In this document: one piece after another, positions 1-64,000 of the stretch
How the letters are laid out: every line of letters begins with the position of its first letter
Numbering within the stretch: position 1 is the stretch's first letter
Assembly (NCBI GenBank): GCA_000091205.1
Contig: AP006493.2
Length of the DNA stretch: 64,000 nt
Strand: one strand, 5' to 3'
DNA from: Cyanidioschyzon merolae
Lineage: Eukaryota
Position numbers and translations under genes: made by a program
The notes under the pieces: model-generated
Databases searched by the model: none
Seen by the model: the letters and a program-made list of their open reading frames with translations, nothing else
What the model was told of the DNA's origin: nothing

Positions 1-1125
1 TCGCCAACGAAGCGGCGACGACGTGCTCACGCAGCCGCGGTAGTGACACCAGAGCCCAAGTCGTCCGTGCGTGCTAAATGGCCGGCTGTCGTTCCAGCGC
101 AACGACGTCTCTGCTTTGAAAGCTCATCTGAATCGAATTCGAGCGAATTCCTCGAAAGCGAAGAAGAAACCGTGACAGAGGAAAGCAGTACCACCTCCAG
201 CGCGGATGTGGCTGGATCCATGACCAGCCCGCTGGTGCGCGCACGCCATACACCGGTGTCTCTGCGTGCCGCACAGCCTTCGAGTGCTCTTTCGAGATCC
301 ACTGCAACCCAACGGGCACGTCAGCGACGCTCCAAGTCAGAGGATGCGTCCGGTGCGACGCTCCAGGGCGAGCATGACAAGATCCAGCGCATTTCCCGAC
401 AGCGGCCCAAGTCAAGCGGGCGCAATCGGGGATCCTCTGCCAACCGGGGAAACAGGGAGCCAGCCGAGCGCGCAACACGATCAACGAACACTCGCGAGGC
501 CTCGCCTAATAAGCGGAATGCCCGCGCAAACACCACGAACGAAATGATTGCAGACGAATCCAGTGCTGTTACCTCGACAGCCAAGTCCATGCGTCGCGGA
601 AGCGCGCAAAAGTCAGAGGCAGCGAAAAAGTCTCCACAACGGACGCGCGGCGCATCGTTATCCGCTATGCCGAAGGCAGATTCCAAGGCCACAGTGTCGT
701 CGCATGAGGAGCACGCCCCAGATTACTGGCAAGCGCAGCGAGAGCGAGCATCCGCCCGTCAGGCGGTATTCTACAATGCACGCTACTGGTCCCAGGCCAA
801 CATGGCAGCATACGTCGCGCGACTGCACACGATTCAGGCACGAACGTATCCGCACCTGAGCGTTTCCCCGTTGCTGCTCACCGGAGCGACACCGCTGAGT
901 GCGTGCTCGGCGTACCCGCAGCATCCGCTGGTGCAGCACCTACCGGCTGAGGCGTGTCGATTCGACCCGCGAGCCTCCGGTCGAACCGTACCATGCGCAG
1001 CATCGGTACCGGTATCGTCGCTGTATGCCGGTCCAATGGCGAATCAGACACTTGCCCAGAGCGTTTCGACCACCGAGAGTGAGTCTGCTGGGTCCATTCC
1101 ATCGGCTGGGATGCGCACGCCATAG
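1..1125 (+). CDS. Partial 3' end of a low-complexity Ser/Arg/Ala-rich hypothetical protein. The frame is open from base 1, so the gene continues upstream of the window.
   Basis: Frame 1 is open from position 1 to a stop at 1123-1125. The track ORF 43..1125 starts at a GTG. Composition is strongly biased (S, R, A, T, E) with no recognisable domain. Confidence 0.3.
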   Translation, partial: SPTKRRRRAHAAAVVTPEPKSSVRAKWPAVVPAQRRLCFESSSESNSSEFLESEEETVTEESSTTSSADVAGSMTSPLVRARHTPVSLRAAQPSSALSRSTATQRARQRRSKSEDASGATLQGEHDKIQRISRQRPKSSGRNRGSSANRGNREPAERATRSTNTREASPNKRNARANTTNEMIADESSAVTSTAKSMRRGSAQKSEAAKKSPQRTRGASLSAMPKADSKATVSSHEEHAPDYWQAQRERASARQAVFYNARYWSQANMAAYVARLHTIQARTYPHLSVSPLLLTGATPLSACSAYPQHPLVQHLPAEACRFDPRASGRTVPCAASVPVSSLYAGPMANQTLAQSVSTTESESAGSIPSAGMRTP

Positions 1126-4100
1126 ACGGGATATAGTGTTGGTGGTGCTGGTGGCGGCAGCGGCAGCCGCATCCACTGCATAGGGCAAGGCGTCCCTGAT
1201 TTTATGCGAGACAGCTAAACATGCTTCCAACAAGACGCAGTCGTGTCGAATCCTGTACTTGCATGGTTGATCACCAGTTGTCCAGGGAAATCGTTCCCAG
1301 TCCATGATCATGGACACCGATCGAGTCGTACGGGATTTCCGTCCCGCAAGCTACGAAAGCGCTGGTCCGGGCGCTTATGGAATGCTTCAGTTCCGTGCCT
1401 CTGATTTTTCTTCAGCGCAAGTTTTCTGCGTTCCTGCATGACGCTCACAATACATACGAAAAGGTTTCCTGGATACATTGACCAACACAGAGACGCTGGA
1501 CGCTCTGGAGGCAAGCAGCATTGGCAGCTGTTGATCGATGCGTTCAGGTCTCACGGGCAGGATGTGCTTGCGCGCTCGGTTGCTGGTGAAAACGCACCAT
1601 AGCGGGCATCTGGACTCTGATGACTTCGCTATCCGATGTTCGATCAGTTTAGGGTTCACCATCTGGTGCAAGCGGCTCTGTTTCATGTGCGTTTTTTCTA
1701 CCAGTTTCAGCATGCACCCGTGCTCGTGACTCATGCATGGACGCCGTCTTGAACGTGTCAAATGGAATCATTGTGCATCGATTCCCTCACTAATAGTATG
1801 CTCTTATCAGAGCAACAGGGGCGCTGCCTCTGAGCGCTAGAGCATCTTCTCTCCCGAGCATCAGCTGTGTTGTCGCATGATGCTTCGATTGAAAAAGCTG
1901 CAGAGGACTATGGACAGCTAGCCGATCTGCGTCTGGGCCTCCTACGAACAGTTGCTTGACGAGGTGTGCCATGAAGAGACGCGCTCAGCGGATCATTCTC
2001 GAGTAAGACGCTGTTCATCCCCTAGTGGCGTCGTGCATCTCATTTTTTGAAAGATTCTCTGTCTTGGTGTGTTTCAGTGTGAGAAACTTGACGATAATTT
2101 AAGACTGAGCTTCCTGGTGCGACGGTTTCCCGTCCTTGCGAATCTGGTCCTCTTTCCGAGAGAATCATTCTCTTCCTTGTCCGTTTTTTTTCGCTTTCTC
2201 CAAGGTCGCCCTCGCGTTTACTTGGCGCAGTGGCATGCGTGTGGACGCTGTTCAAGGCATCCGTTTTTGCTCGTGATGCAGACGCTCTGGGCGGACGTTG
2301 GGGCTGAAGTTTGCCGTTTCTATGTATAGGTACTTGCTATTCCTCAACTAGATTTTCTTCACTGTCTCCATCACGAGTACGCCCAGGAACCGAGGAGCGC
2401 TTTCAGGCCCTCTCCCGCGCACGAGCAAAGCAACGAAACATTCGTTCAGACTGGTGAATGTGGAGAAGGGCTTCGTCGAAGAACGGTATTACGGATGCGA
2501 CCGATTCATCTGTTTATCAATGTGCCCGAACATAGCGTTGGGCAACGACGAAGCCTCCTTCGACTGAATCGAACCAGCGGGAACATGTAGGCAGGGAGTG
2601 CAGCTCTATACCAAAGTCAGCTGCACGCTTCTGGACTGCTTTCACTTGATGGACTGCCACGTTGTCCAGGGGCAAGACAAAAGGATGTGGGAAAGAACAG
2701 ACACAAAGCGACTGGGCAAAGGATGAGATGTTGAATGATCCCGTGTCCGCGTGGCGATTTTGAGGCGACTGTACGATAGAATTGGTGCAAGGGCAGATCT
2801 TTTCCGAATGTTCGCTTCGCTCTTGTTAGAGAATAGGGATTCGTCGCTCAAACACTGAATACCCATATACATATCTATCAATTCTTCCAACAAAATGAAG
2901 CCCCGTCGAATGGAATGAACTTTCGTTGATCACGATGCAAGCGTTCGCGTTGGGTACCAAATCGACCCTGAGTCGTCGATTGCGCAACGGACTCGTTCAC
3001 CAGTGTGCATGTCTTGTTTGCCAATCCCGGTATCTTCATCACCGATTGTATGAACCGTGCGGAAACTTCGCACCATGCGGCTGCTTTGGTGAAATTTTAT
3101 ACAGAAGGTAAGGAGTGAGCTATCCTGACTAGGAGATAGCTGTACGGAGATATAGTTATACAAGTTCTGTTTTCAGCGCGCGACGTTCAGCATAAGGACC
3201 ACCAGACGGGTGGTTCATCCATCTGCTGATCATCATGTCACTGAGATGCACCAGCAAGACCCTAATTACGCTAGCTTGCCGTGGCAGCATCAAGTGCTTC
3301 CGCGACCTGTCTCCAATTTACGCAATATAATCCCGTTGTCGAATGCCTTCGAGAAAAGTAGCAGCGAGCAGAAAGTCTGCACTGGTCGGCGTACTCCAGC
3401 ATGCACTGCTCTAAGTATCACGCCAAAAGCCGTCGGTCTAGAATAGTGGCTGTGTCTCGTGCAGCTCTAGCGCAGTTGGTGCATTGGACCAGGTGCACGT
3501 GCCTCCGTACGCCATATGGAGCGCTGTTCACGTCCTCACAGATACTGCAGCCAGTTTTTGAATGCATCCCCGCACCGAAGCGGTGCAAGTTCAAGCTGAT
3601 AAGCGCACATGGTACCCGCACCCTAAATGTAGGGCTGGCGGGACGCGAGGGCGCAGTTTGTGCGATCCCCGCATACGTGAATAGCGGCTGAGTAACCCGT
3701 TGTTCGCAATGAACGGAAAGATTTCTTGCCAGGTCGCATCGCTTTCTCTACCCATATGGGAATCAAATGGAACAGGTGCACTGAGCAAACTCGGACGTAC
3801 ACTTTAAGGTCGGGCCGTTCCCCAGTGTGGTCAGCACCACAACTTGTGGAGTTTTTTTCAGTGACTGCCTCCATTTCAGCTCTCTTACATCTGGCTTTAA
3901 AGACGGCAGTCTCTTCAGTCAACCTAGCTCCACGATCAGCAGTCGAGGGATGATGCTTGTAGTCTTCGAGTCCTGAGTTTTCTGCTTCCACCAGTAGTCG
4001 ACGCATTTCGTGCACTCGTGGAAGTTGCGATCTACGCTGCGCTTCCTATTTTCATCTTCGTTGTGTGTTCAGCCTCGGTGCGCCCTTCGCAGCGCTGACG

Positions 4101-4220
4101 CTCGGCATGGGTCAGGCCTGCGCATCTATCCTCAGCGCCGCCTCCTCCTTACAGGAATGCATTGTGGTGCTTGAAGGCTTGCTTCATCGCTCGGTACACG
4201 CACGAGACTGATGCGGAAGG

Positions 4221-4250
4221 CTCAACTCAACTCAGCTCAACTCAACTCAA
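4221..4250. repeat. (CTCAA)n pentanucleotide microsatellite: 6 units, one CTCAG variant.
   Basis: Direct reading: ctcaactcaactcagctcaactcaactcaa. Confidence 0.9.
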
Positions 4251-5383
4251 TGCCCTCTTTCGTTTCCTGGCTTCATGCCGTGCCCTAGGATTTCGGGCTT
4301 GGTCTGGGCGATCGCATCGGCGAGCTCTGCTACTCGGCTGCACGCGCGAGCGCACATTGTTCTATTCAATACAGGTTTTATGGAACGCGATTCCATTTAG
4401 AATGACACAAGTACCGGGCGGTGAATCGAGACTTGTGCAGATACCAAGAACTTTGGATCCATCTACGTTTTTCTTGCTGGGCAGCATGACACGCGCTTCC
4501 CTGGGACCGATCGTTGCGATGACTCTAATCCTGGTCCGAGATCTTTCTACCTGCAATCATAGGAGACGCGTGCCCCTGGGAGCATATCCCGTGAGGGTTA
4601 GCAGGCAGCAGCAGAATTCCGCTTCTTCGACTGCCACGAAGAGATCAGGAATTGTCTTCTGGACGGAAATGATTATTTGAAGTGACACTTTGAGTCAAGT
4701 TCCAGCATGAGTTTGTGAACGAGTCGTCGAGGCATGACGAAGCGTACTTTTCGTCGTCGATTCACTGGTGAGCACTGTTACGCCAAAGAGTGGCCTTTAA
4801 ACATAAAGGTGGAAAAATTTAAGAATGCGTGGAATGAGCATGCTACCCATAATGAAAGAAGAAGAATCCTGACTTGTACCTATGCATCGGATTGTGATAT
4901 CGAACATGATACGAAGCTTTACTCGAGGGCGTCCCAAGTCAACGTAATGACGATGAAAGAGTGCATTCCACCGGCAATGCATCCAAGAAGCCGCCTCAAA
5001 AACACCGTGATTCATGAGACCCCAGATGAATCCTCAAATCCTCATCGCGCCACTTCGAGAGCTGAACCTGTCCATCTAAAAAGGTCGACAAAATATCCAA
5101 AGGCAGGAACGGGGCAAGCATTCCAGCATTCCATTCTAATCTGAAGCGGTTGCAGGACTGGCTGCTGACGCCTTCTATGACCAACGTCTGCAGGACAGCT
5201 CCCTCGACCGATAGAATGCCACCGTGCTTGTGTTTGTTCGACAAGTGGCGAGACGCACACATTCACCAACATACAAACACGCACGCACCAAAGCGTTCCA
5301 CCAGTGCCTTCTGGACAGCAGAGCGAGGGTACGCATTCTGGAAAATCGAACGCTCCTCCTCCGCTCGCTGGCCACTGTGCATC

Positions 5384-8300
5384 TCACTGCACTGCTACTG
5401 TACCGCAGCGTTCCGATGCTAGCACTGAGAACATTCCTGTCCCCTGCGAGACGACTTGGCCGAGACAGAGCCGTGCCGACGCCGACTCGAGTTGGTCCTC
5501 CTCTCGTGCCAGGGCAGCATCCCGAAGAAACTGACTGGCGCTCTCAAAGGACATTCGTTGAAGCGCGCTCGGAACACTGTCCAGCATCCGCATACCGGTG
5601 CGCGAAAACGGACGACAGGCACCCAGAGCAGTTTGATAGTCCGCGATGAGCGAGAGATGTCGATAATCCACCGCGATGCCGTAGGCGGCAAAGACGGTTT
5701 GAAGCTCTCGTACAAGACGAGCACGAGCAGCCTCTATGCCGTATACGCTCAAGACCTCGGAGATGTGATTCGAAAACAGACCGTCCAGGTCGAGTTCATC
5801 ATCAGAAAGTGTCCACGCCAACCGGATATTCGATCCCTCTGTGCGCAGCGCTATGCCGCCATCCTCTCGGGTCGTCAGTGTAGTGTTCCGTATGTTCTCA
5901 ACCGCACGGACGGGCACCCGCTCCGCCGCCGCAAGCGCAAGCTCATCCAAAAAGAGCGTATACCAAGCAGCGGAAGGCAACCAAAGGCTCATCTCGACCC
6001 GATTTGGAGACGGAAAGCGCACCACTACCGCATCGTTGTCTTCGGGAGCATCCGGCACCTGAGGCAAACATGGCGTATCACCTGGTGCGACCGTCGTCTT
6101 TGATCGGATTTCGTCGTTATGGTCCCGCGACGCTATCTTTTCCAAGCCTTCGGATTCAGAATCCACAGACAGTTCTGAGGACTCGTCCTGATCGGTGCTG
6201 CGGCGCGCTACAAGCTCGTTATCAGCAGGTACGGAATCCGCGGATGACTCTGAACTGGTATCCGACAAACCAGCATCCAACATTTCCGTTTCCACTGGAG
6301 CTTCGGGCTCACCAGAGTCCTGGTCTTTCTCGTTCAAAGTGACGGATGAAGACGACCAAGTCTGCTGGCTATCAAGCTCTCGCAAGCGTCGGGCAATCAG
6401 CGCCTTCAGCACTGGACCATACGTCTTCTTCGTGGCGGCCTGGACATTGTTCGGAGAGATACCCAGCACCTGCGTCCATAGCTCAGGCTCAGCGAGCACC
6501 ATGATCAGGGTCAGATGAACTCGCTCATTCCGCTTTGCTCCCTGCAAACGCAGCTGCAAACGAAGGATTAGATCGCGCAAACGCACAGAGCGCAGAGCAT
6601 AGCAGGTAGCGACAGCGCGCTCCCTCGAGACGCCCTCTTTGAATGGAATCTGCATAAACGGCGTCGCTGGAGCCGAACCCGGGAACATGAGAAGCTCACG
6701 CAGTCGTGGCACACCGGCGGTAACGTGTTCAACACCGATCCCGGCGAAATGAAAGGTATTCAGGGTCATTTGGGTACTGGGCTCACCGATCGACTGGGCA
6801 GCAATCACGCCTACCGCGTCGCCGGGTGCGGCAGTCGATCGCGTGTACCACTCGAGCAATGCGGAACGGTGTGCCTCATCCAGGGTCTCGTACATCTCGA
6901 GAAGCGCCGGCGGGAGCTTTGGACTAGATGCGGAATGGGTGGCGCAAACCTCAGCGGCGGAAACGGCATTCGACTTTCTCGTGGCATTCGACGGCGACTG
7001 CGAGGCAAACTTGCCAGCACTGCGCGTCCCATCGGCAAGTAAAATGGCCATGAACTCCGCTCTGTGTTGGAGCCAGAGTGCTTGACACGGATCAAGACCG
7101 TCTTCGCCGTAGCAAAACTGGATGATGGATCCATCAGACTCTCGAACAGTTCCATCGTAGGCGATTGTGACCCCCTCGAGCGCCTTCACGAGACATCGCT
7201 GCAGATACCCGGAGCGCGCCGTCTTCACGGCGGTATCGGTGAGGCCTTCCCGCCCCGCCATGCAGTGAAAGAAATACTCCGGCGGTGACAAGCCCGTCAG
7301 GAATCTCGAAGCGATAAATCCACCAGCAAGTGCGGTGCTTTCATACGGCCGGAAACAAGGCAACGTCCAGCCAGCAACAGACCGTGGAACACGCCGCCCA
7401 TCGAGTACGGTGCTACCGAGCAGGCACGATATCTGCGCCGCATTGACCTGGGAGCCTTTTGCTCCACTGGCTGTCATCAAAGCAAAACCGTTATTCGGAA
7501 AAGGTTTGCGCAAACCGGCCGGTATGCAATGCTCGGAAACATTAGATGCGATGGATGCGAGTTCCTTTTTCATTTCCATATCGAGGAGCAGTTCGAGCTC
7601 CCGGCCGCGTTCCGTGCGAAGCGCCTCTGCGAGTGCGTGTTCCAGGTCGACCGTGCCGTCTGCCGGGAGACCAAGCACTCGTCTGAGGACGCGGCTTCCA
7701 ACGGTTATCTGTGTATCTTTGAGCATCTCCCAACGAATTCGCTCTGTTGACGGCAGCAGGAGCAAATCTTCCACGCCTGTGCTATGTCCGTGGCGGCGGA
7801 GGAATATCGTTAAGAGGCGGCCAAGGCACGAAAGCAGGTCACAGGCCGCCTCCGGGCCATAGAGGGCATGCACACAATGGACAAGTCCAAAGGGAGCAGC
7901 CCCAATCTGTGCTTTGTCTACGACTCCTTGCAACAGTTCACCATCTCGAATGATAACGATACTTTCCTCGGATGCGCTTTGGCCCCAAAAAGCGGAACTC
8001 ACCTTGGCCCGGCTCTGCATTCTAAGCTTTCTATGGCGGTTTTCAGGATCCGCCAAATGTGCAACGATCCCCAAAACAGTGCTTAGCACCTGCTTCCCTG
8101 TCCAGTACTGTTGCGGGTACAGGATCGCCGGCGGAACGTCCGCGCAAACAGTGAACGGCCCGAGGGCTGACCCTGGCGCCGTTCCCTCGGTTCCGCGCTT
8201 TCTCTCCCAGAGTCGAGCAGTAGCCGCATAGATCAGCTCGGAATATTCCTCCCATGAAAAAAAACGGTCCCGCTGTGTGAGCAGCACCGCTGCCAGCACA

Positions 8301-10207
8301 TGATCCTGAATGAGGCCGCGCACTGGAGCTCCTGCAGTTGGCGATAAATAGTGGAAATCGATCCGCAAGAGGTATTCTGCTTCAGCAGCAGCAATCCAAT
8401 CCTGCGGCACATGCATATTCATTTCATCACCATCAAAGTCTGCATTGTAGGCACCACAGTTCGCATAGTGCAGTCGGAGAGTATTCTCCGTCGGGCCCAG
8501 GACGCGGACGCGATGAGCCATGAGGCCAACGCGATGCAGCGTTGGTTGGCGGTTGAACAACACTCGATCACCGTTCTGAAGATGCCGGAAAACGCGTGTA
8601 GGAACAACGCAACCATCAGGGAGTTCTTCAGCTTCGAAAAGTGTCTCCGCGAGCACCCCAGATCGCTTGCTATCACCTGCAGGAATTTGGATTCGGGTGC
8701 CGTCTCCCCGTTCGATGATATTTGCCCCTGGGTACCTCTGGGGTCCGCGATACACATTCTGCTGAAGTCGGGTCAGGTTCCAGGAAGCGACTAGTTCCGG
8801 AAACGAAAGTTTCATTGCAAACTGGAGTGGTACTCCAACTTCATTCACGTCCAGAAAGGGATCGGGAGAAATTACCGATCGCGCAGCGTAGTTCACTCGT
8901 TTCCCCATAAGATGCATCCTGAAAATCCCCTCCTTGTGCTCCAGCTGTTGCCGTATGCCCGGAGCACGTCGCATCGAAGCGGTTGGCTCTGAGTCCACCA
9001 GCTCCTGAACTGCTTGTTGGAGCTCAGCAACCGCCTTGCCGAGGGCCAGGGGATTTCTCGCCTTCCGCGCATCCGCTACCGACTCATTTGCCTTAAGCAC
9101 ATATGTGTAATGGAAATTTTGGGCATGCTCGCGGGGTATGCTGTTGACATCATCATCTCGAGTAGAAGGAAGACGAAATCTAGACGGTGGAACCAGAAGC
9201 ACCCGCAGCAAGAATGTGTCGAGGAGGTGGTGGCCAAACAAGTACCCACAAAGTTCAGGAGAATTCTGTTCTACTGCTAAGAGAATACGCACCACCATAC
9301 TCGGCAGTAGAAGCTGTTCCTTTCCAGCAACCAAACAGAGTGCCTCAAGCAGCTGCGTCTGACACTGTGCTTCTGTGTCAGGGCTGGCCTGAGCAGTTGC
9401 CAGCGTCGTCGCAGCAGCCTTTGATCGTTTCCGCGTCGGAGGCAGACGTGCAAAAATGCGACACCCGTCGGTGCGAATATGCACCGCTTTGCATCCACAG
9501 CGTGTGCAAGCTGCATTCGAGCTCGTGCAGTCACCGATGAAGCGCTGCATGAGTTGGACGCGACGACTGCTTCGCTGTACAGTGGTTAGCTTCTCCGTAG
9601 CAGCATCAAAGCGGTCAGTGTGAACACCAGAGTGACCTCCGCGGGCTGATTCGAGCCTGGGCTTTTTTGTGGAACTGCGGCTACCATCGCTGCTCTCGCT
9701 GGAGACATCGGAGGTCTGATCCAGGAAACCTGCCAAGTCCGGACTAGTGCTCTGCTTATCCAGTTGCAGGAGATCGGCGAGCGATTCGAAGTTTTGCCAG
9801 GTGCCTCGTTCCAGGTGTCGCAGACACTCAAGCCAAAGCTTCTCCCGAATCCGTGGCAAACGAAAGTTCGCACAGCCAAGACATACGCCGCGAAGAAGTC
9901 GCACAAGCAAGGAAAAAAGAAGCGGGTTCACGACGGGCTCGGCCAACTCGATATGACCGCAGTGACCAGGGCAGCTGAAAAACCCCAGACGGCACGTCGC
10001 GCAGATGCCAAACTTGTCATAAACGCCTAAGCGTGGATCGTAGAGGCCGCCGCGTACAGGCCGTCCAAGGTCGTCAAAGGCAACCGCAGACTGGATCTGC
10101 TGCACAGAGAGTTGCAGCACCTCCTCCGCCGTATAGAAACCAAAACCTACTCCACCTATTCGGTAGTGCACATCTCCACTCTTTAACGATACGACGCGCT
10201 CGTCCAT
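5384..10207 (-). CDS. RPA1: DNA-directed RNA polymerase I largest subunit (A190/RPA1 family).
   Basis: A 1619-aa uninterrupted ORF. The N-terminal zinc-binding region reads CATC...CPGHCGHIEL and the catalytic loop is YNADFDGDEMNMHVPQ. There is no heptad CTD. A long acidic/Ser-rich insertion (DSGEPEAPVETEML...SESEGLE) is typical of Pol I A190 rather than Pol II or Pol III. The track start at 10243 is a TTG; the first ATG (MDERVVSLK...) is at 10207. Confidence 0.8.
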   Translation of the reverse strand: MDERVVSLKSGDVHYRIGGVGFGFYTAEEVLQLSVQQIQSAVAFDDLGRPVRGGLYDPRLGVYDKFGICATCRLGFFSCPGHCGHIELAEPVVNPLLFSLLVRLLRGVCLGCANFRLPRIREKLWLECLRHLERGTWQNFESLADLLQLDKQSTSPDLAGFLDQTSDVSSESSDGSRSSTKKPRLESARGGHSGVHTDRFDAATEKLTTVQRSSRRVQLMQRFIGDCTSSNAACTRCGCKAVHIRTDGCRIFARLPPTRKRSKAAATTLATAQASPDTEAQCQTQLLEALCLVAGKEQLLLPSMVVRILLAVEQNSPELCGYLFGHHLLDTFLLRVLLVPPSRFRLPSTRDDDVNSIPREHAQNFHYTYVLKANESVADARKARNPLALGKAVAELQQAVQELVDSEPTASMRRAPGIRQQLEHKEGIFRMHLMGKRVNYAARSVISPDPFLDVNEVGVPLQFAMKLSFPELVASWNLTRLQQNVYRGPQRYPGANIIERGDGTRIQIPAGDSKRSGVLAETLFEAEELPDGCVVPTRVFRHLQNGDRVLFNRQPTLHRVGLMAHRVRVLGPTENTLRLHYANCGAYNADFDGDEMNMHVPQDWIAAAEAEYLLRIDFHYLSPTAGAPVRGLIQDHVLAAVLLTQRDRFFSWEEYSELIYAATARLWERKRGTEGTAPGSALGPFTVCADVPPAILYPQQYWTGKQVLSTVLGIVAHLADPENRHRKLRMQSRAKVSSAFWGQSASEESIVIIRDGELLQGVVDKAQIGAAPFGLVHCVHALYGPEAACDLLSCLGRLLTIFLRRHGHSTGVEDLLLLPSTERIRWEMLKDTQITVGSRVLRRVLGLPADGTVDLEHALAEALRTERGRELELLLDMEMKKELASIASNVSEHCIPAGLRKPFPNNGFALMTASGAKGSQVNAAQISCLLGSTVLDGRRVPRSVAGWTLPCFRPYESTALAGGFIASRFLTGLSPPEYFFHCMAGREGLTDTAVKTARSGYLQRCLVKALEGVTIAYDGTVRESDGSIIQFCYGEDGLDPCQALWLQHRAEFMAILLADGTRSAGKFASQSPSNATRKSNAVSAAEVCATHSASSPKLPPALLEMYETLDEAHRSALLEWYTRSTAAPGDAVGVIAAQSIGEPSTQMTLNTFHFAGIGVEHVTAGVPRLRELLMFPGSAPATPFMQIPFKEGVSRERAVATCYALRSVRLRDLILRLQLRLQGAKRNERVHLTLIMVLAEPELWTQVLGISPNNVQAATKKTYGPVLKALIARRLRELDSQQTWSSSSVTLNEKDQDSGEPEAPVETEMLDAGLSDTSSESSADSVPADNELVARRSTDQDESSELSVDSESEGLEKIASRDHNDEIRSKTTVAPGDTPCLPQVPDAPEDNDAVVVRFPSPNRVEMSLWLPSAAWYTLFLDELALAAAERVPVRAVENIRNTTLTTREDGGIALRTEGSNIRLAWTLSDDELDLDGLFSNHISEVLSVYGIEAARARLVRELQTVFAAYGIAVDYRHLSLIADYQTALGACRPFSRTGMRMLDSVPSALQRMSFESASQFLRDAALAREEDQLESASARLCLGQVVSQGTGMFSVLASERCGTVAVQ

Positions 10208-10559
10208 TTGTGTCTTATCAGCGTCTGGCTTGGTCAGTGCCAAGCGACTCCGGTCAGTGCGCTGCGAATAGTTGCGCGAGCACTTCGCCCCGGAGCGAGT
10301 GTGCGTTACACAGCCACCAGTGCAGCGCTTGTTGTTCGGGAAATTGTATCGGCCTTGTATGACGCTCTGCGTACGTACTTCTTGCGAAAGAGTGACAGAA
10401 TCAGGGCTGGTGTTCTTATTGAACCGTCAGAAGCAGCGATAACGGAGAGCGTCGACCTCGATCTCGCGCAAGGCGGGCTCCAGTAGCGTGTAGGTGCCTC
10501 GTGGTGCGTTTGGCGTGTGCTGGCTACGCGTTTAACCTGCAGGCGAGCTTCAGTGCCTC
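10208..10559. promoter_or_regulatory. About 350 bp divergent intergenic region, a presumptive bidirectional promoter, between the RNA Pol I subunit (-) and the MiaB-like gene (+).
   Basis: Head-to-head gene arrangement. No motif was verified. Confidence 0.3.
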
Positions 10560-12377
10560 ATGCAGCGCTTTGTGCAGTCACAACATGTTTTTGGTATATG
10601 GAAACCAGGCCTTTGGTGTTGCCTCCGGGAGCATGCTCGCTGGTTTGCAGCAGCAGCAGGGCCTCCCAGCCAGAAGCGGAAGCTGCTTGCGGACGGACCC
10701 ACGCTTGCGGACTTTTTGGTGAGTACCTCCGGAGATCACACCGGGTCATCAGTGCTCTCGAAGAGTGGCACTCCGACAAGGTTGCTCGAAAGGCAGATAG
10801 ATTCCCGTCGGAAGCGACCTACCGTAGGGGCATCAGCGAGTGTCGTTGAGGCGTTGCGTGCTTTGGATGCAGATCTCGCAGAGACCCCGCCCGCCCCGTA
10901 CAAGGTTTTCATCGAGACTTACGGTTGTGCGATGAATACATCTGATTCAGAGATTGTAGCGTCTATTTTGGCTGCACGTCCGGACTGGTTTCAGCTACTC
11001 AATGGTCCTTCGGCTTCTCCGGACGAGGCGGATGTCGTGTTGATCAACTCGTGCGCGATTCGAGACAAACCCGAGGTCCGTGTGCTTCAAAGACTTTCAA
11101 TGCTTCGAGCGGCAGAGCGCGGTCGAGGCCAGCGTGCGCCGCGACGCATTCTTGGCCTTCTTGGTTGCATGGCGGAGCGTCTCAAGACACGGTTGCTGGA
11201 TGAGATGCCTTCGAAACGCCTAGTTGACCTAGTCGTCGGACCCGACAGCTACCGCGACCTCCCTCTGCTGCTGCAGGGCCTCGTGCGTACGACGGATCTG
11301 CAGCGCTTTGCCTATCATGTACAGCTTTCACTTGAGGAGACGTATGCAGATATAGCGCCTCTACGGGACCATGGACTGATCACAGCATACGTGAGTATCA
11401 TGCGTGGGTGTAATAACCACTGCGCATTCTGTGTTGTGCCGCAGACGCGTGGCCCGGAGCGCTCGCGAGAGCCTGCGAGCATCTGGAACGAGATCGAAAG
11501 TCTGGGTAACGAAGGCTTCAAAGAAGTTGTTCTCTTGGGGCAAAACGTGAATAGCTATTGCTACCAGAGCGACCATCCGTATCCAAAGGTCACCAAATTT
11601 GCGGATCTCCTGGAAGGTGTTTGTGAGATTGCTGAGCGCCACTCGATGCGTGTACGTTACACTTCGCCACATCCGAAGGATTTTCCTCACGAGGTGCTGA
11701 GACTCTATACAAGATACGCACCTGGAACTCTTTGCCGTCAGATCCATGTTCCCATGCAGTCCGGAAGCTCCGAAGTGCTGCGCCGAATGCGTCGCGGCTA
11801 TACACGCGAGGAGTATCTTGCACTCGTGGCGCGCATTCGAGATACAGTCGGTGCAGATGTTGCGCTCTCTACTGATATTATCAGCGGATTCTGTGGGGAG
11901 ACTGAAGCAGAGCACGCGGAGACGATTTCGCTTATGGAGCAAGTGCGCTTCGATCAGGCATTCATGTTCGCATACAGTGAACGCGAGCGCACGATTGCGG
12001 CTCGCCTGTACGCCGATGACATTCCAAAGGAGGTGAAACTCCGTCGACTTGGCGAAATCATTTCGACGCAACTCAAGATCAGTGCAGAACGGGCACGAGC
12101 GATGGTCGGCACCGAACAGCGCGTGCTGGTTGAAGAGGTCGTTCACGCGAACGAGCGGCAACGACTAGACTCGGAGATTAGCGGGAAGCAAGCCACTCCT
12201 GCCTGGATCGCCCGGACCGAGAGCAATCGCCGTGTTTGGATACCATTCTCGGAAAAGCACACTGTCGAAGGACCCGGCCCAATGCACAAGCATCGACAAC
12301 CCTGCATTGGCGATTATGTTGAGGTATCCATCACCGGGGTGAGCGGCAATCGACTCATTGGTGAGATTGTAAACTGA
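10560..12377 (+). CDS. tRNA methylthiotransferase, MiaB/CDK5RAP1-like radical SAM enzyme, with a roughly 110-aa N-terminal presequence and a C-terminal TRAM domain.
   Basis: ATG at 10560. The MTTase N-domain reads KVFIETYGCAMNTSDSEIVASIL. The radical SAM motif is CNNHCAFCVVP. The TRAM-like C-terminus reads GDYVEVSITGVSGNRLIGE. The ORF is uninterrupted. Confidence 0.8.
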   Translation: MQRFVQSQHVFGIWKPGLWCCLREHARWFAAAAGPPSQKRKLLADGPTLADFLVSTSGDHTGSSVLSKSGTPTRLLERQIDSRRKRPTVGASASVVEALRALDADLAETPPAPYKVFIETYGCAMNTSDSEIVASILAARPDWFQLLNGPSASPDEADVVLINSCAIRDKPEVRVLQRLSMLRAAERGRGQRAPRRILGLLGCMAERLKTRLLDEMPSKRLVDLVVGPDSYRDLPLLLQGLVRTTDLQRFAYHVQLSLEETYADIAPLRDHGLITAYVSIMRGCNNHCAFCVVPQTRGPERSREPASIWNEIESLGNEGFKEVVLLGQNVNSYCYQSDHPYPKVTKFADLLEGVCEIAERHSMRVRYTSPHPKDFPHEVLRLYTRYAPGTLCRQIHVPMQSGSSEVLRRMRRGYTREEYLALVARIRDTVGADVALSTDIISGFCGETEAEHAETISLMEQVRFDQAFMFAYSERERTIAARLYADDIPKEVKLRRLGEIISTQLKISAERARAMVGTEQRVLVEEVVHANERQRLDSEISGKQATPAWIARTESNRRVWIPFSEKHTVEGPGPMHKHRQPCIGDYVEVSITGVSGNRLIGEIVN

Positions 12378-12500
12378 ATCGAGGAACAGCTCTGCATTGT
12401 CGATTGTGTCCATGGATCCATCACCAGTTTCCGCTCCAGTCGGATTATAGGTGAAGTTGTAGAGTGAACAGGGGCGCAGCTCTGCATAGAGACATCACTA
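12301..12500. repeat. Tandem duplication, about 89 bp x 2.2 copies at roughly 75% identity. It spans the last 25 codons of the MiaB-like CDS and its 3' flank.
   Basis: Unit 1 is 12301-12389 (cctgcattggcgattatgttgaggtatccatcacc...). Unit 2 is 12390-12479 (ctctgcattgtcgattgtgtccatggatccatcacc...). A partial third unit is 12480-12500. Unit 2 translates to a diverged echo of the TRAM C-terminus (CIVDCVHGSITSFRSSRIIGEVVE). Confidence 0.75.
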
Positions 12501-14777
12501 TAGCAGTGAGCACATGGTGTAGCCTGACTTGCCAGGAGCACGCGCGAAGAATATGCATTTCTTGGTGCTCAATAACGGTGAGCGCGACGTCATCGGGAAT
12601 ACCTTGAACCTGGTGAATGCCCTCCGGGATGCGAGAATGTCTGAATCCAAGCCTCGAGCACTCCAGCCGATGCCCCAAAGCGACCACGACGTCGCTCCGC
12701 ATCGTTTAGGCAACCACGGCCGCGGGACGCCCAGCAGCATTGCCTCAAACGACTGTGGTCAGCAAGGGACCCCATGGATCGCTTGAAGGAAATTGAACAC
12801 CTGTCTATGATACTATCATGGCGCTCTTGGAACGTGATCACGCCCCATGATGAGCGCAAGTCCGTTCTCTGGTCATAGAGAGCGCTCGGGCATTCAGGGC
12901 ATTTGGTGAGGCGGTTCGATCCTGAAGCACAAAAATTTGATTCAAGTCACTGTTCACGTGGCCATGGTAAAGCTGTTCTGAGTGCCACAGACCTGGAAAC
13001 TGCATTGCTCTTGGGTCCGCCACGCCTTCAACATACGGGATAATAGCGTTCTGAAGGCGTTGCACAGAATGTCGCTACAGAAGCGGTGTCGCTGGTGCAC
13101 TGGATATGGACAGCGTTTGTGCACGTGAAAGGAGCCTCCTTCGCCTCATCGCTCTCGGGAATGATTTCGGTTCTACAAAGGCAAGAAAAGTGGGTTCACC
13201 AAATTGTTCGGTGAGTTGAAAGAGGACATTACCGATAAGAGTCGTTGTTTGATGGTGTCATATGGCGCTTGAAATGCTGTGGCGCTCGGAGGCTGCACTC
13301 GTGCTTCTTCGAAGAGAGTGTACAATGAGTTGAGGAACCAAGTCTGCGCGATTCCCATCAATGTATTCAGAACGACATTCACGAATCATGAGCATGCATG
13401 CTCCTTGAAACTGGTAGCGAAGAAGAGTGTGAGACAGTGACGGATGCATACGCTGATGTACGGTACGCTGACAGCGCATCGTGTCGTGATGTAATCGAAA
13501 ATGAGGGGTTCTCGACTGTGTTCTTCCAATGGCAATTATGCGCGCGAGCTCTTTCTGTACCCCGACATGAACGCATCGGCCAACAGCCGAAACTGCATCC
13601 TGCTTCAAGGGCATCGTGAGGCCTTATGTCGAGCGAGGATTCGAGTAAATCGTTTACTGCTCAGTGCGGACATGACGCTGAAACGCCGAGGACTTTCGAA
13701 AGATGAAAATTAGCGTTCAGGAAAGCTGAGATTCGATTATCGCTTGGGCAAGGTACAGAATTCGTATGGATTAGCAGTCCAGATTGGCTGGATCGCCATG
13801 TGCATACACTGGGAAAGATTTTCCTGAGTTACGAATGAACGGTAACAGTGTTCACTCACTCGATATTGCGCCGCATGATGATGCGCTCATTACGTACAAA
13901 AATCTAGGGCGGACGCAAGCGCTCAGCGAACGGAAAGGAATCCTCGCCGAGACATAAGAGCCGTCAGCGAGGAAGCATGAGCTAGTTCGAGCCAGAAACG
14001 CCGCTCCGCTGCATCGGATTCGGCGCTTCCTCGAGCCAAAGCCCTCTGTGGTACAGCAGAGCCGTTTTGTCTCCGTGTGACGACCGCACTGGCGCTGTGG
14101 GAGCTATTGCGGACGCTCATGGCAAGCTCTGCACTGGATTGAACGGAACGAGCGACAAGAATATCCGAGAAGAATTATGGCTTATGGAACTTGGTGGTAG
14201 ATGGAATGATAGATGCCTCACCGCGCGCTGGTACCAAGCGCAGAGTCGGGGAATGCTGGCCTGAATCAACGATTCGCCAAATGAAACCAATTTCGATCCC
14301 GCGCGCCGAAGCAGTGTTTCATATCGTACCGTCATGATCTTCCACGATATTCCTTATTCTTCCAACTTCTTGGGCAAACGGTCATCTCACGTACCATGTA
14401 CATTCTTGTATCTATATGAACTAAATGAAAATATTGGACCTGGACAGGAGCAACCCTCAGACAACGCAGTCACTAAACGGTCTCCTTGGTTCAGTGTTCA
14501 CGAGCGTGTGTTCCGCCATAGTCTGGACCTCGACCAAAGAAACCAGCTTGCTGTACTGCAAACTGTGATCGCCGGAACTCCGGAGTTTAACTAGAATCTT
14601 CTGAGCTGCTTTGAGCGGCAAGGTGGAACTGGTATTCACTGCTCACCGAGGCGAGCCTCGGAGCAAGCTTTCGGCAGGCGGCAGGAAATCTGGCGAACTT
14701 CTCAAGGGCTACCAAAAACCCCGGCTGCGTCTGAAAAATCCAGTGAGACGGCGATAAGCGCTACAGCGCACCGTCTC

Positions 14778-17345
14778 ATGGAGGGCGGGTCTCCAGCTGT
14801 AGGGAGGGCGGGCTCTCTCGCGGACGCTCCCACGAGTTCTGACCCGGCGCCTACCGCAAGCGCCAACGACCGCAGCAACACCGCTGACCCGCAACAGCCC
14901 TCGACATCTAGCCCATTGGTAAACGCGGCAGACCCTGGAGCAAAGAATGTCGCCCTTGTGGAACAGACAGAACCGGCGACACCAACTGCCTCTACAGGAA
15001 ACGAGCAGCACCGGACGACGCAGCCAGCGCCACGACAGTTTTCACCAGCTCAACGATGCAACCACAACCAGGTGAAAAGGCTAGGTCCCGCCTTGAAATC
15101 CTTGGAATGCCCAATCTGCTTTGATTTGTTTCGCGCAGCTGTGACGACCCGCTGCGGTCATACGTTTTGTTTCAGCTGTATCATGCGACACTTTCGCAAT
15201 CACAAATCCTGTCCAGTATGTGGCGGTTTCTTGACTCGCGACCAAATCGCCCCTGACTCCAGTGTTCAAAAGGCGGTTCGTCTAGCGCAGGCAGCATCAC
15301 CGAGCTTGCTTACGAGATCGAAAACTTCATCTCGAGTCGATGATGTCCGATCGTCTACGCTGGTGTCGGATGAGGAGAAACCCCAGCGAAAGGCGCAGCG
15401 GACCGGAACATTGGACACGCAAGAGGAATGTGTTGCCGAATCTGACGGTGAATTCAAATCTGAAGCTGCTGCAGCTTTCGCTGCCCTCATGTCGCAACAG
15501 TCAGGACATGCTGGCAGGCCTCGACAAGCGCTGTTCGCAGCCGGCTCAACGCACGCTCCGCGTGAACAGCGACAGGAGATCGCACCCGCCGCGTCGGATG
15601 ACCAGCATCGAGCTTCGTCGAGGGAGAGGCCCATTCTATCGAAGCAGGATCCAATCATAGAGCAAATCCTGAGCGATCTGGAAAGAGAGACGCAGAAAGG
15701 ACAAGAGAGCAACTTTGTGGACAAGCTCAAGAGGATTGCCTCTCGACTATCAGGTTCAGAGATTGACCAGATTGTCGAGACATTGTTAGAGCAGCGTCGC
15801 CGCCTCCAGCGAATGAGCCTGGGCACTGATTATACAATCTTGAAAAGCTTCCTCGAATACAACATTGAGCTGAAACGCCGCGAGCTGGCAAAGATTGAGG
15901 CAGAGCTTCTGCAATTAGAAGCGGATCTACAAAGGGCCAACGAGCTACAGCAGCGACGTGCTGAATCCATGAAGGATTCGGGAGAACGCGGCGCCCCAGA
16001 GGCGGCCGAAAAGCGGGTACAGCGGATGCTGATATTGTTCGAACAGCTTCAGCAACGGTACTTGGAGCTCAGACCACCAAACTTGAAAGAATCTTCTCCT
16101 CAGCCAGCGGGCATGGATAGAGATAACCAGCAAAGCCATGCCACGAGAGCTCGACCATACGATTTGGGACCGTCGCCACTGGCGCTTTCGTCGGTGACTG
16201 CACAGAGCTCAGGGCACCTCCCGACGGACATCACCGAAGTGGATGCCGATCCCCTGGAACAGTTTGCGCACGAACTGTGCACGGCGACGAAATATGCACA
16301 AATGCGCTGCCTAACGCTTTTGCGTTATGGGGAGCCTTTTCGGGGTAGCAATATCGTGTCGTGTCTGGACTTTGACATGTTTGGTGAACTGCTCGCAGCT
16401 GCTGGAGTCATGCGGAAAATCAAAATTTTTGATCTACACACCGTGGTCGATCACGATGCTCAGGTGAAATATCCAATCTGCGAACTGCCAGCACGAGCAA
16501 AGCTCTCATGTCTGAGCTGGAGTCCGTCGACACGGCAACATATCGCGTCGAGCGACTATGATGGAGTCGTCTGCATCTGGGACACAGAAAGCTGCAAGCT
16601 CGTCGCCGAGTATGAAGAGCATGAGAAACGAGCCTGGACCGTAGATTACTGTCCGATGAAGCCTCATATCCTGGCGTCCGGTAGCGACGACGGGAATGTC
16701 AAGATATGGTCGACCACGCAACGAGACTCTGTAGGAACGATTCGGATGAATGCGAATGTGTGCTGCATTAAGTTTGCACCTCTTCAGCACGAGTGCCTGC
16801 TTGCCGTTGGATCAGCCGATCACCAAGCTTACGTTTATGACTTGCGCAGCATGGCACAGCCGCTGCACATCCTCAAGGGCCATCGAAAGGCAATCTCCTA
16901 TATCCGATTCTTCTGCAGCAACCGGGAAATCGTGACTGCATCCACGGATTCGACGTTGCGGCTGTGGGACCTGCGAAGCTGCCAGTGCGAGCGCATCTAC
17001 ACTGGCCATTGTAATGAGCGCAACTTTGTGGGCCTTTCTGTGAAGCCGGACTGGATTGCCTGCGGTAGTGAAGACAACCACGTCTATACCTATTATCGCA
17101 GCCTGACATCGCCAGCAATTGTGAGCGACTTTGCTGCCGAGCCGGCCCAGCATTCAGCAGAGGTCGTCGCTCGATCTGGAGGCGCCCTGGATGTCGCCGG
17201 TGCACCAGGCTCGCGCTTCTTGCAACCAGATTCTGGCACGTTCGGTGGCCCGCATTTTGTCTCAGCCGTTGCCTGGCGCAAGGACACAGACACACTTGCT
17301 GCAGCGAATTCTCAGGGCCTAATTAGGATCTTTGAGCTCTCATGA
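14778..17345 (+). CDS. COP1: COP1-like E3 ubiquitin ligase (RING finger, coiled-coil, 7x WD40).
   Basis: The C3HC4 RING reads CPICFDLFRAAVTTRCGHTFCFSCIMRHFRNHKSCPVCG. A coiled-coil region reads ELKRRELAKIEAELLQLEADLQ. The C-terminal WD40 propeller includes LSWSP...VCIWD, SGSDDGNVKIWS and ASTDSTLRLWDL. ATG at 14778; uninterrupted 855-aa ORF. Confidence 0.85.
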   Translation: MEGGSPAVGRAGSLADAPTSSDPAPTASANDRSNTADPQQPSTSSPLVNAADPGAKNVALVEQTEPATPTASTGNEQHRTTQPAPRQFSPAQRCNHNQVKRLGPALKSLECPICFDLFRAAVTTRCGHTFCFSCIMRHFRNHKSCPVCGGFLTRDQIAPDSSVQKAVRLAQAASPSLLTRSKTSSRVDDVRSSTLVSDEEKPQRKAQRTGTLDTQEECVAESDGEFKSEAAAAFAALMSQQSGHAGRPRQALFAAGSTHAPREQRQEIAPAASDDQHRASSRERPILSKQDPIIEQILSDLERETQKGQESNFVDKLKRIASRLSGSEIDQIVETLLEQRRRLQRMSLGTDYTILKSFLEYNIELKRRELAKIEAELLQLEADLQRANELQQRRAESMKDSGERGAPEAAEKRVQRMLILFEQLQQRYLELRPPNLKESSPQPAGMDRDNQQSHATRARPYDLGPSPLALSSVTAQSSGHLPTDITEVDADPLEQFAHELCTATKYAQMRCLTLLRYGEPFRGSNIVSCLDFDMFGELLAAAGVMRKIKIFDLHTVVDHDAQVKYPICELPARAKLSCLSWSPSTRQHIASSDYDGVVCIWDTESCKLVAEYEEHEKRAWTVDYCPMKPHILASGSDDGNVKIWSTTQRDSVGTIRMNANVCCIKFAPLQHECLLAVGSADHQAYVYDLRSMAQPLHILKGHRKAISYIRFFCSNREIVTASTDSTLRLWDLRSCQCERIYTGHCNERNFVGLSVKPDWIACGSEDNHVYTYYRSLTSPAIVSDFAAEPAQHSAEVVARSGGALDVAGAPGSRFLQPDSGTFGGPHFVSAVAWRKDTDTLAAANSQGLIRIFELS

Positions 17346-18597
17346 GACCGGCATCCGAAAGACTCGATGCTGTTTTCGACTGCGAGCGATCTTGGAGCAT
17401 GCTGCAGATGCCTGCCCAGGGCCATCGGGTGCATTCTCAGTGTCGCAGCACCACAGCGCACGATACCTGTACGGATAGCCATTTATTGTGAGGAATCTGG
17501 CAGTCTGCGCTGGCTAGAATGTGTTCGCGTCATAGTCGACGACGTAAACGAACAGTTTGCTCAGGTTCGCTATTCGTGAGAAATATTTGCAATGCATTTC
17601 ACTTGATGTGTTCACAAGCATGCAATCAATCACGGTTTACTGCGTACACCGACAACTCTCTGTCATATGCGTGTCTACTGCATGGGGGCTGAACTTTGTG
17701 TGCGTGTTCACGGCACTGTCAGTTGCCCATTTCAATATTTTCTGGTTGGATTCACGCATATAAACTGTTTTCGCATCCATGAGCGAAGTTCTCGTTAGAG
17801 GGCGCCCACTCCTGGAGGCCGTACTCGGGCAAGACGCCAACGCCCGGGCGCACTGGTCGCACTTCCGCGGGAGCCCTCAGTTCTGTTGCACATTTCGTCG
17901 AGGTCTGGGCGCTAGGCCTGAGGGCACTCCAAGCGTCTGCGGTTTGCGCTCCGCGTGGGGCCTCGAGCACTCGGGTCACAACGAGGTGCAGTGTGTTGCG
18001 AACGGCGTCGCCTAGCACGTCGCATGGCACATTCCGGTTACACTCTTGGGGTTTCCGTTGTCCTTTACAAGCACATAAGCCAGGGTCCAATGACTAGCCT
18101 CATCAAGTCGCAATGGATAGGAGATTAAGTGGGTCACCGCCGGCCTCGAAACGCTCTACAGTCAAGTGTCGCAGGAAAGCGATACTGCCGATTCGCGTAA
18201 AGTACACACGTTTCCAGGCGTGCGTTATACCGCAATTAATCGCTCACTGGGCCGTCCTGCGATGAAACCAGAACGGCAAGACGAGGGTATTCTGCGCTGG
18301 CGGCTTCCTAGGCAAAAATCAGCAGTTCAACTCGCATACGTAAGTTTGAAAAGTTTTCCACACGGGTTCCGTCTACGCAAAGCGCTTCGTTACTGGCTTT
18401 CCTCGTCCCTAGGGGCTTGGCAACGAGTTCACTGCAGCTCAGGGAACGCTGCTGGCTGGACGCACTGTCAGCGAGGTCGCCACGGATGTTGTCTCAGTCA
18501 CACAACCCGAAAAGCAGGTATTCGACTGGTGCAGCGGTTCCAAAGCGGTAGGTCGTTCCAAGCCTGCGAAGCACTGCCTGCAGAGCTTACCACGACC

Positions 18598-19650
18598 ATG
18601 GCGCACAGGTACTTTGATGCGGCAGCGAACCTCACGGATGAGGCGTTTTTAGGGGTATATAACGGCAAGAGATATCACGAACCAGACCTTGATCGAGTTC
18701 TCGAACGAGCTGCACAAGAAAACGTACGCGAAGTTCTAGTCACGGCGGGCTCTCTAGACCAGAGTAAAGAGGCGCTGTTGCTAGTTCGCGAAAACCGTAA
18801 ACAACTTGCCGCATCGAGCGCAACGTCCTTGCCGAAACTATTCGCCACTGTGGGTGTGCATCCCACCAGATGCAGTGAGTTTTTCCCCAAAGAAGATACT
18901 GCATCTGCGGATGCTGAGGCGCACGCACGCGAGCATCTACATGCCCTGAGAGCACTCATCGAGCAAGGCGTTGGCGCAGCGGGTGGTACGCAAGCCCCTG
19001 ACGAAAACCTCGATGATGACGCCGTTGTCGCCATCGGCGAGTGTGGACTCGATTACGTGCGCACACAGTTCTGCCCGCCGGCAGTGCAGCAAAGAGGCTT
19101 CAAGTTGCAACTGCAACTAGCCGGAGAGACTGGTCTCCCTCTTCTGTTGCACAATCGAGAGTCTACTGCCGACCTAGTGCAGCTTCTCACGGAGAACCGG
19201 CACCAAATTAGAGCTGGCGGTCTCGTTCATTCATTTGATGGTTCAGCAGAGGAAGCAGCAATGTTGTTAGACCTCGGATTTCACCTAGGCGTCAACGGAT
19301 GCTCCCTGAAAACAGAGGAGAATCTTCGAGTTGTCCGTGAGAGCATTCCTTTAGATCGCCTTATCTTAGAGACAGACTGTCCGTATTGTGAGCTGCGACC
19401 GAGCCACGCCAGCTATCAGTTCATGCACAAGCAAGGCATCGACATCGCGGGGTACGGCTGGGCAGGCCGCGCGCGCGCTGACAAGAAACGCTTCTGCACA
19501 GGTGTGGGCGTGCGGGGGCGCAACGAGCCTTGTAGTATTGTCCAGATATGTGCTGTTGTGTCCAGCCTCAAAGGAGTGCCGATGGCGCACGTTGCGGAGG
19601 CGACGCGTCGGAACGCCCTTTCGCTGTTTAGGTGCAGCGAGGCCGTCTAG
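18598..19650 (+). CDS. TatD-family metal-dependent nuclease (TATDN1-like).
   Basis: The TatD N-terminus MAHRYFDAAANLTDEAF begins at the ATG at 18598. The track ORF began at a GTG at 18166 with 144 aa of non-conserved prefix. Internal motifs are GECGLDY, LPLLLHNRES, HSFDGS and LILETDCPY. Confidence 0.7.
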   Translation: MAHRYFDAAANLTDEAFLGVYNGKRYHEPDLDRVLERAAQENVREVLVTAGSLDQSKEALLLVRENRKQLAASSATSLPKLFATVGVHPTRCSEFFPKEDTASADAEAHAREHLHALRALIEQGVGAAGGTQAPDENLDDDAVVAIGECGLDYVRTQFCPPAVQQRGFKLQLQLAGETGLPLLLHNRESTADLVQLLTENRHQIRAGGLVHSFDGSAEEAAMLLDLGFHLGVNGCSLKTEENLRVVRESIPLDRLILETDCPYCELRPSHASYQFMHKQGIDIAGYGWAGRARADKKRFCTGVGVRGRNEPCSIVQICAVVSSLKGVPMAHVAEATRRNALSLFRCSEAV

Positions 19651-19682
19651 TCGACGTATTATTCTGTTCATAGTCGGCAGCT

Positions 19683-21536
19683 ATGCTTGGATTTTTGCTT
19701 CAATTTCCGAGAGCTTCTTCGAGGGACCAGCCATGGTCAGGGAAGACACGGTGGCTGGAGCGACGAGTGGCACATTCTAGCGGAGGACGTTCGAAAACGC
19801 TGCAGTCCTCGAGGGGTGGCCTCGGACGCTCTAGTAAGAAGCGCTGGGCCCTGAGCGGTACCCTGGCGGATGCCAGTGGCCGTCCGATCTCTGCAGGCCA
19901 GGGGGAAATGCACAATGGGGAGACGACGCTGGGACCCTCGGGATCCGCGGCACCTACGACAACGACAGCAGCAGTTGTTGACGCTGCGATCGGCGGCGGC
20001 CAGAACAGGTTGCCTCGGGAGCGACCCGTTTCTGTAGCCGTCGCGGGTAGGAATCAGCTGTCGTCCCAACGCTGGTCAAAGATAGTCTGCACGATCGGGC
20101 CAAAAACTTGCTCGTTGGAGGCTATCTATCAACTTGCGGAGCATGGCATGAACATAGCCCGACTCAATATGTCGCACGGCAGCCATGAATGGCATCACAA
20201 CGTCATCGAGAAAATTCGCGCTGTGAACAAGTCGGGAAAATACAATATTGGCATCCTACTGGATACGAAAGGACCAGAAGTGCGTTCAGGTGACCTGAAG
20301 GCACCGATCAAGGTCGCTCGAGGCCAACGCTTCATCTGGACGGTGCGGCGCGATATACCACCGGAACAGCTCGCATCTGATTTTCCGTACATTACGGATG
20401 TATCCTATGATGACTTTATCAACGATGTGAACGTGGGCGACATCCTCCTCGTCGACGGTGGCATCTGCTCTTTCGTCATTGTGGAAAAGCGTGGACTTGA
20501 TGTCATTTCAGAGTGCCTCGACGAAGGAGTGCTAACAAGTCGTCGGCACCTCAACGTTCGCGGCAAGTCGGCGTCTTTGCCGGCATTAACAGAAAAGGAT
20601 TGGGATGACATTCGTTTTGGCGTCGAGAGAAACGTTGATTTCTATGCTCTATCGTTCGTGAAGCATGAGGACGATATCATTCAGCTTCAGGAATACTTGA
20701 GGGAGCACGCCCCCGGGCAAACACCTCTGGTTTTGGCAAAGATCGAATCTGCGCAGGCGATCCCACGGCTGCGACAAATCCTCGAAGCTGCCGATGGAGC
20801 TATGGTGGCTCGTGGTGACTTGGGCGCTGAAATTCCCGTCGAGGAAGTGCCCATAGTGCAGGAAGAAATTGTCTACCTTAACCGGGCAATGCACAAACCA
20901 ACCATTGTGGCCACACACATGCTTGAATCCATGATTGTATACCCGACACCAACGCGTGCAGAGGTTACGGACATTACGGAAGCGATTCGACAAGGCTCAG
21001 ACGCAACGATGCTCAGCGGTGAGACTGCGAATGGCTCGTATCCGCTCGAGGCGCTCACGGTCATGGATACTGTAGCAAAGAGCGTGTTTCATCAGGAGCA
21101 GGAAGGCCTCTTGTGTGCGGCGCTTTCACCAGTTGAGCGCAGCACAGGCGCCACGCTGGAAAGGGACTTGCTCTCGGATCCAATGGTCAGCATGACAGAG
21201 GCTGCTGCGAGCCTTGCAACCGGCGTTGACGCTGCATGCATTATTGTGTTCACCAAAAGCGGGCGTGTAGCGAGCCTCGTCTCATCAGCGAGGTCGCGCT
21301 GCCCCATCTACGCGTTTACGCCCAGCGAAAGCACCGCCCGCAAGCTCACTTTATTTTGGGGCGTGACTGCTTTCAGCCTCGAGTTTTGTCCGGATCCAGA
21401 GGTAACAGTACATCGGTCTTTGGAGGAGCTGACCCGGCGCGGTCTGATCCGCAAAAATGAACTTGCAGTCATCGTTAGTGATCTGCTTGTACGCGATGAT
21501 TTCAGCGTCGACAGCATCCAAGTGCGCCGTGCCTAG
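19683..21536 (+). CDS. Pyruvate kinase with an N-terminal extension of roughly 130 aa, basic and hydroxylated, and possibly an organellar (plastid-type) isoform. An alternative start at the ATG at 19908 is possible.
   Basis: The PK core runs from SKIVCTIGPKTCS, with MSHGSHEWHHNVIEKIR, the K+/substrate site region AKIESAQAI, MVARGDLGAEIP and a C-terminal regulatory domain. The ORF is uninterrupted. Only 32 bp separate the TatD stop from the ATG at 19683. Confidence 0.8.
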   Translation: MLGFLLQFPRASSRDQPWSGKTRWLERRVAHSSGGRSKTLQSSRGGLGRSSKKRWALSGTLADASGRPISAGQGEMHNGETTLGPSGSAAPTTTTAAVVDAAIGGGQNRLPRERPVSVAVAGRNQLSSQRWSKIVCTIGPKTCSLEAIYQLAEHGMNIARLNMSHGSHEWHHNVIEKIRAVNKSGKYNIGILLDTKGPEVRSGDLKAPIKVARGQRFIWTVRRDIPPEQLASDFPYITDVSYDDFINDVNVGDILLVDGGICSFVIVEKRGLDVISECLDEGVLTSRRHLNVRGKSASLPALTEKDWDDIRFGVERNVDFYALSFVKHEDDIIQLQEYLREHAPGQTPLVLAKIESAQAIPRLRQILEAADGAMVARGDLGAEIPVEEVPIVQEEIVYLNRAMHKPTIVATHMLESMIVYPTPTRAEVTDITEAIRQGSDATMLSGETANGSYPLEALTVMDTVAKSVFHQEQEGLLCAALSPVERSTGATLERDLLSDPMVSMTEAAASLATGVDAACIIVFTKSGRVASLVSSARSRCPIYAFTPSESTARKLTLFWGVTAFSLEFCPDPEVTVHRSLEELTRRGLIRKNELAVIVSDLLVRDDFSVDSIQVRRA

Positions 21537-22377
21537 GCGGTGATGGACCGCAGGCGGCAGGCGGCGCTCGTGAAGGTACAACGTGATGCCCAATTGGACG
21601 GAATTTTCCCTGATACATCAGGTCTGATAGACCTGTTCAGCAATCCGGACTGGCAGCGTGGCATACGGCTACTATGTCATGCGTTCCAGTGAACACCGTA
21701 TCGTTTGGTCGCTCGTATGGCGCGCCTGCGCACGGCCAGCGGCGAAATACAAGGGGCGAACGCACGCCCTCACGTCACTATAGCTGTGGACGTTGCTAAA
21801 GGTCTTGCGTATAACAGTAGAACACTTGCAAGCGTCCCTGTAACCAAAGAGGAGGGCCTGGGGGGCATCCAGCGACGCGCAGAGGCGCTATCGTCTCGCA
21901 CAGGCAAGGGCAAAACGTGAGCATTGTACTGCCGATAAATGCATCATACAATTGAAGAATGAGCATCGAGCGCTCAGCTCCTTATCCAAATCAAACAAGT
22001 GCGCTTCTATCCGTGCTCTGCAACAAGTCTAATCTTTTAGGTCAATGACTTCTCCTCAGCTAGATTGCGCCCTTCAACGCTGGGACTGAATTCTTTTGGA
22101 ACAGCAAAGCGGCTACTGTGTTTGGACAAGCTATAAGCAGAGAGGAGTTCCACTTCAGTCCAGAGGGTGCTTCCAAGCAAAACGTCGTAACAGATGGCTT
22201 GCGAACTTTGGTTTCGTTTCGATAAGGGTGATGAATTCGAGCGCAATATTTCCGGTTGCCATTGGACATGAGCTGGTCGAGGTTCCCACAAAGCATAGGG
22301 AAGACATGCAGTTCTTGCAAAATTTGGCGACCATTCGTCGGGTTCAGCCTCTAGCAGAGCATAAATTCGCGTTACCG

Positions 22378-22906
22378 TCAGCCCCGTTTGAGCTTCGCCA
22401 GCAAAGCCTCAATCTGCAAGTTCAGGTATGGCTGTCCCTTTCTTGTTCGTCGAAGATGCGCTGTTCTTTGGTTCTCACGGAGCTGCGCACGCCGCTCACG
22501 TTCCTCTGAAAGCCTCTGCCGCTGCTGCTCACGCTCGAAAAGCTCAGCCTGACGCTTGGTTCGAGCCTCTTGGCCTTTGCTGATCGCCTGCGCATAGCGC
22601 TTTGGAACGCGTTCTGTCGACGAGCGGTTCGACTGGTCAGCAAATTGTTCCCCGTCTTTGTCCGGTGAAGCGTTTTTTTGTACGGAGAACTGATCAGGGG
22701 CACGCGCGTTGATTTGCTCCGTCTGTTCGCCAGATGCGGCTCTTCCTTCGAGCAGGACTAGCATACGCCGAAACTCTTGGACCCTGCGCCGCACTCGCGC
22801 ACGGCGGCTTTCGAGAAGCTTGCGCCGATGAGCGCGGCGCTCTCGTTCAAACTGCCTCTTTCTGCTGAGGAAGTCCTGTAAATCGACGTGTGGCCTCTTA
22901 GATTCC
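22378..22906 (-). CDS. Small Arg/Glu-rich coiled-coil protein, possibly of the nucleolar rRNA-processing Fyv7/TAP26-like type.
   Basis: The first ATG (MESKRPHVDLQDF...) is at 22906; the track start at 22935 is a GTG. It is highly charged coiled-coil throughout. The C-terminus RTRKGQPYLNLQIEALLAKLKRG resembles the conserved tail of TAP26/Fyv7 proteins, as far as I recall it. Confidence 0.35.
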
Positions 22907-24822
22907 ATGTCTGTTGTCCCTTGCGTGCTAGACACTCTAGGGCTCTCCAGTGCCGTCGCATCGCCATCTGTCGATCCTGCTACGCGCGTGCGTCTCAGAC
23001 ACCAGTCAGCGAGGATGCCGTTGCTCGATGTTTAGGCGCGACCACCATAGCCCTGTCGACACAAACATGAATACCACGAGTACATATGCACAGAGTGTTG
23101 ATATGGGTGCCGCGATGTCGCATGATGTTGTTGCATTGTTCTCGGGTACAGCATAGTTCATGCTAGTTTGGATCCCGGAGAGTGCGCGATAGTTACCGGC
23201 TACCGGGAGCGCGTCCATCATCATTTCGTGCCAGACCTTCAGGTTCCACGATACATCACCGCCGAATCTACCACCGCTACACATATCTCGCATTGGGGAT
23301 ATTAGTAAGTTCACAGGAGCCTCCGAATGCCGATCTCGCCGTGAGCGCCCACCGCGACGCCTTGAGCGCCTGTGCGGATGCTGCACCCAGAGGGAACGTT
23401 TATGCCAGACTCTTGTGGGCGTCAGCTCGAGCGATATGGGTCCCTGGATCGACGCAGCCTTCTCTTTACGTGTCAATGCTCCTGGATCTCGGGGCTTTAA
23501 CTATCGCTTAACCATGAACGCCCGGAGGTTCGGTCAACCGCCCAAACAGTGTCGTCCAAGGTCATGAGGGCTCGATTGATCTGGAGAATCCATGGGCGCC
23601 GCACACCGAGCGAACGGTGTCACGGCCTAGTCACTGATGCCGGCTTCGTACCTTTCAGTTTAACGCAATTAGCACTTAAGAGGGTAAGGCTTCGCATACT
23701 AAGATCATCTTGAGAATCGGATGAGCAGCGGCAACGTCGGATCTTGGATAATGCACTTGGTCAGCTGTATGCGCTTCGTGAAAATCAATCATTTGAGTTC
23801 CGAATCATCTGCACGCGTCTCGTACTGGGCATGCGTCATGCCCTCCGTCCTGCTTGCGAGTTTCATGGCCGCCATCCCTCTCATGCAGTTTGGTTGTTGG
23901 CCCCGCGCTGTCTCATCAGCGCGAAGCGTATGTGCTGACAGATTCCGCGAGAAATCCGTTCTCCGTGGGCGCATATACCGACCGAAATGATGACTCGCAT
24001 ATGCGAAGCGTTCATCGCTGTACAGTTCGGACGTGTTTGCACGCAACTGACCAACCAACGAGTGATGAGCGATGACGCATTCGTTCGCAACAGGGGGCAC
24101 ATCATGCAACGCCATCTCGGAGAAACCACGCCCGAGTGCTCTTGCACAGTACGGATTAGCGGAGAACATGAACGCGCCCCTAGAGCCAACTCCGGTAAGT
24201 GCACCATACAGTGATTTGGTCCCCGCCTGGTGGTCGCTGCGACACTTCCAGCGTCCCTGACGATGGACCCCAAAAACGCTCGACACCCGGCATATCCACC
24301 GCATTGATCAAAACTCGAGTCGTTGTGTGAAAGCTCTTCTGAAGACCGTGGAACATACAAGTATCTGGGGACGACGATGATCTCCCTCCTATTTTTCAGC
24401 GAGCATCACGCGTCCCGAAGAGTCCGGTCCGGCTCATGGGTCAACCGCCATGAACCCTCTTCGCTGCGAGAGCAGCGCTGCGTCAGACTGCAGTGCGCGT
24501 CCGAAATGTCAAGGAATCTACCGTCGTCGCATTGCTGCTGCGCGCGCGTGCCCATGCAGATATTCGTTCACAGGGCGCTGGCTCAGTGTTCGCGTAAACA
24601 CGTGCATGCGATTTCGGGAACTGATCGACGATTGTGCGATTTTGCTATCTGGAGCGAGCAACCACGTATGCAAGCGTGTGTATGCTTGACGGCTTTCAAC
24701 ACAGTTTGCAGCCCGTCTAACTCCATTTGGTTTGATAAGAGCCAAGGATTGTGGTTGTACTTTGAAAAAATACGTAAGCGATATGTTGACTTTTTCCTGA
24801 GGTTTCAGGGGCGAGCACCGTT

Positions 24823-26535
24823 ATGGACCTTGCGCTTCCGCACTTCCCGTCAACCGAGCGAAAGCGGTCTGACTCGAGTGGCAGAGTAGAACAGCGTGCC
24901 CGAGTGGCTGATTTCCAACAGAATGTGAATGTCTCACAAAGCGGGAACTGCGTGGAGGGTTGCTCTGTGCCTCCAAGAGTCTTACCGAAGCGTCCCATAC
25001 TGAAACAGAGGCGACCGGTAGACAAGTCACCCGACTCGACGTACTTGTCAAGCACTTCCGGAAACCCAAGGTGCATTCGTTTTGAATCTGTCGTTCGAGT
25101 CATCAATGATGGCTCATCGTCGCCTCTTAAAGAGGGCACCGTGGCATACGTGGGCGAGTGGTTGCGCGCTGAACTGGTAGAGAAACGACTTGAACAAGTT
25201 TTCTCGAAACCAGCGTCGCTACTTACTCCGCAGGATATCTACGACGTTGTGTACGCGCAGAGTGAGTCCATGCTGAGCGCCGTTCATGTATACGACCCGG
25301 CTGGTCCTCCGGTCCAGAAAACAACGTCCACTACCCAAGTGTTTGGGGTGGCCCCGCCGGAGCCACGAGAAGATAGCGCCTATGAGCTATCGAATATGGA
25401 TAAGGACACTGACGATCAACCCGAAGATCCGGAGGTCAAATCAGTGCCCGAGACTGCCCCAGTATTGGAAAGTCTTGGGATGCGGCATACGCAGCGCTCA
25501 TCATCCACCGTAGCCACCGGTATCTTTTGGTGTTTCCGAAGAAGTACAGTTCGATCCGACGATCCAACCCGAAGCAAGGTCTCCATGGAAAAGGAATTCC
25601 CGCGCACCAGTGTTTCTCGAAACGAAAAGCCTAATGACTTTGATCTCTCCTCCCCAGAGAAAACGACCGAAGAAACTCTCGCAGGAATGGAAGCCTGCGT
25701 GTCTCCTGCGCAGCGGCGAAGCACGAGCCTAGGTCTGGTGCCAGACTTCGATTGCGAGCGAATCTATGCGCATTTACACACAGAGCGAATCCGCATTCTG
25801 GCGATGGACCTTGTGAAGTATCGCGCGGGCAATGTTTTCCACGACGCATGTATAGCGTTTATTTGTCGATCACTACTTCCACATCGGGTTACAGAGATCT
25901 GCACAGGCGAGCCGATCCAGTTCCAATGGCTGAAGGAGCTCGGCTGCTCAGTTTGCGATACCTCGATCCTGTTCGGGCCGTATTCAATGCTAGCTATGCT
26001 TCTTACCCTCCAGTACATTTCGTCCCATCTGCGAGTGTCGCGTAGATTGCTGCAGTCGGATGTTACCCAGACGATCGGCAGCGCTCAGGCTTGCACAGAC
26101 GTGGAGTCCCAAGAGGTAATTGGGTTATCTCAAGGGCCTCAAGATCGCACCGGGTGTGGCGCATCCGGAATTCGTTTAGGTGGTTGTACTGCAAGTTCTG
26201 CGAAACCGGAAGAGCTCACGATGAATCAGAAACGAGATCGTTTCTACTTTTTAGAGCTCTGTCTCCGCCTTGCAACAGCTTTGATCCATTTGTTGCGCCA
26301 CGGGCGATTGAACGCGATCTGTAATTATACAGACCGCGTGCGTCTTGCGTTAGACCTGCTCCTGGCGGGTTGGCTGGCGGACTTTTGGAAGCGCTGGGAG
26401 CGAGGAAGAATACGCAGCGTTGAAGCGTACATCCTTGCAGCACAGAAGAAAATAGCCGATGGTATCGGGGTGCTTGCGATGATTCGTGCGGGAACGCGCA
26501 CGGAGGATGCCTCTGCGATTGCTCTGTACGACTGA
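24823..26535 (+). CDS. Hypothetical protein of 570 aa.
   Basis: Long uninterrupted ORF starting at an ATG, flanked by intergenic DNA. I recognise no domain. Confidence 0.4.
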   Translation: MDLALPHFPSTERKRSDSSGRVEQRARVADFQQNVNVSQSGNCVEGCSVPPRVLPKRPILKQRRPVDKSPDSTYLSSTSGNPRCIRFESVVRVINDGSSSPLKEGTVAYVGEWLRAELVEKRLEQVFSKPASLLTPQDIYDVVYAQSESMLSAVHVYDPAGPPVQKTTSTTQVFGVAPPEPREDSAYELSNMDKDTDDQPEDPEVKSVPETAPVLESLGMRHTQRSSSTVATGIFWCFRRSTVRSDDPTRSKVSMEKEFPRTSVSRNEKPNDFDLSSPEKTTEETLAGMEACVSPAQRRSTSLGLVPDFDCERIYAHLHTERIRILAMDLVKYRAGNVFHDACIAFICRSLLPHRVTEICTGEPIQFQWLKELGCSVCDTSILFGPYSMLAMLLTLQYISSHLRVSRRLLQSDVTQTIGSAQACTDVESQEVIGLSQGPQDRTGCGASGIRLGGCTASSAKPEELTMNQKRDRFYFLELCLRLATALIHLLRHGRLNAICNYTDRVRLALDLLLAGWLADFWKRWERGRIRSVEAYILAAQKKIADGIGVLAMIRAGTRTEDASAIALYD

Positions 26536-26976
26536 TGAGTTTTACGGAGTCGAACTGGGTGTGAGATACTGATAAAATAGCGAAGACATGCACCACACAT
26601 TGCAGCGTGCCAACCGCACAATCCAGGTGCAGAGCCCAGAATCCGATTCGCTTGTAATTGCATCGCTCTACCCCCTTAACGTACAAGAACAACAGGGCAT
26701 GCTCGGGCAATCCCTTCAGAGTTGCTGGCCTGCCTATTCGGCTACTAGAAATGGTGTGGTGATATCCAAGAAATCGCATAACTACAGGCATTCTCTATCA
26801 GGAGCACATAGCTAAAGCAAATACTCTCCACGAACAGGTGTATCCAGTAAGTTACGCATCAAATCATGCTTCATTCATGGTTCAGTTGCACGCTATATTC
26901 TTGAGCATTTCGCAGATCGAGCTCTAAGAACTGGAGGGTCCCTTCAGTCGCTGGAGGTCCGACCATGCTGCACATC

Positions 26977-28479
26977 TCATACTGAACCGTCTCCCGGAGG
27001 CTGCTTAGCCTGATACGTGCTGCCCGCATATCTCCATTGGTCTGCTGCATGCCCTCGATGGGGGATATTTTCACATGATGAAGCAGTCCCGAGGCCTTGA
27101 CTCTGAGCCAGTCCCGAAGGCTTCCACGCCGCAGCTGCACGCGTGCTGGCAAATCCATAACAATAAAAGTCTTGCAGGGATCCGGACCCACCCAGGCCTG
27201 CTCCACAGACAGAAATGGGGTACCATGGATGAACATGGGTAGGAGGAAACGGTACGTTGGTCCAGCCGTACTGGGGTCGGTTTGGATGCAGCATGAACGG
27301 ATGGGCTGGACCATTCATGCTCATAAAAGCGCCTGGAGCTGCTAATGCTCGCGCCTGGCCCCAGGGAACATCCGCCTTGATGTCAGTACATTGCAGCGAG
27401 TCTGTCGGGAAGCCGGCACCCTGAGTAGAGTGATAGCTCCCAGTGGTCCCGCAAGACTGTGAACACAACAGCAGGTTGTACGCGCTCTGGGTGCAGGCGG
27501 CATATTTCCGACGTCTTTCGTCGGTTGCATAGGCAGCCCGCTGCATTCCAATCATTAATCGCGTTCTTTCATATTCTTCCACACTTGCCGGGGGCGCAGA
27601 CATTGCCCGTTTCGCTTCTGTAGGAAGCCGCCCCGCATAATGTGGTAGTTCCTCAGAGTAATACACGGGACATTCCTGATAAGTTAGCGGCGACGCATAA
27701 CTGCACGATGCTGATTGATACGGGTCACTATTTGATCGCTTAAACTCGGCGCTGCCCACTGGCAGTACCCTGTCTTCATCAACAAGCTGTGCCTTTTGTG
27801 CGGTGTCCTCAGGTGACTCCTCTCGAGTGGGCGACTTAGAGTTGCGCGGGTACGGAGATGCTGACCTTCTTTTGGGTCGTGGCGGCGGAATATATTCCCC
27901 AGTTGTGTGCTTCTGAATTCGCAGAAAGTATTTCTGCGCGTGCGATCTGATTTGCAGCACTGTTTTTGTTCCCACATGCTTCTGAATTTTCTTCCAGTCT
28001 CTTTCGAACAAGTGAAGAGCCTCCACGAACCTTTGGTGCTCCTCTTCTGTCCACTTTTCTCGAGCCTTTGACTTGACATAAGGCTTTCTCGGACGGACAT
28101 CCCGGGAGTTAGAAGTGTTAGAGTTAGGTGCACCTGGTGTGAGGTTGTCCGGGGCGCTCGTCACACTTGAAGCTCCAGAGGAGTTCCTTTCCAAAACGTT
28201 TTCACCGCTATCGTTAACGAAACTCAGTCTCTGCAAAGCACAGGCTGCTGAGCGCGCTTCTCTTTCCCCCTCAGACCGAACAGAAGGCTGCGCGTGAGAA
28301 CCGCTGTCCTCGGAAGTTTCCAGCCCCGCGCTGCTTGAAGACGTCAAAGCCGGGATAGCGTACCGGGGACTCGGGGGCTCAACCGACGAGCTCTTACGTT
28401 CTGCAGTGTAGTGCAGAGGATATGTACGCTGACATTCGGTAGGCGTGCCCCCGGCGTCAAACACAGAGCCCCGGTCCAT
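26977..28479 (-). CDS. MYB-related transcription factor of the SHAQKYF class (CCA1/LHY/RVE-like).
   Basis: A single SANT/MYB repeat reads [49 protein letters not shown]. The rest is low-complexity Ser/Pro/Ala-rich. ATG at 28479. Confidence 0.75.
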
Positions 28480-30838
28480 TCGCTGCTGCTTAACTTGCTC
28501 CCTCGAAAGTCGAGGCCACAGTCAAAGACGACGAAGGAGAATTCCGCCCTCAAGCCACTGGTTGGTATTCTTCGAGACTCCTCACTGGTGCCCGACAAAC
28601 GTAAGCCTCTTTGAAAACACGATCAGTGTCCTTGAAAACCTGGCGCCAAGTCGAGAGTCGTTCGTTGCCACGAGCTACCTACAGGCCCTCGAAAAGACGG
28701 AGGAAATCTCTGCGAATCGTTTGGCAGCACTGCGATTCCGCCTCCGTAGATGTCGGGGATCACAGCGTCGAGCGCTCGGGAGCTCTGGCGCCACCGAGGG
28801 TTCCGCCTCCACGTGCTCAAGGAGTACCCTCACTGGGGCGAATGCATCCCACTGCTGATATTCCATCGTCGCGGGCTTGAAAAGGTATGTTAGAATTTTG
28901 TATTTCTAATTTGTGCTTCATCAAGTGTTAAGTTTCACAGTTGTTGAAAGGTCAAGGGGTTTGTTACGGAAAAGGTAGCTGCCATTCAGCTGTGTGTGGT
29001 AATCACTGAAGAAAGGCTCCAGGGATGGCAGCCAAACTACAGCATGCTTATGTGCTGGTCGAATCCGTGCCAGCCGTAGTCCAATTATAAAATGTGTGGT
29101 AGGGTGAAAGCAGCTGTAGCACACGCTTGAGCGCCGGAACAGGGTTTTCTCCAGAGCATCTCACAGAATCCGAGAGCATCCTCGCTGGATTCTAGGGCAA
29201 AATCAGCCACCAGCGAACAGCATAGCGCTCGCTCACCACGGGAACTTCAAACCTCCAGTTGGGTTAACGGCTGAGGTATCTGGGCAACAGGGTGCATTGT
29301 TGTGTTCTGCGGCGGAGACAAGGTATGTTTCTTGAATATTTCACGACCGGTGGGCTCTTGTCGGAAATCGAAACAGTTCAGAGGATGATGCAACGTTCGA
29401 AGATGCGATCGGAAGGGGTATCTGAGAGCGACATGCTCAAAACTGCTTTGCATTTGGGCGTCCCGGCTGAGTATAACAGATTTGCCTTTAGCCGAGTTGT
29501 GTGTACTAGAGCGGCACACTTCGCACTCCCTCGAGTATGGTTCACCAAGGCGTCATTTCGAAGTGTGTGCGTCTATTCCACGTCGGACTCTCTGTCGGAT
29601 ATTCTCAATTTAGCGTGATTTTTCGTAGACTTTATCATTTACATCGAGCTGGGCGAGGCACGGTCCATGCGACTCCCAATGCACCAGCAGCGTCGCCGTT
29701 TGTGTAAAATCATACACTAGAGACCCTAAGTAAGACAAACCCTGATTGATGAATCCATGATATGTCGGCCGAAGTACAGAGAGCGATCCACAAAATGTTC
29801 GCCGTGGTACAGAGAACGATGTTTACGCGAGTCCTATGCAAGGTACTGAGGACGCTTCAGTCGGGGTCACTGCCGTGTAGAACCCAAGCCCTATCATAAT
29901 TCAAGCTAGAAAAACACCTGCAAGGATGGGCACCGTCAACATGTCGCCTGCTCGCAGAAGATCTTGTGTACGGCGTGTACAGCAGCGCAAACACCAGAAA
30001 AGATGAATTGTTTCGCATCCTTCGCGCGTGGCCCATAGCAAGCTTTATGCTCAATTTTCGAATGGCATACCGCATGTGGCTGCCCTGGCTCCTTGATCAA
30101 AAGCGCATAAGTTGCCTGCAGGCCAAGTGACCTTCACATTGCTGGTGTCCGTGGGCTCAGCGACTCTCTGCACGAGCGTCGCAGAACCTTTCCCCCTACA
30201 ACGAATTTACCTGCTTTTGGGATGCATCCCGTATCACAGAGTGAAGCTTCTTCTATACACGAATGTTCTGGCCTGCCTGATCATGGCGCATGCAGACTAA
30301 CGTGCTGCAGTATCCTGCATGATTTATGGTAGTTTCCTCAAAACGAGCGCCACAGACGTTGCGCAGATGTCGAAGTTCGAGCGAATGCACAATCGATCAA
30401 GAAGCCAAAGCTCTGTCTATTTTCATCCCAATTTATATACTAATGGGCGATAAATACAGTTTCTGACGTGCCGCATGATCTGATCGCCGGTGCACGGTGC
30501 GGCGGCTGCTCCCAGACGTCGTAGCGACGACGGCGGCGCTTTTATCGCCGAGCGCTTGCTTGATTCAACGCCAGGTGCTGTGTTAGCCCAAGACGTCGTC
30601 GGAGTGCAGAGTTTGGTCGCGCAAAACAGCTTGTAAAGAACTTGAACGGGACGGTAGGAAAGTCCTTTACGCACCAGGCACTACGGCAGAACTTTGGGCT
30701 CGAAATTTTGGAGTCAGCGCGGGTGAGAATTTACTGCAACAGCGTGCGTCGTGTGGACTTGCACAGATCCGCTGAAGCAGGGGAGTCGCCGCGAGACTCC
30801 CTGTACCTTTCTCGTGAAACACGTGGTTATAGAGAACT

Positions 30839-33004
30839 ATGGAAGGCTACGTACCAGTCCCGATATCGAACAGCCGAGCAGGGCGTTGGACAGGAACCGG
30901 AAGCGACGGTACACGAGTTTTCACGCAAGCGCGCGACGTGTGTACTCGAGTTCCGGTGCTGGATACTCAGCTGTGCATGTCTCACGGAGCGCATCCTATA
31001 TCGAAGGCAAACGTAAGACTTGCCTTCCAGAAGCCCGGTGGTGTTCTGGGACAAGTCAATGTGAGCGTGTTTGCTCAAAACGGATGCGAGATAAAACCTG
31101 GGTGCGGCAACCGTGTTGCCGTCTCCAAATCTGAGGCACACGCTCTTGGAAGCGAGAGCTCGTGCTTCACACATGGGAGCCGGTGTCTATATCCGCACCC
31201 ACAACGCAAGTCGGCCCAAGAAAATGTGAACAGTGTCGACACTGATCGGGGTGATACTCGCATGATAGCCGTGGGTCCCCGTCGAACCAATGCCCGCAGG
31301 AGTGATAATCCAGAAAAACTTGAGGATTCATGTGAATCAGATAGTGTAATTACTGGCATCATTCTGCGAAGCCCGGATGAAGCCTATCAGGATCGTGGTG
31401 ATCATGCAGGGCTCGAGCACGCAGTAGCATCGCGGAACCAGCGGCGCAATAAGATCCCTCGTGTCGACCCTCGAGGGCTTGCTGCGTACGCAGACGAATT
31501 GCTCGCGGCGGCAGACATTGATATCATATCCCTCTCTGCAGAATTTGGCTCTGTCGACAGGAATAGCCGTAACCAGCGAACACGGATCTCGTTCCCCGGG
31601 TCATTGCGTGCCTACGTTCGAGGTCTGGAGCGGCAGTATCAGTTTGAGCAGTCGTCAGATGCACCTGAGTCTGTCGCTGAGGCAGAAAACAAAATGGTGA
31701 AGAGATCATCGCCTGCAGCGAAGGGCAAAAGCTCCTTGACACGCTCGGAGAAGCGTGCGGCGGCCGCTAAAACGAAAGGTCGGCAACCGAGGGCACGCAA
31801 GACGGAGCGCCTCACCGGCGCGCAAGTCCGAATGCGAGCGGGCCCCCGGATGAAGAATACTGTATCTACGGGTGACGCTTCCGTCGCTAGTGTTAATAGC
31901 AATAGTGGCACGGTGGACCCTTTTGATGGTATATTTTCCGGCCTTGACGATGAAGAACCTGATCTCGACGCGGATAGCGATAAGTTGCTAGATGCTCTGG
32001 TTGAGGAAGATGAATCTGCGGAAGCTGAGCCAAACACAGGTGAGCGGAAGGATGATACGATTCGTTCGTATCTGTATGAAATCGGGCGCTACCAACTTCT
32101 TCAACCTGGGGAGGAGGTCGAACTCTCCAGACAGGTTTGTGTCCTCATGGATTTGGAGCGATTTCAGAAGTCGTTTCGGGAGCAGCATGGCAAGTCACCG
32201 ACCGAGCTGGAGTGGGCTCGAGGATGCGGCTACGGCGAAGATGTCGAGGCGCTCCGCAAGCATATCCGAGATGGAAGAAGTGCGAAGGAAAGAATGGTAA
32301 CCGCCAATCTGCGGCTGGTGGTCTCCATCGCAAAACGCTATTCTAACCGTGGCGTAGCTCTGCAGGATCTGATCCAAGAGGGCTCCATTGGACTCATACG
32401 AGGAGTTGAAAAATTTGATGCTGGGCGAGGATTCCGGTTCTCCACGTACGCAACTTGGTGGATACGGCAATCCATTACACGAGCAATATCGGATTCCTCA
32501 CGTTCCATAAGACTGCCTGTTCACGTCCATGACACGATTTCCATGATTCGAAAGCACACCAAGGCCCTGCATACACAGCTGGGGCGTCCACCTCGCGAGG
32601 ACGAAATCTGCGAAAGTGTTGGAATAGATATTGCAAAGTATCGTTTAATCATGGAATGTTCTCAGAATATTGTGAGCCTCGAAACACCCATGCACGGTAC
32701 AGATGACATACACAACCTCGGCGAGTCCCTGATATCCCCAGAGGAGCGCTCTGAGGATACTGTCTCGCGAGATACCTTGCGGGATAGCATTGAAAAGGTG
32801 CTGCGGTGTCTGACTGCGCGTGAACGGGAGGTTATTCGCATGCGCTTCGGCCTAGCAGACGGCCGACCGCGAACTTTGGAGGAAGTGGGAGTCAAATTTA
32901 ATGTTACCAGAGAGCGCATTCGGCAGATCGAATCCAAGGCTCTGAAAAAGCTCCGAATTCCTGCAGAGAACAATTTCCTCGACGAGTATCTCACGGAGCT
33001 CTAG
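30839..33004 (+). CDS. Nuclear-encoded plastid RNA polymerase sigma factor (sigma-70/RpoD family) with a roughly 400-aa N-terminal extension.
   Basis: Region 2 reads ANLRLVVSIAKRYSNRGVALQDLIQEGSIGLIRGVEKFDAGRGFRFSTYATWWIRQSITRAI. Region 3 reads RLPVHVHDTISMI. Region 4 reads REREVIRMRFGLADGRPRTLEEVGVKFNVTRERIRQIESKALKKLR. A bacterial-type sigma in a eukaryotic nuclear context implies plastid targeting. The true start may lie at a downstream ATG. Confidence 0.8.
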   Translation: MEGYVPVPISNSRAGRWTGTGSDGTRVFTQARDVCTRVPVLDTQLCMSHGAHPISKANVRLAFQKPGGVLGQVNVSVFAQNGCEIKPGCGNRVAVSKSEAHALGSESSCFTHGSRCLYPHPQRKSAQENVNSVDTDRGDTRMIAVGPRRTNARRSDNPEKLEDSCESDSVITGIILRSPDEAYQDRGDHAGLEHAVASRNQRRNKIPRVDPRGLAAYADELLAAADIDIISLSAEFGSVDRNSRNQRTRISFPGSLRAYVRGLERQYQFEQSSDAPESVAEAENKMVKRSSPAAKGKSSLTRSEKRAAAAKTKGRQPRARKTERLTGAQVRMRAGPRMKNTVSTGDASVASVNSNSGTVDPFDGIFSGLDDEEPDLDADSDKLLDALVEEDESAEAEPNTGERKDDTIRSYLYEIGRYQLLQPGEEVELSRQVCVLMDLERFQKSFREQHGKSPTELEWARGCGYGEDVEALRKHIRDGRSAKERMVTANLRLVVSIAKRYSNRGVALQDLIQEGSIGLIRGVEKFDAGRGFRFSTYATWWIRQSITRAISDSSRSIRLPVHVHDTISMIRKHTKALHTQLGRPPREDEICESVGIDIAKYRLIMECSQNIVSLETPMHGTDDIHNLGESLISPEERSEDTVSRDTLRDSIEKVLRCLTAREREVIRMRFGLADGRPRTLEEVGVKFNVTRERIRQIESKALKKLRIPAENNFLDEYLTEL

Positions 33005-33634
33005 GGTAGCCAGTCACTGCACCAAACACTTTCGGAGAGATTTTATAAAACTGGTGATTTTACCGAGCTGTACTGAATGCGCACTGTCAGAGAAGCGAAA
33101 CGTTTGCTGTTCTTTGTGGGATAAACAAATACCTTCCCATAGACGCCTCCTAGTCTTTTTTGACCGGTCGCCTGCTACTAGTCTCAGTTTCGCCCTGTGC
33201 ATTTCGATCCTGAGAGGCTGCCCCTTAAAGTTTGCTCGTCTTCAGCACCGCAAATCTCCTGTTATTGATAGCAGCATGGGAGTCCCGGTTCACGAACTCC
33301 GCGTATGCAGCGCTGCTGGTGGACCTCACCAAAACAAGGATTCCTCGAACTCGCGCGTTCTGTGCCACTAAAGTCTCACCATCGCCCCGTTGGCAAACAT
33401 CACTTTCCTTCTGTCTACTTTCTTTTTCGTCTTCTTCTTGCTCACTTGCTCTTCATCGCTCGATGGTTTGCGAGAGGCAAATTTATTTCGTTTTTCCGAC
33501 AGAAGGCGACATCGGGGCTCCAGGATTTTCGACTCCCATGTTCATAACTTTCCCTTGGATTTCCTATTTCTTCAAATCACCACACCAGTTTATGCCCGCC
33601 AGGTGAGGACCTTCACAGAGCAAGAAGGACTTGT

Positions 33635-34575
33635 GAAAGAGATAATGTGCCCACTGGGACACCATGTGCTTAACGCTTCAGCGATTCGCCCGGTGGAACG
33701 ATCATTACATTTCAGGATACAAAACACTCTTTCGGTTAAGTTGAACCATGGAGCGTACGGAGTAATGAAAGGCGGCTCTACGGCGAGAGACCTGGCAAAG
33801 GCTCGAACGGAAGGGCAATTCTCAAATGCACGGTGTCCAATAGGAGGAGGTCTCCAGATTTCAGGGGAAAAGTCTTCAATGATCCGACGAAGTGGTCGAA
33901 GCTGCTGTTTGAGCCTTCTTTAGACGCCAGAACCGAGGCCACCAATAGTATCTACTGCAGCTAGAACATATGGTGATGTTCTCTTTCGCCTCGAGATCGA
34001 TTGTATATACAACGGGCTCCATGCTCCGCGAATACTCACACATGCTCCGATCGTTTCATTCGAATGACATCTCATCGACTGAAAGAATAAACCGACGTAC
34101 CTGTGCTTCATACGGCTAGTGGCGTTCCGGAAAAGCTATTGCTGCGATTTCGGTGGAGGATGGCCGTGCGTGATCTAGGGCGCTGTTTTTGCGACTACAT
34201 CGCAATGTCTGCAGGACCACGCGAGCTCCCCGCTCAGACACAGAGACGCTTGCGGTGGCTACTATTACGCCTTTTTTCTTCCCGTATGAGGGTCAACGGA
34301 TCGTATTCCATCATTGACTGGAAGCAGTCTTGGAGAATAACGGTTTTGTCGCGGAACGCATGTACTTGTTTCTTTCTTTCATTGTTCCTCAACGATCTGA
34401 GTACTGTTGTATGACTGAACTGAGGGGCGAACGCAGTCCTCCTTGCATTGTTAAGCAAAAAATATTCTCTACAAGCAATTTGTGTACAATCTATATGGTA
34501 CGCTGCGTAGAGATTTGCATGTCCTGCTCTACAGTGCGAAGAAGCATTCTATTTTACGCAGCGGGAGTAAAGCAA
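33635..34575. repeat. Copy 1 of a 941 bp perfect direct repeat. It is an internal segment of the TnpB/Fanzor-like element family.
   Basis: Identical over its whole length, as far as I can read, to 37415-38355 (offset 3780 bp). Divergence begins before 33635 and after 34575. A roughly 80%-identical inverted fragment of the same sequence lies at 54065-54185. Confidence 0.85.
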
Positions 34576-35370
34576 GACTTGGTTTCAATAGTATAATACA
34601 AGGCGTCGATTAACGCGGTTCCTGTTACAGCAGTAGGCCATCATAGCGGGTAGACGCCCAAATACGCCTAGATTTCGTCATGGGCTCCAATTCCCAGCAC
34701 TTGCCCGTTTGAAAAGCGACGCGATCATTGTATAACTCGGACGCTGACGACCGAATGAAACGATCTCGTTCGGAAAGCGGCCTGACACAGCATCCAAATA
34801 AGCTCATCTGCCGAATTTCACCAGCGCCATCTGATCCGGTCTGTTTACACTTGCGTATAGATGCCCGGTGCGGCCTGGCGCCGAACTTGACTGCGGCTCT
34901 TCGTCGAACTTGCGACTTCCAGCGGCAGAATTTGGATAGAAGCATCAATGCTATCGAGGTTCGTTTTTTCAGCGTATTAGGATCTGTTAATATACATGCA
35001 ATAATCAGCAATCTAAAAACTGTAGTGACCCCGTACGCGCAGCTTGGATTATGTTATTTCTCTCTCTTTCGATGACATGGATGAAAGGCGGCGAATGCAT
35101 GTCTCCATGTGCTTGTAATGTGAAACGGTTCATACCTGGATAACCGCCGGCATATGATCATGAAATTCTCAAGACTTTACGGCGCGTTGAAGTCAAATTC
35201 TCATGCCGGAAGTCTGTCGAATCGACGCCTTCTACAATTTAACCATTTATGAAGCAAGTACCCATCGTTAAATTCCGATTCGTGACCGGATTCCGCAATA
35301 TTCCATGGAAACCGATGGTCGCCGCAGATGAACTCGGAGAGGGAGCATGGTGGCCTTCCAGGACGCTCTA

Positions 35371-36774
35371 TCACTGACGGTCGAGGAGCCTCCGAACTTT
35401 CTGTATGCGTTGCTCCGCGTTCAGTCCGCTGCTACTTCGTTTTTCGATTGGAACGTGCACATCGGCGTCCACCATGTGAGTAAACATCAGTGGTGCCAAG
35501 CCCGCGCACGGCTCGTTTGCAGCTTCGGAGCCCTCATCCTTGCAAAATGGAGATCCGTGCGTGGTCCGACGCAACAGTGCTCCATTGAAGATAACTTTTG
35601 TAAGATCTGCATACCATTGGAGAAGAATTGGACGCAAAATGCCTACAACGGTTGAATTTCTTGAGCATTTTCCCCATGGAGAGTCTCTCTCTAAAGCGTA
35701 ACGCCATGGAGGTTCATTCTCTCCGTAATGAATATTCCAGAGCACCAGCGGGTGCTCTGGAGCTTGGACATACTGGGGTCGTGGATCTATTCTTGGTGAA
35801 CCGTCAAGCCCAAGAAGGCTGTCCACTAGAGAAATGTTCTCTGTGCCCCGACCGATTTCCAAGAGAAGAGCAATCATGAACCTAACTTGATGGTAAAGAA
35901 ATGCCTGGCCTTCGATGGTGAACTCTAAAATGCCACGAGGGAAAAGCGCGCGATAGAACTCATCTTTTGCGAGTTCGACTGTGCATTGCAGAATAACCCG
36001 TTCTGTGTTGCCTTTCGTTGTCTCCGCATCGAACTTGCAGAAATTGGCAAAATCATGTCTTCCGACCATCTTTTTGGCTGCAGCAACCATGCTACAGATG
36101 CCTTCATCGCTAAACACATTCGGCACGAAATATTTGTATGTTCGTGAATAGGCACTGAAACGAGCCGAGAAATCATCCGCCACGGGGGCCCAGGCGTACA
36201 CTCGCACTGATGCAGGCAACTCCCGATTCAGTAAATGTATATAGTCATAAAAGTTAGTCCCCGTGCCAGGTGGAGGGCACCTTACCAAAAGCGATACGAC
36301 TTGGCCAATTGCACTGACACCCTTATCGGTGCGCCCACCACGAGCGTACTGCCAACCTTTTACAGCCCAGGTCTCACCGAACTTCTCTCGGCTGAGAGGC
36401 CTGTTCGGGGACACCCCTGTGGCGCACGTGCCGTCACTGCCAACGAACCAGTGCAAATTGGGTACCAGATTTACCTTCTCTAGCGCATAAAATAGAGCAC
36501 TCTCTACAGATTTGAATGCGATTCCACTAAGCTTCCCCGCCGAAGACGTGCTGAAGTCAGCCGGCTGAGCAGCAAAACCAGAAGGAAACGACCAACCTTG
36601 GTATGCAAGCTTCAACGCTATTTTTCGAACGCCGTACTCTTTGAAGTTGATTTCGCGAGCAGAATTCTTATTACGGGAGCTGCTCCGCTTCAGTCCTAGC
36701 AGTTGCTCCAAACGTGCAGCGTAAGCCTCCAGTTCTGCTCGGCTTAGTTTCGAAAGGTTCTGTACAGCGCTCAT
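35371..36774 (-). CDS. PUS3: tRNA pseudouridine synthase, TruA family (Pus3/Deg1-like).
   Basis: N-terminal coiled-coil, then RKIALKLAYQGWSFPSGFAAQ. The catalytic Asp lies in YARGGRTDKGVSAIGQVVSL, followed by RVYAWAPV. ATG at 36774; 467-aa uninterrupted ORF. Confidence 0.75.
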   Translation of the reverse strand: MSAVQNLSKLSRAELEAYAARLEQLLGLKRSSSRNKNSAREINFKEYGVRKIALKLAYQGWSFPSGFAAQPADFSTSSAGKLSGIAFKSVESALFYALEKVNLVPNLHWFVGSDGTCATGVSPNRPLSREKFGETWAVKGWQYARGGRTDKGVSAIGQVVSLLVRCPPPGTGTNFYDYIHLLNRELPASVRVYAWAPVADDFSARFSAYSRTYKYFVPNVFSDEGICSMVAAAKKMVGRHDFANFCKFDAETTKGNTERVILQCTVELAKDEFYRALFPRGILEFTIEGQAFLYHQVRFMIALLLEIGRGTENISLVDSLLGLDGSPRIDPRPQYVQAPEHPLVLWNIHYGENEPPWRYALERDSPWGKCSRNSTVVGILRPILLQWYADLTKVIFNGALLRRTTHGSPFCKDEGSEAANEPCAGLAPLMFTHMVDADVHVPIEKRSSSGLNAEQRIQKVRRLLDRQ

Positions 36775-36849
36775 CTCGAAGAAGTATACTTGGCTTCAAG
36801 AAAAGAGGATCTTTTGCCGTGATGCCGAAAAATAAGTGTCCCGCAACTT

Positions 36850-38355
36850 CTATAACCAAGTTGTGGAACAAACTGGTCCAAACACGAAATGGTTTCCCTC
36901 CATCCAACGAAAATAAGAAAACAAAGTTGGCTCAGCGAATCGAAAGCCCCTTTCGCAAACACGGAGTAGATTTATATTCACGCGCAGACGCCTCGCAGCC
37001 TTTATCGACCAGCCACGTGCTGTCGGCCTCAGAGTCTCCTTCTGGACTTCCACCCGGAGAGGCTGCCCCATAAAGTTCGCTCGCGTCAGCGCAGCGGGTC
37101 TCGCCTTCTGCACCGCACATCTGCTGATATTGATGGCAGCATTAAAGTCTTGGTACGCGAACTCCATGCATTTATTACTTCTGGATGAACTCACCAATGC
37201 AAGCAGCTCTCGAACTAGTGCCCTCAGTGCCACTTGCTGCTGTGTCAGTTCTTCATGTTTTTCAATCGCGGATGCGCCCCGCTCGCTCTTCTCCACCTCG
37301 ACTATCTGCATTGTGCATCCCGGCACATCCCTAAGATGTTTTATTTTTGAACATGTACGCATTTCTTCTTGCCTTTAGATGACAACTTTCCCGGAGGCAG
37401 AAGAGCTCGTGGAAGAAAGAGATAATGTGCCCACTGGGACACCATGTGCTTAACGCTTCAGCGATTCGCCCGGTGGAACGATCATTACATTTCAGGATAC
37501 AAAACACTCTTTCGGTTAAGTTGAACCATGGAGCGTACGGAGTAATGAAAGGCGGCTCTACGGCGAGAGACCTGGCAAAGGCTCGAACGGAAGGGCAATT
37601 CTCAAATGCACGGTGTCCAATAGGAGGAGGTCTCCAGATTTCAGGGGAAAAGTCTTCAATGATCCGACGAAGTGGTCGAAGCTGCTGTTTGAGCCTTCTT
37701 TAGACGCCAGAACCGAGGCCACCAATAGTATCTACTGCAGCTAGAACATATGGTGATGTTCTCTTTCGCCTCGAGATCGATTGTATATACAACGGGCTCC
37801 ATGCTCCGCGAATACTCACACATGCTCCGATCGTTTCATTCGAATGACATCTCATCGACTGAAAGAATAAACCGACGTACCTGTGCTTCATACGGCTAGT
37901 GGCGTTCCGGAAAAGCTATTGCTGCGATTTCGGTGGAGGATGGCCGTGCGTGATCTAGGGCGCTGTTTTTGCGACTACATCGCAATGTCTGCAGGACCAC
38001 GCGAGCTCCCCGCTCAGACACAGAGACGCTTGCGGTGGCTACTATTACGCCTTTTTTCTTCCCGTATGAGGGTCAACGGATCGTATTCCATCATTGACTG
38101 GAAGCAGTCTTGGAGAATAACGGTTTTGTCGCGGAACGCATGTACTTGTTTCTTTCTTTCATTGTTCCTCAACGATCTGAGTACTGTTGTATGACTGAAC
38201 TGAGGGGCGAACGCAGTCCTCCTTGCATTGTTAAGCAAAAAATATTCTCTACAAGCAATTTGTGTACAATCTATATGGTACGCTGCGTAGAGATTTGCAT
38301 GTCCTGCTCTACAGTGCGAAGAAGCATTCTATTTTACGCAGCGGGAGTAAAGCAA
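36850..38355 (-). pseudogene. Partial TnpB/Fanzor-like element (copy delta). The C-terminal fragment, including the RuvC-III-like motif, is contiguous with direct-repeat copy 2. Reading is broken across frames.
   Basis: Minus-strand ORF 36850-37362 reads ...KIKHLRDVPGCTMQIVEVEKSERGASAIEKHEELTQQQ...NKCMEFAYQDFNAAINISRCAVQKARPAALTRANFMGQPLRVEV. It aligns with the copies at 42.6 kb, 54.5 kb and 57 kb. Homology to copy gamma continues upstream into 37415-37500 in another frame (ILKCNDRSTGRIAEAL versus IMKCNDRSIGRIARPF at 54400). Confidence 0.55.
37415..38355. repeat. Copy 2 of the 941 bp perfect direct repeat.
   Basis: See 33635-34575. The shared sequence begins gaaagagataatgtgcccactggg. Confidence 0.85.
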
Positions 38356-39093
38356 AATCGAGTTGAACGACTATCTGACGCCTACGCAAAGCGATTCCGC
38401 GTACCGTGTATCTGCAAAGTAGCACTTCTTAATGGTAGAGCCGCAATTGAGAACGTTCGGAGTGTTTTCCTGGTTCTGCTGGATGGATTTTTGGTAAACT
38501 ATATTTAATCTTCTAGTGGGAGGATGATTGCGCGGGCAAAACCATATTTTCCAGGATGAGTCGTACTGAAAGAAGCACAGTATTCACTATGCCGGGCGAG
38601 GTAGGTGCTAGTTTGGGTTTGACCTCACGCGATGCGCACAACGGCTGCGGAATACGCACAACTCGATACTGATCGTCGAGTCGGCAAGACTGCAACATGC
38701 TCATGGCTCAGGTCATCCGAAGAGAAACCTCACCATAAATACCGTGTTCATACTTCACATCGTACATAAGAAAAATTACTTTTCAGGCCCTCTACAATAA
38801 ATAAAATTGGATTCCACTTATCGCGTTTATTGAGAGATTTACCGGACGCTTCCGTCGCAAAAAAAAGAAGAGACATAAGAAACTTGACCCACTGTGTAGA
38901 AGGAGAGCAAACACCGCAAAGCCCTGCGAAAACCTCATGCGGTGATGTCGCGCCCTGCTGCGATCGTAACGAAGGCCATTCGTCGCCACGCGCAACGCAG
39001 GGCAAGAGACGGCTTGCGTACGGTGCAGAACACCGAACTGGCTGTGAAGAGGATCTCTTCTTTGTCAGTACTAAAAGGCGTCGCTTTCTGGGA

Positions 39094-40485
39094 ATGGAGC
39101 AGCTTGCCAAGGATCTTTTTGAGATAGGTGCGGTCAAGTTTGGCACGTTCAAACTCAAGTCTGGGATAGCGTCTCCATTCTATGTCGATCTGCGCGTTGC
39201 TGTCTCGTATCCTCGAGTTCTGAGAAGCATTGCGGCTCTGTACCTAGAGTGCTTGCAGGACTTTTCTGGCGCTTTCGACGTTATTTGCGGGGTTCCATAC
39301 ACTGCGCTCCCTTTTGCGACAGCAATGGCTGTGCAGGGAGACTTACCTATGGTTATGTGTCGAAAGGAGGTCAAAGACCATGGAACACGGCGAGTTGTTG
39401 AAGGTGCTTTCACACAAGGCTCTCGTTGCTTAATAATCGAGGACGTTGTTACAAGTGGTTCAAGTATTCTGGAAGTTGTGGGCGCATTGCGCGCAGAGGG
39501 TCTCAAAGTGGATCACGCGATCGTCTTGCTTGATAGGGAGCAAGGCGGGTGTGAGGCGCTTCTCGGCCAGGGAATAGGGCTCCGATCTGTTTTCCGCATC
39601 AGCGACCTCGTTGGGACGCTGCGGAATTTGAACTTGCTTGAGCCGGGGAAGGTGGATATGATTCTAGATTTTATTCGCACGGCCCGCGCAGCATCAGATG
39701 TTAAGCGCCCCGAAACAAACGTTCCATCCGCATTGCCAGTCGCCGCATCAAGTTCTTCCCCGGTGCGAGATCAACTTTACTCAATCGCAGAAAAAAAGAG
39801 AAGCATATTATGCGTTGCGGCAGACGTACAATCGACTAAGGAGCTTCTTGGAATTGCAGATGCAGTAGGCCCCCACATCTGTGTTCTGAAGTTGCACGCC
39901 GATATTATCCAGGACTGGACGACGGACACATCAAGACGCCTTCGAGAGCTCGCGGACAAACACAGTTTCATGCTTTTTGAGGATCGAAAATTCGCTGACA
40001 TAGGAAACACGGTTGTTGCACAGTTCAGCGCAGGCGTACATCGGATCTCTTCCTGGGCGGACATTGTCAATGCACACGCCATCCCGGGCCCTGGACTGAT
40101 TGAGGGCCTGCGCCACGCTTGCGCAATTTCCGGCAGAATGATTGGCCTCCTGTTAGTCGCACAAATGTCCAGCAAAGGGAACTTGATTGACGAGAGATAC
40201 ACTGCTACATGCCTGCGGATGGCCCGCGAAGCGTTTCCGTTCTGTATCGGCTTCATTGCCCAGGAGCGTCTGGACCCGACAGGGAAGCTCTTTGTGATGG
40301 CGCCTGGTGTGCAACTGGATTCAAAGGGCGATCAATTAGGCCAACAGTACAATTCACCACAGTATCTGCTGAAGCGCAAGGGTGTCGACTTCCTTATCGT
40401 TGGCCGCGGTATCTACGGGAGTGAAGAGCCAGCAAAGGCGGCCCAGATGTACAAAGAGTTGTCGTGGAGCGTCCTTCACGGCTAA
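39094..40485 (+). CDS. UMPS: Bifunctional uridine 5'-monophosphate synthase (orotate phosphoribosyltransferase + orotidine-5'-phosphate decarboxylase).
   Basis: The OPRTase N-terminus MEQLAKDLFEIGAVKFGTFKLKSGIASPFYVDLR begins at the ATG at 39094; the track start at 38830 is a TTG. The PRPP motif is CLIIEDVVTSGSS. The ODCase half reads ILCVAADV...CVLKLHADI...FMLFEDRKFADIGNTV...LLLVAQMSSKGNL and ends in a C-terminal barrel. Confidence 0.8.
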   Translation: MEQLAKDLFEIGAVKFGTFKLKSGIASPFYVDLRVAVSYPRVLRSIAALYLECLQDFSGAFDVICGVPYTALPFATAMAVQGDLPMVMCRKEVKDHGTRRVVEGAFTQGSRCLIIEDVVTSGSSILEVVGALRAEGLKVDHAIVLLDREQGGCEALLGQGIGLRSVFRISDLVGTLRNLNLLEPGKVDMILDFIRTARAASDVKRPETNVPSALPVAASSSSPVRDQLYSIAEKKRSILCVAADVQSTKELLGIADAVGPHICVLKLHADIIQDWTTDTSRRLRELADKHSFMLFEDRKFADIGNTVVAQFSAGVHRISSWADIVNAHAIPGPGLIEGLRHACAISGRMIGLLLVAQMSSKGNLIDERYTATCLRMAREAFPFCIGFIAQERLDPTGKLFVMAPGVQLDSKGDQLGQQYNSPQYLLKRKGVDFLIVGRGIYGSEEPAKAAQMYKELSWSVLHG

Positions 40486-40940
40486 TTCCTAATGGGCAGA
40501 AGCAAGCGTCGGCTCCCACAAAGTTCAGTAGAACGGCGGGGGTCAGTTGCCACGAACGCTTTACGTGCGGCATCAAGATGATATTTCATTGCGAATGGAG
40601 TTCGTCGACGTCAGTTGCATCCGCAGAATGCTTCTTTGTTTCGGATATGTCCGCGGCCTGTGCCCGCAACGAATGTTCCTAGAAGTACATTTCACGGCGC
40701 CTTGAACATGTAGTTAAGATAAGCGCTCGAAATCGTCCCTGATTCGGCAGTGACTGTCCCTAGAGCTGGATCCTATGGTTTCTTGACCCTGTGGCTACAA
40801 TATGCGCTCGACACCGTCGAAGATCAGGGAATCGCTCTAGTGTCGGCCTGATTTCCACCAAGTGCACTCTGCACTTTTTGAAATTTTTGGAGGACCCATT
40901 AAAAAAATAAATGCAAGGATTCCTAAGAATAGAGATACAG

Positions 40941-42443
40941 TCAGCTGCTAGGGATTGTGGCGCGACTTTCGCTGACGCGCACTCGTATGATCGAATCGGG
41001 GTACAGCCTTATTGTGTCCCCAGTGTGTAGCGCAGAATTCGGACCGGTCTTTGTGGCCTTCCCCTGCAGTTCTTCCATTACTAAATCCTTGCCATGCCAT
41101 GATTCCACCGTCCCAAACGCTGTCGGATCCGCAGCATACACGTCCACAGGCGTTCGTTGGTAATTTCTGTACACAATCGAGGAGTTCCATATTTCCGCCG
41201 ACCAGCCTCGAACTCGAATCTGGTGCAATTCCGATTCTGTAACGATCGCAAGTCCCGGAAGCATAGCGCGGACTTTTCCGATAAGACGCTCAAAGCACGA
41301 CAGATGTTTTTCGTATTCCTCCAGAGAATACGTAGATCTCATCGCGTTCTGCGCATGCCACATAATGTTGGCAAACTTTGTCGAATTCAGAGTCTTGATA
41401 ATTTCGTTCACAGACTTTTCGCAGTCAAACCCTGGGTAAAATGCATCAAACCGAGGCCGATTCGTGATTACAAGGCCACCATCCATGCGATATACCTTCT
41501 GAACATCTCCGAGGCTGGTGCCGATGAAACCTGCGTACCGCGCGGCATCGGCCAGCCACGGTGTCCACGTATTGTGTGGTGACGAAAGCACCCGAGGCCG
41601 ATACCCCCAAAATGCCCGAAACGAATGCAAACCGCCCTGAATCCACTCGAGAAGATGCTGATGCTCATCGAACCAATCAAATTCAGACCGAAGAGCTATC
41701 TCACTAGAACCGCATACAAGAGAGTGGTTGAAACAAGCCTCCGCTTTGGATCCTGCAATATTTAACTCTCTTAGCCAACGGGACACAGAAAAGTGCGAAC
41801 GACCGTGGTACTCAGGATGCCACAATTCGTTCATATATAGCTTCCTGTAGAGGTCCCGTAGATCGCCTCTGCTGTATGGCGGCCTCGACAGGCCGCCCGC
41901 TGAATCATGCAGCAGGAGCTCGATGTAGCCGCAACGGTCCTGGCGTCCGCTATCCCTGCCGTGGCACGCTACCGCCAGCGGCCGCGAAAGCTTCCTCATC
42001 GCCTCAAAGTCGGGCCCGCCAACGATCCAGTGAGGCGTCAGCACGACTCTCTTTTCGTATGTAACGTCGGCATTTAACCGTTCAAGCAGACTCCCTAGAT
42101 TCTCGAGATCTTCACGGGTCTCGGAAGTCGCCAGTCGGTACCAAAAACCAGCGGGCGCAGTTTGAAGCTCCTCGTGACTAGAAGCGAACGCAATGTCCGG
42201 AAAGATTGGCACAGCGTCCGCCCAGCGTCCCCAGTCATCAGAGGATATTGACAGAAAACAACGCTCTGGCTTGTTCAGAAGCGGCGCTCGCCCGGGACGT
42301 GGCAGATCGAGGGGGTATGGAGGCTTCCCCCGGAAGCGCCAATCCACTCCAAACCGAAAAACTACTTTCAGCAGAGCAAAGACGGCGAGAGCAGCAACAA
42401 GGCGCAGAAAATAAAGATGCACCACCCTGGTGAAAGCAGACAT
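40941..42443 (-). CDS. Type II membrane (signal-anchor) protein with a probable polysaccharide deacetylase (CE4/NodB-like) fold.
   Basis: The N-terminal hydrophobic anchor is LYFLRLVAALAVFALLKVVF. CE4-like motif analogues are SISSDDWG (TFDDG-like), LSRPPY (RxPY-like) and EFDWFDEH (DxxDW-like). ATG at 42443. This is recognition by motif only. Confidence 0.4.
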   Translation of the reverse strand: MSAFTRVVHLYFLRLVAALAVFALLKVVFRFGVDWRFRGKPPYPLDLPRPGRAPLLNKPERCFLSISSDDWGRWADAVPIFPDIAFASSHEELQTAPAGFWYRLATSETREDLENLGSLLERLNADVTYEKRVVLTPHWIVGGPDFEAMRKLSRPLAVACHGRDSGRQDRCGYIELLLHDSAGGLSRPPYSRGDLRDLYRKLYMNELWHPEYHGRSHFSVSRWLRELNIAGSKAEACFNHSLVCGSSEIALRSEFDWFDEHQHLLEWIQGGLHSFRAFWGYRPRVLSSPHNTWTPWLADAARYAGFIGTSLGDVQKVYRMDGGLVITNRPRFDAFYPGFDCEKSVNEIIKTLNSTKFANIMWHAQNAMRSTYSLEEYEKHLSCFERLIGKVRAMLPGLAIVTESELHQIRVRGWSAEIWNSSIVYRNYQRTPVDVYAADPTAFGTVESWHGKDLVMEELQGKATKTGPNSALHTGDTIRLYPDSIIRVRVSESRATIPSS

Positions 42444-42610
42444 AGGTGCCCAACTCTAGAGAGCGTGCTCTCACCCAGGATTCGGGGTTCCAAATGTTTT
42501 CGATTAAAGAACTGAGCGCGTATACGACTGAAATTTAAGAACCGGCCACTCCTGGAAACAAACGCCTTTCGAAAGTCGAACGACGCCAACCGTGTTCAGT
42601 TGTGGCGATC

Positions 42611-44960
42611 TACCTGCCCCAGACAAGATGTTTCCAATTGACGTGCAGACGCCTCCCCGTCTTTTTGGATCGGCCACGCACTACTACTTCCAACTGTTTC
42701 TCATATAGTTCCACTTTGACAGGTTGTCCCATAAAATTCTCTCTTGTCGACTCTGGAGGCCTTCTTTCCATCACCGCACATTTCCTTATATTGATAGCGG
42801 CGTTAAAGTCTCGTTCACAAACTAAATACGTTTCTTGCCATCATTGGCTGTACTTACTAGTGCAAGTGGCCCACGAACTTTCTCCATCCTTTCCATTTGC
42901 TCTTCCGTCAGTGCACCGTTCTTTGCTATTTCCTCAGGGCTCCGCTGACACTTTCCCATCTCAACCCTCTGAAGTGTACAACCCAGCTCGTGGCGTATAT
43001 ACGTTGTTTGAAATTCATCTACAGGTACTGTAACAAAACGCCGTGCACGCTCCTTGTTCACTCTCGTCTTTGGAGCTGGAGTAGTCCCTTTATGGGTCTT
43101 CCAGCGCCCTGCTCCGTATGCTAATACGAGCCTCTGACTTTCATCCTCTTTGAGAGCACTCAACTCATCGAAAAAATTCGCGAACGCCCGCTGCTTCCCA
43201 TTGTATAGATTCATTCGCAAACGAGCCCACCGGCGCTCGGTATACTCCTCCCACAGCGCATCCCAATGCGCAATGCGAACTTCCATGAATTTCCGAAAAG
43301 CGTCAAAGTCCGCTCCTCGGCTCGTCACCTCGCTCAAAGCTTCTAGGTGATCCTTCATTCCTGAATTCCAGCTCTCGATTTTCTTCCTCGCATTCATTAT
43401 ACCCGATTCTCGATAGTATCTCGCTATCGAGAACCTCAGTAGACGCATGTCTTCCCGACGTAAACTACCGTCAGTACCATCTTCCGCACACTTCGGTGCT
43501 GCGATGGTGATGATATTTGTGTTCCCAGCGTCCGCGCCAACGACAAAGTAGTTATGCTGCACTTTCTGTGTCGCTGGATCCGCCTCCTTCTTTTCTTCAT
43601 CCTTCACCGCGTCAAAGACAAGGTCGTTATCCTGCACCTTTTGCATCGCAGGATCCGCTTTTTTTTTTTCTTTTCTTCATGTTTCTTCACGGGCGCAGCC
43701 GAGGGCGGAACTGGACGATCTTTCTTCAACCGCTGATAGTGTACATTCAAGGCTACTCCATCGGTTTCGATCAACCCAGTGAATACCTTTTGTTTGCTGA
43801 CTTTGAGACGTTTGAAAGCGAAGATATTCTTCCAGTACGTCTCACGGGCTTCACCGGAGAACTCCTCCCTGCTAACATTGAACTCTGGACTGATCTCCCT
43901 AATGATGCCATGAAGGATTCTGGAGTCGATACTCACGAAATGTGACTTGAGGTTGCACAACAGAACGCCATTGAAGCGCTACCCCATTAGGACAGCCTCC
44001 CGTCTCTCCCACTCTTCATTTGTCTCTACACTCAGCTTCATTTCCGCCTTGCGTTCGAGCTCTCGGTCCAGAAACACGACATAGCGCAGAATGAGGCGAT
44101 AGTATCTTTCCTTATCTTTTTTCAACTCTGATATCTTTTCTGTTGGATTCGCCAGCCCCAAGACTGTACGGTGCTCTTGTCTAGCCGCACGGATTATAGA
44201 AGCTTCATTCGTGCTCCTGTGTCACTTTTTCTTGTCGACAAATTCGATCTCATCTTCATACTTTCGATCGTTCTTGATGCCACTGATAATCGCCCATTTT
44301 CCTTTGCGAGAGATGCCCGAGTAGAGTGCTAGCACGGCGTGTATCATGAAAAGTTCGAGGTTCACGATCGGTTGGTTCTTCAGATTCGTGAGGTACTTAA
44401 TCGCCCCATAGTCGTAAACATCCGAGTCACCCCTGTATCGGGTACCCTCGAAGCTATAAAAGGCATGTTTTCGTGCAGGGCGTGCACCAGCTCATTTTCC
44501 CTTCGCGCTTCCTCTGTGCCAAGCATCAGGTGACGAATAAAGGTCTTATCGAAAAACTCGTCCGGAATCTCGACCGTTTCCATGTGCGTCACTTCGCGAT
44601 ACACCTCACTCGCCAAATGCATCAGTCCTGACGACGCCTTGACAATACTCTTGGAGTATGACGCAACACGTCTTTCGATAGCGTCTCGCAACTTGTCCCT
44701 GTAGGGATCCTTGATATGTCCAAGAAGAAAGGTTTTCACCACCATCTCGTCGCACAGTTGTCATTCTTGCCGCTTACGACGTAGGGCCTCTCCATTTCGG
44801 TTCTACTTCTCTTCCTTTTCTTCTGGACCTGGTACTGTTTTTTGTTTTCTTCTGGCAGCCAGCGACACTGAGCCTCTAGGATCGTGGACTTGCTCTTCCA
44901 TAACTTTTCTTTTTTTAATTTTTTGAAAAAGAACGCTCTTTTACAGCTTGCGTCACACAC
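42611..44960 (-). mobile_element. Most complete copy (alpha) of a eukaryotic TnpB-like (Fanzor-like, IS200/IS605 OrfB-superfamily) RNA-guided-nuclease element, about 2.3 kb. It is a pseudogene with one in-frame stop and at least two frameshifts.
   Basis: Minus-strand pieces: 44736-44960, 44380-44745, 43979-44161 (ends at an in-frame TAG at 43979-43981), 43604-43960 and 42822-43646. A RuvC-I-like motif reads [15 protein letters not shown], with an earlier echo [14 protein letters not shown] Fanzor-like block reads LVLAYGAGRWKTHKGTTPAPKTRVN...FVTVPVDEFQTTYIRHELGC. After a further frameshift, the RuvC-III motif ERDFNAAINIRKC lies at 42788-42814. The tail ends at the stop at about 42611. Confidence 0.55.
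43556..43692. repeat. Roughly 65-75 bp in-gene tandem duplication inside element copy alpha. It contains an 11-nt T homopolymer (43659-43669) that causes a 1-nt frameshift.
   Basis: Unit A reads ctgcactttctgtgtcgctggatccgcctccttcttttcttcatccttcac. Unit B reads ctgcaccttttgcatcgcaggatccgcttttttttttt cttttcttcatgtttcttcac. Adding one A to the minus-strand A11 run joins ORF 43604-43960 to ORF 42822-43646 in frame. Confidence 0.7.
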
Positions 44961-45618
44961 CGCGAAAATTCACTTGAATGAACTTGCTTGAGGGCTGAAA
45001 CACAATTGAAATGAAAAAGTATTCTTTGCTACAACTTCAATGCAAATGCAACTTGTGTGTTGGAACAACAAGAAAAAGACTGGTTAGGATCGAGTTTCCC
45101 TTCAACGACACCGTGCATGTCGCGTCTCGTGACTGCCTTCTCCCCCAGATGCGCGTATCGAGCGCACCGTATAGGAAGAAAGGCAGAGACTCACGGTTCA
45201 CTATCAACGTTGTAACAGTATCTTCCTCCTCTATGATAAACGTTAAAAGGAGGGCAAATGTTTCCTTATTTTGGAAAGTTTACCATATAGGCGAAAGTTC
45301 CCGCGAGCTGTACGAGTCTGCTGGTGAATGCGGTGTGCGCCGCGCAGTGTACAAAATTCCATGCGCTTCCATGCGCTCAGCTGTGCTAGTAAGTAGAAAA
45401 GTCGTCAGTTACAGAGCACGTGTGTATGCCACTTGCAGATCCTGAAAAGGACAACTTCTTCACATTTTACGTGGGAGATGCAGGTTTAGATCTACTCCAA
45501 GTTATAGATTCTTCAAACCACAGGGTGACGCACCCATTCAATCACAGTCGTGGCTGCGAAAATGCAGCTTAATTGGATGCGATTTCATTGTTGTTCTAGA
45601 GGACTGTAGGCGCGGTGC

Positions 45619-46956
45619 TTATTGTACAGCATCAGGAGCGCGTGATCGGACCCAAGTGGATCGATTGCGTGACGTTCCATTCGCAGTCTCAGATCGAAGA
45701 GCGTCGTGGAATCGAAAACGATTCGATTTCAACAGTTCGTGGAAAGAACCAAACCTTAGATTCCCTTTGGTGCCTGCATACTCGTCCAGCGCACATGATG
45801 GTTCGCGATGTAAGATATTATACAGCGTATCCCGCTGAATAAGATATCGCTCGGGGCCAGCGGCAGTGGCGATGCGACGCATCTCACGCGGTGTCATAAC
45901 TTGTCCGTGTTTAGCACCAGCCGCACTCGAGATAGATTCATTCATCAGCGTGCCCCCAAGATCGTTGCAACCAGCCTGGAGAAGCCGAATAGTGCCTTCG
46001 GGTGATTCTTTCGGCCATGAACATTGAATATTGCGTATGCAATCACCCAGAACGATCCTTGATACAGCGTGCACCAAAAGGCGCTGTGCAGGTGATGGTC
46101 CATCTCTGCACTCTGCAAGGTATCGCGGATCATGTTCCCGACACATCGGTGCCTCCCAGTGAACAAACCCAAGCGGAACAAACTCTGTAAAGACTCCTAC
46201 CTCATGTTGGAGAGCTCGTATGGTGAGCAAATGCCGCGCGATATGTGCCGGAGTCTCTACGTGCCCAAACATAACAGTCGCAGTCATGCGCAAACCTGCG
46301 CTCAAGCGAGCTTCCTTTGCTATTCGAATCCACTGGGAAACAGTTATCCGCCCGGGAGATATCTTATCACGGATCTCTTGTACAAGAATTTCTGCAGCAG
46401 TTCCTGGAAGCGAATCCACACCGGCATCACGCAGTAGTTTCAAATATTCGTTTGTCGTCACGCCCCGAAGCTGAGCTCCGTAAAGCACCTCCTCTGGAGA
46501 GAAAGCATGCAAGTGAATGTTTGGAACCGCTTCCTTAATGCACGAAGCGACTCGCGTGTACAAGTCCGCACTTGCGCCGGGCGGCAGACCAGCTTGGACG
46601 CAAACTTCGGTCGCGCCCAAGTCCCGTGCCTCGCGTGCTCTCCTCGCGATTTCTTCAAGTGGCAAGTAATAAGTTTCAGACTTATGCATGCCCCTTGGGG
46701 TCCTGCTGAAAGCGCAAAATCCGCAACGCTTTATACAAGCGTTCGTGAAGTTAATATTCCTGTTTATTACAAAGCTCACCGCATCCCCAGTTTGCTCTCG
46801 GCGCAGCGCATCTGCTCTTTGAATAACTTCAGCAACATCATTTGGATCCTCCACGGAAAGCAGCGTAGTAACATGTTCTACTTCAAGCCTCTTTGGAGCC
46901 CTCCTCAGGAGCTCACGAACAGATGGCAAGCTCGTCCTCAGTACCCTACAGGGCAT
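45619..46956 (-). CDS. Radical SAM enzyme of the CofG/CofH (FO synthase) and MqnC/MqnE family.
   Basis: The SAM cluster motif reads NINFTNACIKRCGFCAFS. It is followed by the TIM-barrel-type radical SAM core (EVCVQAGLPP, IHLHAFSPEEV, TAAEIL) and a C-terminal extension. ATG at 46956; 445-aa uninterrupted ORF. Confidence 0.6.
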   Translation of the reverse strand: MPCRVLRTSLPSVRELLRRAPKRLEVEHVTTLLSVEDPNDVAEVIQRADALRREQTGDAVSFVINRNINFTNACIKRCGFCAFSRTPRGMHKSETYYLPLEEIARRAREARDLGATEVCVQAGLPPGASADLYTRVASCIKEAVPNIHLHAFSPEEVLYGAQLRGVTTNEYLKLLRDAGVDSLPGTAAEILVQEIRDKISPGRITVSQWIRIAKEARLSAGLRMTATVMFGHVETPAHIARHLLTIRALQHEVGVFTEFVPLGFVHWEAPMCREHDPRYLAECRDGPSPAQRLLVHAVSRIVLGDCIRNIQCSWPKESPEGTIRLLQAGCNDLGGTLMNESISSAAGAKHGQVMTPREMRRIATAAGPERYLIQRDTLYNILHREPSCALDEYAGTKGNLRFGSFHELLKSNRFRFHDALRSETANGTSRNRSTWVRSRAPDAVQ

Positions 46957-47061
46957 CTTTTGTAAGGTTAATATCGTCGATTCAGTGATACGATCGCCTC
47001 GCCCGTCGCTCCCATCTGCAAACCTTGCGCGGTTCTACCTTCCACCGCGTTACGGTTACGG
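46957..47061. promoter_or_regulatory. 105 bp divergent spacer, a presumptive bidirectional promoter, between the radical SAM (CofH-like) gene and lycopene beta-cyclase.
   Basis: Head-to-head ATGs at 46956 (-) and 47062 (+). Confidence 0.35.
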
Positions 47062-48576
47062 ATGTTTGTGGCTAACTTGCCAGAAACTGTGTATTCGAGA
47101 CGAGGCGTTTTGAAGTCACCCCAAAAGAGTGGCGTATGCTGGAAGCTCCCAAAAACTGCAAATGCGGCCCCGGTGAAATATTTGGAGAGGGACCGCCGGT
47201 TTCGAAAGCCGCAAGTAGCTGTTTGTTTGGAGGCTGGTCAAAGACTTTCCCAACAGGAAAACCCTCCAAAAGATACCTCGTCACTGTATTTCGATATTGC
47301 CATTGTAGGTGCGGGTCCCGCTGGCCTCGCACTGGCCGCAGAACTATCGGAGCTGAATCTCAGTTCTGAGTTGTCACCCGTCGGGAAAGTAGTGTCTATT
47401 GTTGTTGTAGAAAAGGATTTTTCTCGACGTTGGCTTCCAAATTATGGCGTATGGGTAGACGAGGTTGAGCATCTAGACATTAAAGACTGTTTCGCTGCTG
47501 TTTGGCCGAAGGTCGCTGTCTACCTGCCGCATAAAATCATCAAAAAAAGAGAATATGCCAGGATTGACAGGCAAAAATTGAAGCAGAAGCTGACTGCGAA
47601 GTGTCTTCGAAACGGGTCTGGCATCGTTCTCCAAGAAGGCGAGGTAAAAGGTTCCGACTTAGAGAAAGGCATCCTGAGACTTCGATGCACTAGTGCAAAC
47701 GGACAATTCTCGGAGCTCGAAATTCGAGCTCGAAGAATAGTTGATACAACAGGGCATAGCACCGTCCTGGTGAAATTTACGGAACCGCATCATCCAAGCT
47801 ATCAGGCAGCCTACGGAATAGAGGCACTCGTTGAATCGCATCCATTTCCGCTGGATGAAATGATTCTTATGGACTATCGTGAGCCATCATCGATTCAGAG
47901 ATTGCCCAAGGGACCGGATTCCTCGTACTATTCTGTACCCACATTCTTATACGCGATGCCCATGGCATCGGATAGAATATTCGTAGAGGAGACTTCTTTA
48001 ACTGCCAGACCAGCCGTCCCTTTCGAAGAGCTTCGCGATAGACTCTACAAGCGACTCAAAGATCTCGGAATAACTGTCAATTGTGCGCTCGAGGAAGAAT
48101 TTTGTTTGATTCCTATGGGCGGTTCGTTGCCGGACTTGGACCAGCCACTACTAGGATTTGGAGGAACGGCAGGTCTTGTTCACCCGGCAACGGGTTACAT
48201 GATGGCTAGAACTTTGAATCTGGCTCGACCGCTTGCACGTGCCATTTTTCTGCGGGAAGCTCGAAATTTGGAAACTAATCCTTGGAAAGAAGTACTTTGG
48301 ACCAGAACCAACGTAATTCAGCGTGATTTCTACACATTCGGTGGCGAGGTTCTACTTGATATGAATTTGAACGAAATTCAAGAATTTTTTGCAGCATTCT
48401 TCAAGCTCCGCGAAGAAGCCTGGAAGAATTTTTTGAGTTTCCGGCAACTTTCAGGGCAGGAACGCTTGGCGTTCGGATTAGGTGTCTTTTTGAAAACAAC
48501 GAACAAGGTTCGTTTCAAGCTGATTAGGAAGGCACTGCAGAACTGGCGTCCTCTTATAAGAAGCATTCTTAGCTAA
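47062..48576 (+). CDS. LCYB: Lycopene beta-cyclase (CrtL/LCYB-type, FAD/NAD-binding) with an N-terminal transit-peptide-like extension.
   Basis: The dinucleotide-binding motif reads DIAIVGAGPAGLALAAEL. Further motifs are DTTGHSTVLVKF, the cyclase signature FLYAMPMASDRIFVEETSL, and GGTAGLVHPATGYMMAR. ATG at 47062. Confidence 0.8.
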   Translation: MFVANLPETVYSRRGVLKSPQKSGVCWKLPKTANAAPVKYLERDRRFRKPQVAVCLEAGQRLSQQENPPKDTSSLYFDIAIVGAGPAGLALAAELSELNLSSELSPVGKVVSIVVVEKDFSRRWLPNYGVWVDEVEHLDIKDCFAAVWPKVAVYLPHKIIKKREYARIDRQKLKQKLTAKCLRNGSGIVLQEGEVKGSDLEKGILRLRCTSANGQFSELEIRARRIVDTTGHSTVLVKFTEPHHPSYQAAYGIEALVESHPFPLDEMILMDYREPSSIQRLPKGPDSSYYSVPTFLYAMPMASDRIFVEETSLTARPAVPFEELRDRLYKRLKDLGITVNCALEEEFCLIPMGGSLPDLDQPLLGFGGTAGLVHPATGYMMARTLNLARPLARAIFLREARNLETNPWKEVLWTRTNVIQRDFYTFGGEVLLDMNLNEIQEFFAAFFKLREEAWKNFLSFRQLSGQERLAFGLGVFLKTTNKVRFKLIRKALQNWRPLIRSILS

Positions 48577-50128
48577 AGTGAGAGATCGACATTCGCGTTT
48601 TGTTTATATCGTACGTGATATTCGTGTAACGAGCAGCAATCCAACCAGGCCCACTACACATAAGTGAGATTTAAGTGGAATTCTGAATTGCTCGCTTTTG
48701 TCCTGTCTATCGATTTTTCCTAACTTTTCTGAGGCCTTCGGCGTCGACATTAGAAGTACAGCAAGAAAAGCATAAGAATACATTTGGAGTTTTTTCGGAT
48801 TCTCGGCTGTCTTTCCAGAGGGGCTCATCCGACTCTTCGCAGCCGGATTCCAGTACGACAGCGGAACGAAGAAGAATCTCGACGCCCTCGAACAATATTT
48901 GGAATAATAAGAGATACACCATCTAACTTACTCATAGAAGCCTCCAGTCTTCTAATTTTCGTACCTGACGCATGCTCAAATGACGCATTCTTCAAGCATT
49001 CAATTTTTCTGTTTCAAGATAACTTGAGAGCGCAGTACATCACGCAACTGGATTGACGAGGAAAAACTCGACATCGTGCGTTGACGGCTTGCTCACAATC
49101 TGATGCCGAAATTTCAATGAACTCGTCACTCCAAATATAGATTTCGCCAAAAAGACAAATCCTGATCCATTTGTGGCCATTTATGAAACGGCATTCCACT
49201 GCAGGATGATACCTGTCACGAGTTACGCTCCCAGCCGCTTCCATATCGCTTCCATTTGCATGCAAAAGTGTACCGGACTTGAATTTTCTTCGTCGTGGTG
49301 ATCGCTTTCGGTGAAGAACGCGCCATCAGTTTGCTCGACGAGAACGATGAGACGTAAACCTTGCGACGTGAGCCCCAGTCTGGACTTTTCTCCGGGTCCT
49401 TGTTTCATCATGTACAAAATCGCATTTCTTAAATTCTTTTTGCTCAGAAATTTCAAGGTCTGGCGCGTATTGCGGACAGCATCTTCGCCGAAGATCGCTA
49501 AGCAGAAGCCTGTGATCGTAGGGAACGGCGCAGAGCATAGAAAAGGAAGAAAATATTGACGCGAGCCTCATATACCTTTCAAGTGCATGTACCGGGCGGT
49601 GCAGCAAGCGCCACACGCCACAGAGCATCGCTCCGAGGAGGTGTTGTTGTGGGCTTCTGCGAGCACCGGACCAAAACCCAAGTCTCGCAGCGGCGCAGGG
49701 CGCACCAGGGCTTTACAATGAGAGGGTAATAATGGCAAGCAAAGCGCAGATCGCAACTGTTGTCTTTAAATGGAATACGTCCACAAACGTGGAAAGCCGC
49801 GAACGAGAGGAAGCCATACTGAGATCAACATCCTTCGACCGCTACAGTGGAACTGAAGGGACTGAGGAGTCTACCGTATCGAAAGCCAAAAATAACCGAA
49901 AGAAAATGGAAGCAGCTGCAGTGAGTGCTCGGAAGAATTCTGTTGCCGGCAACGGGAGTAGACTTCAACGTTACAGTGCACGCTCGTGTCAGATAAATGA
50001 ACGCGTCCCATTGAATCCTGATATGATTGAAATTAAAAATTGATCACGGAATTGTTACCGCAGAAGAGCGAGGAATCGCCGCGCAATATTTCAATTTGAG
50101 ATCGAACACATTGCAGTTCTCCGCTAGG

Positions 50129-50581
50129 ATGCTACTGAAAGCCGCTCGACTGTGGCATTGCGTCGTTTTTGGAGCCAGCGTCCAGCGTTCGTCACGAAGA
50201 GTAGGTCCAATAGCGGAATACTCACCTCGTCCTCGCTGTCCTGAGGACTGGCCTATAGCCCAGTTCAGCAGGGAAGCGGAGGAACTTTTGCAGCAGCTTG
50301 GAGATCAAGTCTATGACACCTTTCAGGGTAGGACGGACGTCGACGTTGAGTTTTCTCAAGGCGTTCTGACACTTAGGTTTCCGAACGGAACTTTTGTCTT
50401 GAATACGCAGACTCCGAATCGACAAATATGGCTATCGTCTCCTCTAAGCGGACCAGCTAGGTACTATTATGATCTTGATACAGGAAAGTGGCGCAACTCT
50501 AGAGACGATCATATGCTTGTGGATCGCCTTCAGAAAGATCTCGCCGTGTTTACGGGCTGCAACATTCAGTTAAATCTTTAA
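50129..50581 (+). CDS. FXN: Frataxin (mitochondrial iron-sulfur cluster assembly protein) with an N-terminal presequence.
   Basis: The presequence is MLLKAARLWHCVVFGASVQRSSRR. The mature domain reads EELLQQLGDQVYDTF...DVEFSQGVLTLRFPNGTFVLNTQTPNRQIWLSSPLSGPARYYYD...KWRNSRDDHMLVDRLQKDL, matching the conserved frataxin fold sequence. The track ORF began at a TTG at 50027; the first ATG is at 50129. Confidence 0.8.
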   Translation: MLLKAARLWHCVVFGASVQRSSRRVGPIAEYSPRPRCPEDWPIAQFSREAEELLQQLGDQVYDTFQGRTDVDVEFSQGVLTLRFPNGTFVLNTQTPNRQIWLSSPLSGPARYYYDLDTGKWRNSRDDHMLVDRLQKDLAVFTGCNIQLNL

Positions 50582-51394
50582 GCAGCGTAGCAAAAAAAGA
50601 GCATCAAGTTGCACAGTGGTTTAGAGCGTCAGCGCTCCTACAAGGCGTGTGCAGTCGCCGGTCACATTACTCTGTCTTGAATTTTTTTCAGTCTCTGGTT
50701 CGTGCACTGTATCAACAGGAGTTTTACTGAAGCAAGTGAACAGCGGTAAATATATTTGGAAAGAGCTTCTCTCTGCTTGGCGATCAGTTAAGTTTTTCTG
50801 TACAGCACGCACCTAATCCAGAGACCGTTTCCCCGTAGAGCAATGGGGTGCAGGACATCTGCCCTTACGAGCGGGCAAGGGTATGGCGCAAGTGCTTCCA
50901 TAACGTTGTTGTTAAAGCATCCATTTTGCAGAGCGCATTGTCTGAAATAGATCCGATTTTTTTCCTTCTTGTAGCTATGCGCAGAGCAGGTAATTCTGGA
51001 ACACCTGTGCCAGCGCTCTTCTCCCGTATTTGTTTGTTATTATCACAGGCATTCAACCAACTTTAAGTATCCCTTGGATCGAAGAACCGTCGCAGAAAGA
51101 TCTACTGCTGTCAATGCTCGCATGCGAGAAGCGACTTTACTTTTACATGTCAGTTCCTCTGCGATCAGATGATAGATGAACCATCTAGATCGTAGTCCCT
51201 TTGCTTAACTTCATAAATTCGAAAGGAACTAGTCGGCCTCTGTCTTCATGGATGTCACCCTCCCCAATTAGTTTATTCATCTTCAGACATTGCCTAGGTA
51301 ATACAAGCAAAGAAGTCACAGGATGCGATTTTCCGTACCGTTGTTGCGAACGGTGATGAACAGACAGGGGTGGAGAATGAAAAATGTATGCTTC

Positions 51395-51540
51395 TATGGA
51401 AGAGCGTCACGCGTTGTTCTATGCAATATCCACTTCGTTCCGAAACGCGAGCGCTTATCCATTTGCGTGATCGCCTACACATTGCGACGCGCCCAAGTCC
51501 GTGATCCACTTTATCCTGCGCGTGATCACTTCGTGACTTC
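51395..51540. repeat. Diverged dispersed repeat, about 70% identity, with an inverted partner at about 59155-59295.
   Basis: 51450 reads ...gcgcttatccatttgcgtgatcgcctacacattgcgacgcg... The reverse complement of 59200-59260 reads ...gcggctcttcatttgcatgatcgcctacatatcgcgaaacgg... Conceptual peptides LSICVIAYTLRRAQVRDPLYPARDHF and LFICMIAYISRNGQVRSSLHPAREDF align. Confidence 0.6.
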
Positions 51541-52680
51541 TACTTTCCAAATTCGAATATCCAGCTCATTGTCAATGTTGGATCGCGTCAATCAACGGCG
51601 GTCAAAGTGTACGCAGCTGAGAATGGAGTTCTGCTGTTACTTGTGCCAGCATGTGCTCCCCCGCTCGATGCAGTTGAAGGCATCTTCTCTGTTGCCGAAC
51701 GCAGATTTGCGCTCACAGTTAAGCAGAGGAGTCGTTCGCGTCTGCGACAACTTTTGTCGACAAATCACTCTCTACATTTAGCCGCCTTGAACTGCTGTAC
51801 TAGTTGTCTACTCAAGGGAGACAGGTACCGGAAAGCGTGTCCGTCCATAGATACTTTGCGACGGAGATTGCGACGGATATGTGCTTGAGGAAGTTCAAAT
51901 ATATACCTTGAAAAAAGAGGAGGGTTTCAATCGAAATTTGCACACAAAGCATCTTAATCCCAAGTACGGATATGGAGACGGAATACATTGCCCAAATCCA
52001 GGCTATGCCGCCAACAAGAAGAGAAGCCGATGAAGGAAACGTTCTTATTGCGCGAATATGAAGCACGCAAGCGACTTCGTGAAGAGCATATGCCGAGCGC
52101 GTTCATGAATTCTCTTTTACTAGGAGCAAATTGAGAAAAGTTCACAGGCACCATCCCTCCGATGAAAAACAAATCTGCATATATTCTGTGGGAACCAGGT
52201 ATGAGTCGCGAAACGATACACATTAGCATGCATTCAAATTATATGAACAGAGAGATTCTATGGTGCACGTGATTCTAGAGTTGAACCCCGCCATGCCCCT
52301 TGCAATACCCAGGAAATCAAGATGACAGGCTCAAAGACCGTACAGGAACGCAGATGAAGCTGATCAACTTTGCTGGACTCGGTATTATCGTGAATTGAGC
52401 ACTGCGAAGACCAAGAGACCTACCAGCAATAAAAATGACGGCTTCAGGATCCATTTCGACGATCTGAGCAACTCATGGAGGAGAGCGGATTGCCTCGACC
52501 GTTTCATTCAGAAAGTTAGTGAGCGAGCAAATGGCTTCTGCGGACGATCTTGCACAGGCGTTTGAAACACCGCGCTATCTTCGCCCGCGGTGTCAGCATT
52601 ACGAAGGCCAGAAGCGCGCTTACGCCAACTTCTTCGATATTTTGAAAGTAAATGATCACGATGTCGCTTGGTATCATGTT

Positions 52681-53174
52681 AGCCGATGGCGCTGAGCATG
52701 CGCGAACACTCCAATGCTGCTGTCCTGCTCCTTCGACTGGAGCTTACAACTAGTGCGAGAACTGATTCTTCATCATGACCATCGATTTGCTCAGGACGAT
52801 GCACACGCATCCTGAGCACAGGTGCACGCTGAAACAGGCAGAGAAAAAACGCGTGAGATGGAGGCGGATGCATGAGCTTGTGCAGGGTAAGCTTTCCGAG
52901 CATCAGATGTCGATGCAGTCGAGGTTTCGAGGCTCGCTACAGTGTGCTTTCACCACCAACCAAGCGTGCAAGCAGTTTCCGCGTCGAGACTTGAACGCCA
53001 CGATAAACATCTGTAGATTCCTAGAAGTGCGAGCGCGTCCAGCAGATTTGTGTCGAGTGAATGTGTGATGTAGTTGTGTTGTACTCAATGAGCGCATTAC
53101 ATGGAAAGCGGAAGACTTTGGATAATATAGTTTGGTGACTAGGAGAGATTCATTGCATGCACGCCTGAAGCAAC
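52681..53174 (+). repeat. Copy A of a 494 bp inverted repeat (about 99.8% identical to 56835-57328). It contains the 3'-terminal fragment of a TnpB/Fanzor-like gene (copy epsilon).
   Basis: ORF 52775-53068 reads ...HPEHRCTLKQAEKKRVRWRRMHELVQGKLSEHQMSMQS...LQCAFTTNQACKQFPRRDLNATINICRFLEVRARPADLCRVNV. One mismatch to the partner was seen, in the conceptual peptides (SRFRGS versus SWFRGS). The boundaries were located by base-by-base comparison of the reverse complement. Confidence 0.85.
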
Positions 53175-53999
53175 CCAATATTCTTCGTTGCGCTGATCAG
53201 ATTAGCAAGGCCGGAGCAATGTGTACGTATATCAGGAAAGATTTTGCGAGGCGATTGTTGAACGATAACTGCGTTCAATTATTCGACATTACTGAGTGTA
53301 GGGCTAACCCACCGAGCATTTTTCTTTCCATGCGCTACTCTGGTTACTGAACCCTGTCCTTTGCTGCTCAAGCAAAGCTCTTTGCTCTATGGTGTAGCAG
53401 ATAACTTCCGAGTACGCTCCTCCAATCTCTAAATTTTCGGGTAACGATCCTACCGTCTTGAGCTTTTTGTTCACTTAGCGCCAAATTCTTTGAAAAAACG
53501 ACTCTATCCGCGGATTCTTCAAGGTTTCTCTTTAATGTGGCCAATAGAGTTTTCCAACTCAAGTTTGTTTCACTCTCGCTGCAGTGGATGCCAGGAGATG
53601 CAACTCTCTATGCAGCGCAACGTATAGATTGTAGACGAATTGCTTCTAGGGTACATTTTTTACTGAACGGCGGAAGGAAGACAGCGTACATCCATCAGTT
53701 CAGTCACACCGCAGTACTCAGATTACAGATGATTAATGAAAGAAGGAAAAATACAGGTATATGCCATCCGCACCAAAAACCGATATTCTCACAGATTGCT
53801 TGTGGCCAACGGTAGGAAACGACCCGTTGATCACCTTAATGAGAGCAAAAGCGACACCAGAAGCCGCGACACCCGTCTCTGTTTCTGAACAGCTTGTTTA
53901 CGTGGTCCTGAAAGCACTGGGATACAGCCGCACAAGAATGTTCAGTTTCACGCATTTTCATCTCCCACCGAAATCGCAATGACAGCGTTCCTAGAACGT

Positions 54000-54914
54000 C
54001 GTGATCGGTATGAAGCACAGGGAGGTCGGTTGCTTTTTTCGATAGATGAGAATTCCATCGGACGAACCGGTCGGAGCGAACATGCGTATTAACAGAGCAT
54101 GGAGCCCGTTGTATATACAATCGATCTCAAAGAGAACGACGATATAATTTGTTCTAGGCGCAGTGGATACATTTGGTGGCTCTAGTTTTAACTCCCCGAG
54201 AAGGCGCATAAAATCCCTCCCACTTTTTTAAATTATTGAAGACTTTTCCTCGACGCTAGGCGACGTCCTTCTGTTGGCCAACGTAGCGTTTCACCGGTTT
54301 CCTTGTGTTCGAGTTTTGCTGATTCTGTCGGGGTAGAGATGCTTCTAATTCCTCCCTACTCTCAGTAGCAGAACCTCATTGAAGAAATGTTTTTTATCAT
54401 GAAATGTAATGATCGCTCCATTGGACGAATCGCTAGACCATTCAGCACCGTAGCGCCGGGGCATACTTCGTCCTTGTTCCGCAAGTGATTCTCGCTCCAG
54501 GAAGAGATTTAGCTGAGGTCATGAACAAGTGCGTTCATTTTCAAGAAATTGCACCTAAGGAATGAGCTGCGGAGCTCATTTCAAAAGGTCGAGAGGGGGA
54601 GAAGCCAGCAGGGCGCTTCGGAGATAGGAAAGCACAGGGAGCTGACAGGGCAGCAAATGGCAATGAGGGCAAGGGATATAGGAATATTTGCATTGTCGCG
54701 TTCCAGCAACGGCACTGCAAGCATTGAGTTCGTGAACTTAGGCTCCAAAGCCGCCATCAATATCAGACAGTGTGAGGTATTGAAAACGAGACCCGCGGAG
54801 CTGAGGCGAACTTACTTTGTGGGGCGGCCTCTCAGAGAAGAAGTGTACAAGTTGAAGCTCCAGCCGATAGCATTCGGCCGGGCAAAACACTGGAACGCGT
54901 CCGTGCGTGGGTAA
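54000..54914 (+). pseudogene. Partial TnpB/Fanzor-like element copy gamma (C-terminal half, frameshifted).
   Basis: ORF 54549-54914 reads ...GASEIGKHRELTGQQMAMRAR...GSKAAINIRQCEVLKTRPAELRRTYFVGRPLREEV. The upstream 54390-54480 region is homologous to the reverse complement of direct-repeat copy 2, and 54065-54185 is about 80% identical to the reverse complement of 33930-34040. Confidence 0.55.
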
Positions 54915-56834
54915 TATTGAACCCCTACGGGTTGTGGCGCATTACTCATTTAACCTACAGCAAACTGAGCCCGTGGATAGACGTTTACTCACGGCCCGTT
55001 TGGGGTTTCAACAGCCGCAACTGGCTACGTCTCTGGTTTGTAGATGTTCATCGTCGCGATTCCTCAAAGGGGACGTTTGTTCGGGAAGCGTTTTAATCCT
55101 GCGTACGCGATTGGCTCTAGCAAACTGCACAAATCACAAGGAGCAGGCTGCTGCGTAGCGGCTCGCAAAATGCTTGGAGTGACCAACCGCACGCCGCTGC
55201 TGGCGCTGGAAACGAGCGAGGACACCCTCCCGGGGAAAGCCTTCCAAGCACCGGAAAGAGAGGCTCATGAACCTGTAAATTCGAACGCTGTGGCAGACGA
55301 AGTTCCCATAACTAGCTCTGAGCTCGAGCTACCAGCAGATTCGGACGCTTTAGAAGAGAAGCAGCTACTTCTTCTGCTCAAGAAACAGCTCGGGGCAGAT
55401 TTCGAACGAATTTTTGACTCAAAAAATCCATTCATAGGGGAGGTTTTCTGAGCGAGCCTGCTCAACCTGTCAGGACGGGATTTATGTCAACAATTGCATC
55501 CCAGCGGTGCTCGAGTACGTTCAAAGCCAGGTAATCCGTGCACGTTGTGGAGCTGGTGCGCATTTTTTGGGTATCATGTTGGTCTTTCTACCCAGGGAGA
55601 CAGCATTAATCTACCAATCAACAAATTCTTACTAGCACATGGATCCAATGCGTGTGACTCGTGATTCAGCACTGACCGAGGCGTTTCAAACGGATCGACA
55701 TGCTCAAAACCGGCGCGAAGAATCGTGAGAGCTTCTATTTGGACCGTCGACCGTAGCTGAAGAGTATGCGTGGAGTCAAGCTTCTGCTGAGGCTACATAT
55801 CCCTGCGGCGCGTTAGGCCGTCGGGTAGAAGTACTCTACGAGCTAATTGCCTCGTGGAGTACGCGTTTCGCACGCGTCCCTAGCGCACAGTCTTGCCTTC
55901 AGACACGAGTGTCGGGACGGAGTCGGGCTGTACACTGGAAACCTGATGACGTTCACAGCACGCCCACGCGTTGTTGCAGCCTCGGCAACGTGCCCCGATA
56001 CCGGCTATTGTCGCTAATTTCGAATCCGAGCACTTGGGCACGTCGGACACCAGGGATCCGGTTCAAATTGGCGGCTACATTTTTACCAGCGAGCTTTTTT
56101 GGGTATTTCCAATATGTCCAGCAATTCTGATTACATGGCATTCACCATCTGTGTCTAGGCATCGAAGTGGTACTGCATATATATGTCCTTCGAAAATGCG
56201 CATCTCTGTAAACTCTAGCGTTAAGCAGTTCAATGTTTTGTGGTGGGTACATGCTTATTGCCATTCCAGTGCCCACGACTGCTTTTGATCGCATGTTTCA
56301 CGCATGTATGAGTACTAAAAGCGAACTCATTGGGTTCGCGTCTGTCTGGATGCCCGACGAAAAAGCCTGGCTCTTAAGGCGAGTACTGTGAAAAGGAGGG
56401 GATAGAATGGCTCATATTTCCTGAGCTGCTCACCATGTCTAAAACGATCCTATAGACTGCATCCTCAGGTCTATGCATGAGCGTTGATGATCTGAATTCT
56501 TTCGGCATCTGTTCGAAATGGGCATCGCACTGAATATATCCGCAGGGGAACAATCTGAAATAATTCGCGATCTCGTTGGCAACGGTCCACGATCTAGAAG
56601 ATATCCCTCTCGCGCGCTTCCCCAAATGACGCTTCCAGACGGCGCAAGTTCCTGGAGGCGACAGACAAACGCATCATCACCAGGAGACAGGTAACGAAAC
56701 CCCTCTTGATATGCATAGAAATTGCGAAAACTTTAACGCCATTACCGTTCATCAGCTGCAAATGAAAATCGTTCCCTGTGTCTATCTAGGGCGCTCTAAT
56801 ATTTCTGGATGAGTAATCCGTACCGCACCAGTGC

Positions 56835-58950
56835 GTTGCTTCAGGCGTGCATGCAATGAATCTCTCCTAGTCACCAAACTATATTATCCAAAGTCTTCCG
56901 CTTTCCATGTAATGCGCTCATTGAGTACAACACAACTACATCACACATTCACTCGACACAAATCTGCTGGACGCGCTCGCACTTCTAGGAATCTACAGAT
57001 GTTTATCGTGGCGTTCAAGTCTCGACGCGGAAACTGCTTGCACGCTTGGTTGGTGGTGAAAGCACACTGTAGCGAGCCTCGAAACCACGACTGCATCGAC
57101 ATCTGATGCTCGGAAAGCTTACCCTGCACAAGCTCATGCATCCGCCTCCATCTCACGCGTTTTTTCTCTGCCTGTTTCAGCGTGCACCTGTGCTCAGGAT
57201 GCGTGTGCATCGTCCTGAGCAAATCGATGGTCATGATGAAGAATCAGTTCTCGCACTAGTTGTAAGCTCCAGTCGAAGGAGCAGGACAGCAGCATTGGAG
57301 TGTTCGCGCATGCTCAGCGCCATCGGCTGCTGCTGTAGGATGCGACTTATCTGTCAGTCGCTTTCCGACTCATGAGATAGACTGGCGAACGCATGCGTCC
57401 CGCCTCCGTACAGCCTGGCCCGCAGGCGGTCCTAACGCGGTCTCGAGTGTTCGTACCGTACTTCGCCCGCATGAGTGATCTAGATACCAATGTACGCGCG
57501 TCATGAGGCGTCGAGGGGTGCTCCCTCTGTTCGATACGGTACTCAGGGCGTCTAGAAGGATCCTCACGCCGCATGCCGCTCGTCAATATGCCTCCTGCGG
57601 TCCATCATGCCCAACTCTCGATGACGCCCAGCCCCCGAACTGCTGAGCAGCCCGATCCGCTTTCCGCTCGGTTCTTTTGGTCGTTTCTTCTCATTCTCAG
57701 GTGCGGCGACCGCGAGGAGGCCCTTCAACGCGGGATCCACACGCATCCCAAAGTGCGCCTCCTGTTCCACTCTATACGAGGGACAATGAGTCTCGCGTGC
57801 CCGACTCAGGCGTAGCCATCGGAAAATCTATGCAGATTGATATTCTGTCGGCCCCCATGGTTCCTCTAAGTTTCTCTCCATTTGCTCCGTGTGGATGAGA
57901 ATTCTTGGACGCGCTCGCCAGACGCTCTTCACAAAGTTGCCTGTGTGCTTCCTATTTGTGCGCAGACACCAGCAGCAGCTCACTGAAAACGCCATACACT
58001 ACCGAGCTGGTTTGCGGTGATATGGTGGCCATGATCTGACTGTTGGGTACCGCATCGAACAGACGCTCAAGGTAACTGGTGCGCTCGGACTCGCGACGGG
58101 ATTCGGCGCTGCTCTGGCGCGCTTCGTTCAGGGACAGGTGCTGGCGTAAGGTACACGGAACGAAGGCATCGCGCTTCCACCATTATTCGGACGCAATGTC
58201 CGTGGGTGCGAATCTGAGAGCTACGCAGTGAGCTCGGACGATCTAGACTCACTATCGCTCTGTTCATGACGTCTCCTACGAACTTGCAGCCAACTCGATG
58301 TCCTCCGACATTGGCGCCCCGTTGGCCTCCATCAACACCCCAAGAAAGCCTGCCACCAATCGTCACTTTTGCGGTCCAGCGAGCGGCTGCCAGATCGCCC
58401 CCGGGATGCGTCTCTTGAAGCGCTCGACGTTGGCCGGCAAGCTGGTTCCGTTTTTGCTTCGCGGTTCGTTTGATGCTTTTCTGTACCAGCGCTGCAGATG
58501 TCCCGATCTTCCACGTCGTGCAGCTACTCGTCAAGGTATTCTGCGAAGCGGGTGAGCAAATCTCTGCTCCTGCAATCAGGCCGCATTCCAGCTCCGGTCC
58601 CGATTATCAGTTGCTTTGCCGTGCATAGGTTCGATCGGAATTTCCAGAGGAATCAGGACAGACGGGAGCCCCGCGACCGAAAGTCGTGCGAGTAGTTGTC
58701 TGAGGGGCTGCGTCAAGCCAAGGCACGCAAGATGAGTCTTGCCCGAAACAAGCTTCGCTTTCCGAATGCCGTCCAGCATCTCGCTTATTGGGGAATACTC
58801 TCCGTTGACGTGTTTCAGTAGGGTGGCCTCGACAATGATTTCAGAGTTTGCTGTCCGCTCGCGAAGATTTTTGGCCGTGTACCTACCCGTTCTTGTTGTG
58901 GAAGGATGTTCCTCTTCTTCGTCGGATGCGCGTTCCGCCTTCTCCATTTC
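56835..58950 (-). mobile_element. Near-full-length but heavily disrupted TnpB/Fanzor-like element copy beta. Its 3'-terminal 494 bp (56835-57328) is inverted-repeat copy B.
   Basis: Minus-strand fragments in N-to-C order. First, 58576-58947 (...LLKHVNGEYSPISEMLDGIRK, aligned with [18 protein letters not shown] of copy alpha). Second, 58067-58534 (GRLSWGVDGGQRGANV, RuvC-I-like). Third, 57370-57567 (RGSTPRRLMTRV, aligned with KGTTPAPKTRV). Last, 56941-57234 (RRDLNATINI). Confidence 0.5.
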
Positions 58951-59142
58951 CTGGCGGCGTGGTATCGATGCGGTGGCCAGTATTCATACCCGTTGTACTC
59001 TTTGAGGTTCATACGCTCCGTGTAATTGGTGGCACTGAAGCGTCCCTCTCATAAGTGTTTATCTACCACTCGCCAAATACCTCTTCATCACCGTCTCCAT
59101 CGTGAGCACGCCCGCGCAGCCGAGAGAGCTTCTCCGATCCCG

Positions 59143-59156
59143 CACACACACACACA
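59143..59156. repeat. (CA)7 dinucleotide microsatellite.
   Basis: Direct reading: cacacacacacaca. Confidence 0.8.
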
Positions 59157-59921
59157 CTCGCACGAAAGGTGAATCCATGAAGTCCTCACGAGCAGGGTGA
59201 AGTGATGAACGAACTTGTCCGTTTCGCGATATGTAGGCGATCATGCAAATGAAGAGCCGCTTGGGGGATGCTACTCTCACCCTCACGTATATCTTCTACA
59301 CGAACAGCGGTTTGCCGGCCTTCGAGTATCCATACACGGGTAGGCCAGCTTTCTAGAATGGCGTCTCATCGAGAGAGACGAAACCCCGTCGCTCTTGTAG
59401 CACGCGTTGGAGTTTCAATACGAAAGTGATAGTTTGTCGTTCATCACGCGATGCTCTCACACACACGCGTGCTTTTTCTCTGCGGCAATCAAAAACTCTT
59501 CATCACCGTTCGTATCAACAGTACGGAAGCTTCAAATCCTCTGGCTTTTTTGGTAGTCTTTCTCAGAGAAGATATGGACTGGAATGGATTGGCGGAAGAC
59601 AGACTCTCGTATAGATAGACTTTAATAAGATCTGTTTTTAATATATGGCGTTCACGATACGGACAATGAGAGAAATCAATCATCCACCTGCTGACCAGCA
59701 TGGTGAATGAGTTGTACAAGCCAAGCCAAGTCGTTTTTCGCAAGCGAGCAGTGATTGCATATAACGCTTTTCACGACGTTCCTCTGATCTCCACGATACA
59801 TTCCTTTTGTCGAGTACCCATGAGAGAAACAAGCGAAAACAAAAAGGACGTGCAGATAAATGCGTTCCAGAACTCGCAGTTCTGATTGTAATTATGGACC
59901 GAATGTGGACCTATCCGTGTG

Positions 59922-62084
59922 CTATGCCTCGCAGAGGCATGCGCAGCTCCCATATACGGCTCGTAATCTGTGCAGAACGTGGTGGACAGATCCGACGGGC
60001 GCGTTCCCCGTCGGTTTCAGGACATCGGTAAGCAGGCTTTGAACAGCGGCTTTGAAACTTTCTAGTGCGGCCAGATCTGCATCATGTCGAGCCTCCCGCA
60101 GCAGCGTGTAACGTCCTCTTAGCATTGAGTTGACATGTCCGGGCGAGATTGGCACGAAATCAAAAAGCGATCGGAATCGAAGGGCAAACGCAGCTTGTTC
60201 CGATTCTGATAGCTCCTCTTTCGGCGGCAGCTCGTTCTCCGAGCATGCCCCGTGGATTAACGCAGATTTGTGAGTCGCACCATCCACGTTTTCTTGAATG
60301 GAACATCTAGGGCAAGAGTTCTCGCTGACATTGCGTGCGCTGTCCTGCACCTCGACATCGCGAACATATTCTCTTCTACTTAATACTAGCCTCGCTCTCA
60401 GCAGGTGCAGGGAAACATGCTCCTCATTTGGATCATACCAAAAAGACAAGATGGAATCAATACTGCGTAGCAGAAGGAGCTCGAGCGCCTGCAGGTACCT
60501 CAACTCAATTGCGCTGTACAATTCCAGGTCGAAACCCAAATCTATGATGCGCAACACAATCCAGAGCGCCAAAGCTGCGCGTCCCATATCGATGCCGCGG
60601 AGCGTCTCCACAGCTTTGGAAAGTGCTCTGCAGCGCAAGCCCCGTCCCGTTGCCGAATTCAGCGCAGCAAGCACAGCCTGCCGTGTCCCGTTATCTCGGC
60701 CTATCTTTCGTAAAACTCTTAAGAGTCGACGCCTTTGTCTGCCACTGTTCATGCATAATACATGAATTAGGACCTCGATTATCGGCAGCAACTGCTCGGC
60801 CTCAATACTGGCGTCAGCAATAGCTGTGCTACGTTCGGCATCGAACGTTCGATGTGGCCCTTCAGTTTTCTGGTCATAAGCATGAACAAAACTCCTTGCG
60901 ACGCTGATCATCTCTTTGCAGAGGCAAGCCCTTGAAACTCCAGCCAATCTTTCGCGTCCATGTAGCTCGACGCAGATGCATGCGAGGTCGAAGCAAGCCA
61001 CGGTGCAGCGCTCCAAACTTGGAAAAGGCGGTGGTGCGAGTTTCCCGCGGAGAAACCTCGATGCTCGATCTAGACGAATACAAAAGGCAGCAAAATCATC
61101 AATGGAAGCGAGTGCATCCTTGTGTTTCATCCGCGGCATCCGCATCGGCGGCGATGGCGGCAGCAGGTGTCGCACCACAGCAGCGTCGAATCCCAGCGTG
61201 CTCTCATCCTGCTCCTCGTGAAACGCAACGACGGAAAGATCTGATAAAAGACGCTGCAGAATATGGGCCTGGCTGTTCAGATCTGACAGAGTTTGCCCTG
61301 TGGAGGAAGCCAAGATGCATAGGTGCCACCATATATCGATATGCCCGATAAGCTGTGCCTGCAGGCGCGGGTCCAGACCTACGGAGCCAGCCGCTTCAGC
61401 GACTTCACGGACGGCCTGATCGCGCAAAAAAGGGCATACGTTTTGGCCAATCGCTTTTGATGTAGATTCCGAATCGAAGACTGGGACGTTTCCAGATATT
61501 TTCCGTACAAGCTTGAAAGGCAGTTGCATCTTCACAGATATATCTTCCTCGAAATGCACATTTGTATGTAAGATTAGCGCCCGAATATGACGTACAAAGA
61601 AAATGCAGCACTCATTCAGAAAAGATGTAAAAGCAGTACCAGGATGTTCTTCTCGAAAAAGGGCTTTGAAGATGTAGAGATTTGGCAGCATAAGTTCCGG
61701 AAGCGAACACCGGCCATCAGCCCAGTTGATTGCAGTTGACAGTGAGGTCTTTATGAGAGACAGTGCTGGTGTGTCTTTCCAGACCTCCGTACAGAAGAGC
61801 TCATCAATTGAGTCTGGTACTATACCTTCCTGAACACTGTCTAGGTAGGTTTTCCCGAGGGGAAGGCTTGCGCCGCTGTCTAGATTCGGAGAGGTCAGCT
61901 CCACTGCAGAGATACAGCTTGCCCAGCGGAAGCTCTTGCCAGTGAATACCATTTCATCTGGAGCAAGACACTGGGTCGCGGCGAAAAACGCCTCCGTAAC
62001 TTCCGCCCATTCGGCTCCGGGCTCCGGTGGACGGGACCGGCCTGAGCCGGTACGCAACGCTTCCGATGATCCAAGCGTGGCCAT
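59922..62084 (-). CDS. Large hypothetical protein of about 720 aa with no recognised domain.
   Basis: Uninterrupted ORF. The track start at 62288 is a GTG; the first ATG (MATLGSSEALRTG...) is at 62084. It is predominantly helical and Leu-rich, and I see no motif I can name. Confidence 0.4.
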   Translation of the reverse strand: MATLGSSEALRTGSGRSRPPEPGAEWAEVTEAFFAATQCLAPDEMVFTGKSFRWASCISAVELTSPNLDSGASLPLGKTYLDSVQEGIVPDSIDELFCTEVWKDTPALSLIKTSLSTAINWADGRCSLPELMLPNLYIFKALFREEHPGTAFTSFLNECCIFFVRHIRALILHTNVHFEEDISVKMQLPFKLVRKISGNVPVFDSESTSKAIGQNVCPFLRDQAVREVAEAAGSVGLDPRLQAQLIGHIDIWWHLCILASSTGQTLSDLNSQAHILQRLLSDLSVVAFHEEQDESTLGFDAAVVRHLLPPSPPMRMPRMKHKDALASIDDFAAFCIRLDRASRFLRGKLAPPPFPSLERCTVACFDLACICVELHGRERLAGVSRACLCKEMISVARSFVHAYDQKTEGPHRTFDAERSTAIADASIEAEQLLPIIEVLIHVLCMNSGRQRRRLLRVLRKIGRDNGTRQAVLAALNSATGRGLRCRALSKAVETLRGIDMGRAALALWIVLRIIDLGFDLELYSAIELRYLQALELLLLRSIDSILSFWYDPNEEHVSLHLLRARLVLSRREYVRDVEVQDSARNVSENSCPRCSIQENVDGATHKSALIHGACSENELPPKEELSESEQAAFALRFRSLFDFVPISPGHVNSMLRGRYTLLREARHDADLAALESFKAAVQSLLTDVLKPTGNAPVGSVHHVLHRLRAVYGSCACLCEA

Positions 62085-62759
62085 CGGCTCCTCCAGAAAG
62101 CAGTAATTAGCCAATAGTTTCCTTTTCAAGCACGCGTACGATCCAGCTCCGAAGGTCTTCCGTTTTCCGGGCTCCGTGGTGCAGTTCGCGCAGCATAGAG
62201 GGCACAGCTCCGAACGTGCAGCCAGCTCTTGCACATTCAGCGAAAAACAAGTATTAGGTGGGATGCTCAGACTAGGACGCTTTCGCACCTACACGTCGCG
62301 CACTAATCTCTATAGAATCCCTCAACGAACGTACAAGAACGGTGGACGAGGTTCCATATGAAAACGTGATGAAATTTTAGATTGAAGATCTTGAGGATCG
62401 CACGAGGTTCCGGCGAAAGTCGTGCTCCTCGGGCTGCGCTCATGCAGCGCCCATTCGTGCAACGGAAAAGAGTTGGAAAAATTTCGGAATATCGGAGGAG
62501 CTAAATTTCACGGTTGCGTGAGCGAAGTTTACGCTGCGCTATTGTTTAGCATAGTCGACCTTTTGTTGAAGGCGAGCACCACCTGTCTCGAAATTAGCAG
62601 ACATGCTGGATACATCAAAAACCGCCACGAATGTGGCGCATTTCTATGTCGTAGCAGTAATTGAAAAAGGCACTGCCTGACTATGATTTGGAGATTGGCT
62701 GTTTCGGCTACTATGGGAGCGCTCGTGCTGCAGTGACATTCAATTCCAGTAACATGTAC

Positions 62760-64000
62760 TTATGACTCTCCGTGATCGCCAACGTCGGTGTCACTCTCGG
62801 CCCCATACTCCGCCGTATAGTCCTCCAAGTTGTCCATCAGATGCATTGCGGCCAATTCCGTATTCCGATCACAACTAAGCCAAACTTGGAGACAAGTATC
62901 TCGCGAAACGCCCATCGGTTCCATCATCTGCTCCAACTGCCGCAACTGCTCCGCCTCTTCCTGCGATACCTCTATACGTATAGCATTCGTTGGCTCCATT
63001 GATGGTGCATCTGCACCCGCATACATGTTTCCACGACCCTGTTGGGCAACGAGTTCTCTTAGCTGACGCATCTCGCGCCCTGCCTCCTCGTCTGTAACAG
63101 GTTCATTCAGCATATTGATAAAATCGGCTTGATTCCTTTGGATAATGTCCAAGAGACGGGGGTTCATTCGCCGTAGCTCTGCCAGAAGGGATTGGATCTG
63201 CGAGGGATCCTGCTGAATTGCCCGTCGGAGCAGAGCGAAATGCGGCAAGCGGCGAATGATGTCCAGCTCGCTCCGACTCTGCTGCAACTCAGGATGCACA
63301 GCTTCAGCAGGACGACTTGTCTGATCCATTCCAGCCTGTGCAGGTAAAGTTTGGTGTTCGGGTCTCCTCGCTTCATCGTTCAAGGGTTCTGTCAGGGACT
63401 CTGTGTTTGCCGGGAAACCGTTACAAAGGTACTCTATGGCACGCTCCGGGTTGTAGTGCGCTGCTCGCATTGCTCTCTCGATGCTTCCGTCATCGAAACC
63501 CATATCACGCATTCGATTCATGTAAAGAGAATACTCATCGCCAACCGCAAGCCCTGAGGAGGCGATGCCACTTGTAGTGGTCCCTTCTACTTGAGGAGTT
63601 TGACTGAGAGCACCGCTTTCTGCAGGTGTGGCACCACTTGACTTCGCAGAAACGGACGCTGGCGGTGAATCTGCGGGAATGCCCCGGCTCGCCTCCGAGG
63701 CGATTGTTGCCGAATCGGTCGCCTCGGAGGCTAGTCCGGCCTGGAGAGGCGTCTTTAACTGTGCATCAGCGCTCGAAACAGAAGCCGTTTTCCGCGAGCG
63801 CTGGGTTGCCACTCTCGGCGGCATTACCACTAAGAAGTCGTCATCTTGCATGCCACAGTCCGCGAGTTTTTGTGTTGGGTCTGAAAGGACTCGCCCAGCG
63901 AAAATCAGACGAGCTTCCTGAGTGCGTGCGGGATCCCAGCGAAACTCCTCCCTGCCTCCAAGTTCACGCTTCAGCTCTTCGACCGTCGTATCCGGGCTGA
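62760..64000 (-). CDS. RAD23: Rad23-like UV excision repair / proteasome shuttle protein (UBL-UBA-XPCB-UBA). The N-terminus runs off the window end, so it is partial.
   Basis: The UBL end TVEELKRELGGREEFRWDPARTQEARLIFAGRVLSDPTQKLADCGMQDDDFLVVM is readable in frame upstream of the track Met at 63851 (reverse complement of 63852-64000). UBA1 reads YMNRMRDMGFDDGSIERAMRAAHYNPERAIEYLCNGFP. The XPC-binding domain reads IQSLLAELRRMNPRLLDIIQRNQADFINMLNEP. UBA2 reads EEAEQLRQLEQMMEPMGVSRDTCLQVWLSCDRNTELAAMHLMD. Confidence 0.8.
   Translation of the reverse strand, partial: SPDTTVEELKRELGGREEFRWDPARTQEARLIFAGRVLSDPTQKLADCGMQDDDFLVVMPPRVATQRSRKTASVSSADAQLKTPLQAGLASEATDSATIASEASRGIPADSPPASVSAKSSGATPAESGALSQTPQVEGTTTSGIASSGLAVGDEYSLYMNRMRDMGFDDGSIERAMRAAHYNPERAIEYLCNGFPANTESLTEPLNDEARRPEHQTLPAQAGMDQTSRPAEAVHPELQQSRSELDIIRRLPHFALLRRAIQQDPSQIQSLLAELRRMNPRLLDIIQRNQADFINMLNEPVTDEEAGREMRQLRELVAQQGRGNMYAGADAPSMEPTNAIRIEVSQEEAEQLRQLEQMMEPMGVSRDTCLQVWLSCDRNTELAAMHLMDNLEDYTAEYGAESDTDVGDHGES

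What the first reader, a model, noticed from the sequence alone, without database searches (positions are those of the whole stretch)
33600..59000. At least five copies of a TnpB/Fanzor-like (RNA-guided nuclease, OMEGA-type) element family in 64 kb of an otherwise compact, intron-free algal locus
Five loci are involved: 36850-38355(-), 42611-44960(-), 52681-53174(+), 54000-54914(+) and 56835-58950(-). They share an aligned block of roughly 100 residues ending in a RuvC-III-like motif.
- The motif variants are ERDFNAAINIRKC, QDFNAAINISRC, SKAAINIRQC and RRDLNATINICRF.
- The aligned block runs G-C-T-[LM]-Q ... L-T-[EQ]-[EQ]-Q ... D-F-N-A-A-I-N-I ... N-F-M-G-Q-P.
- The longest copy also has a RuvC-I-like G-x-D-x-G segment and the Fanzor-style block VLAYGAGRW...TPAPKTRV...VTVPVDEFQTT ahead of the zinc-finger region.

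In a eukaryotic nuclear context (Pol I A190, COP1, Rad23 and frataxin on the same contig) this points to Fanzor-type elements rather than bacterial IS605. Copies range from 100% identical to about 40-50% amino-acid identity, which suggests an old family with recent activity or duplication. All copies I can read are pseudogenised.
Basis: partly seen in the sequence, partly recalled or inferred. Interest (0 to 1): 0.85.

Follow-up and report, generated by a model that had tools for sequence, protein, structure and literature searches.

The report
Decayed Fanzor1 transposon copies, red alga

Summary
The five named loci and all quoted motifs are present, and a profile scan of all six frames finds three more copies, making eight in 64 kb.

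The Fanzor interpretation also holds:
- Five host proteins are exact matches to C. merolae 10D nuclear genes.
- A 60-sequence family profile hits the solved Fanzor1 structures at E = 5.5e-27, 7e-23 and 8e-17.
- An AlphaFold model of an intact relative superposes on SpuFz (TM 0.62/0.70).
- The family keeps the Fanzor-type rearranged RuvC triad.

Bao & Jurka (2013) already described this family as "CMe-1A": about 150 copies, about 3 kb, no terminal inverted repeats.

All eight copies here are pseudogenes or fragments. The three that could be checked are fixed in environmental strains 99.5–99.9% identical to the window. The 99.6–100% identical stretches are conversion tracts inside old, diverged paralogues, not fresh insertions.

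Details that I did not find in the papers I read:
- two lineages of copies
- a 1.4-kb non-coding derivative family
- exact element ends, with a 3'-terminal hairpin
- loss of the zinc-ribbon cysteines

An omega-RNA fold is possible but lacks covariation support. Verdict: already known, low interest.

The parts
1238..2143 (-). Copy c1. Internally deleted remnant of the older lineage B: N-terminal piece at 1838-2143 plus C-terminal piece at 1428-1728, with a degenerate RuvC-III motif (DLNASINS).
   Evidence: tblastn with P0043; translation; profile scan; 3' limit from the alignment of lineage-B ends
13129..13877 (+). Copy c2. C-terminal ~190-aa remnant of lineage B (YPDMNASANS), with stops, plus ~180 nt of conserved non-coding 3' tail.
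   Evidence: tblastn 40% identity to P0043, E 3e-33; profile E 3.9e-17
33141..34590 (-). Copy c3. Short composite (c4-type) element: Fanzor 3' remnant at 33141-33377 (NRDSHAAINN), a 74-nt piece of the Fanzor element's 5' region at 33483-33556, and ~1 kb of non-coding 5' part that includes the 941-bp tract.
33635..34575 (.). 941-bp tract 100% identical to 37415-38355. Diverged homologous sequence flanks it on both sides, so it is a gene-conversion tract.
36975..38370 (-). Copy c4. A ~1.4-kb non-autonomous composite element: ~1 kb of non-coding 5' part plus ~330 bp of Fanzor 3' end (QDFNAAINISRC ... NFMGQPL). It lacks the last ~75 nt of the full element.
   Evidence: 69% DNA identity to c7 and to metagenome locus L011 over the whole length; no preferred reading frame in the 5' kb; no profile hit there
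42561..45165 (-). Copy c5. Near full-length lineage-A Fanzor1 element (CMe-1A type), 2.6 kb. The ORF runs from about 44835 to 42610 and is broken by 3 frameshifts and 5 in-frame stops.
   Evidence: 82-84% DNA identity end to end with paralogous copies L001, L003-L009 and L012 that lie in different flanks; 69-75% aa identity to P0001-P0042
43512..43541 (-). RuvC-I motif [10 protein letters not shown] of c5. The catalytic Asp is kept.
43002..43124 (-). Rearranged RuvC-II of c5. LAYGAGRW has Gly at the canonical Glu position, and VDEFQTT carries the alternative catalytic Glu 35 residues downstream.
   Evidence: invariant G536 and E569 in the 60-sequence alignment; the rearrangement is described in PMC10530073
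42787..42813 (-). RuvC-III motif RDFNAAINI of c5.
42561..42690 (-). Candidate omega-RNA scaffold region of c5: the last ~130 nt, overlapping the ORF 3' end. It ends in the terminal hairpin GGCGTCGTTCGA-CTT-TCGAAAGGCGTT (42561-42587).
   Evidence: Sharp, shared 3' end in 11 copies. 91% of cells pair versus 37-65% in slid controls, but covariation is not significant
45106..45124 (-). 5' subterminal hairpin of c5 (CGACA...TGTCG). Paralogues show compensatory variants: GCGAC/GTCGC and ACGAC/GTCGT.
   Evidence: read by eye from the alignment of 5' ends; not tested statistically
52048..53302 (+). Copy c6. C-terminal half of a lineage-B element (RRDLNATINICRF). The alternative Glu is lost (IDLLRT).
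52681..53177 (.). 497-bp tract 99.6% identical, in inverted orientation, to 56832-57328. It is embedded in c6 and c8, which are only ~65-70% alike beyond it, so it is a gene-conversion tract.
53552..54942 (+). Copy c7. Second c4-type composite element (SKAAINIRQC).
56708..58947 (-). Copy c8. Full-length but heavily decayed lineage-B element: 24-35% aa identity to P0043 over residues 46-660, with many stops and frameshifts.

Best explanation
The region holds eight relics of the Fanzor1 transposon family of Cyanidioschyzon merolae, published as CMe-1A.

What an intact element looks like. It is 2.6-2.8 kb in the copies aligned here and carries one ORF of about 680-750 aa. The ORF encodes a Fanzor1 nuclease, which is a TnpB/Cas12-type RuvC enzyme. 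Its catalytic Asp (RuvC-I), relocated Glu (in the DEFRTS motif) and Asp (the RD of RuvC-III) are conserved. There is no transposase gene and there are no terminal inverted repeats. The ends are sharply defined, with a hairpin at the very 3' end.

How it most likely works (inferred, not shown). By analogy with characterised Fanzor1 and TnpB systems, the 3' end of the ORF plus the short 3' tail would be transcribed as an omega RNA. Its guide would continue into the flanking DNA, and the ribonucleoprotein would cut matching DNA. This would favour retention or spread of an element that some other enzyme mobilises in trans.

State of the copies in this window. None of this machinery is functional. 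One near full-length copy (c5) has 3 frameshifts and 5 stops. One full-length copy (c8) is decayed almost beyond recognition and has lost the catalytic Glu. Three copies are truncated or internally deleted. Three belong to a 1.4-kb non-coding derivative family that keeps only ~330 bp of the Fanzor 3' end.

The near-identical stretches come from gene conversion between old paralogues, not from recent transposition.
For: - Host identity: exact matches to C. merolae 10D proteins.
- Eight loci and nothing else hit the family profile; tblastn map.
- Fanzor1 homology: profile versus PDB gives PpFz 5.5e-27, SpuFz 7.3e-23, GtFz 7.9e-17 and 1e-9 with the small profile. The AF2 model (pLDDT 80.4, pTM 0.72) matches SpuFz at TM 0.62/0.70, E 3.7e-16, ahead of Cas12f and TnpB.
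- Catalytic columns D398, G536, E569 and D636 are invariant in 60 sequences.
- Element ends are shared by copies in different flanks, and there are no terminal inverted repeats.
- Disabling mutations are documented.
- The derivative family is confirmed by a third member, L011, and its 5' kb is non-coding.
- The conversion tracts lie inside diverged paralogues.
- c3, c4 and c5 are present without indels in strains 99.5-99.9% identical to the window.
- Published description of the family: PMC3627910.
- Fanzor biochemistry and the rearranged Glu: PMC10530073.
Against: - No RNA evidence. The proposed omega-RNA fold has no significant covariation: 132 of 500 shuffles reach the observed score, and RNAalifold gives a positive covariation term. 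Rfam has no match.
- Nuclease activity of this clade is untested, and it lacks the zinc-ribbon cysteines that define the family motif.
- The mobilising enzyme, the target site and any target-site duplication are unknown. No empty site was found.
- The frame-corrected window protein alone hits neither Pfam nor PDB, so the assignment rests on profiles built from relatives.
Confidence: 0.9

Rival explanations
1. Recently active elements: the 99.6-100% identical stretches are new insertions of a still-mobile Fanzor transposon.
For: A 941-bp pair at 100% identity and a 497-bp pair at 99.6% identity. Bao & Jurka report that some genomic copies keep intact ORFs. P0001 is a near-intact 752-aa ORF in a closely related environmental genome.
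Against: The identical tracts do not coincide with element ends. They sit inside copies whose remaining homologous parts are only ~65-70% alike on both sides. The tracts carry no intact ORF. c3, c4 and c5 are at the same positions, with no indels, in more than 10 environmental contigs. Copies at other loci differ by ~17-20%.
Confidence: 0.05
2. Prokaryotic contamination, or a bacterial IS200/IS605 TnpB element, rather than a eukaryotic Fanzor.
For: No terminal inverted repeats, hairpins near both ends and no detectable target-site duplication resemble IS200/IS605 architecture. There is a weak Pfam TNB-domain hit.
Against: The copies lie between exact C. merolae nuclear genes on a finished chromosome. 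The best sequence and structure matches are eukaryotic Fanzor1 proteins, and TnpB matches only at E 4.6e-3. The RuvC-II Glu is relocated as in Fanzors. There is no TnpA-like ORF: the 2.6-kb element is filled by the single ORF.
Confidence: 0.01
3. A repeated host protein domain or a domesticated gene family unrelated to transposons.
For: The DxNAAxNI block recurs in several ORFs of 90-170 aa. One source annotates relatives only as DUF8286.
Against: All window copies are interrupted by stops and frameshifts. The consecutive accession numbers of the matched host genes suggest that no reference protein gene lies at c3-c5. Copies elsewhere have sharp common ends in unrelated flanks, as mobile elements do. 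The fold is a complete Fanzor1.
Confidence: 0.02
4. The identical tracts are assembly artefacts (a collapsed or duplicated repeat) rather than biology.
For: In metagenome strain L026 both 941-bp copies carry the same 6 differences from the window and are identical to each other. A de Bruijn-graph assembler would produce this by traversing one repeat node twice.
Against: From my own knowledge, the window comes from the finished C. merolae 10D chromosome, which is Sanger-based. The tract boundaries are the same in all independent assemblies. The flanks are distinct and syntenic.
Confidence: 0.05

Closest known systems
Fanzor1 family CMe-1A of Cyanidioschyzon merolae (Bao & Jurka 2013, Mob DNA 4:12, PMC3627910)
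   Same: Same organism. Same protein type (Fanzor1). Multi-copy, with copies ~80% identical to each other or to the consensus. About 3 kb long. No terminal inverted repeats, no recognisable target-site duplications and no transposase. Most copies are decayed and a few are intact.
   Different: Nothing essential: this is that family. Beyond the text I read, I see a second and much more diverged lineage (c1, c2, c6, c8); a 1.4-kb composite non-coding derivative (c3, c4, c7, L011); exact 5' and 3' ends with a 3'-terminal hairpin; and conversion tracts. I could not compare with the Repbase consensus sequences (CMe-1A, TE-N2_CMe), which are not available to me.
Structurally and biochemically characterised Fanzor1 nucleases: SpuFz1 (8GKH), PpFz1 (9CF0), GtFz1 (9CER)
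   Same: Whole-protein fold (TM 0.62/0.70 to SpuFz). RuvC-I Asp, relocated RuvC-II Glu in the D-E-[FY]-[RK]-T-S motif, and RuvC-III R-D-x-N.
   Different: Only 12-16% sequence identity. SpuFz and PpFz have a C4 zinc ribbon (CPRC...C..C, CPKC...C..C), whereas the clade holding the C. merolae copies has 0-2 cysteines and no CxxC there. RNA guide and activity are untested for this clade.
Bacterial and archaeal TnpB of IS200/IS605 and IS607 (OMEGA systems), and Cas12f
   Same: RuvC fold and TNB domain: Foldseek hits to AsCas12f at 7e-5 and to TnpB 8H1J at 4.6e-3. Transposon-borne. The guide RNA is expected from the element's 3' end. Hairpins near the ends and no terminal inverted repeats.
   Different: The host is eukaryotic and nuclear. 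The protein is about twice as long. The catalytic Glu is relocated. There is no TnpA partner. The zinc-ribbon cysteines are lost.
Helitron2 elements carrying Fanzor1 (Chlamydomonas; PMC3627910, PMC10530073)
   Same: Non-autonomous carriers of Fanzor1 with hairpins near the ends.
   Different: No asymmetric terminal inverted repeats were detected. The 3' end is ...GGCGTT, with the hairpin abutting the end. Bao & Jurka, who defined Helitron2 in the same paper, left CMe-1A unclassified.

Membership tests
Fanzor1 (eukaryotic TnpB homologue) | Significant sequence homology to established Fanzor1 proteins | tested here: met
   A 60-sequence family profile hits PpFz1 at 5.5e-27, SpuFz1 at 7.3e-23 and GtFz1 at 7.9e-17, with no other PDB hit below E = 0.9. 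The window copies match the same profile at up to 5.9e-67.
Fanzor1 (eukaryotic TnpB homologue) | Fanzor/TnpB fold (REC + WED + RuvC + TNB) | tested here: met
   The AF2 model of the intact relative P0043 (pLDDT 80.4, pTM 0.72) has its top 7 Foldseek hits on SpuFz, PpFz and GtFz (E 4e-16 to 9e-15, TM up to 0.70), followed by Cas12f and TnpB. The model is of a relative, not of a window copy.
Fanzor1 (eukaryotic TnpB homologue) | RuvC catalytic triad with the relocated RuvC-II glutamate (Gly/Pro at the canonical site, Glu further downstream) | tested here: met
   D398, G536 (in the AYG motif), E569 (in DEFRTS) and D636 (in RD) are invariant in 60 sequences. c5 keeps all of them (GADAG, LAYGAG, VDEFQTT, RDFNAAINI). 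c6 and c8 have lost the Glu (IDLLRT). Definition taken from PMC10530073.
Fanzor1 (eukaryotic TnpB homologue) | C4 zinc finger between [TS][TS] and RD (the motif D-X-[TS][TS]-X-X-[C4]-X-RD of Bao & Jurka) | tested here: not met
   Window copies and their clade have 0-2 Cys and no CxxC in this segment. Only the 11 most distant of the 60 family members keep a CxxC. This is a lineage-specific loss inside the family, not evidence against homology: 28 of 60 members still match Pfam PF07282.
Fanzor1 (eukaryotic TnpB homologue) | Located in a eukaryotic nuclear genome or a eukaryotic virus | tested here: met
   Flanking ORFs are exact matches to C. merolae 10D nuclear proteins.
Fanzor1 (eukaryotic TnpB homologue) | Associated omega RNA (fRNA) encoded at the 3' end, with the guide continuing past the element end | tested here: inconclusive
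   The last ~130 nt are highly conserved and can form stems (91% of cells paired versus 37-65% in slid controls). Covariation is not above the shuffles. No expression data. No Rfam family matches.
Fanzor1 (eukaryotic TnpB homologue) | RNA-guided DNA cleavage | not testable with these tools
   Needs biochemistry on an intact family member.
CMe-1A element family of C. merolae (Repbase; Bao & Jurka 2013) | C. merolae; ~3 kb; Fanzor1 ORF; many copies ~80% identical; no terminal inverted repeats; no clear target-site duplications | tested here: met
   c5 is 2.6 kb and 80-84% identical to copies at other loci of near-identical environmental genomes. No terminal inverted repeats. Flanks show no common duplication. 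Direct alignment to the Repbase consensus was not possible.
IS200/IS605-type element | TnpA (Y1) transposase in autonomous copies; prokaryotic host | tested here: not met
   The element holds a single ORF, and the host is a eukaryote.
Helitron / Helitron2 | Helitron-type termini (5'-TC...CTRR-3', or asymmetric terminal inverted repeats for Helitron2) and a Rep/helicase gene in autonomous copies | tested here: not met
   The 3' end is ...GGCGTT in 9 of 11 copies. No inverted match of 10 nt or more between the ends is conserved. Rep/helicase was not searched genome-wide.

The most novel reading that the evidence does not exclude
The C. merolae Fanzor1 elements may be a eukaryotic counterpart of IS200/IS605-style hairpin-ended elements. 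They have no terminal inverted repeats and no target-site duplication, a 5' subterminal hairpin and a 3' terminal hairpin. They encode a zinc-ribbon-less Fanzor1. The nuclease, with a 3'-end omega RNA, would maintain the family by break-induced copying between paralogues, and the conversion tracts seen here (941 bp and 497 bp, possibly evolving in concert across strains) would be footprints of that homing. My evidence does not exclude this, but supports it only by circumstance.
Probability: 0.1. Interest if true: 0.55.

Novelty: already known. Interest (0 to 1): 0.2.

Why it matters
It matters little as a discovery. Fanzor1 in C. merolae has been in the literature since 2013, and Fanzors have been known to be RNA-guided nucleases since 2023.

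It does have some value as annotation. The copies do not appear as protein genes among the reference matches I saw, and the finding shows that a sequence-only reader can recognise a very diverged RuvC nuclease.

Three small points may interest specialists:
- C. merolae is a genetically tractable, almost intron-free, thermoacidophilic model. Near-identical environmental genomes hold near-intact copies (P0001), so it could serve to study the natural role of a Fanzor1 that lacks the zinc ribbon.
- The precisely defined ends and hairpins narrow the search for the unknown mobilisation mechanism of this unclassified element.
- The conversion tracts are a clean example of concerted evolution between dead transposon copies in a very compact genome.

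Tried and rejected
- Pfam scans of the raw ORFs and of the frame-corrected 715-aa protein found no TnpB or Fanzor domain. The ORFs gave only a spurious sub-threshold PH_31 hit. phmmer against PDB gave only noise. Only profiles built from relatives worked.
- RNAalifold and pair counting on 11 element 3' ends gave no significant covariation, because the sequences are 86% identical.
- Rfam at gathering threshold over the whole window gave no match.
- The search for terminal inverted repeats between element ends found none that is conserved.
- The search for an empty site, to define the target and any target-site duplication, failed. All retrievable syntenic contigs are 99.5-99.9% identical to the window and contain the same copies.
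- I tested whether the 5' kb of the c4-type element is a very diverged Fanzor ORF. No reading frame is preferred and there is no profile hit, so I rejected this.
- I searched the window for solo copies of the element's 5' ~650 bp (the published TE-N2_CMe relation). Only c5 itself and a 71-74-nt piece inside c3 turned up.
- Literature searches for Fanzor plus Cyanidiophyceae, and for Fanzor1 plus zinc finger/TNB, returned nothing relevant beyond Bao & Jurka 2013 and Jiang et al. 2023.
- I considered and rejected contamination, a host domain family and recent transposition (see the rival explanations).

Full report
**Origin of the window.** Five long ORFs in and around the region are exact, full-length matches to nuclear proteins of Cyanidioschyzon merolae 10D. 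They are the sigma factor BAM80440, pseudouridine synthase 3 BAM80441, CMK047C BAM80443, FO synthase subunit BAM80444 and lycopene beta-cyclase BAM80445. All lie on a record of 852,849 bp. The CMK locus tags place the window on chromosome 11 of this red alga. From my own knowledge, its genome is finished, very compact and almost intron-free. Contamination by prokaryotic DNA is therefore excluded.

**Checking the observation.** Self-comparison confirms a 941-bp direct repeat at 100% identity (33635-34575 = 37415-38355). It also shows an inverted 497-bp pair at 99.6%, with 2 mismatches (52681-53177 / 56832-57328), and a 1.3-kb match at 69% between 37018-38306 and 53592-54872.

tblastn with intact relatives, and hmmsearch of a 60-sequence family profile against all six frames of the whole window, find eight loci and nothing else. 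I name them as follows:
- c1, about 1238-2143(-)
- c2, 13129-13877(+)
- c3, 33141-34590(-)
- c4, 36975-38370(-)
- c5, 42561-45165(-)
- c6, about 52048-53302(+)
- c7, 53552-54942(+)
- c8, 56708-58947(-)

Two of them lie outside the finding's coordinates. Domain E-values range from 5.9e-67 (c5) to about 1e-5, so the similarity is not chance.

**What the protein is.** Direct searches failed. Pfam found no TnpB or Fanzor domain in the raw ORFs or in my frame-corrected 715-aa reconstruction of c5, and phmmer against PDB gave only noise.

A word-seeded search of the large protein collection with the reconstruction returned 51 relatives:
- about 44 from hot-spring metagenomes at 52-75% identity, including a 752-aa near-intact ORF (P0001)
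- an intact 676-aa protein at 38% (P0043)
- six full-length proteins at 26-30%

Their alignment shows the pattern G-x-D-P-G-R, then V-x-A-Y-G, then D-E-F-R-T-S, then R-D-x-N-A-A-x-N-I.

Several lines of evidence then agree:
- A profile of eight sequences hits SpuFz1 (8GKH) at 1e-9.
- An exhaustive HMMER search of 1.84 billion cluster representatives finds 5181 clusters at E <= 1e-3 and 662 at E <= 1e-30. This is a large family.
- A 60-sequence profile hits Parasitella Fanzor1 at 5.5e-27, Spizellomyces Fanzor1 at 7.3e-23 and Guillardia Fanzor1 at 7.9e-17. No other PDB hit falls below E = 0.9.
- 28 of the 60 members match Pfam PF07282 (Cas12f1-like TNB domain), with a best E-value of 9.6e-11.
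- An AlphaFold2 model of P0043 (mean pLDDT 80.4, pTM 0.72) finds SpuFz, PpFz and GtFz as its seven best Foldseek matches (E 4e-16 to 9e-15, TM 0.62/0.70 to SpuFz). Cas12f (7e-5) and TnpB (4.6e-3) follow.

The invariant columns of the 60-sequence alignment are the Asp of DPG, the Gly of AYG, the Glu of DEFRTS and the Asp of RD. This is the 'rearranged' RuvC site reported for Fanzors: the canonical RuvC-II glutamate is replaced by Gly or Pro, and a glutamate further downstream takes over (PMC10530073).

One defining feature is not met. The segment between DEFRTS and RD, which in SpuFz and PpFz holds a C4 zinc ribbon, has 0-2 cysteines and no CxxC in the window copies and in their whole clade. 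Only the 11 most distant of the 60 members keep a CxxC. I read this as a lineage-specific loss within Fanzor1.

**Already published.** Bao & Jurka (2013, PMC3627910) list one Fanzor1 family for C. merolae and describe it as 'CMe-1A'. They report about 150 copies, each ~80% identical to a ~3-kb consensus, with no terminal inverted repeats and no determinable target-site duplications. The superfamily is unclassified, and some copies still encode intact proteins. The 5' 635 bp equals a second repeat, TE-N2_CMe. Jiang et al. (2023) also list rhodophytes among Fanzor hosts. The finding is therefore a correct rediscovery.

**Anatomy of the elements.** I fetched paralogous copies from hot-spring metagenomes. 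Several of these samples also hold contigs 99.5-99.9% identical to the window. These copies therefore most likely represent other loci of C. merolae-like genomes.

c5 aligns to nine such copies at 80-84% over its whole length. Homology stops at the same two points although the flanks differ.
- The 3' end is sharp...CCACTACTGTAC-(5-12 nt)-GGCGTCGTTCGA-CTT-TCGAACGGCGTT, followed by unrelated sequence.
- The last 27 nt can form a 12-bp hairpin. One copy (L001) has CTGCC/GGCAG in place of GCGTC/GGCGT, which keeps the pairing.
- About 45-60 nt from the 5' end there is a short hairpin with variants GCGAC/GTCGC, ACGAC/GTCGT and CGACA/TGTCG. I read this by eye.
- No terminal inverted repeats are conserved, which agrees with the 2013 paper.
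- The ORF stop lies about 50-65 nt before the 3' end, so any omega RNA must overlap the ORF's 3' end, as in characterised Fanzor1 systems.

In the last ~130 nt a 13-bp long-range stem (GCAGTAGTGG... with ...CCACTACTGT), two inner hairpins and the terminal hairpin can be drawn. 91% of cells pair, against 37-65% when the partners are slid. However, covariation is no better than in shuffles (132 of 500 reach the observed score), and RNAalifold's covariation term is unfavourable. The RNA remains a hypothesis. Rfam has nothing in the window.

**Two lineages and a derivative family.** Alignment of the 3' parts separates two lineages:
- c3, c4, c5 and c7, which group with P0001 and end in NFMGQP.
- c1, c2, c6 and c8, which group with P0043. 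Their proteins share roughly 35-47% identity, and they share a conserved non-coding tail that runs to about 300 nt past the RuvC-III motif.

c4, c7, c3 and a metagenome locus (L011 4036-5363) form a separate ~1.4-kb family, 68-69% identical over their full length. It consists of ~330 bp of the Fanzor 3' coding end joined to ~1 kb with no preferred reading frame and no match to the Fanzor profile. It lacks the last ~75 nt of the full element, including the terminal hairpin. c3 also holds a 74-nt piece of the full element's 5' region.

**State of the copies.**
- c5 needs three frame changes and has five in-frame stops, two of them in the N-terminal leader. Its three catalytic residues are still readable.
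- c8 aligns to P0043 over residues 46-660 at 24-35% identity, with many stops.
- c6 and c8 have Leu in place of the catalytic Glu (IDLLRT).
- The rest are fragments. Nothing here can encode an active nuclease.

**Age and the identical tracts.** The 941-bp identical tract lies wholly inside c3 and c4. On its 3' side the two copies are 67% identical (33141-33369 versus 36986-37234). On its 5' side the last ~20 nt of the elements are homologous but diverged.

The 497-bp tract of c6 and c8 is likewise flanked on both sides by homologous sequence of only ~65-70% identity.

Both are therefore gene-conversion tracts between old paralogues, one pair direct and one inverted, and not new insertions.

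In more than ten environmental contigs 99.5-99.9% identical to the window, c3, c4 and c5 are present with no indels. I found no insertion polymorphism and no empty site.

In one strain (L026) both 941-bp copies differ from the reference at the same six positions and are identical to each other. This could be concerted evolution. It could equally be a repeat collapsed by the assembler, so I give it little weight.

**Mechanism.**
- Shown: these are Fanzor1-family elements with defined ends, and in this window they are dead.
- Inferred from established work on TnpB and Fanzor (PMC10530073; SpuFz structure 8GKH): intact members make an RNA-guided RuvC nuclease whose guide RNA comes from the element's 3' end and reads into the flank.
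- Unknown: what moves the element, its target site, and whether the zinc-ribbon-less clade is active.

**Verdict.** Novelty: already known. Interest is low, at about 0.2. The residual value lies in the refined anatomy and in a possible link between Fanzor and conversion between copies.

Noticed in passing
window 33635-34575 and 37415-38355; L026 4420-5360 and 8200-9140: In one environmental strain (99.59% identical to the window) both copies of the 941-bp tract carry the same six substitutions relative to the window and are identical to each other. This suggests concerted evolution by repeated gene conversion. A metagenome assembler that collapses the repeat would give the same picture.
   Followed up: partly
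window 2300-5100 versus 48700-52000 (inverted); also 59160-59730: Patchy, collinear, inverted similarity of 68-72% in five blocks, lying on both sides of the frataxin ORF (50027-50581). Short matches also occur at 59.2-59.7 kb and in L011. It is probably another old dispersed repeat or an ancient inverted duplication, and it is unrelated to Fanzor by profile.
   Followed up: partly
window 14041-14230: A ~190-bp dispersed repeat just downstream of c2. It recurs at 68-76% identity in six metagenome loci. In L003/L005, which appear to be the same locus in two samples, it lies about 100 bp upstream of the 5' end of a Fanzor element. It might relate to the published TE-N2_CMe, but I could not compare them.
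   Followed up: partly
family alignment A2 (relatives of window 42813-43022): The zinc-ribbon cysteines of the TNB domain are absent (0-3 Cys, no CxxC) in 48 of 60 family members, including the whole clade of the C. merolae copies. Eleven distant members keep CxxC...C...C. I do not know whether this loss has been described.
   Followed up: partly
L001 4001-6259 (P0001): A near-intact 752-aa Fanzor1 ORF with all catalytic residues sits in a metagenome sample that also contains a genome 99.6% identical to the window. It ends about 40 codons early (NFIG*) compared with the other copies. It also carries four tandem ~25-aa acidic repeats (..ATQEVEDNDFIVD..), of which c5 has about two.
   Followed up: no
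window 36850-37362(-), 52775-53068(+), 54549-54914(+), 56941-57234(-): The ORFs of 97-170 aa that remain open in the Fanzor remnants were called as genes in JGI metagenome annotations (for example the 170-aa product in L022-L029). They are transposon relics, and annotating them as hypothetical proteins would be misleading.
   Followed up: no
window 1-64000: Eight Fanzor-derived copies in 64 kb compares with about 0.6 expected from the published ~150 copies in a genome of ~16.5 Mb (the genome size is from my own knowledge). Either this part of chromosome 11 is a transposon-rich island, or the published count omits the diverged lineage-B and composite copies.
   Followed up: no

Follow-up and report, generated by a model that had tools for sequence, protein, structure and literature searches.

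A 941-bp perfect direct repeat around the Cyanidioschyzon merolae Pus3 gene as a probable gene-conversion tract between two transposon relics

The window, i.e., the whole 64-kb stretch of DNA that was analysed, is nuclear DNA of Cyanidioschyzon merolae 10D, in which the genes for a sigma factor, Pus3 and URA5.3 follow one another in that order. Self-comparison showed that positions 33635-34575 and 37415-38355 are exactly 941 bp long, 100% identical and in direct orientation with a period of 3780 bp, precisely as an earlier note on this DNA had described them; this identity cannot be attributed to chance. It stops sharply, with ungapped identity at the random level of ~25% beyond both ends. Each copy of the repeat lies in an element (A and B, respectively), and a third member of the same family (C) lies elsewhere in the window. 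The features to which we refer are as follows:

30839..33004, plus strand: plastid RNA polymerase sigma factor (exact match to BAM80440.1; Pfam Sigma70 regions 1.2-4), the left neighbour of element A
33140..33634, minus strand: rest of element A, a decayed C-terminal tail of a Fanzor1 protein (CMe-1) plus spacer, in register with the tail of element B and ~65% identical to it, with indels
33635..34575, minus strand: repeat copy 1, the identity tract in element A, a predicted frameshifted IS630/Tc1-mariner-like transposase pseudogene
35371..36774, minus strand: Pus3 tRNA pseudouridine(38/39) synthase (Pfam PF01416, PseudoU_synth_1, E=2e-24), the host gene between the repeat copies
36850..37414, minus strand: rest of element B, a Fanzor1 C-terminal tail matching CMe-1 aa 602-729
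37415..38355, minus strand: repeat copy 2, the identity tract in element B, a predicted transposase pseudogene identical to that of copy 1
39094..40485, plus strand: URA5.3 (UMP synthase, CMK046C; exact match to BAM80442.1; Pfam OMPdecase and Pribosyltran)
42563-45346: a near-full copy of the Fanzor1 family CMe-1A
53574..54933, plus strand: element C, the third family copy, with a predicted transposase relic (53574-54485, four frameshifts) and a Fanzor tail (54540-54908)

The gene between the two copies is 62% identical to the PUS3 of Cyanidiococcus and 37% identical to animal PUS3, and it shares a cluster with BAM80441.1 ('pseudouridine synthase 3'), which together with the Pfam match confirms its earlier identification as Pus3. 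The orthologous Pus3-sigma spacer of Cyanidiococcus is 930 bp long and free of any such element. On the other side of Pus3, copy 2 occupies positions -1679 to -739 relative to the ATG of URA5.3, the standard marker for selection and locus for targeting. Neither Rfam nor tRNA scans, run on 32.5-39.5 kb and on the window, gave a match, and no further self-similarity was found within 30-42 kb; across the 64 kb, the sole other long near-identical repeat is an inverted pair of 497 bp. The 941-bp repeat has no evident function.

The repeat had been taken to consist of internal segments of a Fanzor-like element, an assignment that our searches contradict: the best match of the 941 bp was at E=13 (tblastn) with CMe-1, the published Fanzor1 protein of C. 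merolae, and at E=1.0 (blastn) with the CMe-1A consensus DNA, which amounts to no similarity. Next to the repeat, matches to either are limited to the tails, at 36980-37328 and 33141-33367. Of the TnpB-type motif D..[TS][TS]xx-C4 zinc finger..RD (PMC3627910), the final part alone, ..(R/Q)DxNAAINI.., appears in the translations, and it lies in the Fanzor tails outside the repeat, where tblastn coverage is confined to aa 602-729 of CMe-1. Judged from its sequence, the repeat is instead probably a frameshifted IS630/Tc1-mariner-like transposase pseudogene, which corrects the Fanzor annotation. The joined reading frame of copy 2 runs from 38321 to 37400 across three frameshifts; this conceptual protein from element B matches the Pfam DDE_3 profile at E=0.039-0.089 and the NCBIfam IS630 profile at E=0.023, below the curated cut-offs. 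The frameshift-joined relic of element C reaches E=3.8e-8 with the IS630 profile (33 bits against a curated cut-off of 100; model positions 90-273 of 299) and E=1.2e-3 with DDE_3 (19 bits against 28.6), so that B and C agree on both the transposase family and the region of the model, with every score under the curated cut-offs. A hybrid of the B and C transposases scored 44 bits, a value biased by the hand-picking of its residues. The conceptual transposase found no homologue among 5.8 billion proteins, in a search limited by its word pre-filter and by the pseudogene state of the query, and nothing significant among the PDB sequences; a tblastn comparison with the mariner transposase of Pythium PUl-1 was likewise not significant (E=0.9). 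No convincing terminal inverted repeats are shared between the ends of the copies, and there are no TA target-site duplications.

In A, B and C alike, the predicted transposase pseudogene is joined to the final ~130 codons of the known Fanzor1 family CMe-1A. The tail of element A matches CMe-1 aa 621-726 over 33140-33407 (tblastn E=1.3e-13), that of element B matches aa 602-729 at 51% identity (E=1.6e-28), and that of element C matches the same CMe-1 tail at E=9.7e-22. In element B the tail retains an open reading frame of 170 aa (36850-37362) covering the last RuvC motif region only (..QDFNAAINI..), and at the nucleotide level 36980-37328 is 71% identical (blastn) to positions 2737-3088 of the CMe-1A consensus. 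The view that only copy 2 is contiguous with a C-terminal Fanzor fragment thus does not hold, as copy 1 too is followed by an in-register, more decayed Fanzor tail. Compared with CMe-1A as described (Bao & Jurka, 2013; PMC3627910), the 3′ ~350 bp of A, B and C correspond to consensus positions 2737-3088 and to protein residues ~602-729; unlike it, they lack the N-terminal ~600 codons of Fanzor and the CMe-1A 5′ region and carry the IS630-like transposase relic instead. Their order on one strand, DDE transposase and then Fanzor1, is that of the Pythium transposons PUl-1 and PUl-2, which are of mariner/Tc1 type with Fanzor1 downstream of the transposase (PMC3627910), whereas A, B and C have lost most of Fanzor, with neither gene still functional. 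A 34-nt block that is conserved between B and C supplied an 18-mer for a metagenome scan for further copies, which recovered only locus C and three matches dissimilar to the window.

With element C, ~68-70% identical to A and B throughout, as the outgroup, the relationship between A and B could be followed along their length. Beyond the limits of the tract, A and B are ~65% identical, as distant from each other as each is from C: in 100-column windows A-B identity is 0.44-0.78, similar to A-C and B-C, and the tails (33141-33369 and 36986-37234) align by blastn at 67% identity (E=1.8e-30) with a 65-bp offset arising from indels. The 120 nt adjoining the tract are colinear between A and B up to its boundary (score 16, against 9.1±1.6 for shuffled sequences, of which 3 in 1000 reached it). 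Inside the tract, A-B identity is 1.00, and A and B are each 0.64-0.78 identical to C. Homology beyond the tract is seen on the left, tail side only; on the right, beyond 34575 and 38355, there is no significant homology among A, B and C, a shared motif of ~14 nt in the MAFFT alignment being all that is found, and the right end of the tract seems to lie at or near the end of the element. The divergence of A, B and C fits the age of the CMe-1A family as given by its published ~80% identity to consensus (PMC3627910).

Ten independent metagenome contigs from at least eight samples contain the two copies with all four junctions, in unchanged order, and four further contigs end 141, 123, 109 and 30 nt into the repeat. 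Such breaks are the behaviour of graph assemblers at a true repeat; together with the four junctions they exclude a mis-join, and the repeat is therefore neither that nor private to 10D. The comparison of strains that had been proposed for copy 1 thus found it in 10 of the 10 spanning contigs. The sampled strains are 0.1-0.5% diverged from the window and all have the tract, which must accordingly predate their divergence or have been kept homogeneous since; the earlier description of the event as 'very recent' needs qualifying, the tract being common to every strain sampled. In one sampled sequence (L005) six differences from 10D recur in both copies, and at five of them the base is that of paralogue C, although a short-read assembler could have collapsed the two copies into one path. 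No unconverted allele was found in a divergent strain, the nearest Pus3 relative outside the species being the 62% identical, element-free Cyanidiococcus.

We consider the shared tract of A and B to be, with a probability of roughly 0.78, the product of non-allelic gene conversion between two old, dead relics that flank Pus3. A perfect tract within old, diverged paralogues is a signature of gene conversion rather than of tandem duplication or fragment insertion, and the 100% identical stretch is here embedded in colinear sequence that is ~65% identical in the adjoining 100 columns and in the tails; the flanks of A, B and C are about equidistant, and in the tract A equals B while both are ~70% identical to C. 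On this account, A and B would be two old dead copies of one chimeric transposon family, probably independent insertions, that flank Pus3 in a shared orientation. One or more conversion events would have copied 941 bp from either of them into the homologous position of the other, most likely when a break in one was repaired with the neighbour 3.78 kb away as template, erasing ~35% divergence across nearly the whole transposase relic and leaving the Fanzor tails diverged. Alternatively, a very young copy elsewhere in the genome may have been the source. Recombination between sequences that are only ~65% identical is usually inefficient, which counts against conversion.

The closest competitor, which we regard as unlikely, is that an old local duplication produced A and B and that continuous concerted evolution kept the core identical as the edges escaped and diverged, which would make the tract a long-maintained island and not the trace of a single recent event. 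The presence of the tract in all sampled strains, the six parallel changes in L005, and the proximity and common orientation of A and B would suit it; yet identity shows no gradient, dropping within a few bases from 100% to ~65%, neither Pus3 nor the rest of the intervening sequence is duplicated, and a simple insertion of A is compatible with the spacer seen in Cyanidiococcus. Moreover, outside the tract A and B differ from each other as much as from C, which fits independent insertions of an old family. Somewhat less probable still is the recent insertion of a 941-bp sub-fragment, by transposition or as a templated insertion, beside an unrelated old Fanzor tail. Perfect identity, sharp ends and a right end devoid of detectable flanking homology are what such an event would leave, but the fragment would have had to land in just the orientation and register in which copy C places this module beside its Fanzor tail. 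It also lacks terminal inverted repeats and target-site duplications, its transposase frame is broken, and its left end is internal to the family since homology with C crosses it.

Tandem duplication, with 1.25 copies of a 3.78-kb unit, would account for the direct orientation and the constant 3780-bp period and is nonetheless very improbable: it predicts that the copies have only junction-free unit sequence in common, whereas nothing beyond the transposon relic is duplicated, the sequences to the right of the two copies are unrelated, and the model leaves the diverged Fanzor tail on the left of copy 1 unexplained. The inverted 497-bp tract, furthermore, has the same pattern, and tandem duplication cannot produce a tract in that orientation. 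An artefact of the reference assembly, be it a mis-join or a falsely expanded repeat, has a negligible probability in our estimate; short-read assemblies are unable to count traversals of a loop, and beyond this we found no support for it, whereas the distinct junctions in independent contigs contradict it, as do the contigs that break inside the repeat. The three routes of the earlier note (tandem duplication, mobilisation of a sub-fragment and mis-join) therefore do not fit the evidence. We likewise give almost no credence to the idea that the copies are the LTRs of a retroelement enclosing Pus3: they are direct repeats of LTR-like size set 2.8 kb apart, but the interior is a conserved host gene syntenic with the sigma factor in Cyanidiococcus, the repeat encodes a DDE_3/IS630-like relic, and the copies have unrelated flanks and no TG..CA terminus.

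Ectopic gene conversion, which we favour, is known among human LTRs (PMC4921805) and in the concerted evolution of duplicated genes (PMC3924837), and laboratory work has reported gene conversion at URA5.3 itself (PMC3764038). The Pus3 locus resembles such cases in having a near-perfect, sharp-ended tract within diverged colinear paralogues, partners a few kb apart, and conflicting relationships between tract and flanks; it is unlike them in that its partners are unusually diverged (~65% identical) and that the tract covers nearly the whole module. The second tract, at 52.7/57 kb (497 bp, 99.6% identical), has a like anatomy, as it sits in a pair of 1.25 kb with flanks of ~45-65% identity. The 941-bp tract abuts a Fanzor tail and the 497-bp tract covers a Fanzor-derived 3′ (C-terminal) end. 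It is conceivable, if quite improbable, that a still-active genomic Fanzor1 nuclease, guided by RNAs derived from such element ends, cuts the relics and that repair from paralogues homogenises them; if true, Fanzor activity would drive the homogenisation of its own relics, as a eukaryotic counterpart of TnpB-promoted transposon retention. From the structure of A, B and C, the so-far unclassified CMe-1A Fanzor1 family may descend from an IS630/mariner-type carrier.

With 941 bp of perfect direct identity around 2.8 kb of unique DNA, the pair resembles the substrates of non-allelic homologous recombination (NAHR) and single-strand annealing, and homologous recombination is efficient in C. merolae (PMC3764038); it would thus be a substrate for deletion of Pus3 by direct-repeat recombination. 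The risk of NAHR predicted for Pus3 is a reasonable expectation on general grounds, yet no sign of it was seen: in contrast to those substrates, the locus shows no deletion or amplification allele among the sampled contigs, none of which is devoid of Pus3. As the genome is haploid and Pus3 is a conserved enzyme of tRNA modification, deletions may be selected against. The left arm of the standard 'neutral' integration construct is the URA5.3 upstream region from -2300 to -898 (PMC4549557), equivalent to 36794-38196 of the window. Copy 1, lying another 3.78 kb upstream, is a perfect match to 782 bp of this 1.4-kb arm (37415-38196); the construct inserts within copy 2, and the final 159 bp of the repeat are also present in the URA5.3 marker cassette (-897 onwards; PMC3764038). 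A transgene crossover at copy 1 rather than copy 2 would be expected to delete Pus3. For genome biology, the repeat would be a clean if ordinary case of transposon relics undergoing ectopic gene conversion in an algal genome that is very compact, and its main practical relevance would lie in its position inside a homology arm routinely used to place transgenes beside URA5.3.

The two copies of the 941-bp repeat, 33635-34575 (copy 1) and 37415-38355 (copy 2), are where the earlier note had placed them, direct and 100% identical over exactly 941 bp with a period of 3780 bp, and beyond both tract ends ungapped identity drops at once to ~25%. Besides this pair, a self-BLAST of the window recovered a 497-bp inverted pair (52681-53177 / 56832-57328, 99.6%) and, on the opposite strand, a third, ~70%-identical copy (element C) of the elements that hold copy 1 (element A) and copy 2 (element B); C matches B via 53592-54833 and A via 53592-54434. 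The host genes around the repeat are:

30839-33004, plus strand: plastid sigma factor, ORF identical to BAM80440.1 (C. merolae 10D, 852,849-bp chromosome record)
35371-36774, minus strand: Pus3 gene (Pfam PF01416, E=2e-24), clustering with BAM80441.1
39094-40482, plus strand: URA5.3/CMK046C, UMP synthase, identical to BAM80442.1, with its ATG at 39094

As these three accessions are consecutive, both repeat-bearing spacers are free of annotated features. Identity of the Pus3 protein is 62% to its Cyanidiococcus counterpart, against 37% to animal PUS3.

A single Fanzor1 family, CMe-1A, has been described from C. merolae, with a consensus of 3169 bp, ~150 copies at ~80% identity to that consensus, and neither TIRs nor TSDs (Bao and Jurka, 2013; PMC3627910). 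Comparison of the window with this consensus and the 734-aa CMe-1 protein, both from the supplementary files of that study, yielded the following relics:

13129-13632, plus strand: diverged relic of a Fanzor-like C-terminus, with 30% identity to CMe-1 aa 525-694 (E=1.3e-17)
14027-14279 and 23169-23446: CMe-1A/TE-N2_CMe 5'-end-like fragments (consensus ~4-269)
33141-33367: Fanzor tail of A, more decayed (CMe-1 aa 621-726, E=1.3e-13)
36980-37328: Fanzor tail of B (consensus 2737-3088, 71%; CMe-1 aa 602-729, E=1.6e-28)
42563-45346, minus strand: near-full CMe-1A Fanzor1 copy, 82% to consensus positions 468-3169
54562-54908: Fanzor tail of C, the same CMe-1A end part as beside copy 2

The near-full copy has its Fanzor frame split in four and sits between a 500-aa ORF (40941-42443) and a radical-SAM gene.

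Beside the 941-bp repeat, CMe-1A is thus represented by its last part only. The repeat had been taken for an internal segment of a Fanzor element, with copy 2 alone adjoining a C-terminal fragment; it is without similarity to CMe-1 (best E=13) or CMe-1A (best E=1.0), and a decayed Fanzor tail also lies beside copy 1. Read on the minus strand, the repeat is a broken gene. Joining B over three frameshifts (38321-37400) and C over four (53574-54485) gave conceptual proteins whose segments are collinear and abutting. That of C matched the NCBIfam IS630 transposase (E=3.8e-8, model 90-273 of 299) and Pfam DDE_3 (E=1.2e-3), and that of B matched both weakly (IS630, E=0.023; DDE_3, E=0.039-0.089); with all these scores below the curated cut-offs, we rate an IS630/Tc1-mariner-like transposase pseudogene as likely rather than proven. 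A search for terminal inverted repeats at the element found none. Judged from the sequences, one chimeric dead element is present in three copies, A (~33140-34575), B (~36850-38355) and C (~53574-54933), each a fusion of a putative transposase relic with the final ~130 codons of Fanzor1. The 34-nt block GAGCATGGAGCCCGTTGTATATACAATCGATCTC (element orientation; 37773-37806, 33993-34026 and 54095-54128) is perfect between B/A and C, the rest being ~70% identical.

With the three elements aligned in element orientation and identity scored per 100-column window, A versus B gave 1.00 inside the tract and 0.44-0.78 outside it, and A versus C and B versus C gave 0.64-0.78 inside and 0.41-0.70 outside. 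Within the tract A and B are the same sequence; past it, neither resembles the other more than it resembles C. Their tails are homologous (33141-33369 versus 36986-37234, 67%, E=1.8e-30), with indels shifting them by 65 bp, and in the 120 nt next to the tract they are colinear to its boundary (score 16 versus 9.1±1.6 for shuffles, reached by 3/1000). To the right of the tract, a search for homology found nothing significant and only a common motif of ~14 nt, and there the tract seems, from the sequence, to reach the end of the element.

Non-allelic gene conversion or templated break repair classically leaves such a mark, a perfect, sharp-ended tract lying in register within two old paralogues, and either process acting between relics A and B would have left the identical 941 bp. 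The identity is best read as one more case of this known process, with conversion between the old relics A and B as its probable source. This reading has two weak points: partners of only ~65% identity should seldom recombine, and to the right of the tract the homology does not reach significance. The earlier note had instead proposed a tandem duplication of a 3.78-kb unit, a mobilised sub-fragment or an assembly mis-join. Duplication is contradicted by the sequence past both copies, which is unrelated, nothing beyond the element being duplicated; a mobilised fragment fits no better, as it would need to have landed in register within a homologous relic. Conversion is corroborated by the inverted pair, a second conversion-like tract that is built alike. 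It lies within 52050-53293 and 57961-56717, a homologous, colinear 1.25-kb pair of diverged Fanzor-like relics with flanks at ~45-65%, whose central 497 bp are 99.6% identical (only 2 mismatches) and end abruptly on both sides. Tandem duplication cannot explain this pair because it is inverted. Between its two members lie element C and about 3.6 kb.

The mis-join is excluded by independent assemblies. Using the encoded neighbour proteins (sigma, URA5.3), we found ten independent metagenome contigs covering the locus (L001-L009, L011), which are 99.7-99.9% identical to the window and mutually different. All ten carry both copies and the four junctions (left flank/copy 1, copy 1/Pus3 side, Fanzor tail/copy 2, copy 2/URA5.3 side) in the same order and spacing, and a single-copy locus could not yield four distinct junctions. 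Four further contigs end within copy 1 (L010 after 141 nt, L012 after 123 nt) or in copy 2, short of its right end (L019 by 109 nt, L020 by 30 nt), as graph assemblers do inside true repeats. The repeat is neither an artefact nor private to the reference 10D. Contrary to the earlier reading, it is not Fanzor sequence, and conversion is its probable origin. As short-read assemblies are unable to count extra loop traversals, some strains may hold more than two copies.

The supposition that the event was very recent calls for a qualification: the tract is common to every sampled strain, with identical copies in each, and hence either predates their common ancestor or has been maintained. As the surrounding sequence itself varies little among sampled contigs (2.2-2.5 variable sites per kb), the lack of differences between the two copies of one genome is not in itself evidence for ongoing homogenisation. 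Relative to 10D, the metagenome contig L005 has six changed sites in the repeat, the same six in both copies (34129, 34138, 34146, 34256, 34311, 34394, and each +3780); five of the six carry the base of paralogue C and are thus ancestral-like. If real, these changes spread between the copies after strain divergence, though a short-read assembler may have merged the copies. Elsewhere, 38751-39270, covering the promoter and the start (~60 codons) of URA5.3, is hypervariable among the metagenome strains (27 variable sites/520 bp; 52 per kb against 2-9 in the surroundings), with clustered multi-base differences common to L005 and another contig, L006. In 20839-43004, about two dozen sites set the window apart from every aligned metagenome contig (among them 21785, 22011, 31715, 33407, 36553, 39004), reflecting either alleles private to 10D or errors in the reference.

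The Myb-sigma-Pus3 order is kept between 26977-48576 and a Cyanidiococcus yangmingshanensis contig (VWRR01000010.1), whose Pus3-sigma spacer measures 930 bp versus 2366 bp here; related sequence was looked for in that spacer and is absent, which fits element A being a lineage-specific insertion. Past Pus3 the neighbours differ (URA5.3 and the 500-aa ORF in C. merolae, Coq4 in C. yangmingshanensis), and radical-SAM and lycopene-cyclase genes lie nearby in both. The breaks in gene order coincide with relics of transposons, namely B and the CMe-1A copy.

Perfect direct identity of 941 bp around 2.8 kb makes the repeat a candidate substrate for pop-out deletion of Pus3, which is plausible given the efficient homologous recombination in C. 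merolae; none of the sampled contigs shows such a deletion. Conversion of the chromosomal URA5.3 allele by introduced DNA is on record for C. merolae (PMC3764038), which also speaks for the conversion reading of the repeat. A widely used integration construct upstream of URA5.3 has a left arm of -2300 to -898 (PMC4549557), the URA5.3 marker running from -897 onwards (PMC3764038). This arm corresponds to 36794-38196 (ATG at 39094); 782 bp of it match copy 1 without a difference, and the point of insertion falls within copy 2. While the general interest of the repeat is low, it has practical value for C. merolae engineering, as the URA5.3 arm contains duplicated sequence.

Follow-up and report, generated by a model that had tools for sequence, protein, structure and literature searches.

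The window analysed here, the whole 64,000-nucleotide stretch of Cyanidioschyzon merolae contig AP006493.2 (assembly GCA_000091205.1), contains several decayed Fanzor copies, two of which, delta and alpha, lie directly upstream of host gene start codons. The features at these two gene starts are as follows.

35371..36774, minus strand: host gene Pus3, tRNA pseudouridine 38/39 synthase (Pfam PF01416, E=2e-24)
36850..37362, minus strand: delta ORF, 170 aa, with the motif YQDFNAAINI; Fanzor C-terminus at about 36976-37362, read-through at 36850-36975
36973..38306, minus strand: copy delta, 1.3 kb in length, from a diverged Fanzor1 subfamily and fragmentary, without the alpha-type 3' tail
37415..38355, minus strand: 941-bp block in the delta region, 100% identical to 33635-34575 of copy B
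40941..42443, minus strand: host gene for a hypothetical protein of 500 aa, conserved in red algae and hydrophobic at the N-terminus
42444..42560, minus strand: host spacer of 117 nt from the alpha right end to the ATG, with TTAAATTT and TATACG
42552..45323, minus strand: copy alpha, a decayed Fanzor1 element, truncated on its 5' side and about 2.8 kb long
42559..42669, minus strand: conserved 3' tail of alpha, a candidate omega-RNA scaffold; it shares DNA with the final codons and their stop (42610)
42561..42587, minus strand: terminal hairpin of the alpha tail, GGCGUC-UUCGA-cuu-UCGAA-GGCGUU (RNAfold)
42610..42819, minus strand: last reading-frame piece of alpha, with the RuvC-III motif CERDFNAAINI (translation; tblastn match to intact relatives)
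42822..43646, minus strand: ORF piece of alpha, 274 aa, with RuvC-I and RuvC-II (VDEFQTT)
44380..44745, minus strand: N-terminal ORF piece of alpha, 121 aa

The geometry described in the sequence-only reading, two remnants ending just before co-oriented start codons, is present in the DNA: delta, Pus3, alpha and the 500-aa gene are all on the minus strand. The delta ORF (37362..36850) stops with a TAG at 36852-36850, leaving a gap of 75 nt to the Pus3 ATG (36774-36772), and the final reading frame of alpha ends with a TAG at 42612-42610, which places its stop at 42610, 166 nt from the ATG (42443-42441) of the 500-aa gene. Both ATGs are true starts, as the Cyanidiococcus orthologues align from residue 1 (62% identity for Pus3, 67% for the 500-aa protein). 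The label "CE4-like" that had been given to the latter protein is unsupported: it belongs to no Pfam family, and its homologues are red-algal hypothetical proteins.

That both remnants derive from TnpB/Fanzor elements was likewise confirmed. The alpha region (42539-45323) has similarity with as many as 78 of 80 related loci; its 5' limit was set by divergence from class-1 relatives and its 3' limit by aligned 3' flanks, and a search of its ends for a terminal inverted repeat or target-site duplication found neither. Its coding sequence is scattered across three frames and interrupted by three in-frame stops, yet all three RuvC motifs are kept (GADAGN, VDEFQT, RDFNAAINI); the 274-aa piece is 75-79% identical to relatives, and the 121-aa piece 44% identical to the N-terminus of a 699-aa relative, P0242. 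Delta keeps only the C-terminal ~130 codons and the third RuvC motif (QDFNAAINI).

Single-sequence and shallow-profile searches for Fanzor1 homology found nothing; a profile of 40 diverse relatives (A2) matches the solved Fanzor1 structures of Parasitella (PpFz1, 9cf0; E=2.9e-20) and Guillardia (GtFz1, 9cer; E=1.5e-5). The Fanzor/TnpB fold (WED, REC and split RuvC domains) was tested on the intact relative P0242, neither on alpha nor on delta: the best seven PDB matches of its AlphaFold model (pLDDT 84.6) are all Fanzor1 (SpuFz, PpFz, GtFz; E ~1e-15, TM 0.52-0.74), and the RuvC triad D421, E592, D658 is invariant in the A2 alignment. Judged from sequence and this predicted fold, alpha and delta are pseudogene remnants of a Fanzor1 family, not functional members of it. 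Both are old and inactive, and neither is able to encode a nuclease.

The family comprises at least 331 confirmed loci in metagenomes, of which 46 unique copies were surveyed in detail. Only one of the 46 has an intact ORF of at least 600 aa (734 aa, locus L023); identity to the nearest copy is 80-91%, with every surveyed copy at least 9% diverged, and copies other than alpha are 2.7-3.9 kb long. A Pfam scan of the ORFs in alpha and delta other than 45011-45445 (plus strand) recognised no further gene.

Three known systems invite comparison. The Cyanidioschyzon merolae Fanzor1 element CMe-1A has ~150 copies, ~80% identical to their consensus, and is ~3 kb long with no terminal inverted repeats (Bao and Jurka 2013, PMC3627910). 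Judged by that published description rather than by its consensus sequence, CMe-1A resembles the present family in its Fanzor1 protein, its Cyanidiophyceae host, and its many copies with few intact ORFs; in both, copies are ~80-90% alike, ~3 kb long, and free of terminal inverted repeats or a recognisable target-site duplication (PMC3627910). The 5' region of CMe-1A is common to other short repeats, and the 5' side of the present family is a mosaic of at least four different modules. SpuFz1 of Spizellomyces punctatus (PDB 8GKH), the biochemically and structurally characterised Fanzor1 (PMC10432273), has the fold in common (TM 0.63-0.74), and the RuvC D/E/D triad too, at a sequence identity of only 13-15%. 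Its elements carry 30-nt inverted repeats, whereas none were found at the alpha ends, and it is known biochemically, whereas the present family is known from sequence and predicted fold and alpha and delta are pseudogenes. Bacterial IS200/IS605 elements with TnpB and omega-RNA, such as ISDra2, pair an RNA-guided RuvC nuclease gene with a 3' end and right end that encode the guide-RNA scaffold, an arrangement that the candidate scaffold of the present family would share, and they too have neither inverted repeats nor target duplication. The present family differs from them in its eukaryotic host and its protein of ~700 aa with Fanzor1-specific insertions, and no TnpA (Y1 transposase) gene was found in or beside alpha.

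The 3' end of alpha is complete. Its tail is found by nhmmer with the family profile (E=8e-32) and by covariance model R1 (111.4 bits), for which it is the sole match in the window. In alpha-type copies the coding homology gives way to ~85-95 nt of conserved non-coding sequence, which closes with the terminal hairpin, beyond which the sequence is locus-specific; conservation fades within ~9 nt past the hairpin, so the right end of the element is marked there. This layout of conserved tail, hairpin and variable flank is like that of SpuFz1, where it constitutes the Fanzor omega-RNA scaffold plus guide (PMC10432273). The hairpin folds in 34 of 38 copies, in two sequence variants (RNAfold). With the tails aligned by fitting to the model, pairing extends to 78.8% of cells versus 34-47% when the partners are slid, and 14 pairs change on both sides versus 8.6 in shuffles (2 of 500 reach 14); on a MAFFT alignment there is no excess of covariation. 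The alpha tail alone has a folding z-score of only -1.0, and a comparison of the alpha-type tail with Rfam gave no family match.

The earlier proposal that scaffold and right end coincide with host 5' UTR or promoter space may hold for alpha, whose complete tail, measured at the hairpin end (42561), finishes 117 nt before the ATG, and fails for delta. The end of the delta ORF had been taken as the end of the element; similarity to other copies, by repeat map and by blastn to all relatives, stops at ~36966-36986, with at most weak subfamily-specific similarity onward to ~36930, and the last ~41 codons, down to 36850, therefore cross non-element DNA. No tail is present there: nhmmer matches model positions 1-32 only, and the covariance model finds nothing. 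Because the ORF end is an accidental read-through, the argument for a scaffold at the host 5' UTR does not extend to delta. The DNA between the element and Pus3, read-through stretch and the final 75 nt included, carries the motif GCGGGACAC, which also stands upstream of Cyanidiococcus Pus3, where there is no element.

Comparison with orthologous loci, proposed with the original observation, showed no Fanzor similarity at these places in Cyanidiococcus or a second relative, the two closest sequenced relatives. The host is a Cyanidiophyceae red alga with a compact nuclear genome, and its proteins have 61-67% identity to their Cyanidiococcus counterparts. The spacer between CofH and the 499-aa orthologue is 534 and 722 bp in the two relatives, versus 3176 bp in the window; alpha is a simple insertion in the CofH-to-500-aa spacer. 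The situation at delta involves other Fanzor fragments in the window, which are listed here.

13129..13650, plus strand: copy A, a distant Fanzor-like fragment of ~30% identity
33141..34526, minus strand: copy B, a delta-type fragment with its 3' end towards the stop (33004) of a sigma-factor gene
52486..53065, plus strand: copy E, a diverged Fanzor fragment
53592..54880, plus strand: copy F, a delta-type fragment inverted relative to delta, 69% identical over 1.3 kb

Both relatives have the gene order Pus3, Coq4, (frataxin), LycCyc, CofH, 499-aa, UMPS, NAA35, RAD23, while the window reads Pus3, delta, UMPS, 500-aa, alpha, CofH, LycCyc, frataxin, E/F/G, NAA35, RAD23. The block from UMPS to frataxin is inverted, with delta at the left breakpoint and its inverted homologue F at the right; Coq4, the ancestral neighbour of Pus3, is absent from the window. 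The inversion may have come from recombination between delta and F. Its polarity is ambiguous, since each relative resembles the other more than it resembles the window.

Two co-oriented cases alone would arise by chance about one time in four; the pattern gains significance only in the family at large. Exact right ends were placed in 46 independent copies: in 29 a co-oriented ATG lies ahead within 600 nt, in nine a stop within ~700 nt (binomial p=0.0017). A looser survey of 61 unique tails gave 41 followed by a co-oriented host ORF and 12 convergent (p=8e-5). The ORFs downstream of the tails are all different genes with ordinary host domains. The median distance from right end to ATG is ~100 nt, versus 424 nt simulated on element-free spacers, and in ten copies the gap is 52 nt or less. 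The gene calls, also used for the null simulation, took ORFs of 150 aa or more from the first ATG, a choice that may shorten the measured gaps. In 17 of 19 copies the right-end side is the closer one, a figure that is unreliable given the poorly defined left ends (5' module mosaic). Right ends facing stops are also close (17-186 nt in six of nine), and closeness to genes may be partly a product of short spacers.

Twelve copies lie in divergent spacers and three in convergent ones. The ATG-facing excess can be explained largely by spacer type alone. Element-free spacers have medians of 440-700 nt, and convergent spacers are no shorter than divergent ones, so spacer length does not account for the bias. 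Copies in tandem spacers divide by orientation only 7 to 3 (p=0.34), which leaves orientation preference as such unproven; the data suggest a tendency of right ends to point towards the gene. A single alga or a few close relatives, sampled in a handful of metagenomes, probably supplied all the loci surveyed. Within this sample the bias towards gene 5' sides is real, a family-wide habit and not chance, and it agrees with the insertion preference for gene 5' ends that the two cases had suggested.

On balance we think it likely that alpha and delta are relics from a Fanzor1 family of the CMe-1A kind, one with many copies, which accumulates in spacers at gene 5' ends with its right end towards the gene. 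Their own situation, right end 100-200 nt upstream of a co-oriented host ATG, would be the common one in the family and nothing special to these two genes. Integration would prefer the promoter-proximal part of spacers, and long-term selection would then sift the insertions. A Fanzor guide RNA would need transcription out across the right end of the element; a copy aimed at the 3' end of a gene would thereby send antisense transcription into that gene, whereas a co-oriented copy upstream of a gene would give sense read-through only, for which the terminator of the gene could be borrowed.

For delta alone, it is possible, if on the unlikely side, that the inversion itself brought an element fragment from elsewhere beside Pus3, with no insertion upstream of that gene. 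The position of delta exactly at the left breakpoint of the inverted block, the inverted homologue F at the right one and the missing Coq4 all fit such an origin. If, on the other hand, a pair of inverted copies recombined internally to give the inversion, the Pus3-proximal part of delta stayed put; the present 69% identity of delta and F makes the event old, if it was homologous, and its polarity is, as said, ambiguous.

The accumulation could also reflect retention only, with random integration and purifying selection purging copies aimed at gene 3' ends or elsewhere. This is consistent with the age of the surveyed copies (all at least 9% from their nearest relative, ORFs broken in 45 of 46) and with a sequence bias just past the right end that amounts to a weak, A-poor T-G-T/G-T-G preference over ~9 nt. 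Selection alone does not, however, predict right ends at a median of ~100 nt from the ATG, where disturbance of the promoter is expected, and TTTCCAGGGGT, which directly follows the right end in five copies, is a hint that integration favours certain sites or that the terminus extends further. We regard retention without any insertion preference as unlikely; since all copies are old, the two contributions are inseparable in these data. Active, strand-specific targeting of the promoter-proximal 100 nt before start codons, whether by integration into single-stranded DNA that transcription exposes or by a tether to the machinery of transcription start, is doubtful as well. Were it true, guide RNAs taken from the flank would systematically match the DNA of gene 5' leaders or promoters by complementarity, which would naturally link a eukaryotic RNA-guided nuclease transposon with gene 5' ends and offer a route to RNA-guided regulators, like bacterial TnpB-derived repressors.

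Promoter donation, in which the element 3' end gives the downstream gene its transcription start or regulatory input and copies persist through the present dependence of host genes on them, is improbable. The ten copies with 52 nt or less between right end and first ATG leave little room for a separate promoter, and by analogy with SpuFz1 (PMC10432273) the element would itself need transcription across its right end for the guide RNA. Against this, those gaps are perhaps understated by first-ATG ORF calls, the tail is G+C-rich and lacks a recognisable promoter element, and delta has no tail at all. The 117-nt spacer beside alpha, unique in sequence to this locus, keeps TATA-like sequences, and GCGGGACAC upstream of Pus3 is kept in common with element-free Cyanidiococcus; these sequence features hint that native proximal promoters survive at both host genes. 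Coincidence in a compact genome, in which surviving insertions are always near some gene and co-oriented half the time, is very improbable: two of two co-oriented copies (chance probability ~0.25), the copies of the same window that face a stop (B) or other fragments (F, E, G), and short element-free spacers would allow it, but the family-wide excess of starts over stops in both surveys does not, and spacer length offers no explanation of the bias.

Copies of Tf1 in fission yeast, of P elements and of mPing and other MITEs are enriched directly upstream of genes, likely as a "safe haven" or because of open chromatin. The present family resembles them in piling up just upstream of genes in compact genomes and differs in kind, those elements being LTR retrotransposons or DNA transposons of the cut-and-paste type, whose integrases or transposases are known. 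The positions of CMe-1A elements relative to genes were not reported (PMC3627910), and the survey gives a first quantitative hint of a Fanzor1 family settling at the 5' side of genes. With copies at both breakpoints of a local inversion, such elements may help to mould the order of genes, and perhaps their regulation, in hot-spring red algae, whose genomes are very compact.

The Cyanidiophyceae are a red-algal class known for hot, acidic springs, and a family with at least one intact 734-aa gene and a defined candidate guide-RNA tail of ~90 nt may be of interest in the search for heat-tolerant compact nucleases. For annotation, ORFs corresponding to 36850-37362 and 42822-43646 are called genes in metagenomes and are transposon debris; the 170-aa "protein" of delta is partly translated promoter DNA.

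Among the remaining fragments, copy B is a counter-example inside the window, its tail (33141) facing a stop and not a start. Copy A lies 1.1 kb upstream of a co-oriented RING-WD40 gene, the right ends of F, E and G face other fragments, and copies E and G (56944-57782, minus strand) have a 497-bp perfect inverted repeat in common.

The remnant delta ends just upstream of the start of Pus3 and the remnant alpha just upstream of that of a gene for a 500-aa protein, all on the minus strand, and the geometry reported by the sequence-only reading was reproduced at both genes. Delta's 170-aa ORF (37362..36850, minus strand) ends in a TAG at 36852-36850, 75 nt before the Pus3 ATG at 36774, and alpha's last frame ends in a TAG at 42612-42610, 166 nt before the ATG at 42443. 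The Cyanidiococcus orthologues align from the first residue onwards, which identifies both ATGs as real starts.

The identification of both remnants as Fanzor-derived is likewise borne out, by Fanzor1 profile matches, fold and RuvC motifs. Pfam and PDB gave no match to alpha as a single sequence or to a shallow profile of its close relatives, and a first AlphaFold run on a shallow alignment was of no use (pLDDT 31.7); family assignment was settled only by a diverse alignment from a representative search. Among 5.8 billion proteins searched were 221 close relatives, all unnamed and all metagenomic, and an exhaustive profile search collected 1424 relatives, many of 600-740 aa. A profile of 40 diverse members matches solved Fanzor1 proteins from Parasitella (E=2.9e-20) and Guillardia (E=1.5e-5), and the AlphaFold model of a 699-aa relative, P0242 (pLDDT 84.6), has Fanzor1 structures as its best seven PDB matches (E ~1e-15, TM 0.52-0.74). 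In the family alignment the D, E and D columns of RuvC show no variation. Alpha retains the three RuvC motifs in coding sequence split over three frames with three in-frame stops, and delta retains the last ~130 codons only; as read from their sequences, both are pseudogene remnants. A 25-residue peptide repeat lies upstream of RuvC-I in alpha (43532-43672) and in the related proteins P0001 and P0005, with two to seven or more units among members. Searches by tblastn, using the window's own fragments and intact relatives as queries, located seven related pieces within the 64 kb.

Fanzor-related pieces in the window (tblastn)
13129-13650, plus strand, copy A
33140-33356, minus strand, copy B
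36943-37368, minus strand, delta
42589-44745, minus strand, alpha
52486-53065, plus strand, copy E
54540-54887, plus strand, copy F
56944-57782, minus strand, copy G

Outside the recognised Fanzor coding fragments, short stretches at 3983-4106 and 14027-14238 resemble 5-9 related loci, the second of them lying between fragment A and a RING-WD40 gene.

The family comprises at least 331 loci, with 80-91% identity to the nearest copy and an ORF of at least 600 aa in 1 of 46 copies. CMe-1A, a Fanzor1 family of C. merolae, has been described as ~150 copies of ~3 kb, ~80% identical to their consensus and without inverted repeats (Bao and Jurka, PMC3627910). Copy number, nearest-copy identity, the rarity of long ORFs and the lack of inverted repeats at alpha's ends all fit that description, and the elements here are Fanzor1 of the CMe-1A type, a known kind. 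Of the 46 copies one alone (locus L023, ~900-3108) has a long intact ORF, of 734 aa, and is a candidate for an active Fanzor1 in a hot-spring alga; its right end, that is, its 3' terminus, faces a convergent ORF at 685 nt. Several contigs (L035, L038/L039, L043, L044) carry 2-3 copies that point the same way at intervals of 3.0-3.9 kb, in some cases with one short host ORF between them, and thus show local clustering of elements as in the window.

When repeats were mapped against 80 related loci, alpha came out as 42539-45323. In the 3' flanks of 56 copies, conservation of ~80-90% persists for 85-95 nt past the coding homology, stops just after a hairpin and then becomes random; the 9 nt after the hairpin have a weak A-poor T-G-T/G-T-G bias, and the farther flank is unique to each locus. 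This conserved non-coding tail is complete in alpha (nhmmer E=8e-32; covariance model 111 bits), and its hairpin lies at 42587-42561, which puts the right end at 42561-42552 and leaves 117 nt of unique DNA, with TTAAATTT and TATACG in it, before the ATG. Relative to its own subfamily alpha is truncated 5' at ~45323, 295 nt from the CofH stop codon, and the leftover host spacer (295 + 117 nt) is comparable in length to the spacers of the relatives. Directly after the terminal hairpin, five copies at different loci (42547-42560 in the window, L021, L044, L059 and L043) share TTTCCAGGGGT; either one subfamily has a longer terminus, or this sequence is a favoured target. At the other end, the common core is joined at one point by any of four or more unrelated 5' modules, each of them present in several loci (L016-L095, ~430 nt upstream of the ETVVK codon; alpha 44751-45323), a mosaic that recalls the relationship of CMe-1A to TE-N2_CMe in C. 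merolae. Antisense in alpha's 5' region is a 144-aa ORF (45011-45445, plus strand), which is a called gene in the source metagenomes.

In SpuFz1, a 75-nt scaffold and a 14-15-nt guide are transcribed across the right end (PMC10432273). The layout of the present family, a conserved non-coding stretch after the coding region and then variable flank, is similar, and there is moderate evidence for RNA structure in the tail. A terminal hairpin of 8-14 bp is found in 34 of 38 copies and exists in two sequence variants that differ in both arms (CGTTCGA/TCGAACG and CGTTTTTC/GAAAGACG). In a covariance-model-fitted alignment 78.8% of cells pair, as against 34-47% with slid partners, and two-sided changes occur at 14 pairs as against 8.6 in shuffles, a modest excess reached by 2 of 500 shuffles. 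A plain MAFFT alignment of the tails with a hand-drawn structure gave no covariation excess, and RNAalifold found no meaningful consensus on the MAFFT alignment, which does not bring the two hairpin variants into register. Folding energy alone is not unusual for the alpha tail (z = -1.0), and no Rfam family matched.

Delta ends differently. Its alignments to other copies all stop at 36966-36986, beyond which it has no similarity to the delta-type copies B and F, nor these to each other; a wider delta-type set has at most a weak similarity of ~55 nt, to ~36930. The tail profile matches delta at model positions 1-32 only, and the covariance model found no tail in delta, B or F. Delta therefore belongs to a diverged subfamily that lacks the alpha-type tail, and by the same boundary evidence its ORF continues for ~41 codons into non-element DNA. 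Hence the proposal that the scaffold region of both remnants occupies the host 5' side is supported for alpha, whose complete tail ends 117 nt from the ATG, and fails for delta, where the tail is absent. This non-element DNA includes GCGGGACAC (36846-36838, minus strand), a motif that precedes the Pus3 ATG by ~65 nt both here and in Cyanidiococcus (L096), the remaining spacers not being alignable; the proximal region of Pus3 thus looks native, and GCGGGACAC is possibly a conserved promoter element. Where promoter donation by the elements had been proposed, the TATA-like sequences and this shared motif suggest that native proximal promoters survive at both Pus3 and the 500-aa gene.

Two co-oriented cases on their own would arise by chance with a probability of ~0.25, and the 3' end of copy B points at a stop codon; 80 related loci were therefore surveyed. 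Both strands were treated alike in calling ORFs, with a minimum length of 150 aa; those that were Fanzor-like or repeated were dropped, and copies were de-duplicated via their flanks. In a looser survey of 61 unique tails the next host ORF was co-oriented in 41 and convergent in 12 (p=8e-5). In a stricter one, of 46 unique copies with right ends mapped exactly by nhmmer, a co-oriented ATG lay within 600 nt of the right end with no intervening repeat in 29, and a stop codon within ~700 nt in 9 (p=0.0017). The gap from right end to ATG, which first-ATG ORF calls may shorten, spans -8 to 577 nt; its median is ~100 nt, compared with 424 nt for simulated random insertion in element-free spacers; stop-facing right ends are likewise near their stop codons. 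The downstream ORFs are 53 different genes with ordinary domains (RING, WD40, POT1, phycobilisome, Macro, PHD, aldehyde dehydrogenase), and no tRNA genes were found when these were sought as possible targets or RNAs.

The start-codon excess is carried mainly by spacer type. Among copies with both neighbours callable, 12 lie in divergent spacers, 3 in convergent spacers, and 7 and 3 in tandem spacers with the element co-oriented with or opposite to the genes, respectively, the last difference not being significant. The proposed insertion preference for gene 5' ends agrees with the positions of the right ends. An excess of right ends that lie close to start codons and face them is shown across the family; as evidence for enrichment at gene 5' ends it is suggestive, not decisive. 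A null drawn from element-free spacers (37 convergent, 13 divergent) was judged skewed because the loci had been selected for containing elements, and its expectation of 0.31 was dropped in favour of 0.5. The comparison of right-end with left-end proximity was discounted, left ends being uncertain owing to the variety of 5' modules on one core. A split into young and old copies failed, as the sample holds no young ones, so that insertion preference and selective retention are not separable. The bias may come from two things combined, promoter-proximal integration and, over the long term, selection against copies that in their obligatory read-out would send antisense transcription into a gene. 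Other classes of transposon are well known to be enriched at the 5' ends of genes; the literature searched has no report of such enrichment, or of gene-proximal insertion, for Fanzor elements.

Exact matches to the window occur in contigs of several JGI metagenomes, and its Pus3 shares 62% identity with Cyanidiococcus yangmingshanensis Pus3 and 49% with the Cyanidium caldarium protein, which places the host among the Cyanidiophyceae red algae. The orthologous loci of Cyanidiococcus and a second relative, a comparison advocated in the sequence-only reading, have no Fanzor similarity; aligning the spacers with both failed, intergenic DNA being too diverged save for the motif upstream of Pus3.

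Gene order (strand in brackets)
Both relatives: Sigma (+), Pus3 (-), Coq4 (+), frataxin (-; annotated in one relative of two), LycCyc (-), CofH (+), 499-aa protein (+), UMPS (-), NAA35 (-), RAD23 (-)
Window: Sigma (+), copy B, Pus3 (-), delta, UMPS (+), 500-aa protein (-), alpha, CofH (-), LycCyc (+), frataxin (+), copies E, F and G, NAA35 (-), RAD23 (-)

The CofH-to-500-aa spacer measures 3176 bp in the window and 534 and 722 bp in the relatives, which with the gene orders makes alpha a plain insertion there. The block from UMPS to frataxin (38830-50581) is inverted relative to both algae (L011/L096, L012/L097), the outer genes Sigma and Pus3, NAA35 and RAD23 keep their orientation, and the window lacks Coq4, whose place in the relatives is between Pus3 and frataxin. 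Each relative is closer to the other one than to the window, so that either arrangement may be the ancestral one. Fanzor fragments occupy both breakpoints, delta at one and copy F, which is homologous to delta in inverted orientation (69% identical over 1.3 kb), at the other, and the inversion could have arisen by recombination between such inverted copies. Pus3 is also bracketed by a direct repeat of 941 bp, 100% identical between B (33635-34575) and delta (37415-38355), while the adjoining 3' tails are ~67% alike; its sharp edges suggest that gene conversion took place recently, or perhaps that the assembly is at fault. A perfect inverted repeat of 497 bp (52681-53177 and 56832-57328) lies in the diverged fragments E and G, its arms bracketing F and 3.6 kb without long ORFs.

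Follow-up and report, generated by a model that had tools for sequence, protein, structure and literature searches.

The minus strand of the 64,000-nucleotide (nt) stretch of Cyanidioschyzon merolae DNA analyzed here (contig AP006493.2 of assembly GCA_000091205.1; hereafter, the window) carries a repeated element at positions 42563..45321 that contains a disrupted Fanzor1 reading frame. The genes flanking the element are algal and lack introns, and the one beside it encodes a lycopene cyclase with identities of 100% to a JGI metagenome protein, 59% to the Cyanidiococcus enzyme, and 43% to the Galdieria enzyme. Inside the element, the Fanzor1 frame is the sole open reading frame (ORF) with a match to the family. 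It occupies 42610..44901, from an ATG at 44901-44899 to a stop codon at 42612-42610, and amounts to about 763 codons, not the roughly 780 codons beginning at 44960 that had been assigned to it in an earlier note on this DNA.

The split RuvC nuclease domain can be traced through the entire frame. The RuvC-I aspartate (codon GAC, 43530..43532) lies in the sequence GADAG, which reads GADPG in the consensus and aligns with the aspartate in the VVIDPNKRD of SpuFz1. The RuvC-II glutamate (codon GAA, 43014..43016) lies in VPVDEFQTT (consensus VDEFRTS), and RuvC-III, RDFNAAINI, occupies 42787..42813, with its aspartate codon GAC at 42810-42808 (consensus NRDFNAAINI). All three catalytic codons survive in the window copy, the third motif being out of frame, and a consensus assembled from other copies, proposed earlier as a check, likewise retains the D/E/D residues. 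Just upstream of RuvC-I is a Lys/Glu-rich linker encoded by a 75-bp (25-amino-acid [aa]) tandem repeat at 43532..43672, present in 1.9 units. This repeat had been described as a tandem duplication of about 70 bp in the setting of gene decay; the repeat exists, but its unit is 75 bp and it is not a lesion. Across related copies, the distances between anchors on its two sides are 71, 146, 221, 296, 371, and 446 bp, corresponding to 1 to 6 units, and this variation in unit number marks it as a 25-aa repeat that belongs to the gene and differs in copy number. Disorder is predicted for the linker (pLDDT of <30 for residues 374 to 471 in the AlphaFold model of the related protein P0001).

Judged by its sequence, the element is an unremarkable, heavily mutated copy of CMe-1A, a C. 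merolae Fanzor1 family described in 2013 (Bao and Jurka, Mob DNA 4:12; PMC3627910). That study reported about 150 copies, each about 3 kb in length, about 80% identical to the consensus, and without terminal inverted repeats, as well as some copies that are intact; it described CMe-1 as a single-exon gene and provided the consensus DNA (3,169 bp) and protein in its supplement. The window copy corresponds to consensus positions 494 to 3169, with blastn identities of 83.7% over positions 494 to 2196 and 86.2% over positions 2117 to 3169, and the 734-aa CMe-1 consensus protein matches it over residues 1 to 734 at 77.8% identity by tblastn. No terminal inverted repeats are present in the window element, and both this absence and the range of identities agree with the published description. 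The 71 related loci recovered are 81 to 90% identical to the published CMe-1A consensus, and the nearest paralogues of the window copy have nucleotide identities of 80 to 87%. Searching proteins with a stitched translation of the frame returned 52 clusters, almost all from JGI metagenomes, among them the open 752-aa P0001 (70% identity).

By profile, predicted fold, and match to the CMe-1A consensus, the family protein is a Fanzor1, which bears out the earlier view of this locus as a Fanzor-like pseudogene. A profile of the family matches SpuFz1 (PDB 8GKH) over the RuvC half with an E value of 5e-5, with the columns of all three motifs aligned; a Pfam scan and a PDB sequence search with the stitched pseudoprotein returned nothing useful. 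Because the window copy is broken, the fold was examined with P0001, whose AlphaFold model has a pLDDT of 70.6. By Foldseek, this model matches SpuFz, PpFz, and GtFz with E values of 9e-16 to 3e-12, as opposed to only 2e-2 for Fanzor2. Cas12 proteins fall far below the Fanzor1 matches, and Cas12f is weak; a distant relative, P0046, matches the Pfam family Cas12f1-like_TNB at an E value of 1e-4, below the gathering score. The zinc-ribbon (TNB) cysteines that SpuFz1 carries between RuvC-II and RuvC-III are conserved nowhere in the algal family.

The boundaries of the element are sharp. Homology to about 60 other copies ends abruptly at 42556-42563 on the 3' side and at either 45165 or 45321 on the 5' side, and the 3' limit coincides with the end of the published consensus (...GAAAGGCG). 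A palindromic hairpin at 42563..42585 (CGTCGTTCGA-CTT-TCGAAAGGCG, with 10 possible pairs and one mismatch in this copy) stops precisely where the element stops. The core common to all subfamilies begins near 45165; upstream of it the copies differ, with at least three alternative modules. The module in the window is of the published-consensus type and is present only from consensus position 494 (window position 45321), indicating that this copy is truncated at its 5' end, without consequence for its family membership; the 635-bp 5' module that is shared with TE-N2_CMe is therefore incomplete here. No clear target-site duplication was detected, there being only three loci with both ends, two of them orthologous. 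T-rich sequence borders the copies on either side. Among the 5' flanks listed for full-length copies, 8 of 11 end in a T-rich ...TTTC, some of the entries being orthologous duplicates. The hairpin at the right end prompted consideration of a Replitron or Helitron affiliation, which was set aside: the 3' termini of the copies show no CTRR end. Replitron Rep proteins have been reported as absent from red algae (PMC10288648).

The terminal 200 nt or so of the element (42563..42760) behave differently from the gene. Among copies, the excess of variation at third codon positions is 1.4- to 2.9-fold through the sequence ...NIRKCAVLEK and about 1.1- to 1.4-fold in the last ~200 nt, where codon periodicity is lost. 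This segment can form three hairpins, including the terminal 10-bp palindrome, which recur in folds of single sequences. In a hand-built three-hairpin model, 77% of cells are paired, compared with 39 to 56% when the partners are slid; its covariation is no better than that of shuffled alignments, RNAalifold recovered no consensus structure from 40 copies, and Rfam contained no match to the 3' terminal region. By analogy with SpuFz1 and TnpB, the segment is a candidate site for an omega-RNA scaffold at the right end of the element. Elsewhere in the window, the remnants have diverged too far for their 3' ends to be aligned in search of compensatory changes.

Lesions were called from an alignment with 37 related copies, with the reading frame taken from a relative whose ORF is open, and number eight in the window copy: five nonsense codons and three frameshifts. 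A tblastn search with the published CMe-1 protein yields the same tally, with three frame switches and five stops. From the 5' end of the gene, all on the minus strand, a TAG at 44803..44805 in the basic N-terminal segment (consensus AAG, Lys) and a TGA at 44761..44763 (consensus AGA, Arg) are followed by a 1-nt deletion at 44468..44471, a polymorphic site with A4 in place of the consensus A5. Next come a TGA at 44222..44224 (consensus TCA, Ser), a TAG at 43979..43981 (consensus AAG, Lys), and an A11 homopolymer at 43659..43669, which is 2 nt longer than the in-frame A9. The last two lesions adjoin RuvC-III: a TAG at 42822..42824 (consensus GAG, Glu) lies 9 nt upstream of a frameshift at 42813..42814, where the loss of one C converts AAC CGA to AA CGA directly before the motif (consensus GTGAACCGAGAC, window GTGAACGAGAC). 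Carrying all of these, the window copy cannot make a Fanzor1 protein.

Three of these lesions had been recognized previously, and all three are present: the TAG at 43981-43979, across which the frame does not change; the frame-shifting A11 run at 43669-43659; and the frameshift just before RuvC-III, which is the 1-nt deletion at 42813 (motif, 42813-42787). Five more had been missed, namely, three N-terminal or central stops, the deletion in the A4 run, and the TAG at 42824-42822. The suggestion that the TAG at 43981-43979 might be spliced out as part of an intron does not hold, because homologues are colinear across it, each of the eight sequences available for the locus carries it, and CMe-1 has a single exon; it is a point mutation.

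These eight sequences comprise the window and seven independent metagenome assemblies of the same locus, which were retrieved through P0053, the representative (on many contigs) of the cluster of 100%-identical lycopene cyclases. Across the element, the seven assemblies are 99.0 to 99.4% identical to the window. Six lesions, namely, the five stops and the loss of C at 42813, are shared unchanged by the window and every one of the assemblies. The two A runs differ among the eight sequences. The main run is A11 in the window, A10 in L003, A8 in L006, and A9 in the other five assemblies, so that five of the eight sequences are in frame and yield a 370-aa ORF; similarly, L003 and L007 carry an extra A at 44471-44468 and read through this site (174-aa ORF). 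Since both lengths vary between assemblies, the two A-run frameshifts represent either slippage polymorphism or assembly error, and the original suspicion of the homopolymer was justified. The density of single-nucleotide polymorphisms (SNPs) in the element, 13 per kb, falls within the span of 2 to 14.5 per kb seen in flanking genes, making it uninformative as a test of neutrality. A cluster of SNPs at 43058-43182 has no clear donor copy.

The number of lesions was thought to be small and the pseudogene, accordingly, young, which the relatives contradict. Among 42 near-full-length relatives, the median number of lesions is 6 (range, 1 to 12), such that the window copy, with 8, is not unusually young. 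Its identities to paralogues (80 to 87%) and to the consensus (84 to 86%) point the same way, as does the fixation of six lesions in all assemblies. About 4.3% of random substitutions in the CMe-1 gene create a stop codon, and the presence of five stops implies several percent of neutral divergence since inactivation. Substitutions private to the window copy are distributed 16/14/10 by codon position, with no third-position excess, and the private substitutions of other single copies are likewise even over codon positions, indicating that the window copy is drifting neutrally. Variation shared between copies, in contrast, concentrates at third codon positions. Between the window copy and the P0001 gene, dN/dS is 0.375 for the whole gene and 0.19 for its RuvC third, and other pairs range from 0.35 to 0.50. 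To judge from these substitutions, this is the usual pattern for transposons, in which active lineages are under purifying selection and single insertions then decay neutrally.

No lesion-free copy occurs among the 42 near-full-length relatives or among all 71 related loci. The best relative, the L001 copy encoding P0001, has no in-frame ATG before Met31, so translation would miss its basic N-terminal segment; its tail is cut short by an early stop, and its orthologue from another sample carries Q472*. The possibility raised in the earlier note that an intact paralogue resides elsewhere in the genome is thus weakly supported: none of the sampled loci qualifies, but some intact copies were reported in C. 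merolae (PMC3627910). The window copy had also been considered the most complete one, which is true of CMe-1A within the window, although a second, far more diverged remnant at 56947-58836 on the minus strand also covers most of a Fanzor1 protein.

The explanation that very probably applies is that this is a dead CMe-1A copy under neutral drift, inactivated by five nonsense codons and three frameshifts. Were the gene instead truly intact, its interruptions would be sequencing or assembly errors, particularly in homopolymers, and two of the eight lesions do reside in A runs whose lengths depend on the assembly (A8 to A11, and A4 or A5), with the main run in frame in five assemblies to give the 370-aa ORF. 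The other six lesions, however, are invariant across the window and the seven assemblies and, being base changes except for one deletion within a 2-nt run, are unlike typical homopolymer errors, and repair of both A runs still leaves five stops; we therefore consider an intact gene extremely unlikely. Scarcely any weight can be given to bypass of the interruptions, by which introns, recoding readthrough, or an altered code would still permit a full-length Fanzor1. Some eukaryotic Fanzor genes do contain introns (PMC3627910, Additional file 1), but CMe-1 is a single exon, and opposite every stop in the window copy the colinear homologues have a sense codon, leaving nothing extra to splice. Moreover, neighboring genes have long standard-code ORFs ending in ordinary stops, and the private substitutions of the window copy are neutral by codon position.

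The locus could also have been co-opted, either for a truncated product (e.g., the 274- to 370-aa ORF spanning RuvC-I to RuvC-II) or for a guide-like RNA from its 3' end that serves a Fanzor1 made elsewhere. The insertion is present in all eight locus sequences, its 3' end with the terminal hairpin is well preserved, and an intact or nearly intact relative, L001, shares metagenome sample 3300050362. Yet a RuvC fragment without the third catalytic motif cannot cleave DNA, the branch leading to the window copy alone displays no excess of synonymous change, and the SNP density of 13 per kb in the element equals or exceeds that of the flanking genes (2 to 14.5), leaving co-option improbable.

In the preferred reading of a dead copy, CMe-1A is a transposase-less DNA transposon of Cyanidioschyzon-type red algae, about 2.6 to 3.2 kb in length, with Fanzor1 as its only gene. 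The ancestral protein probably had a basic N-terminal segment, REC/WED-like helical domains, the variable 25-aa repeat linker, and a split RuvC domain whose catalytic residues would be the Asp in GADPG, the Glu in VDEFRTS, and the Asp in NRDFNAAINI. By homology to SpuFz1, it may have been an RNA-guided DNA endonuclease, and by the same analogy its putative guide RNA would be transcribed at the element's 3' end, extending into the flanking DNA. Active CMe-1A lineages have diverged under purifying selection, with every inserted copy decaying afterwards.

Several features of the copies bear on how such an element might move. The Fanzor1 gene was maintained under purifying selection without a transposase (RuvC-domain dN/dS of about 0.2). 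Of the remnants with internal truncations, nearly all have lost their 5' portions and kept intact 3' ends: most of the remnants within the window retain just the C-terminal part of the gene and the 3' end, and among distinct metagenome loci with internal truncations, five are truncated on the 5' side and none on the 3' side. Some CMe-1A copies also lie head to tail, about 50 bp or less apart. Together, the lack of a transposase, a selected Fanzor1, the 5'-truncation bias, and the head-to-tail copies form the basis for a speculative reading, which we regard as improbable, that CMe-1A spread when Fanzor1 made a guided cut and the element was then copied in starting at its 3' (guide-proximal) end, a homing-like process that would be independent of a transposase.

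The 2013 publication already covered the family together with its protein, copy number, and decayed state, and the window copy is an average member. What this analysis contributes is a corrected lesion map, with eight lesions instead of three; the recognition that the two homopolymer frameshifts are unreliable and the other six lesions are real; and a data set of about 70 loci, containing no lesion-free copy sampled in the metagenomes searched. In the search for an active red-algal Fanzor1, the consensus or an L001-type copy offers a better start than the locus in the window.

Relative to the published CMe-1A, the window copy has the same organization, with one gene in one exon, no terminal inverted repeats, a comparable divergence from the consensus, and an identical 3' end. 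It differs in lacking consensus positions 1 to 493 (a portion of the TE-N2_CMe-like 5' module), in possessing two 25-aa repeat units against one in the consensus, and in its eight disabling lesions. The metagenome relatives add at least three different 5' modules above the shared core, for which PMC3627910 contains no such description in CMe-1A. With SpuFz1 (PDB 8GKH and 9CEU to 9CEZ), the algal family appears to share its overall fold (Foldseek E value of ~1e-15, probability of 1.0, whole chain aligned) and a protein end shortly past RuvC-III, despite a sequence identity of only about 14%. The algal family is further distinguished by the repeat linker inserted before RuvC-I and by its counterpart of the zinc ribbon, which in SpuFz1 reads CPRC...C..C and in the algal family reads THHELGC...EKCQR...LLALVST, without the second cysteine pair. 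The split RuvC domain with a D.NAA.NI third motif is common to the algal family, TnpB of IS200/IS605, and Cas12f-like proteins; the algal protein differs from these in its much larger size, its eukaryotic origin, and the absence of a neighboring TnpA, and its sequence and fold matches to them are far weaker than those to Fanzor1.

When the metagenome loci with related copies (L013-L083) were compared with the window element, the CMe-1A copy at 42563..45321 (-), and copies cut by a contig end were left out, every truncated copy counted was 5'-truncated with a complete 3' end (L053, L054/55, L067/69/77, L071, and L078). No copy with an internal 3' truncation was seen among L013-L083.

Besides this element, the 64-kb window contains seven more remnants of Fanzor1 origin, with protein identities to family members of 24 to 55%. 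In most of the seven, all that survives is the RuvC part at the C-terminus, along with the 3' end. Four lie on the minus strand, at 1428-2128, 33140-33556, 36943-37368, and 56947-58836, the last covering residues 46-660 of a 676-aa relative, and three lie on the plus strand, at 13129-13686, 52293-53062, and 54540-54887. In a 3'-end alignment, the portions at 52655-53062 (+) and 56947-57333 (-) are nearly identical over ~230 nt; the two form an inverted duplicate pair with ~4 kb between them. Separately, the stretch at 14027-14216 (-) is 73% identical to CMe-1A consensus positions 67-258, which belong to a 5' module common to CMe-1A and the non-autonomous TE-N2_CMe. This stretch is solitary, without a Fanzor gene.

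Full-length elements are bordered directly on both sides by T-rich DNA. The 5' flanks, taken from L025, L033, L043, L049, L056, L063-L066, and L081, end in ...TTTC in 8 of the 11 listed, some of these rows being orthologous duplicates, and the 3' flanks (window 42551-42562 and others) often open with TTTGTT or TTGTTGG. At L043, 53 nt run from the end of one element to the start of the next. Directly downstream of the window element, a 500-aa ORF at 40941-42443 (-) begins ~120 nt from the 3' end of the element; it has no match in Pfam and is conserved across all assemblies of the locus.

Within the element, 13 SNPs among the eight sequences of the locus are packed into 125 bp at 43058-43182, dividing these sequences into two haplotypes. 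In part of this tract, the alternative haplotype is nearer the family consensus. The cluster could have arisen by ectopic gene conversion between transposon copies; a search for a donor copy for the tract identified none.

The region between the RuvC-II and RuvC-III motifs (window 42830-43010) lacks the zinc-ribbon cysteines of the SpuFz1 type in the family alignment of P0001-P0051, and two more distant members, P0046 and P0048, carry still different residues there. Where Fanzor1 of Spizellomyces punctatus (SpuFz1) has a CxxC...CxxC zinc ribbon, the CMe-1A family has THHELGC...EKCQR.

Follow-up and report, generated by a model that had tools for sequence, protein, structure and literature searches.

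A 494-nt inverted identity block between decayed Fanzor1 copies of Cyanidioschyzon merolae as a probable gene-conversion patch

The window analysed here, a stretch of 64,000 nucleotides from Cyanidioschyzon merolae 10D, contains an inverted pair of nearly identical 494-nt blocks. We consider this pair likely to be a patch left by non-allelic gene conversion in old, inverted Fanzor1 paralogues. Two CMe-1A-like copies, lying tail-to-tail, would have decayed independently to ~ 60% identity, after which a single recent ectopic intrachromosomal conversion would have overwritten ~ 494–497 nt of one copy. The homologous stretch of the neighboring copy would have served as template, presumably when a break or gap was being repaired. 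The outcome would be a patch of 99.8% identity, in register and with sharp boundaries, that ends ~ 120 nt short of the real 3′ end of the element. The patch itself probably has no function of its own, since both arms have the sequence of a pseudogene, with identical stop codons and the catalytic Glu lost.

The inverted pair and its diverged flanks

Arm A (52681–53174, + strand) consists of decayed C-terminal Fanzor1 coding sequence, and arm B (56835–57328, − strand) is its reverse complement. Repeat comparison within the window confirms the pair as the sequence-only reading had described it: the arms are 99.8% identical over 494 nt, with position 52922 as the sole mismatch, a repeat far above chance expectation that extends to 497 nt if a second mismatch (53175) is allowed. 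The arms are inverted and lie ~ 3.65 kb apart. Each contains the sequence RRDLNATINICRFLEVR and a 97-codon ORF (52775–53068), unbroken in both, that is followed by 106 nt. An earlier account of the arms as the last ~ 100 codons plus 106 bp fits this ORF, but the ancestral Fanzor1 frame spans the whole block, with ~ 165 codons and two in-frame stops. No target-site duplication was found at either arm. Arm B is read through by independent metagenome assemblies (L003, L004 and L005) and arm A is reached by others (L001 and L006); short-read contigs stop exactly at the block edges, and no independent contig spanning the inner junction of A was found among the metagenome assemblies.

Both arms are embedded in longer, diverged copies of the element. 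Arm A, which had been taken for a solo 3′ fragment, makes up the 3′ portion of copy A, a decayed, internally shortened CMe-1A-like Fanzor1 element of ~ 2.3 kb (approximately 50983–53297, + strand) delimited by homology among copies. Copy A comprises a 5′ module (50982–51547), the C-terminal third of the ORF (52380–53062) and a conserved 3′ tail to ~ 53297; its Fanzor1 homology reaches at least 52380, upstream of the block. Copy B (56716–59884, − strand) is a near-full-length decayed Fanzor1 element of ~ 3.2 kb, with coding remnants at 56893–58947, a 5′ module at 59164–59884 and a 3′ tail at 56716–56831, which bears out the proposed continuity of arm B with a degraded near-full-length element. 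The two copies are arranged tail-to-tail, and 3.4 kb separates one 3′ end from the other.

Contrary to the implied absence of anything shared beyond the boundaries, diverged homology continues in register on both sides of the block. The upstream flank of arm A (52050–52680, + strand) matches 57961–57329 at ~ 60% identity. The local alignment of 52050–52627 with 57961–57383 (60% identity) scores 87, compared with 11 ± 1.3 for shuffles, and ends 54 nt from the block edge in one copy and 55 nt in the other; homology resumes further upstream (50982–51547 with 59884–59164). Downstream, a colinear diverged match joins 53235–53293 with 56776–56718, its score being reached by none of 300 shuffles, and extends to about 53297/56716. 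On each side, the two copies have the same offset to the block edge within 1 nt, and the A–B homology spans about 2.3 kb on both sides. These extents rest on local alignments, as a global MAFFT alignment misplaced the 5′ module. The identity profile is step-like, without a gradient, at 45–65% upstream, 100% over 494 nt and ~ 50% downstream, and the 50–200 nt directly adjoining the block are already only ~ 45–55% identical. Neither a stretch of elevated identity nor obvious microhomology was detected beside the tract in the A–B alignment.

The conserved 3′ tail (53178–53297, + strand; 56831–56716 in B) locates the block edge relative to the end of the element. It shows diverged conservation in A, B and two further copies, c13 and c1, with the motifs GGGAAMGATTTYC, TGAACGGTAA and TTCGAYA common to all four. 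These four independent copies can be aligned for ~ 120 nt past the block edge, and the A–c13 and B–c13 alignments cross this edge uninterrupted (z ~ 14–15). Since the conserved tail continues beyond 53174, the block ends inside the element. The observation that both arms lose near-identity at the same base thus stands, but the base is not a genuine right end. A strict motif search for the tail gave no match, the pattern being too strict for ~ 65%-identical copies. No motif is shared past the corrected ends of the copies, and the suggested conserved motif at the insertion sites did not appear.

Fanzor1 ancestry, related copies and strains

The repeated element is Fanzor1 by its profile and predicted-structure matches, in agreement with its earlier designation as Fanzor-like. 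A profile built from 33 relatives matches PpFz (9cf0, E = 4.7e-20), SpuFz (8gkh, 7e-13) and GtFz (9cer, 4e-3). A shallower profile (A3) gave no match against the PDB, while the deeper profile A4 gave the Fanzor1 matches; the Fanzor-like proteins had no significant hit in Pfam or NCBIfam. The AF2 model of one relative, P0017 (pLDDT 74), has SpuFz as its best match (E = 2e-10, TM 0.53), followed by PpFz and GtFz and then by Cas12 and TnpB (8h1j), and its predicted structure displays the TnpB/Cas12-type fold, in which the RuvC domain is split. No TnpA-like gene was present among the ORFs scanned, and exact look-ups of the lycopene cyclase and of the B-arm ORF variant in the contig index yielded no record.

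The arms themselves are dead Fanzor1 remnants, that is, pseudogene sequence and not functional members. In intact relatives, the RuvC triad (D176, E348 and D417) is invariant; neither arm has an intact D-E-D triad. The arms carry the RuvC-III motif RRDLNATINI, while IDLLRT stands in place of the catalytic Glu motif VDEFRT and is preceded by the two in-frame stops, whose codons are identical in both arms. In the numbering of a relative, P0002, the block runs from near codon 314 of 478 to approximately the ancestral stop.

TnpB and Fanzor elements normally encode their omega RNAs at the 3′ part of the ORF. The omega-RNA-like scaffold for which fold prediction had been proposed as a check was not detected in the arms: an Rfam search gave no match, the consensus fold of the four copies is weak (− 5 kcal/mol), and single-sequence folds of the arms are worse than those of shuffles (z = + 1.7 and + 3.1). 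A missing fold in decayed copies is uninformative for the active family. A bacterial promoter and terminator scan was set aside, as the host is eukaryotic.

Further copies in the window fall into at least two subfamilies, one comprising A, B, c13 and c1 and the other c42, c37, c33 and gamma, which are only ~ 33% identical at the protein level in the C-terminal part. To the first belong c13 (13096–13868, + strand), an independent decayed copy used to place the true 3′ end, and c1 (1240–3419, − strand), an independent decayed copy with both the 5′ module and the 3′ tail. The 5′ module is common to 50982–51547, 59164–59884 and ~ 2944–3419. In the block region, A/B are 60% identical to c13 and 64% to c1, much as the A–B flanks are to each other; outside the block, A and B are thus ordinary old members of the family. 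The partial copy anticipated in the spacer, gamma (53581–54933, + strand), is a second-subfamily copy 68% identical to c33 and c37, with a C-terminal coding remnant at 54531–54911; the spacer ORFs contain no Pfam domains. A second identity island lies in two partial Fanzor1 copies, at 33635–34575 and 37415–38355. These 941-nt stretches are 100% identical, in direct orientation and 3.78 kb apart, whereas the neighboring sequence is only ~ 67% identical.

The further copies with different flanks that a mobile unit would leave did not come to light. Neither the metagenome contigs nor 5.8 billion protein clusters yielded a third copy of the 494-nt unit: every contig recovered in the metagenome scan is A-side or B-side, with only these two sites matched, and clustering at 90% places the arm ORF in one cluster of 4 sequences, with no relatives outside the A/B locus. 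Every strain sampled already has the block, and none free of the patch was found. Its A–B divergence is 0.2–0.4%, between-strain divergence is ~ 0.5%, and between-strain polymorphism is equal in block and flanks. By these values, the conversion event would date from roughly the time at which the strains split.

Origin of the patch

The pair shows the hallmark of gene conversion, a stretch of near-identity that begins and ends abruptly and lies in register inside a longer and diverged region of paralogous homology. The 941-nt island looks like a further exchange of the same kind and supports the conversion reading. No signal distinguishes donor from recipient, as the flanks and block of A/B are all equidistant from c13 and c1, and a third copy elsewhere in the 10D genome might conceivably have been the donor. 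Against the conversion reading, canonical homologous recombination works very poorly at ~ 60% identity, and the flanks offer neither obvious microhomology nor a stretch of elevated identity to anchor strand invasion. We infer that homologous or homeologous templated repair lies behind the event, and that the absence of classical NHEJ, together with haploidy, favors such repair in C. merolae; classical NHEJ has been reported absent in this organism (PMC6635534). A more speculative and distinctly improbable extension is that both islands are footprints of promiscuous templated repair from ~ 60%-identical neighbors in a haploid that lacks NHEJ, with breaks possibly introduced by active Fanzor1 cutting sibling copies. 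If true, such repair would locally re-homogenize decayed transposon copies in patches.

An alternative is "quasi-palindrome correction", a template switch during replication from one inverted arm to the other nearby. The nascent strand would copy ~ 0.5 kb from the other arm before switching back, leaving one arm the exact complement of the other, and long flanking homology would not be needed. This mechanism could accommodate abrupt boundaries and ~ 60% flanks that are awkward for classical recombination, and the inverted orientation of the arms, with only 3.65 kb between them, also suits it. We nevertheless regard it as unlikely, as most template-switch tracts known are tens of bases long, microhomology at the switch points is not evident, and the direct-orientation 941-nt island is beyond its reach, whereas gene conversion accounts for both islands. 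We hold an ancient inverted duplication, its core kept identical by continuous concerted evolution while its edges eroded, to be unlikely as well. The homology over ~ 2.3 kb on both sides agrees with it, as does site 52873, where both 10D arms have T and the B arm of four other strains has C (the comparison covers the B arms of these strains, their A arms being unassembled). This pattern could reflect exchange after the strains diverged, but a single substitution in the lineage of those four strains would account for it equally well. Moreover, divergence does not increase outward from the block, its immediate neighborhood being as diverged as noted above, and the A–B flanks are no closer to each other than A or B is to the unlinked c13 and c1, which argues for independent old insertions.

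The remaining explanations fare worse. A mobile miniature 494-nt derivative with a Fanzor/IS200-605-like right end, inserted twice by peel-and-paste, was one of two origins offered from the sequence alone; it draws on the common base at which the arms stop being identical and on their coverage of the ORF part where omega RNAs are encoded. We consider it very improbable and already largely refuted, as the homology of four copies runs ~ 120 nt past the supposed end, each arm is embedded in register in an older homologous copy, copies with other flanks are absent from the metagenomes and protein database searched, no stable or conserved RNA fold was found, and the sequence is that of a pseudogene. 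A lack of other copies combined with flanks shared past the boundaries is also the outcome that had been named beforehand as refuting it. The other origin, a local and non-transpositional one, came closest to the truth, although not as a "simple" inverted duplication, the shared flanks being only ~ 60% identical and the block probably a recent patch in old copies. We give as little credence to a non-homologous local duplication, in which an inverted 494-nt fragment, for example captured filler DNA, landed in the other copy by chance. Abrupt boundaries and the absent target-site duplication would suit it, but exactly the homologous segment was replaced, with flanks colinear within 1 nt on both sides, and this in-register replacement makes random insertion extremely unlikely. 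It seems scarcely credible that the pair is an assembly artefact, or that selection on a functional small ORF or RNA has kept the arms identical. Both B junctions and the outer A junction are reproduced by independent assemblies, short-read contigs break at the block edges, and the sequence is that of the finished 10D genome. The unbroken 97-codon ORF in both arms might hint at selection, but selection is unable to give 99.8% nucleotide identity beside 60% flanks, strain polymorphism is the same in block and flanks, and the ORF has no relatives outside the locus among the protein clusters and no Rfam match.

Meaning and comparison with known systems

The main value of the gene-conversion reading is a correction, as an apparent mobile "mini-Fanzor" becomes a recombination patch in two dead copies. 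It also places the 3′ boundary of the A/B subfamily at ~ 53297 in copy A, and indicates that short-range exchange still affects repeats as diverged as these where classical end joining is absent from the genome. The inverted pair could invert the 3.65-kb spacer, and the direct 941-nt pair could delete a pseudouridine synthase gene.

Bao and Jurka (2013) described CMe-1A, a Fanzor1 element family of C. merolae, reporting ~ 80% identity to the consensus and target-site duplications that could not be determined (PMC3627910). The copies described here come from the same organism, encode a Fanzor1 protein and are of similar length (~ 3.2 kb for copy B, ~ 3 kb for CMe-1A). Both sets are old, highly diverged, and devoid of terminal inverted repeats and recognizable target-site duplications; repeat searches of the window, not aimed at short TIRs, gave no inverted repeat from the ends of a single element. 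Pairwise identity of 60–64% among the copies is consistent with ~ 80% to a consensus, and the shared 5′ module of ~ 0.6–0.7 kb may correspond to the 635-bp TE-N2_CMe-like part of CMe-1A. The window differs in holding at least two subfamilies. The 494-nt identity patch is absent from the CMe-1A description (PMC3627910).

With the right ends of TnpB, IS200/IS605 and Fanzor elements, the block shares its position over the 3′ part of a TnpB-type (Fanzor1) ORF. It differs in stopping ~ 120 nt before the conserved 3′ end, in covering a dead nuclease remnant, and in giving no evidence of unit mobility; a unit that ends at the right end and occupies several sites with a conserved target motif, as in IS200/IS605-like elements, was not found. 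The closer likeness is to interlocus gene conversion, with a tract of a few hundred bases and near-100% identity inside older, diverged, colinear homology, partners close together on one chromosome and a second example nearby. The difference lies in flanks of ~ 60% identity, far under the usual level for homologous recombination, and the tract could represent repair that was homeologous, or primed by microhomology, in a haploid deficient in NHEJ. The patch is most likely an ordinary recombination footprint in a known transposon family, not a new mobile element.

Identity of the repeated element

The long ORFs of the window belong to the host, a compact photosynthetic eukaryote, and encode Rpb1, a plastid sigma factor, lycopene cyclase, UMP synthase, frataxin and RAD23; six of them agree residue for residue with proteins BAM80433-BAM80445 of C. 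merolae strain 10D. The protein of the repeated element bears the motifs GxDPG, VDEFRT and NRDxNAAxNI. It was recognised neither by Pfam and NCBIfam nor with a shallow profile. An exhaustive HMM search gave 1431 hits, most of them 600-700 aa in length, and a deeper profile assembled from 33 relatives among them matches Fanzor1 proteins of known structure from Parasitella (9cf0, E = 4.7e-20), Spizellomyces (8gkh, 7e-13) and Guillardia (9cer, 4e-3). The same three structures are the best matches of an AlphaFold model (pLDDT 74; SpuFz, E = 2e-10, TM 0.53), which next resembles Cas12 and TnpB. Residues D176, E348 and D417 are invariant across the alignment of relatives. In C. merolae, the CMe-1A family has been described with ~150 copies at ~80% identity to a ~3-kb consensus, no TIRs, undetermined TSDs, and a 5' stretch of 635 bp in common with TE-N2_CMe (Bao & Jurka 2013, PMC3627910). 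Since this description fits, the label "Fanzor-like" given in the sequence-only reading is correct, and the family is already known.

Several further features were observed in the window. At 42552-44850 (minus strand), a Fanzor1 gene is near-intact, broken by one frameshift near 42813; it contains a 75-nt acidic tandem repeat (43532-43672), the copy number of which differs in the metagenome relatives P0002, P0008 and P0013. For many relatives of 42822-43646 (P0008, P0009, P0013, P0017 and others), the database holds precomputed matches to Pfam family PF26935.1; a Pfam-A scan of these relatives gave no hit. The family may postdate the Pfam-A copy scanned, or the precomputed hits may fall below the threshold. 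Three partial copies of a second Fanzor1 subfamily, gamma (53581-54933), c33 (33130-34575) and c37 (36958-38355), have ~1 kb of common sequence upstream of a C-terminal Fanzor1 fragment. This ~1 kb is unmatched by the N-terminal part of full-length relatives, and the three copies may belong to a derivative subfamily that is rearranged or non-autonomous. A short overlapping direct repeat, about 71% identical and offset by 90 nt (12296-12397 and 12386-12487), is located at the 3' end of a MiaB-like methylthiotransferase gene.

The inverted repeat and the elements that carry it

Arm A (52681-53174, +) matches arm B (57328-56835, -) over 494 nt with a single mismatch, at 52922, and the match reaches 497 nt with one more mismatch at 53175. 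At both edges of the 494-nt block, ungapped identity between the arms drops immediately. Each arm contains a 97-codon ORF (52775-53068 in arm A) with the C-terminal end ...RRDLNATINICRFLEVRARPADLCRVNV, followed by 106 nt. The repeat is real, and its length, coordinates and identity had been measured correctly in the sequence-only reading, but it had been misread in part.

Full-length relatives were mapped onto the window to locate coding remnants. For copy B, the element holding arm B, these run from 58947 down to 56893 and correspond to residues 51-680 of the relative P0123, so that copy B is a near-full-length dead ORF. The remnants of copy A extend from 52380 to 53062 (residues ~430-680). 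Sensitive nucleotide alignment of the A side with the reverse complement of the B side yields two matches, 52050-53293 with 57961-56717 and, in the 5' region, 50982-51547 with 59884-59164 (60-73% identity). Copy A had been taken for a solo 3' fragment; the homology to B from 52050, upstream of the block, and at 50982-51547 shows it instead to be a decayed, internally shortened element of ~2.3 kb. Copies A and B are arranged tail-to-tail. Copy B and c1, an independent decayed copy of the same subfamily, have ~80 nt more common 5' sequence than A (59885-59960; 3420-3490), hence copy A may have lost a little 5' sequence, or the element may in fact extend beyond 59884 on this side. The ancestral frame covers the entire block with two in-frame stops, and the arms are without the catalytic Glu, as IDLLRT replaces VDEFRT; both arms are pseudogene sequence.

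The block edge had further been proposed as a genuine right end of the element. When the 3' regions of A, B, c1 and a second independent copy, c13, are aligned, a conserved sequence GGGAAMGATTTYC ... TGAACGGTAA ... TTCGAYA continues to about 53297 in A and about 56716 in B, ~120 nt past the block, and the family sequence does not end where the block does. The 3' alignments of A and B with c13 begin exactly at the block edge, scoring 25 and 27 against ~9±1.2 for shuffles. By comparison with intact relatives, the edge lies approximately at the position of the ancestral stop codon, between about 53113 and 53176. Neither a common flanking motif nor a duplication was seen at the corrected ends, whether 5' (about 50983, 59884 and 3419) or 3', as had been noted for the original boundaries.

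Copies elsewhere and in wild strains

Further copies of the 494-nt unit with different flanks, which the sequence-only reading had suggested seeking, appeared in neither the metagenome records nor the protein clusters searched. Six peptide patterns from the arm ORF, run against 241 million metagenome records, matched three loci, none outside the two known sites: L004 and L005 belong to the B side and L006 to the A side. Exact look-ups returned only B-side contigs (L002, L003 and L007). In a collection of 5.8 billion protein clusters, the arm ORF forms one cluster of four sequences with no other relative.

Identity of the metagenome strains to 10D is 98.5-99.6%, and contig L001 shows the gene order of 10D. 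The environmental contigs L001 (JGI 3300050360) and L006 (Ga0080006_1134333), 54-68 kb in length, share this gene order at an identity of 99.5-99.6%, indicating near-identical wild populations of C. merolae in the sampled metagenomes. Short-read contigs L001 and L006 break 127 nt and 172 nt inside arm A, and L002 and L007 stop exactly at the inner edge of arm B. Contigs should break in this way at a repeat present in two copies with these boundaries, and the break points map the boundaries independently. Contigs L003, L004 and L005 pass through arm B into the spacer, oriented as in the window.

Origin and age of the identical block

The A-B identity profile has the form of a step, with ~45-65% upstream, 100% in the block and ~50% downstream. 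The upstream flanks (52050-52627 and 57961-57383) are 60% identical, with a local score of 87 against 11±1.3 for shuffles; the downstream flanks (53235-53293 and 56776-56718) score 21 against 9.3±1.3, a value reached by 0 of 300 shuffles. On both sides the flank alignments keep the register of the block, with an offset of at most one base. Flank identity is at the same level as that of A and B to the independent copies, which in the block region amounts to 60% with c13 (about 13.1-13.9 kb) and 64% with c1 (about 1.2-3.4 kb). Outside the patch, A and B are ordinary old members of the family.

The most economical reading of these alignments is that the block arose in a recent single non-allelic gene-conversion event between the two neighboring decayed, inverted Fanzor1 paralogues. 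One such event would explain the in-register replacement, the sharp edges and the tract size. It would also account for a second island in the window, a direct repeat of 941 nt at 100% identity (33635-34575 and 37415-38355, 3.78 kb apart), which lies within two partial members of the other Fanzor1 subfamily, where the adjacent sequence is only ~67% identical. The 941-nt copies flank a pseudouridine synthase 3 gene (35371-36774, minus strand) on both sides. They are also 100% identical to each other in the wild-strain contig L001, and 10D and L001 show 0 differences in both copies, with ~8 expected over 2 x 941 nt. Gene conversion would amount to repair of a break from a nearby homeologous template. 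C. merolae is haploid and highly proficient in homologous recombination. Together with the reported absence of classical NHEJ (PMC6635534), these properties make such repair plausible.

The weak point of gene conversion is the ~60% flanking identity, a poor recombination substrate, together with the lack of obvious microhomology at the block edges. Replication template switching offers another mechanism, for the inverted pair only. A mobile miniature element moving by peel-and-paste, as previously considered, is rejected because the edge is not an element end, the data searched contain no other copies and the sequence is dead, and the in-register replacement counts against a random inverted insertion. 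Long-kept concerted evolution of an ancient inverted duplication is at odds with the lack of a divergence gradient and with flanks that resemble each other no more than they do unlinked copies. Selection on the ORF or an RNA is countered by polymorphism in the block equal to that in the flanks. An Rfam search gave no hit, the consensus RNA fold is weak, and the two arms fold worse than shuffles (z = +1.7 and +3.1). Independent assemblies and the finished genome argue against an assembly artefact. Single-stranded nucleic acid could physically form a hairpin or cruciform over the 3.65-kb spacer, but there is no sign here of its relevance.

Arms A and B differ by 0.2-0.4%, strains differ by ~0.5% in block and flanks alike, and the block is found in every strain sampled, which places the event slightly before the split of these strains. 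Site 52873 is T in both arms of 10D and C in arm B of four other strains; this could reflect a later exchange, but would follow just as readily from a single substitution in the other lineage.

The patch hints at short-range homeologous repair in a genome without NHEJ, and it is of minor value in delimiting the 3' end of this Fanzor1 subfamily. It is ordinary in kind, and the Fanzor1 family in which it lies is one already known.
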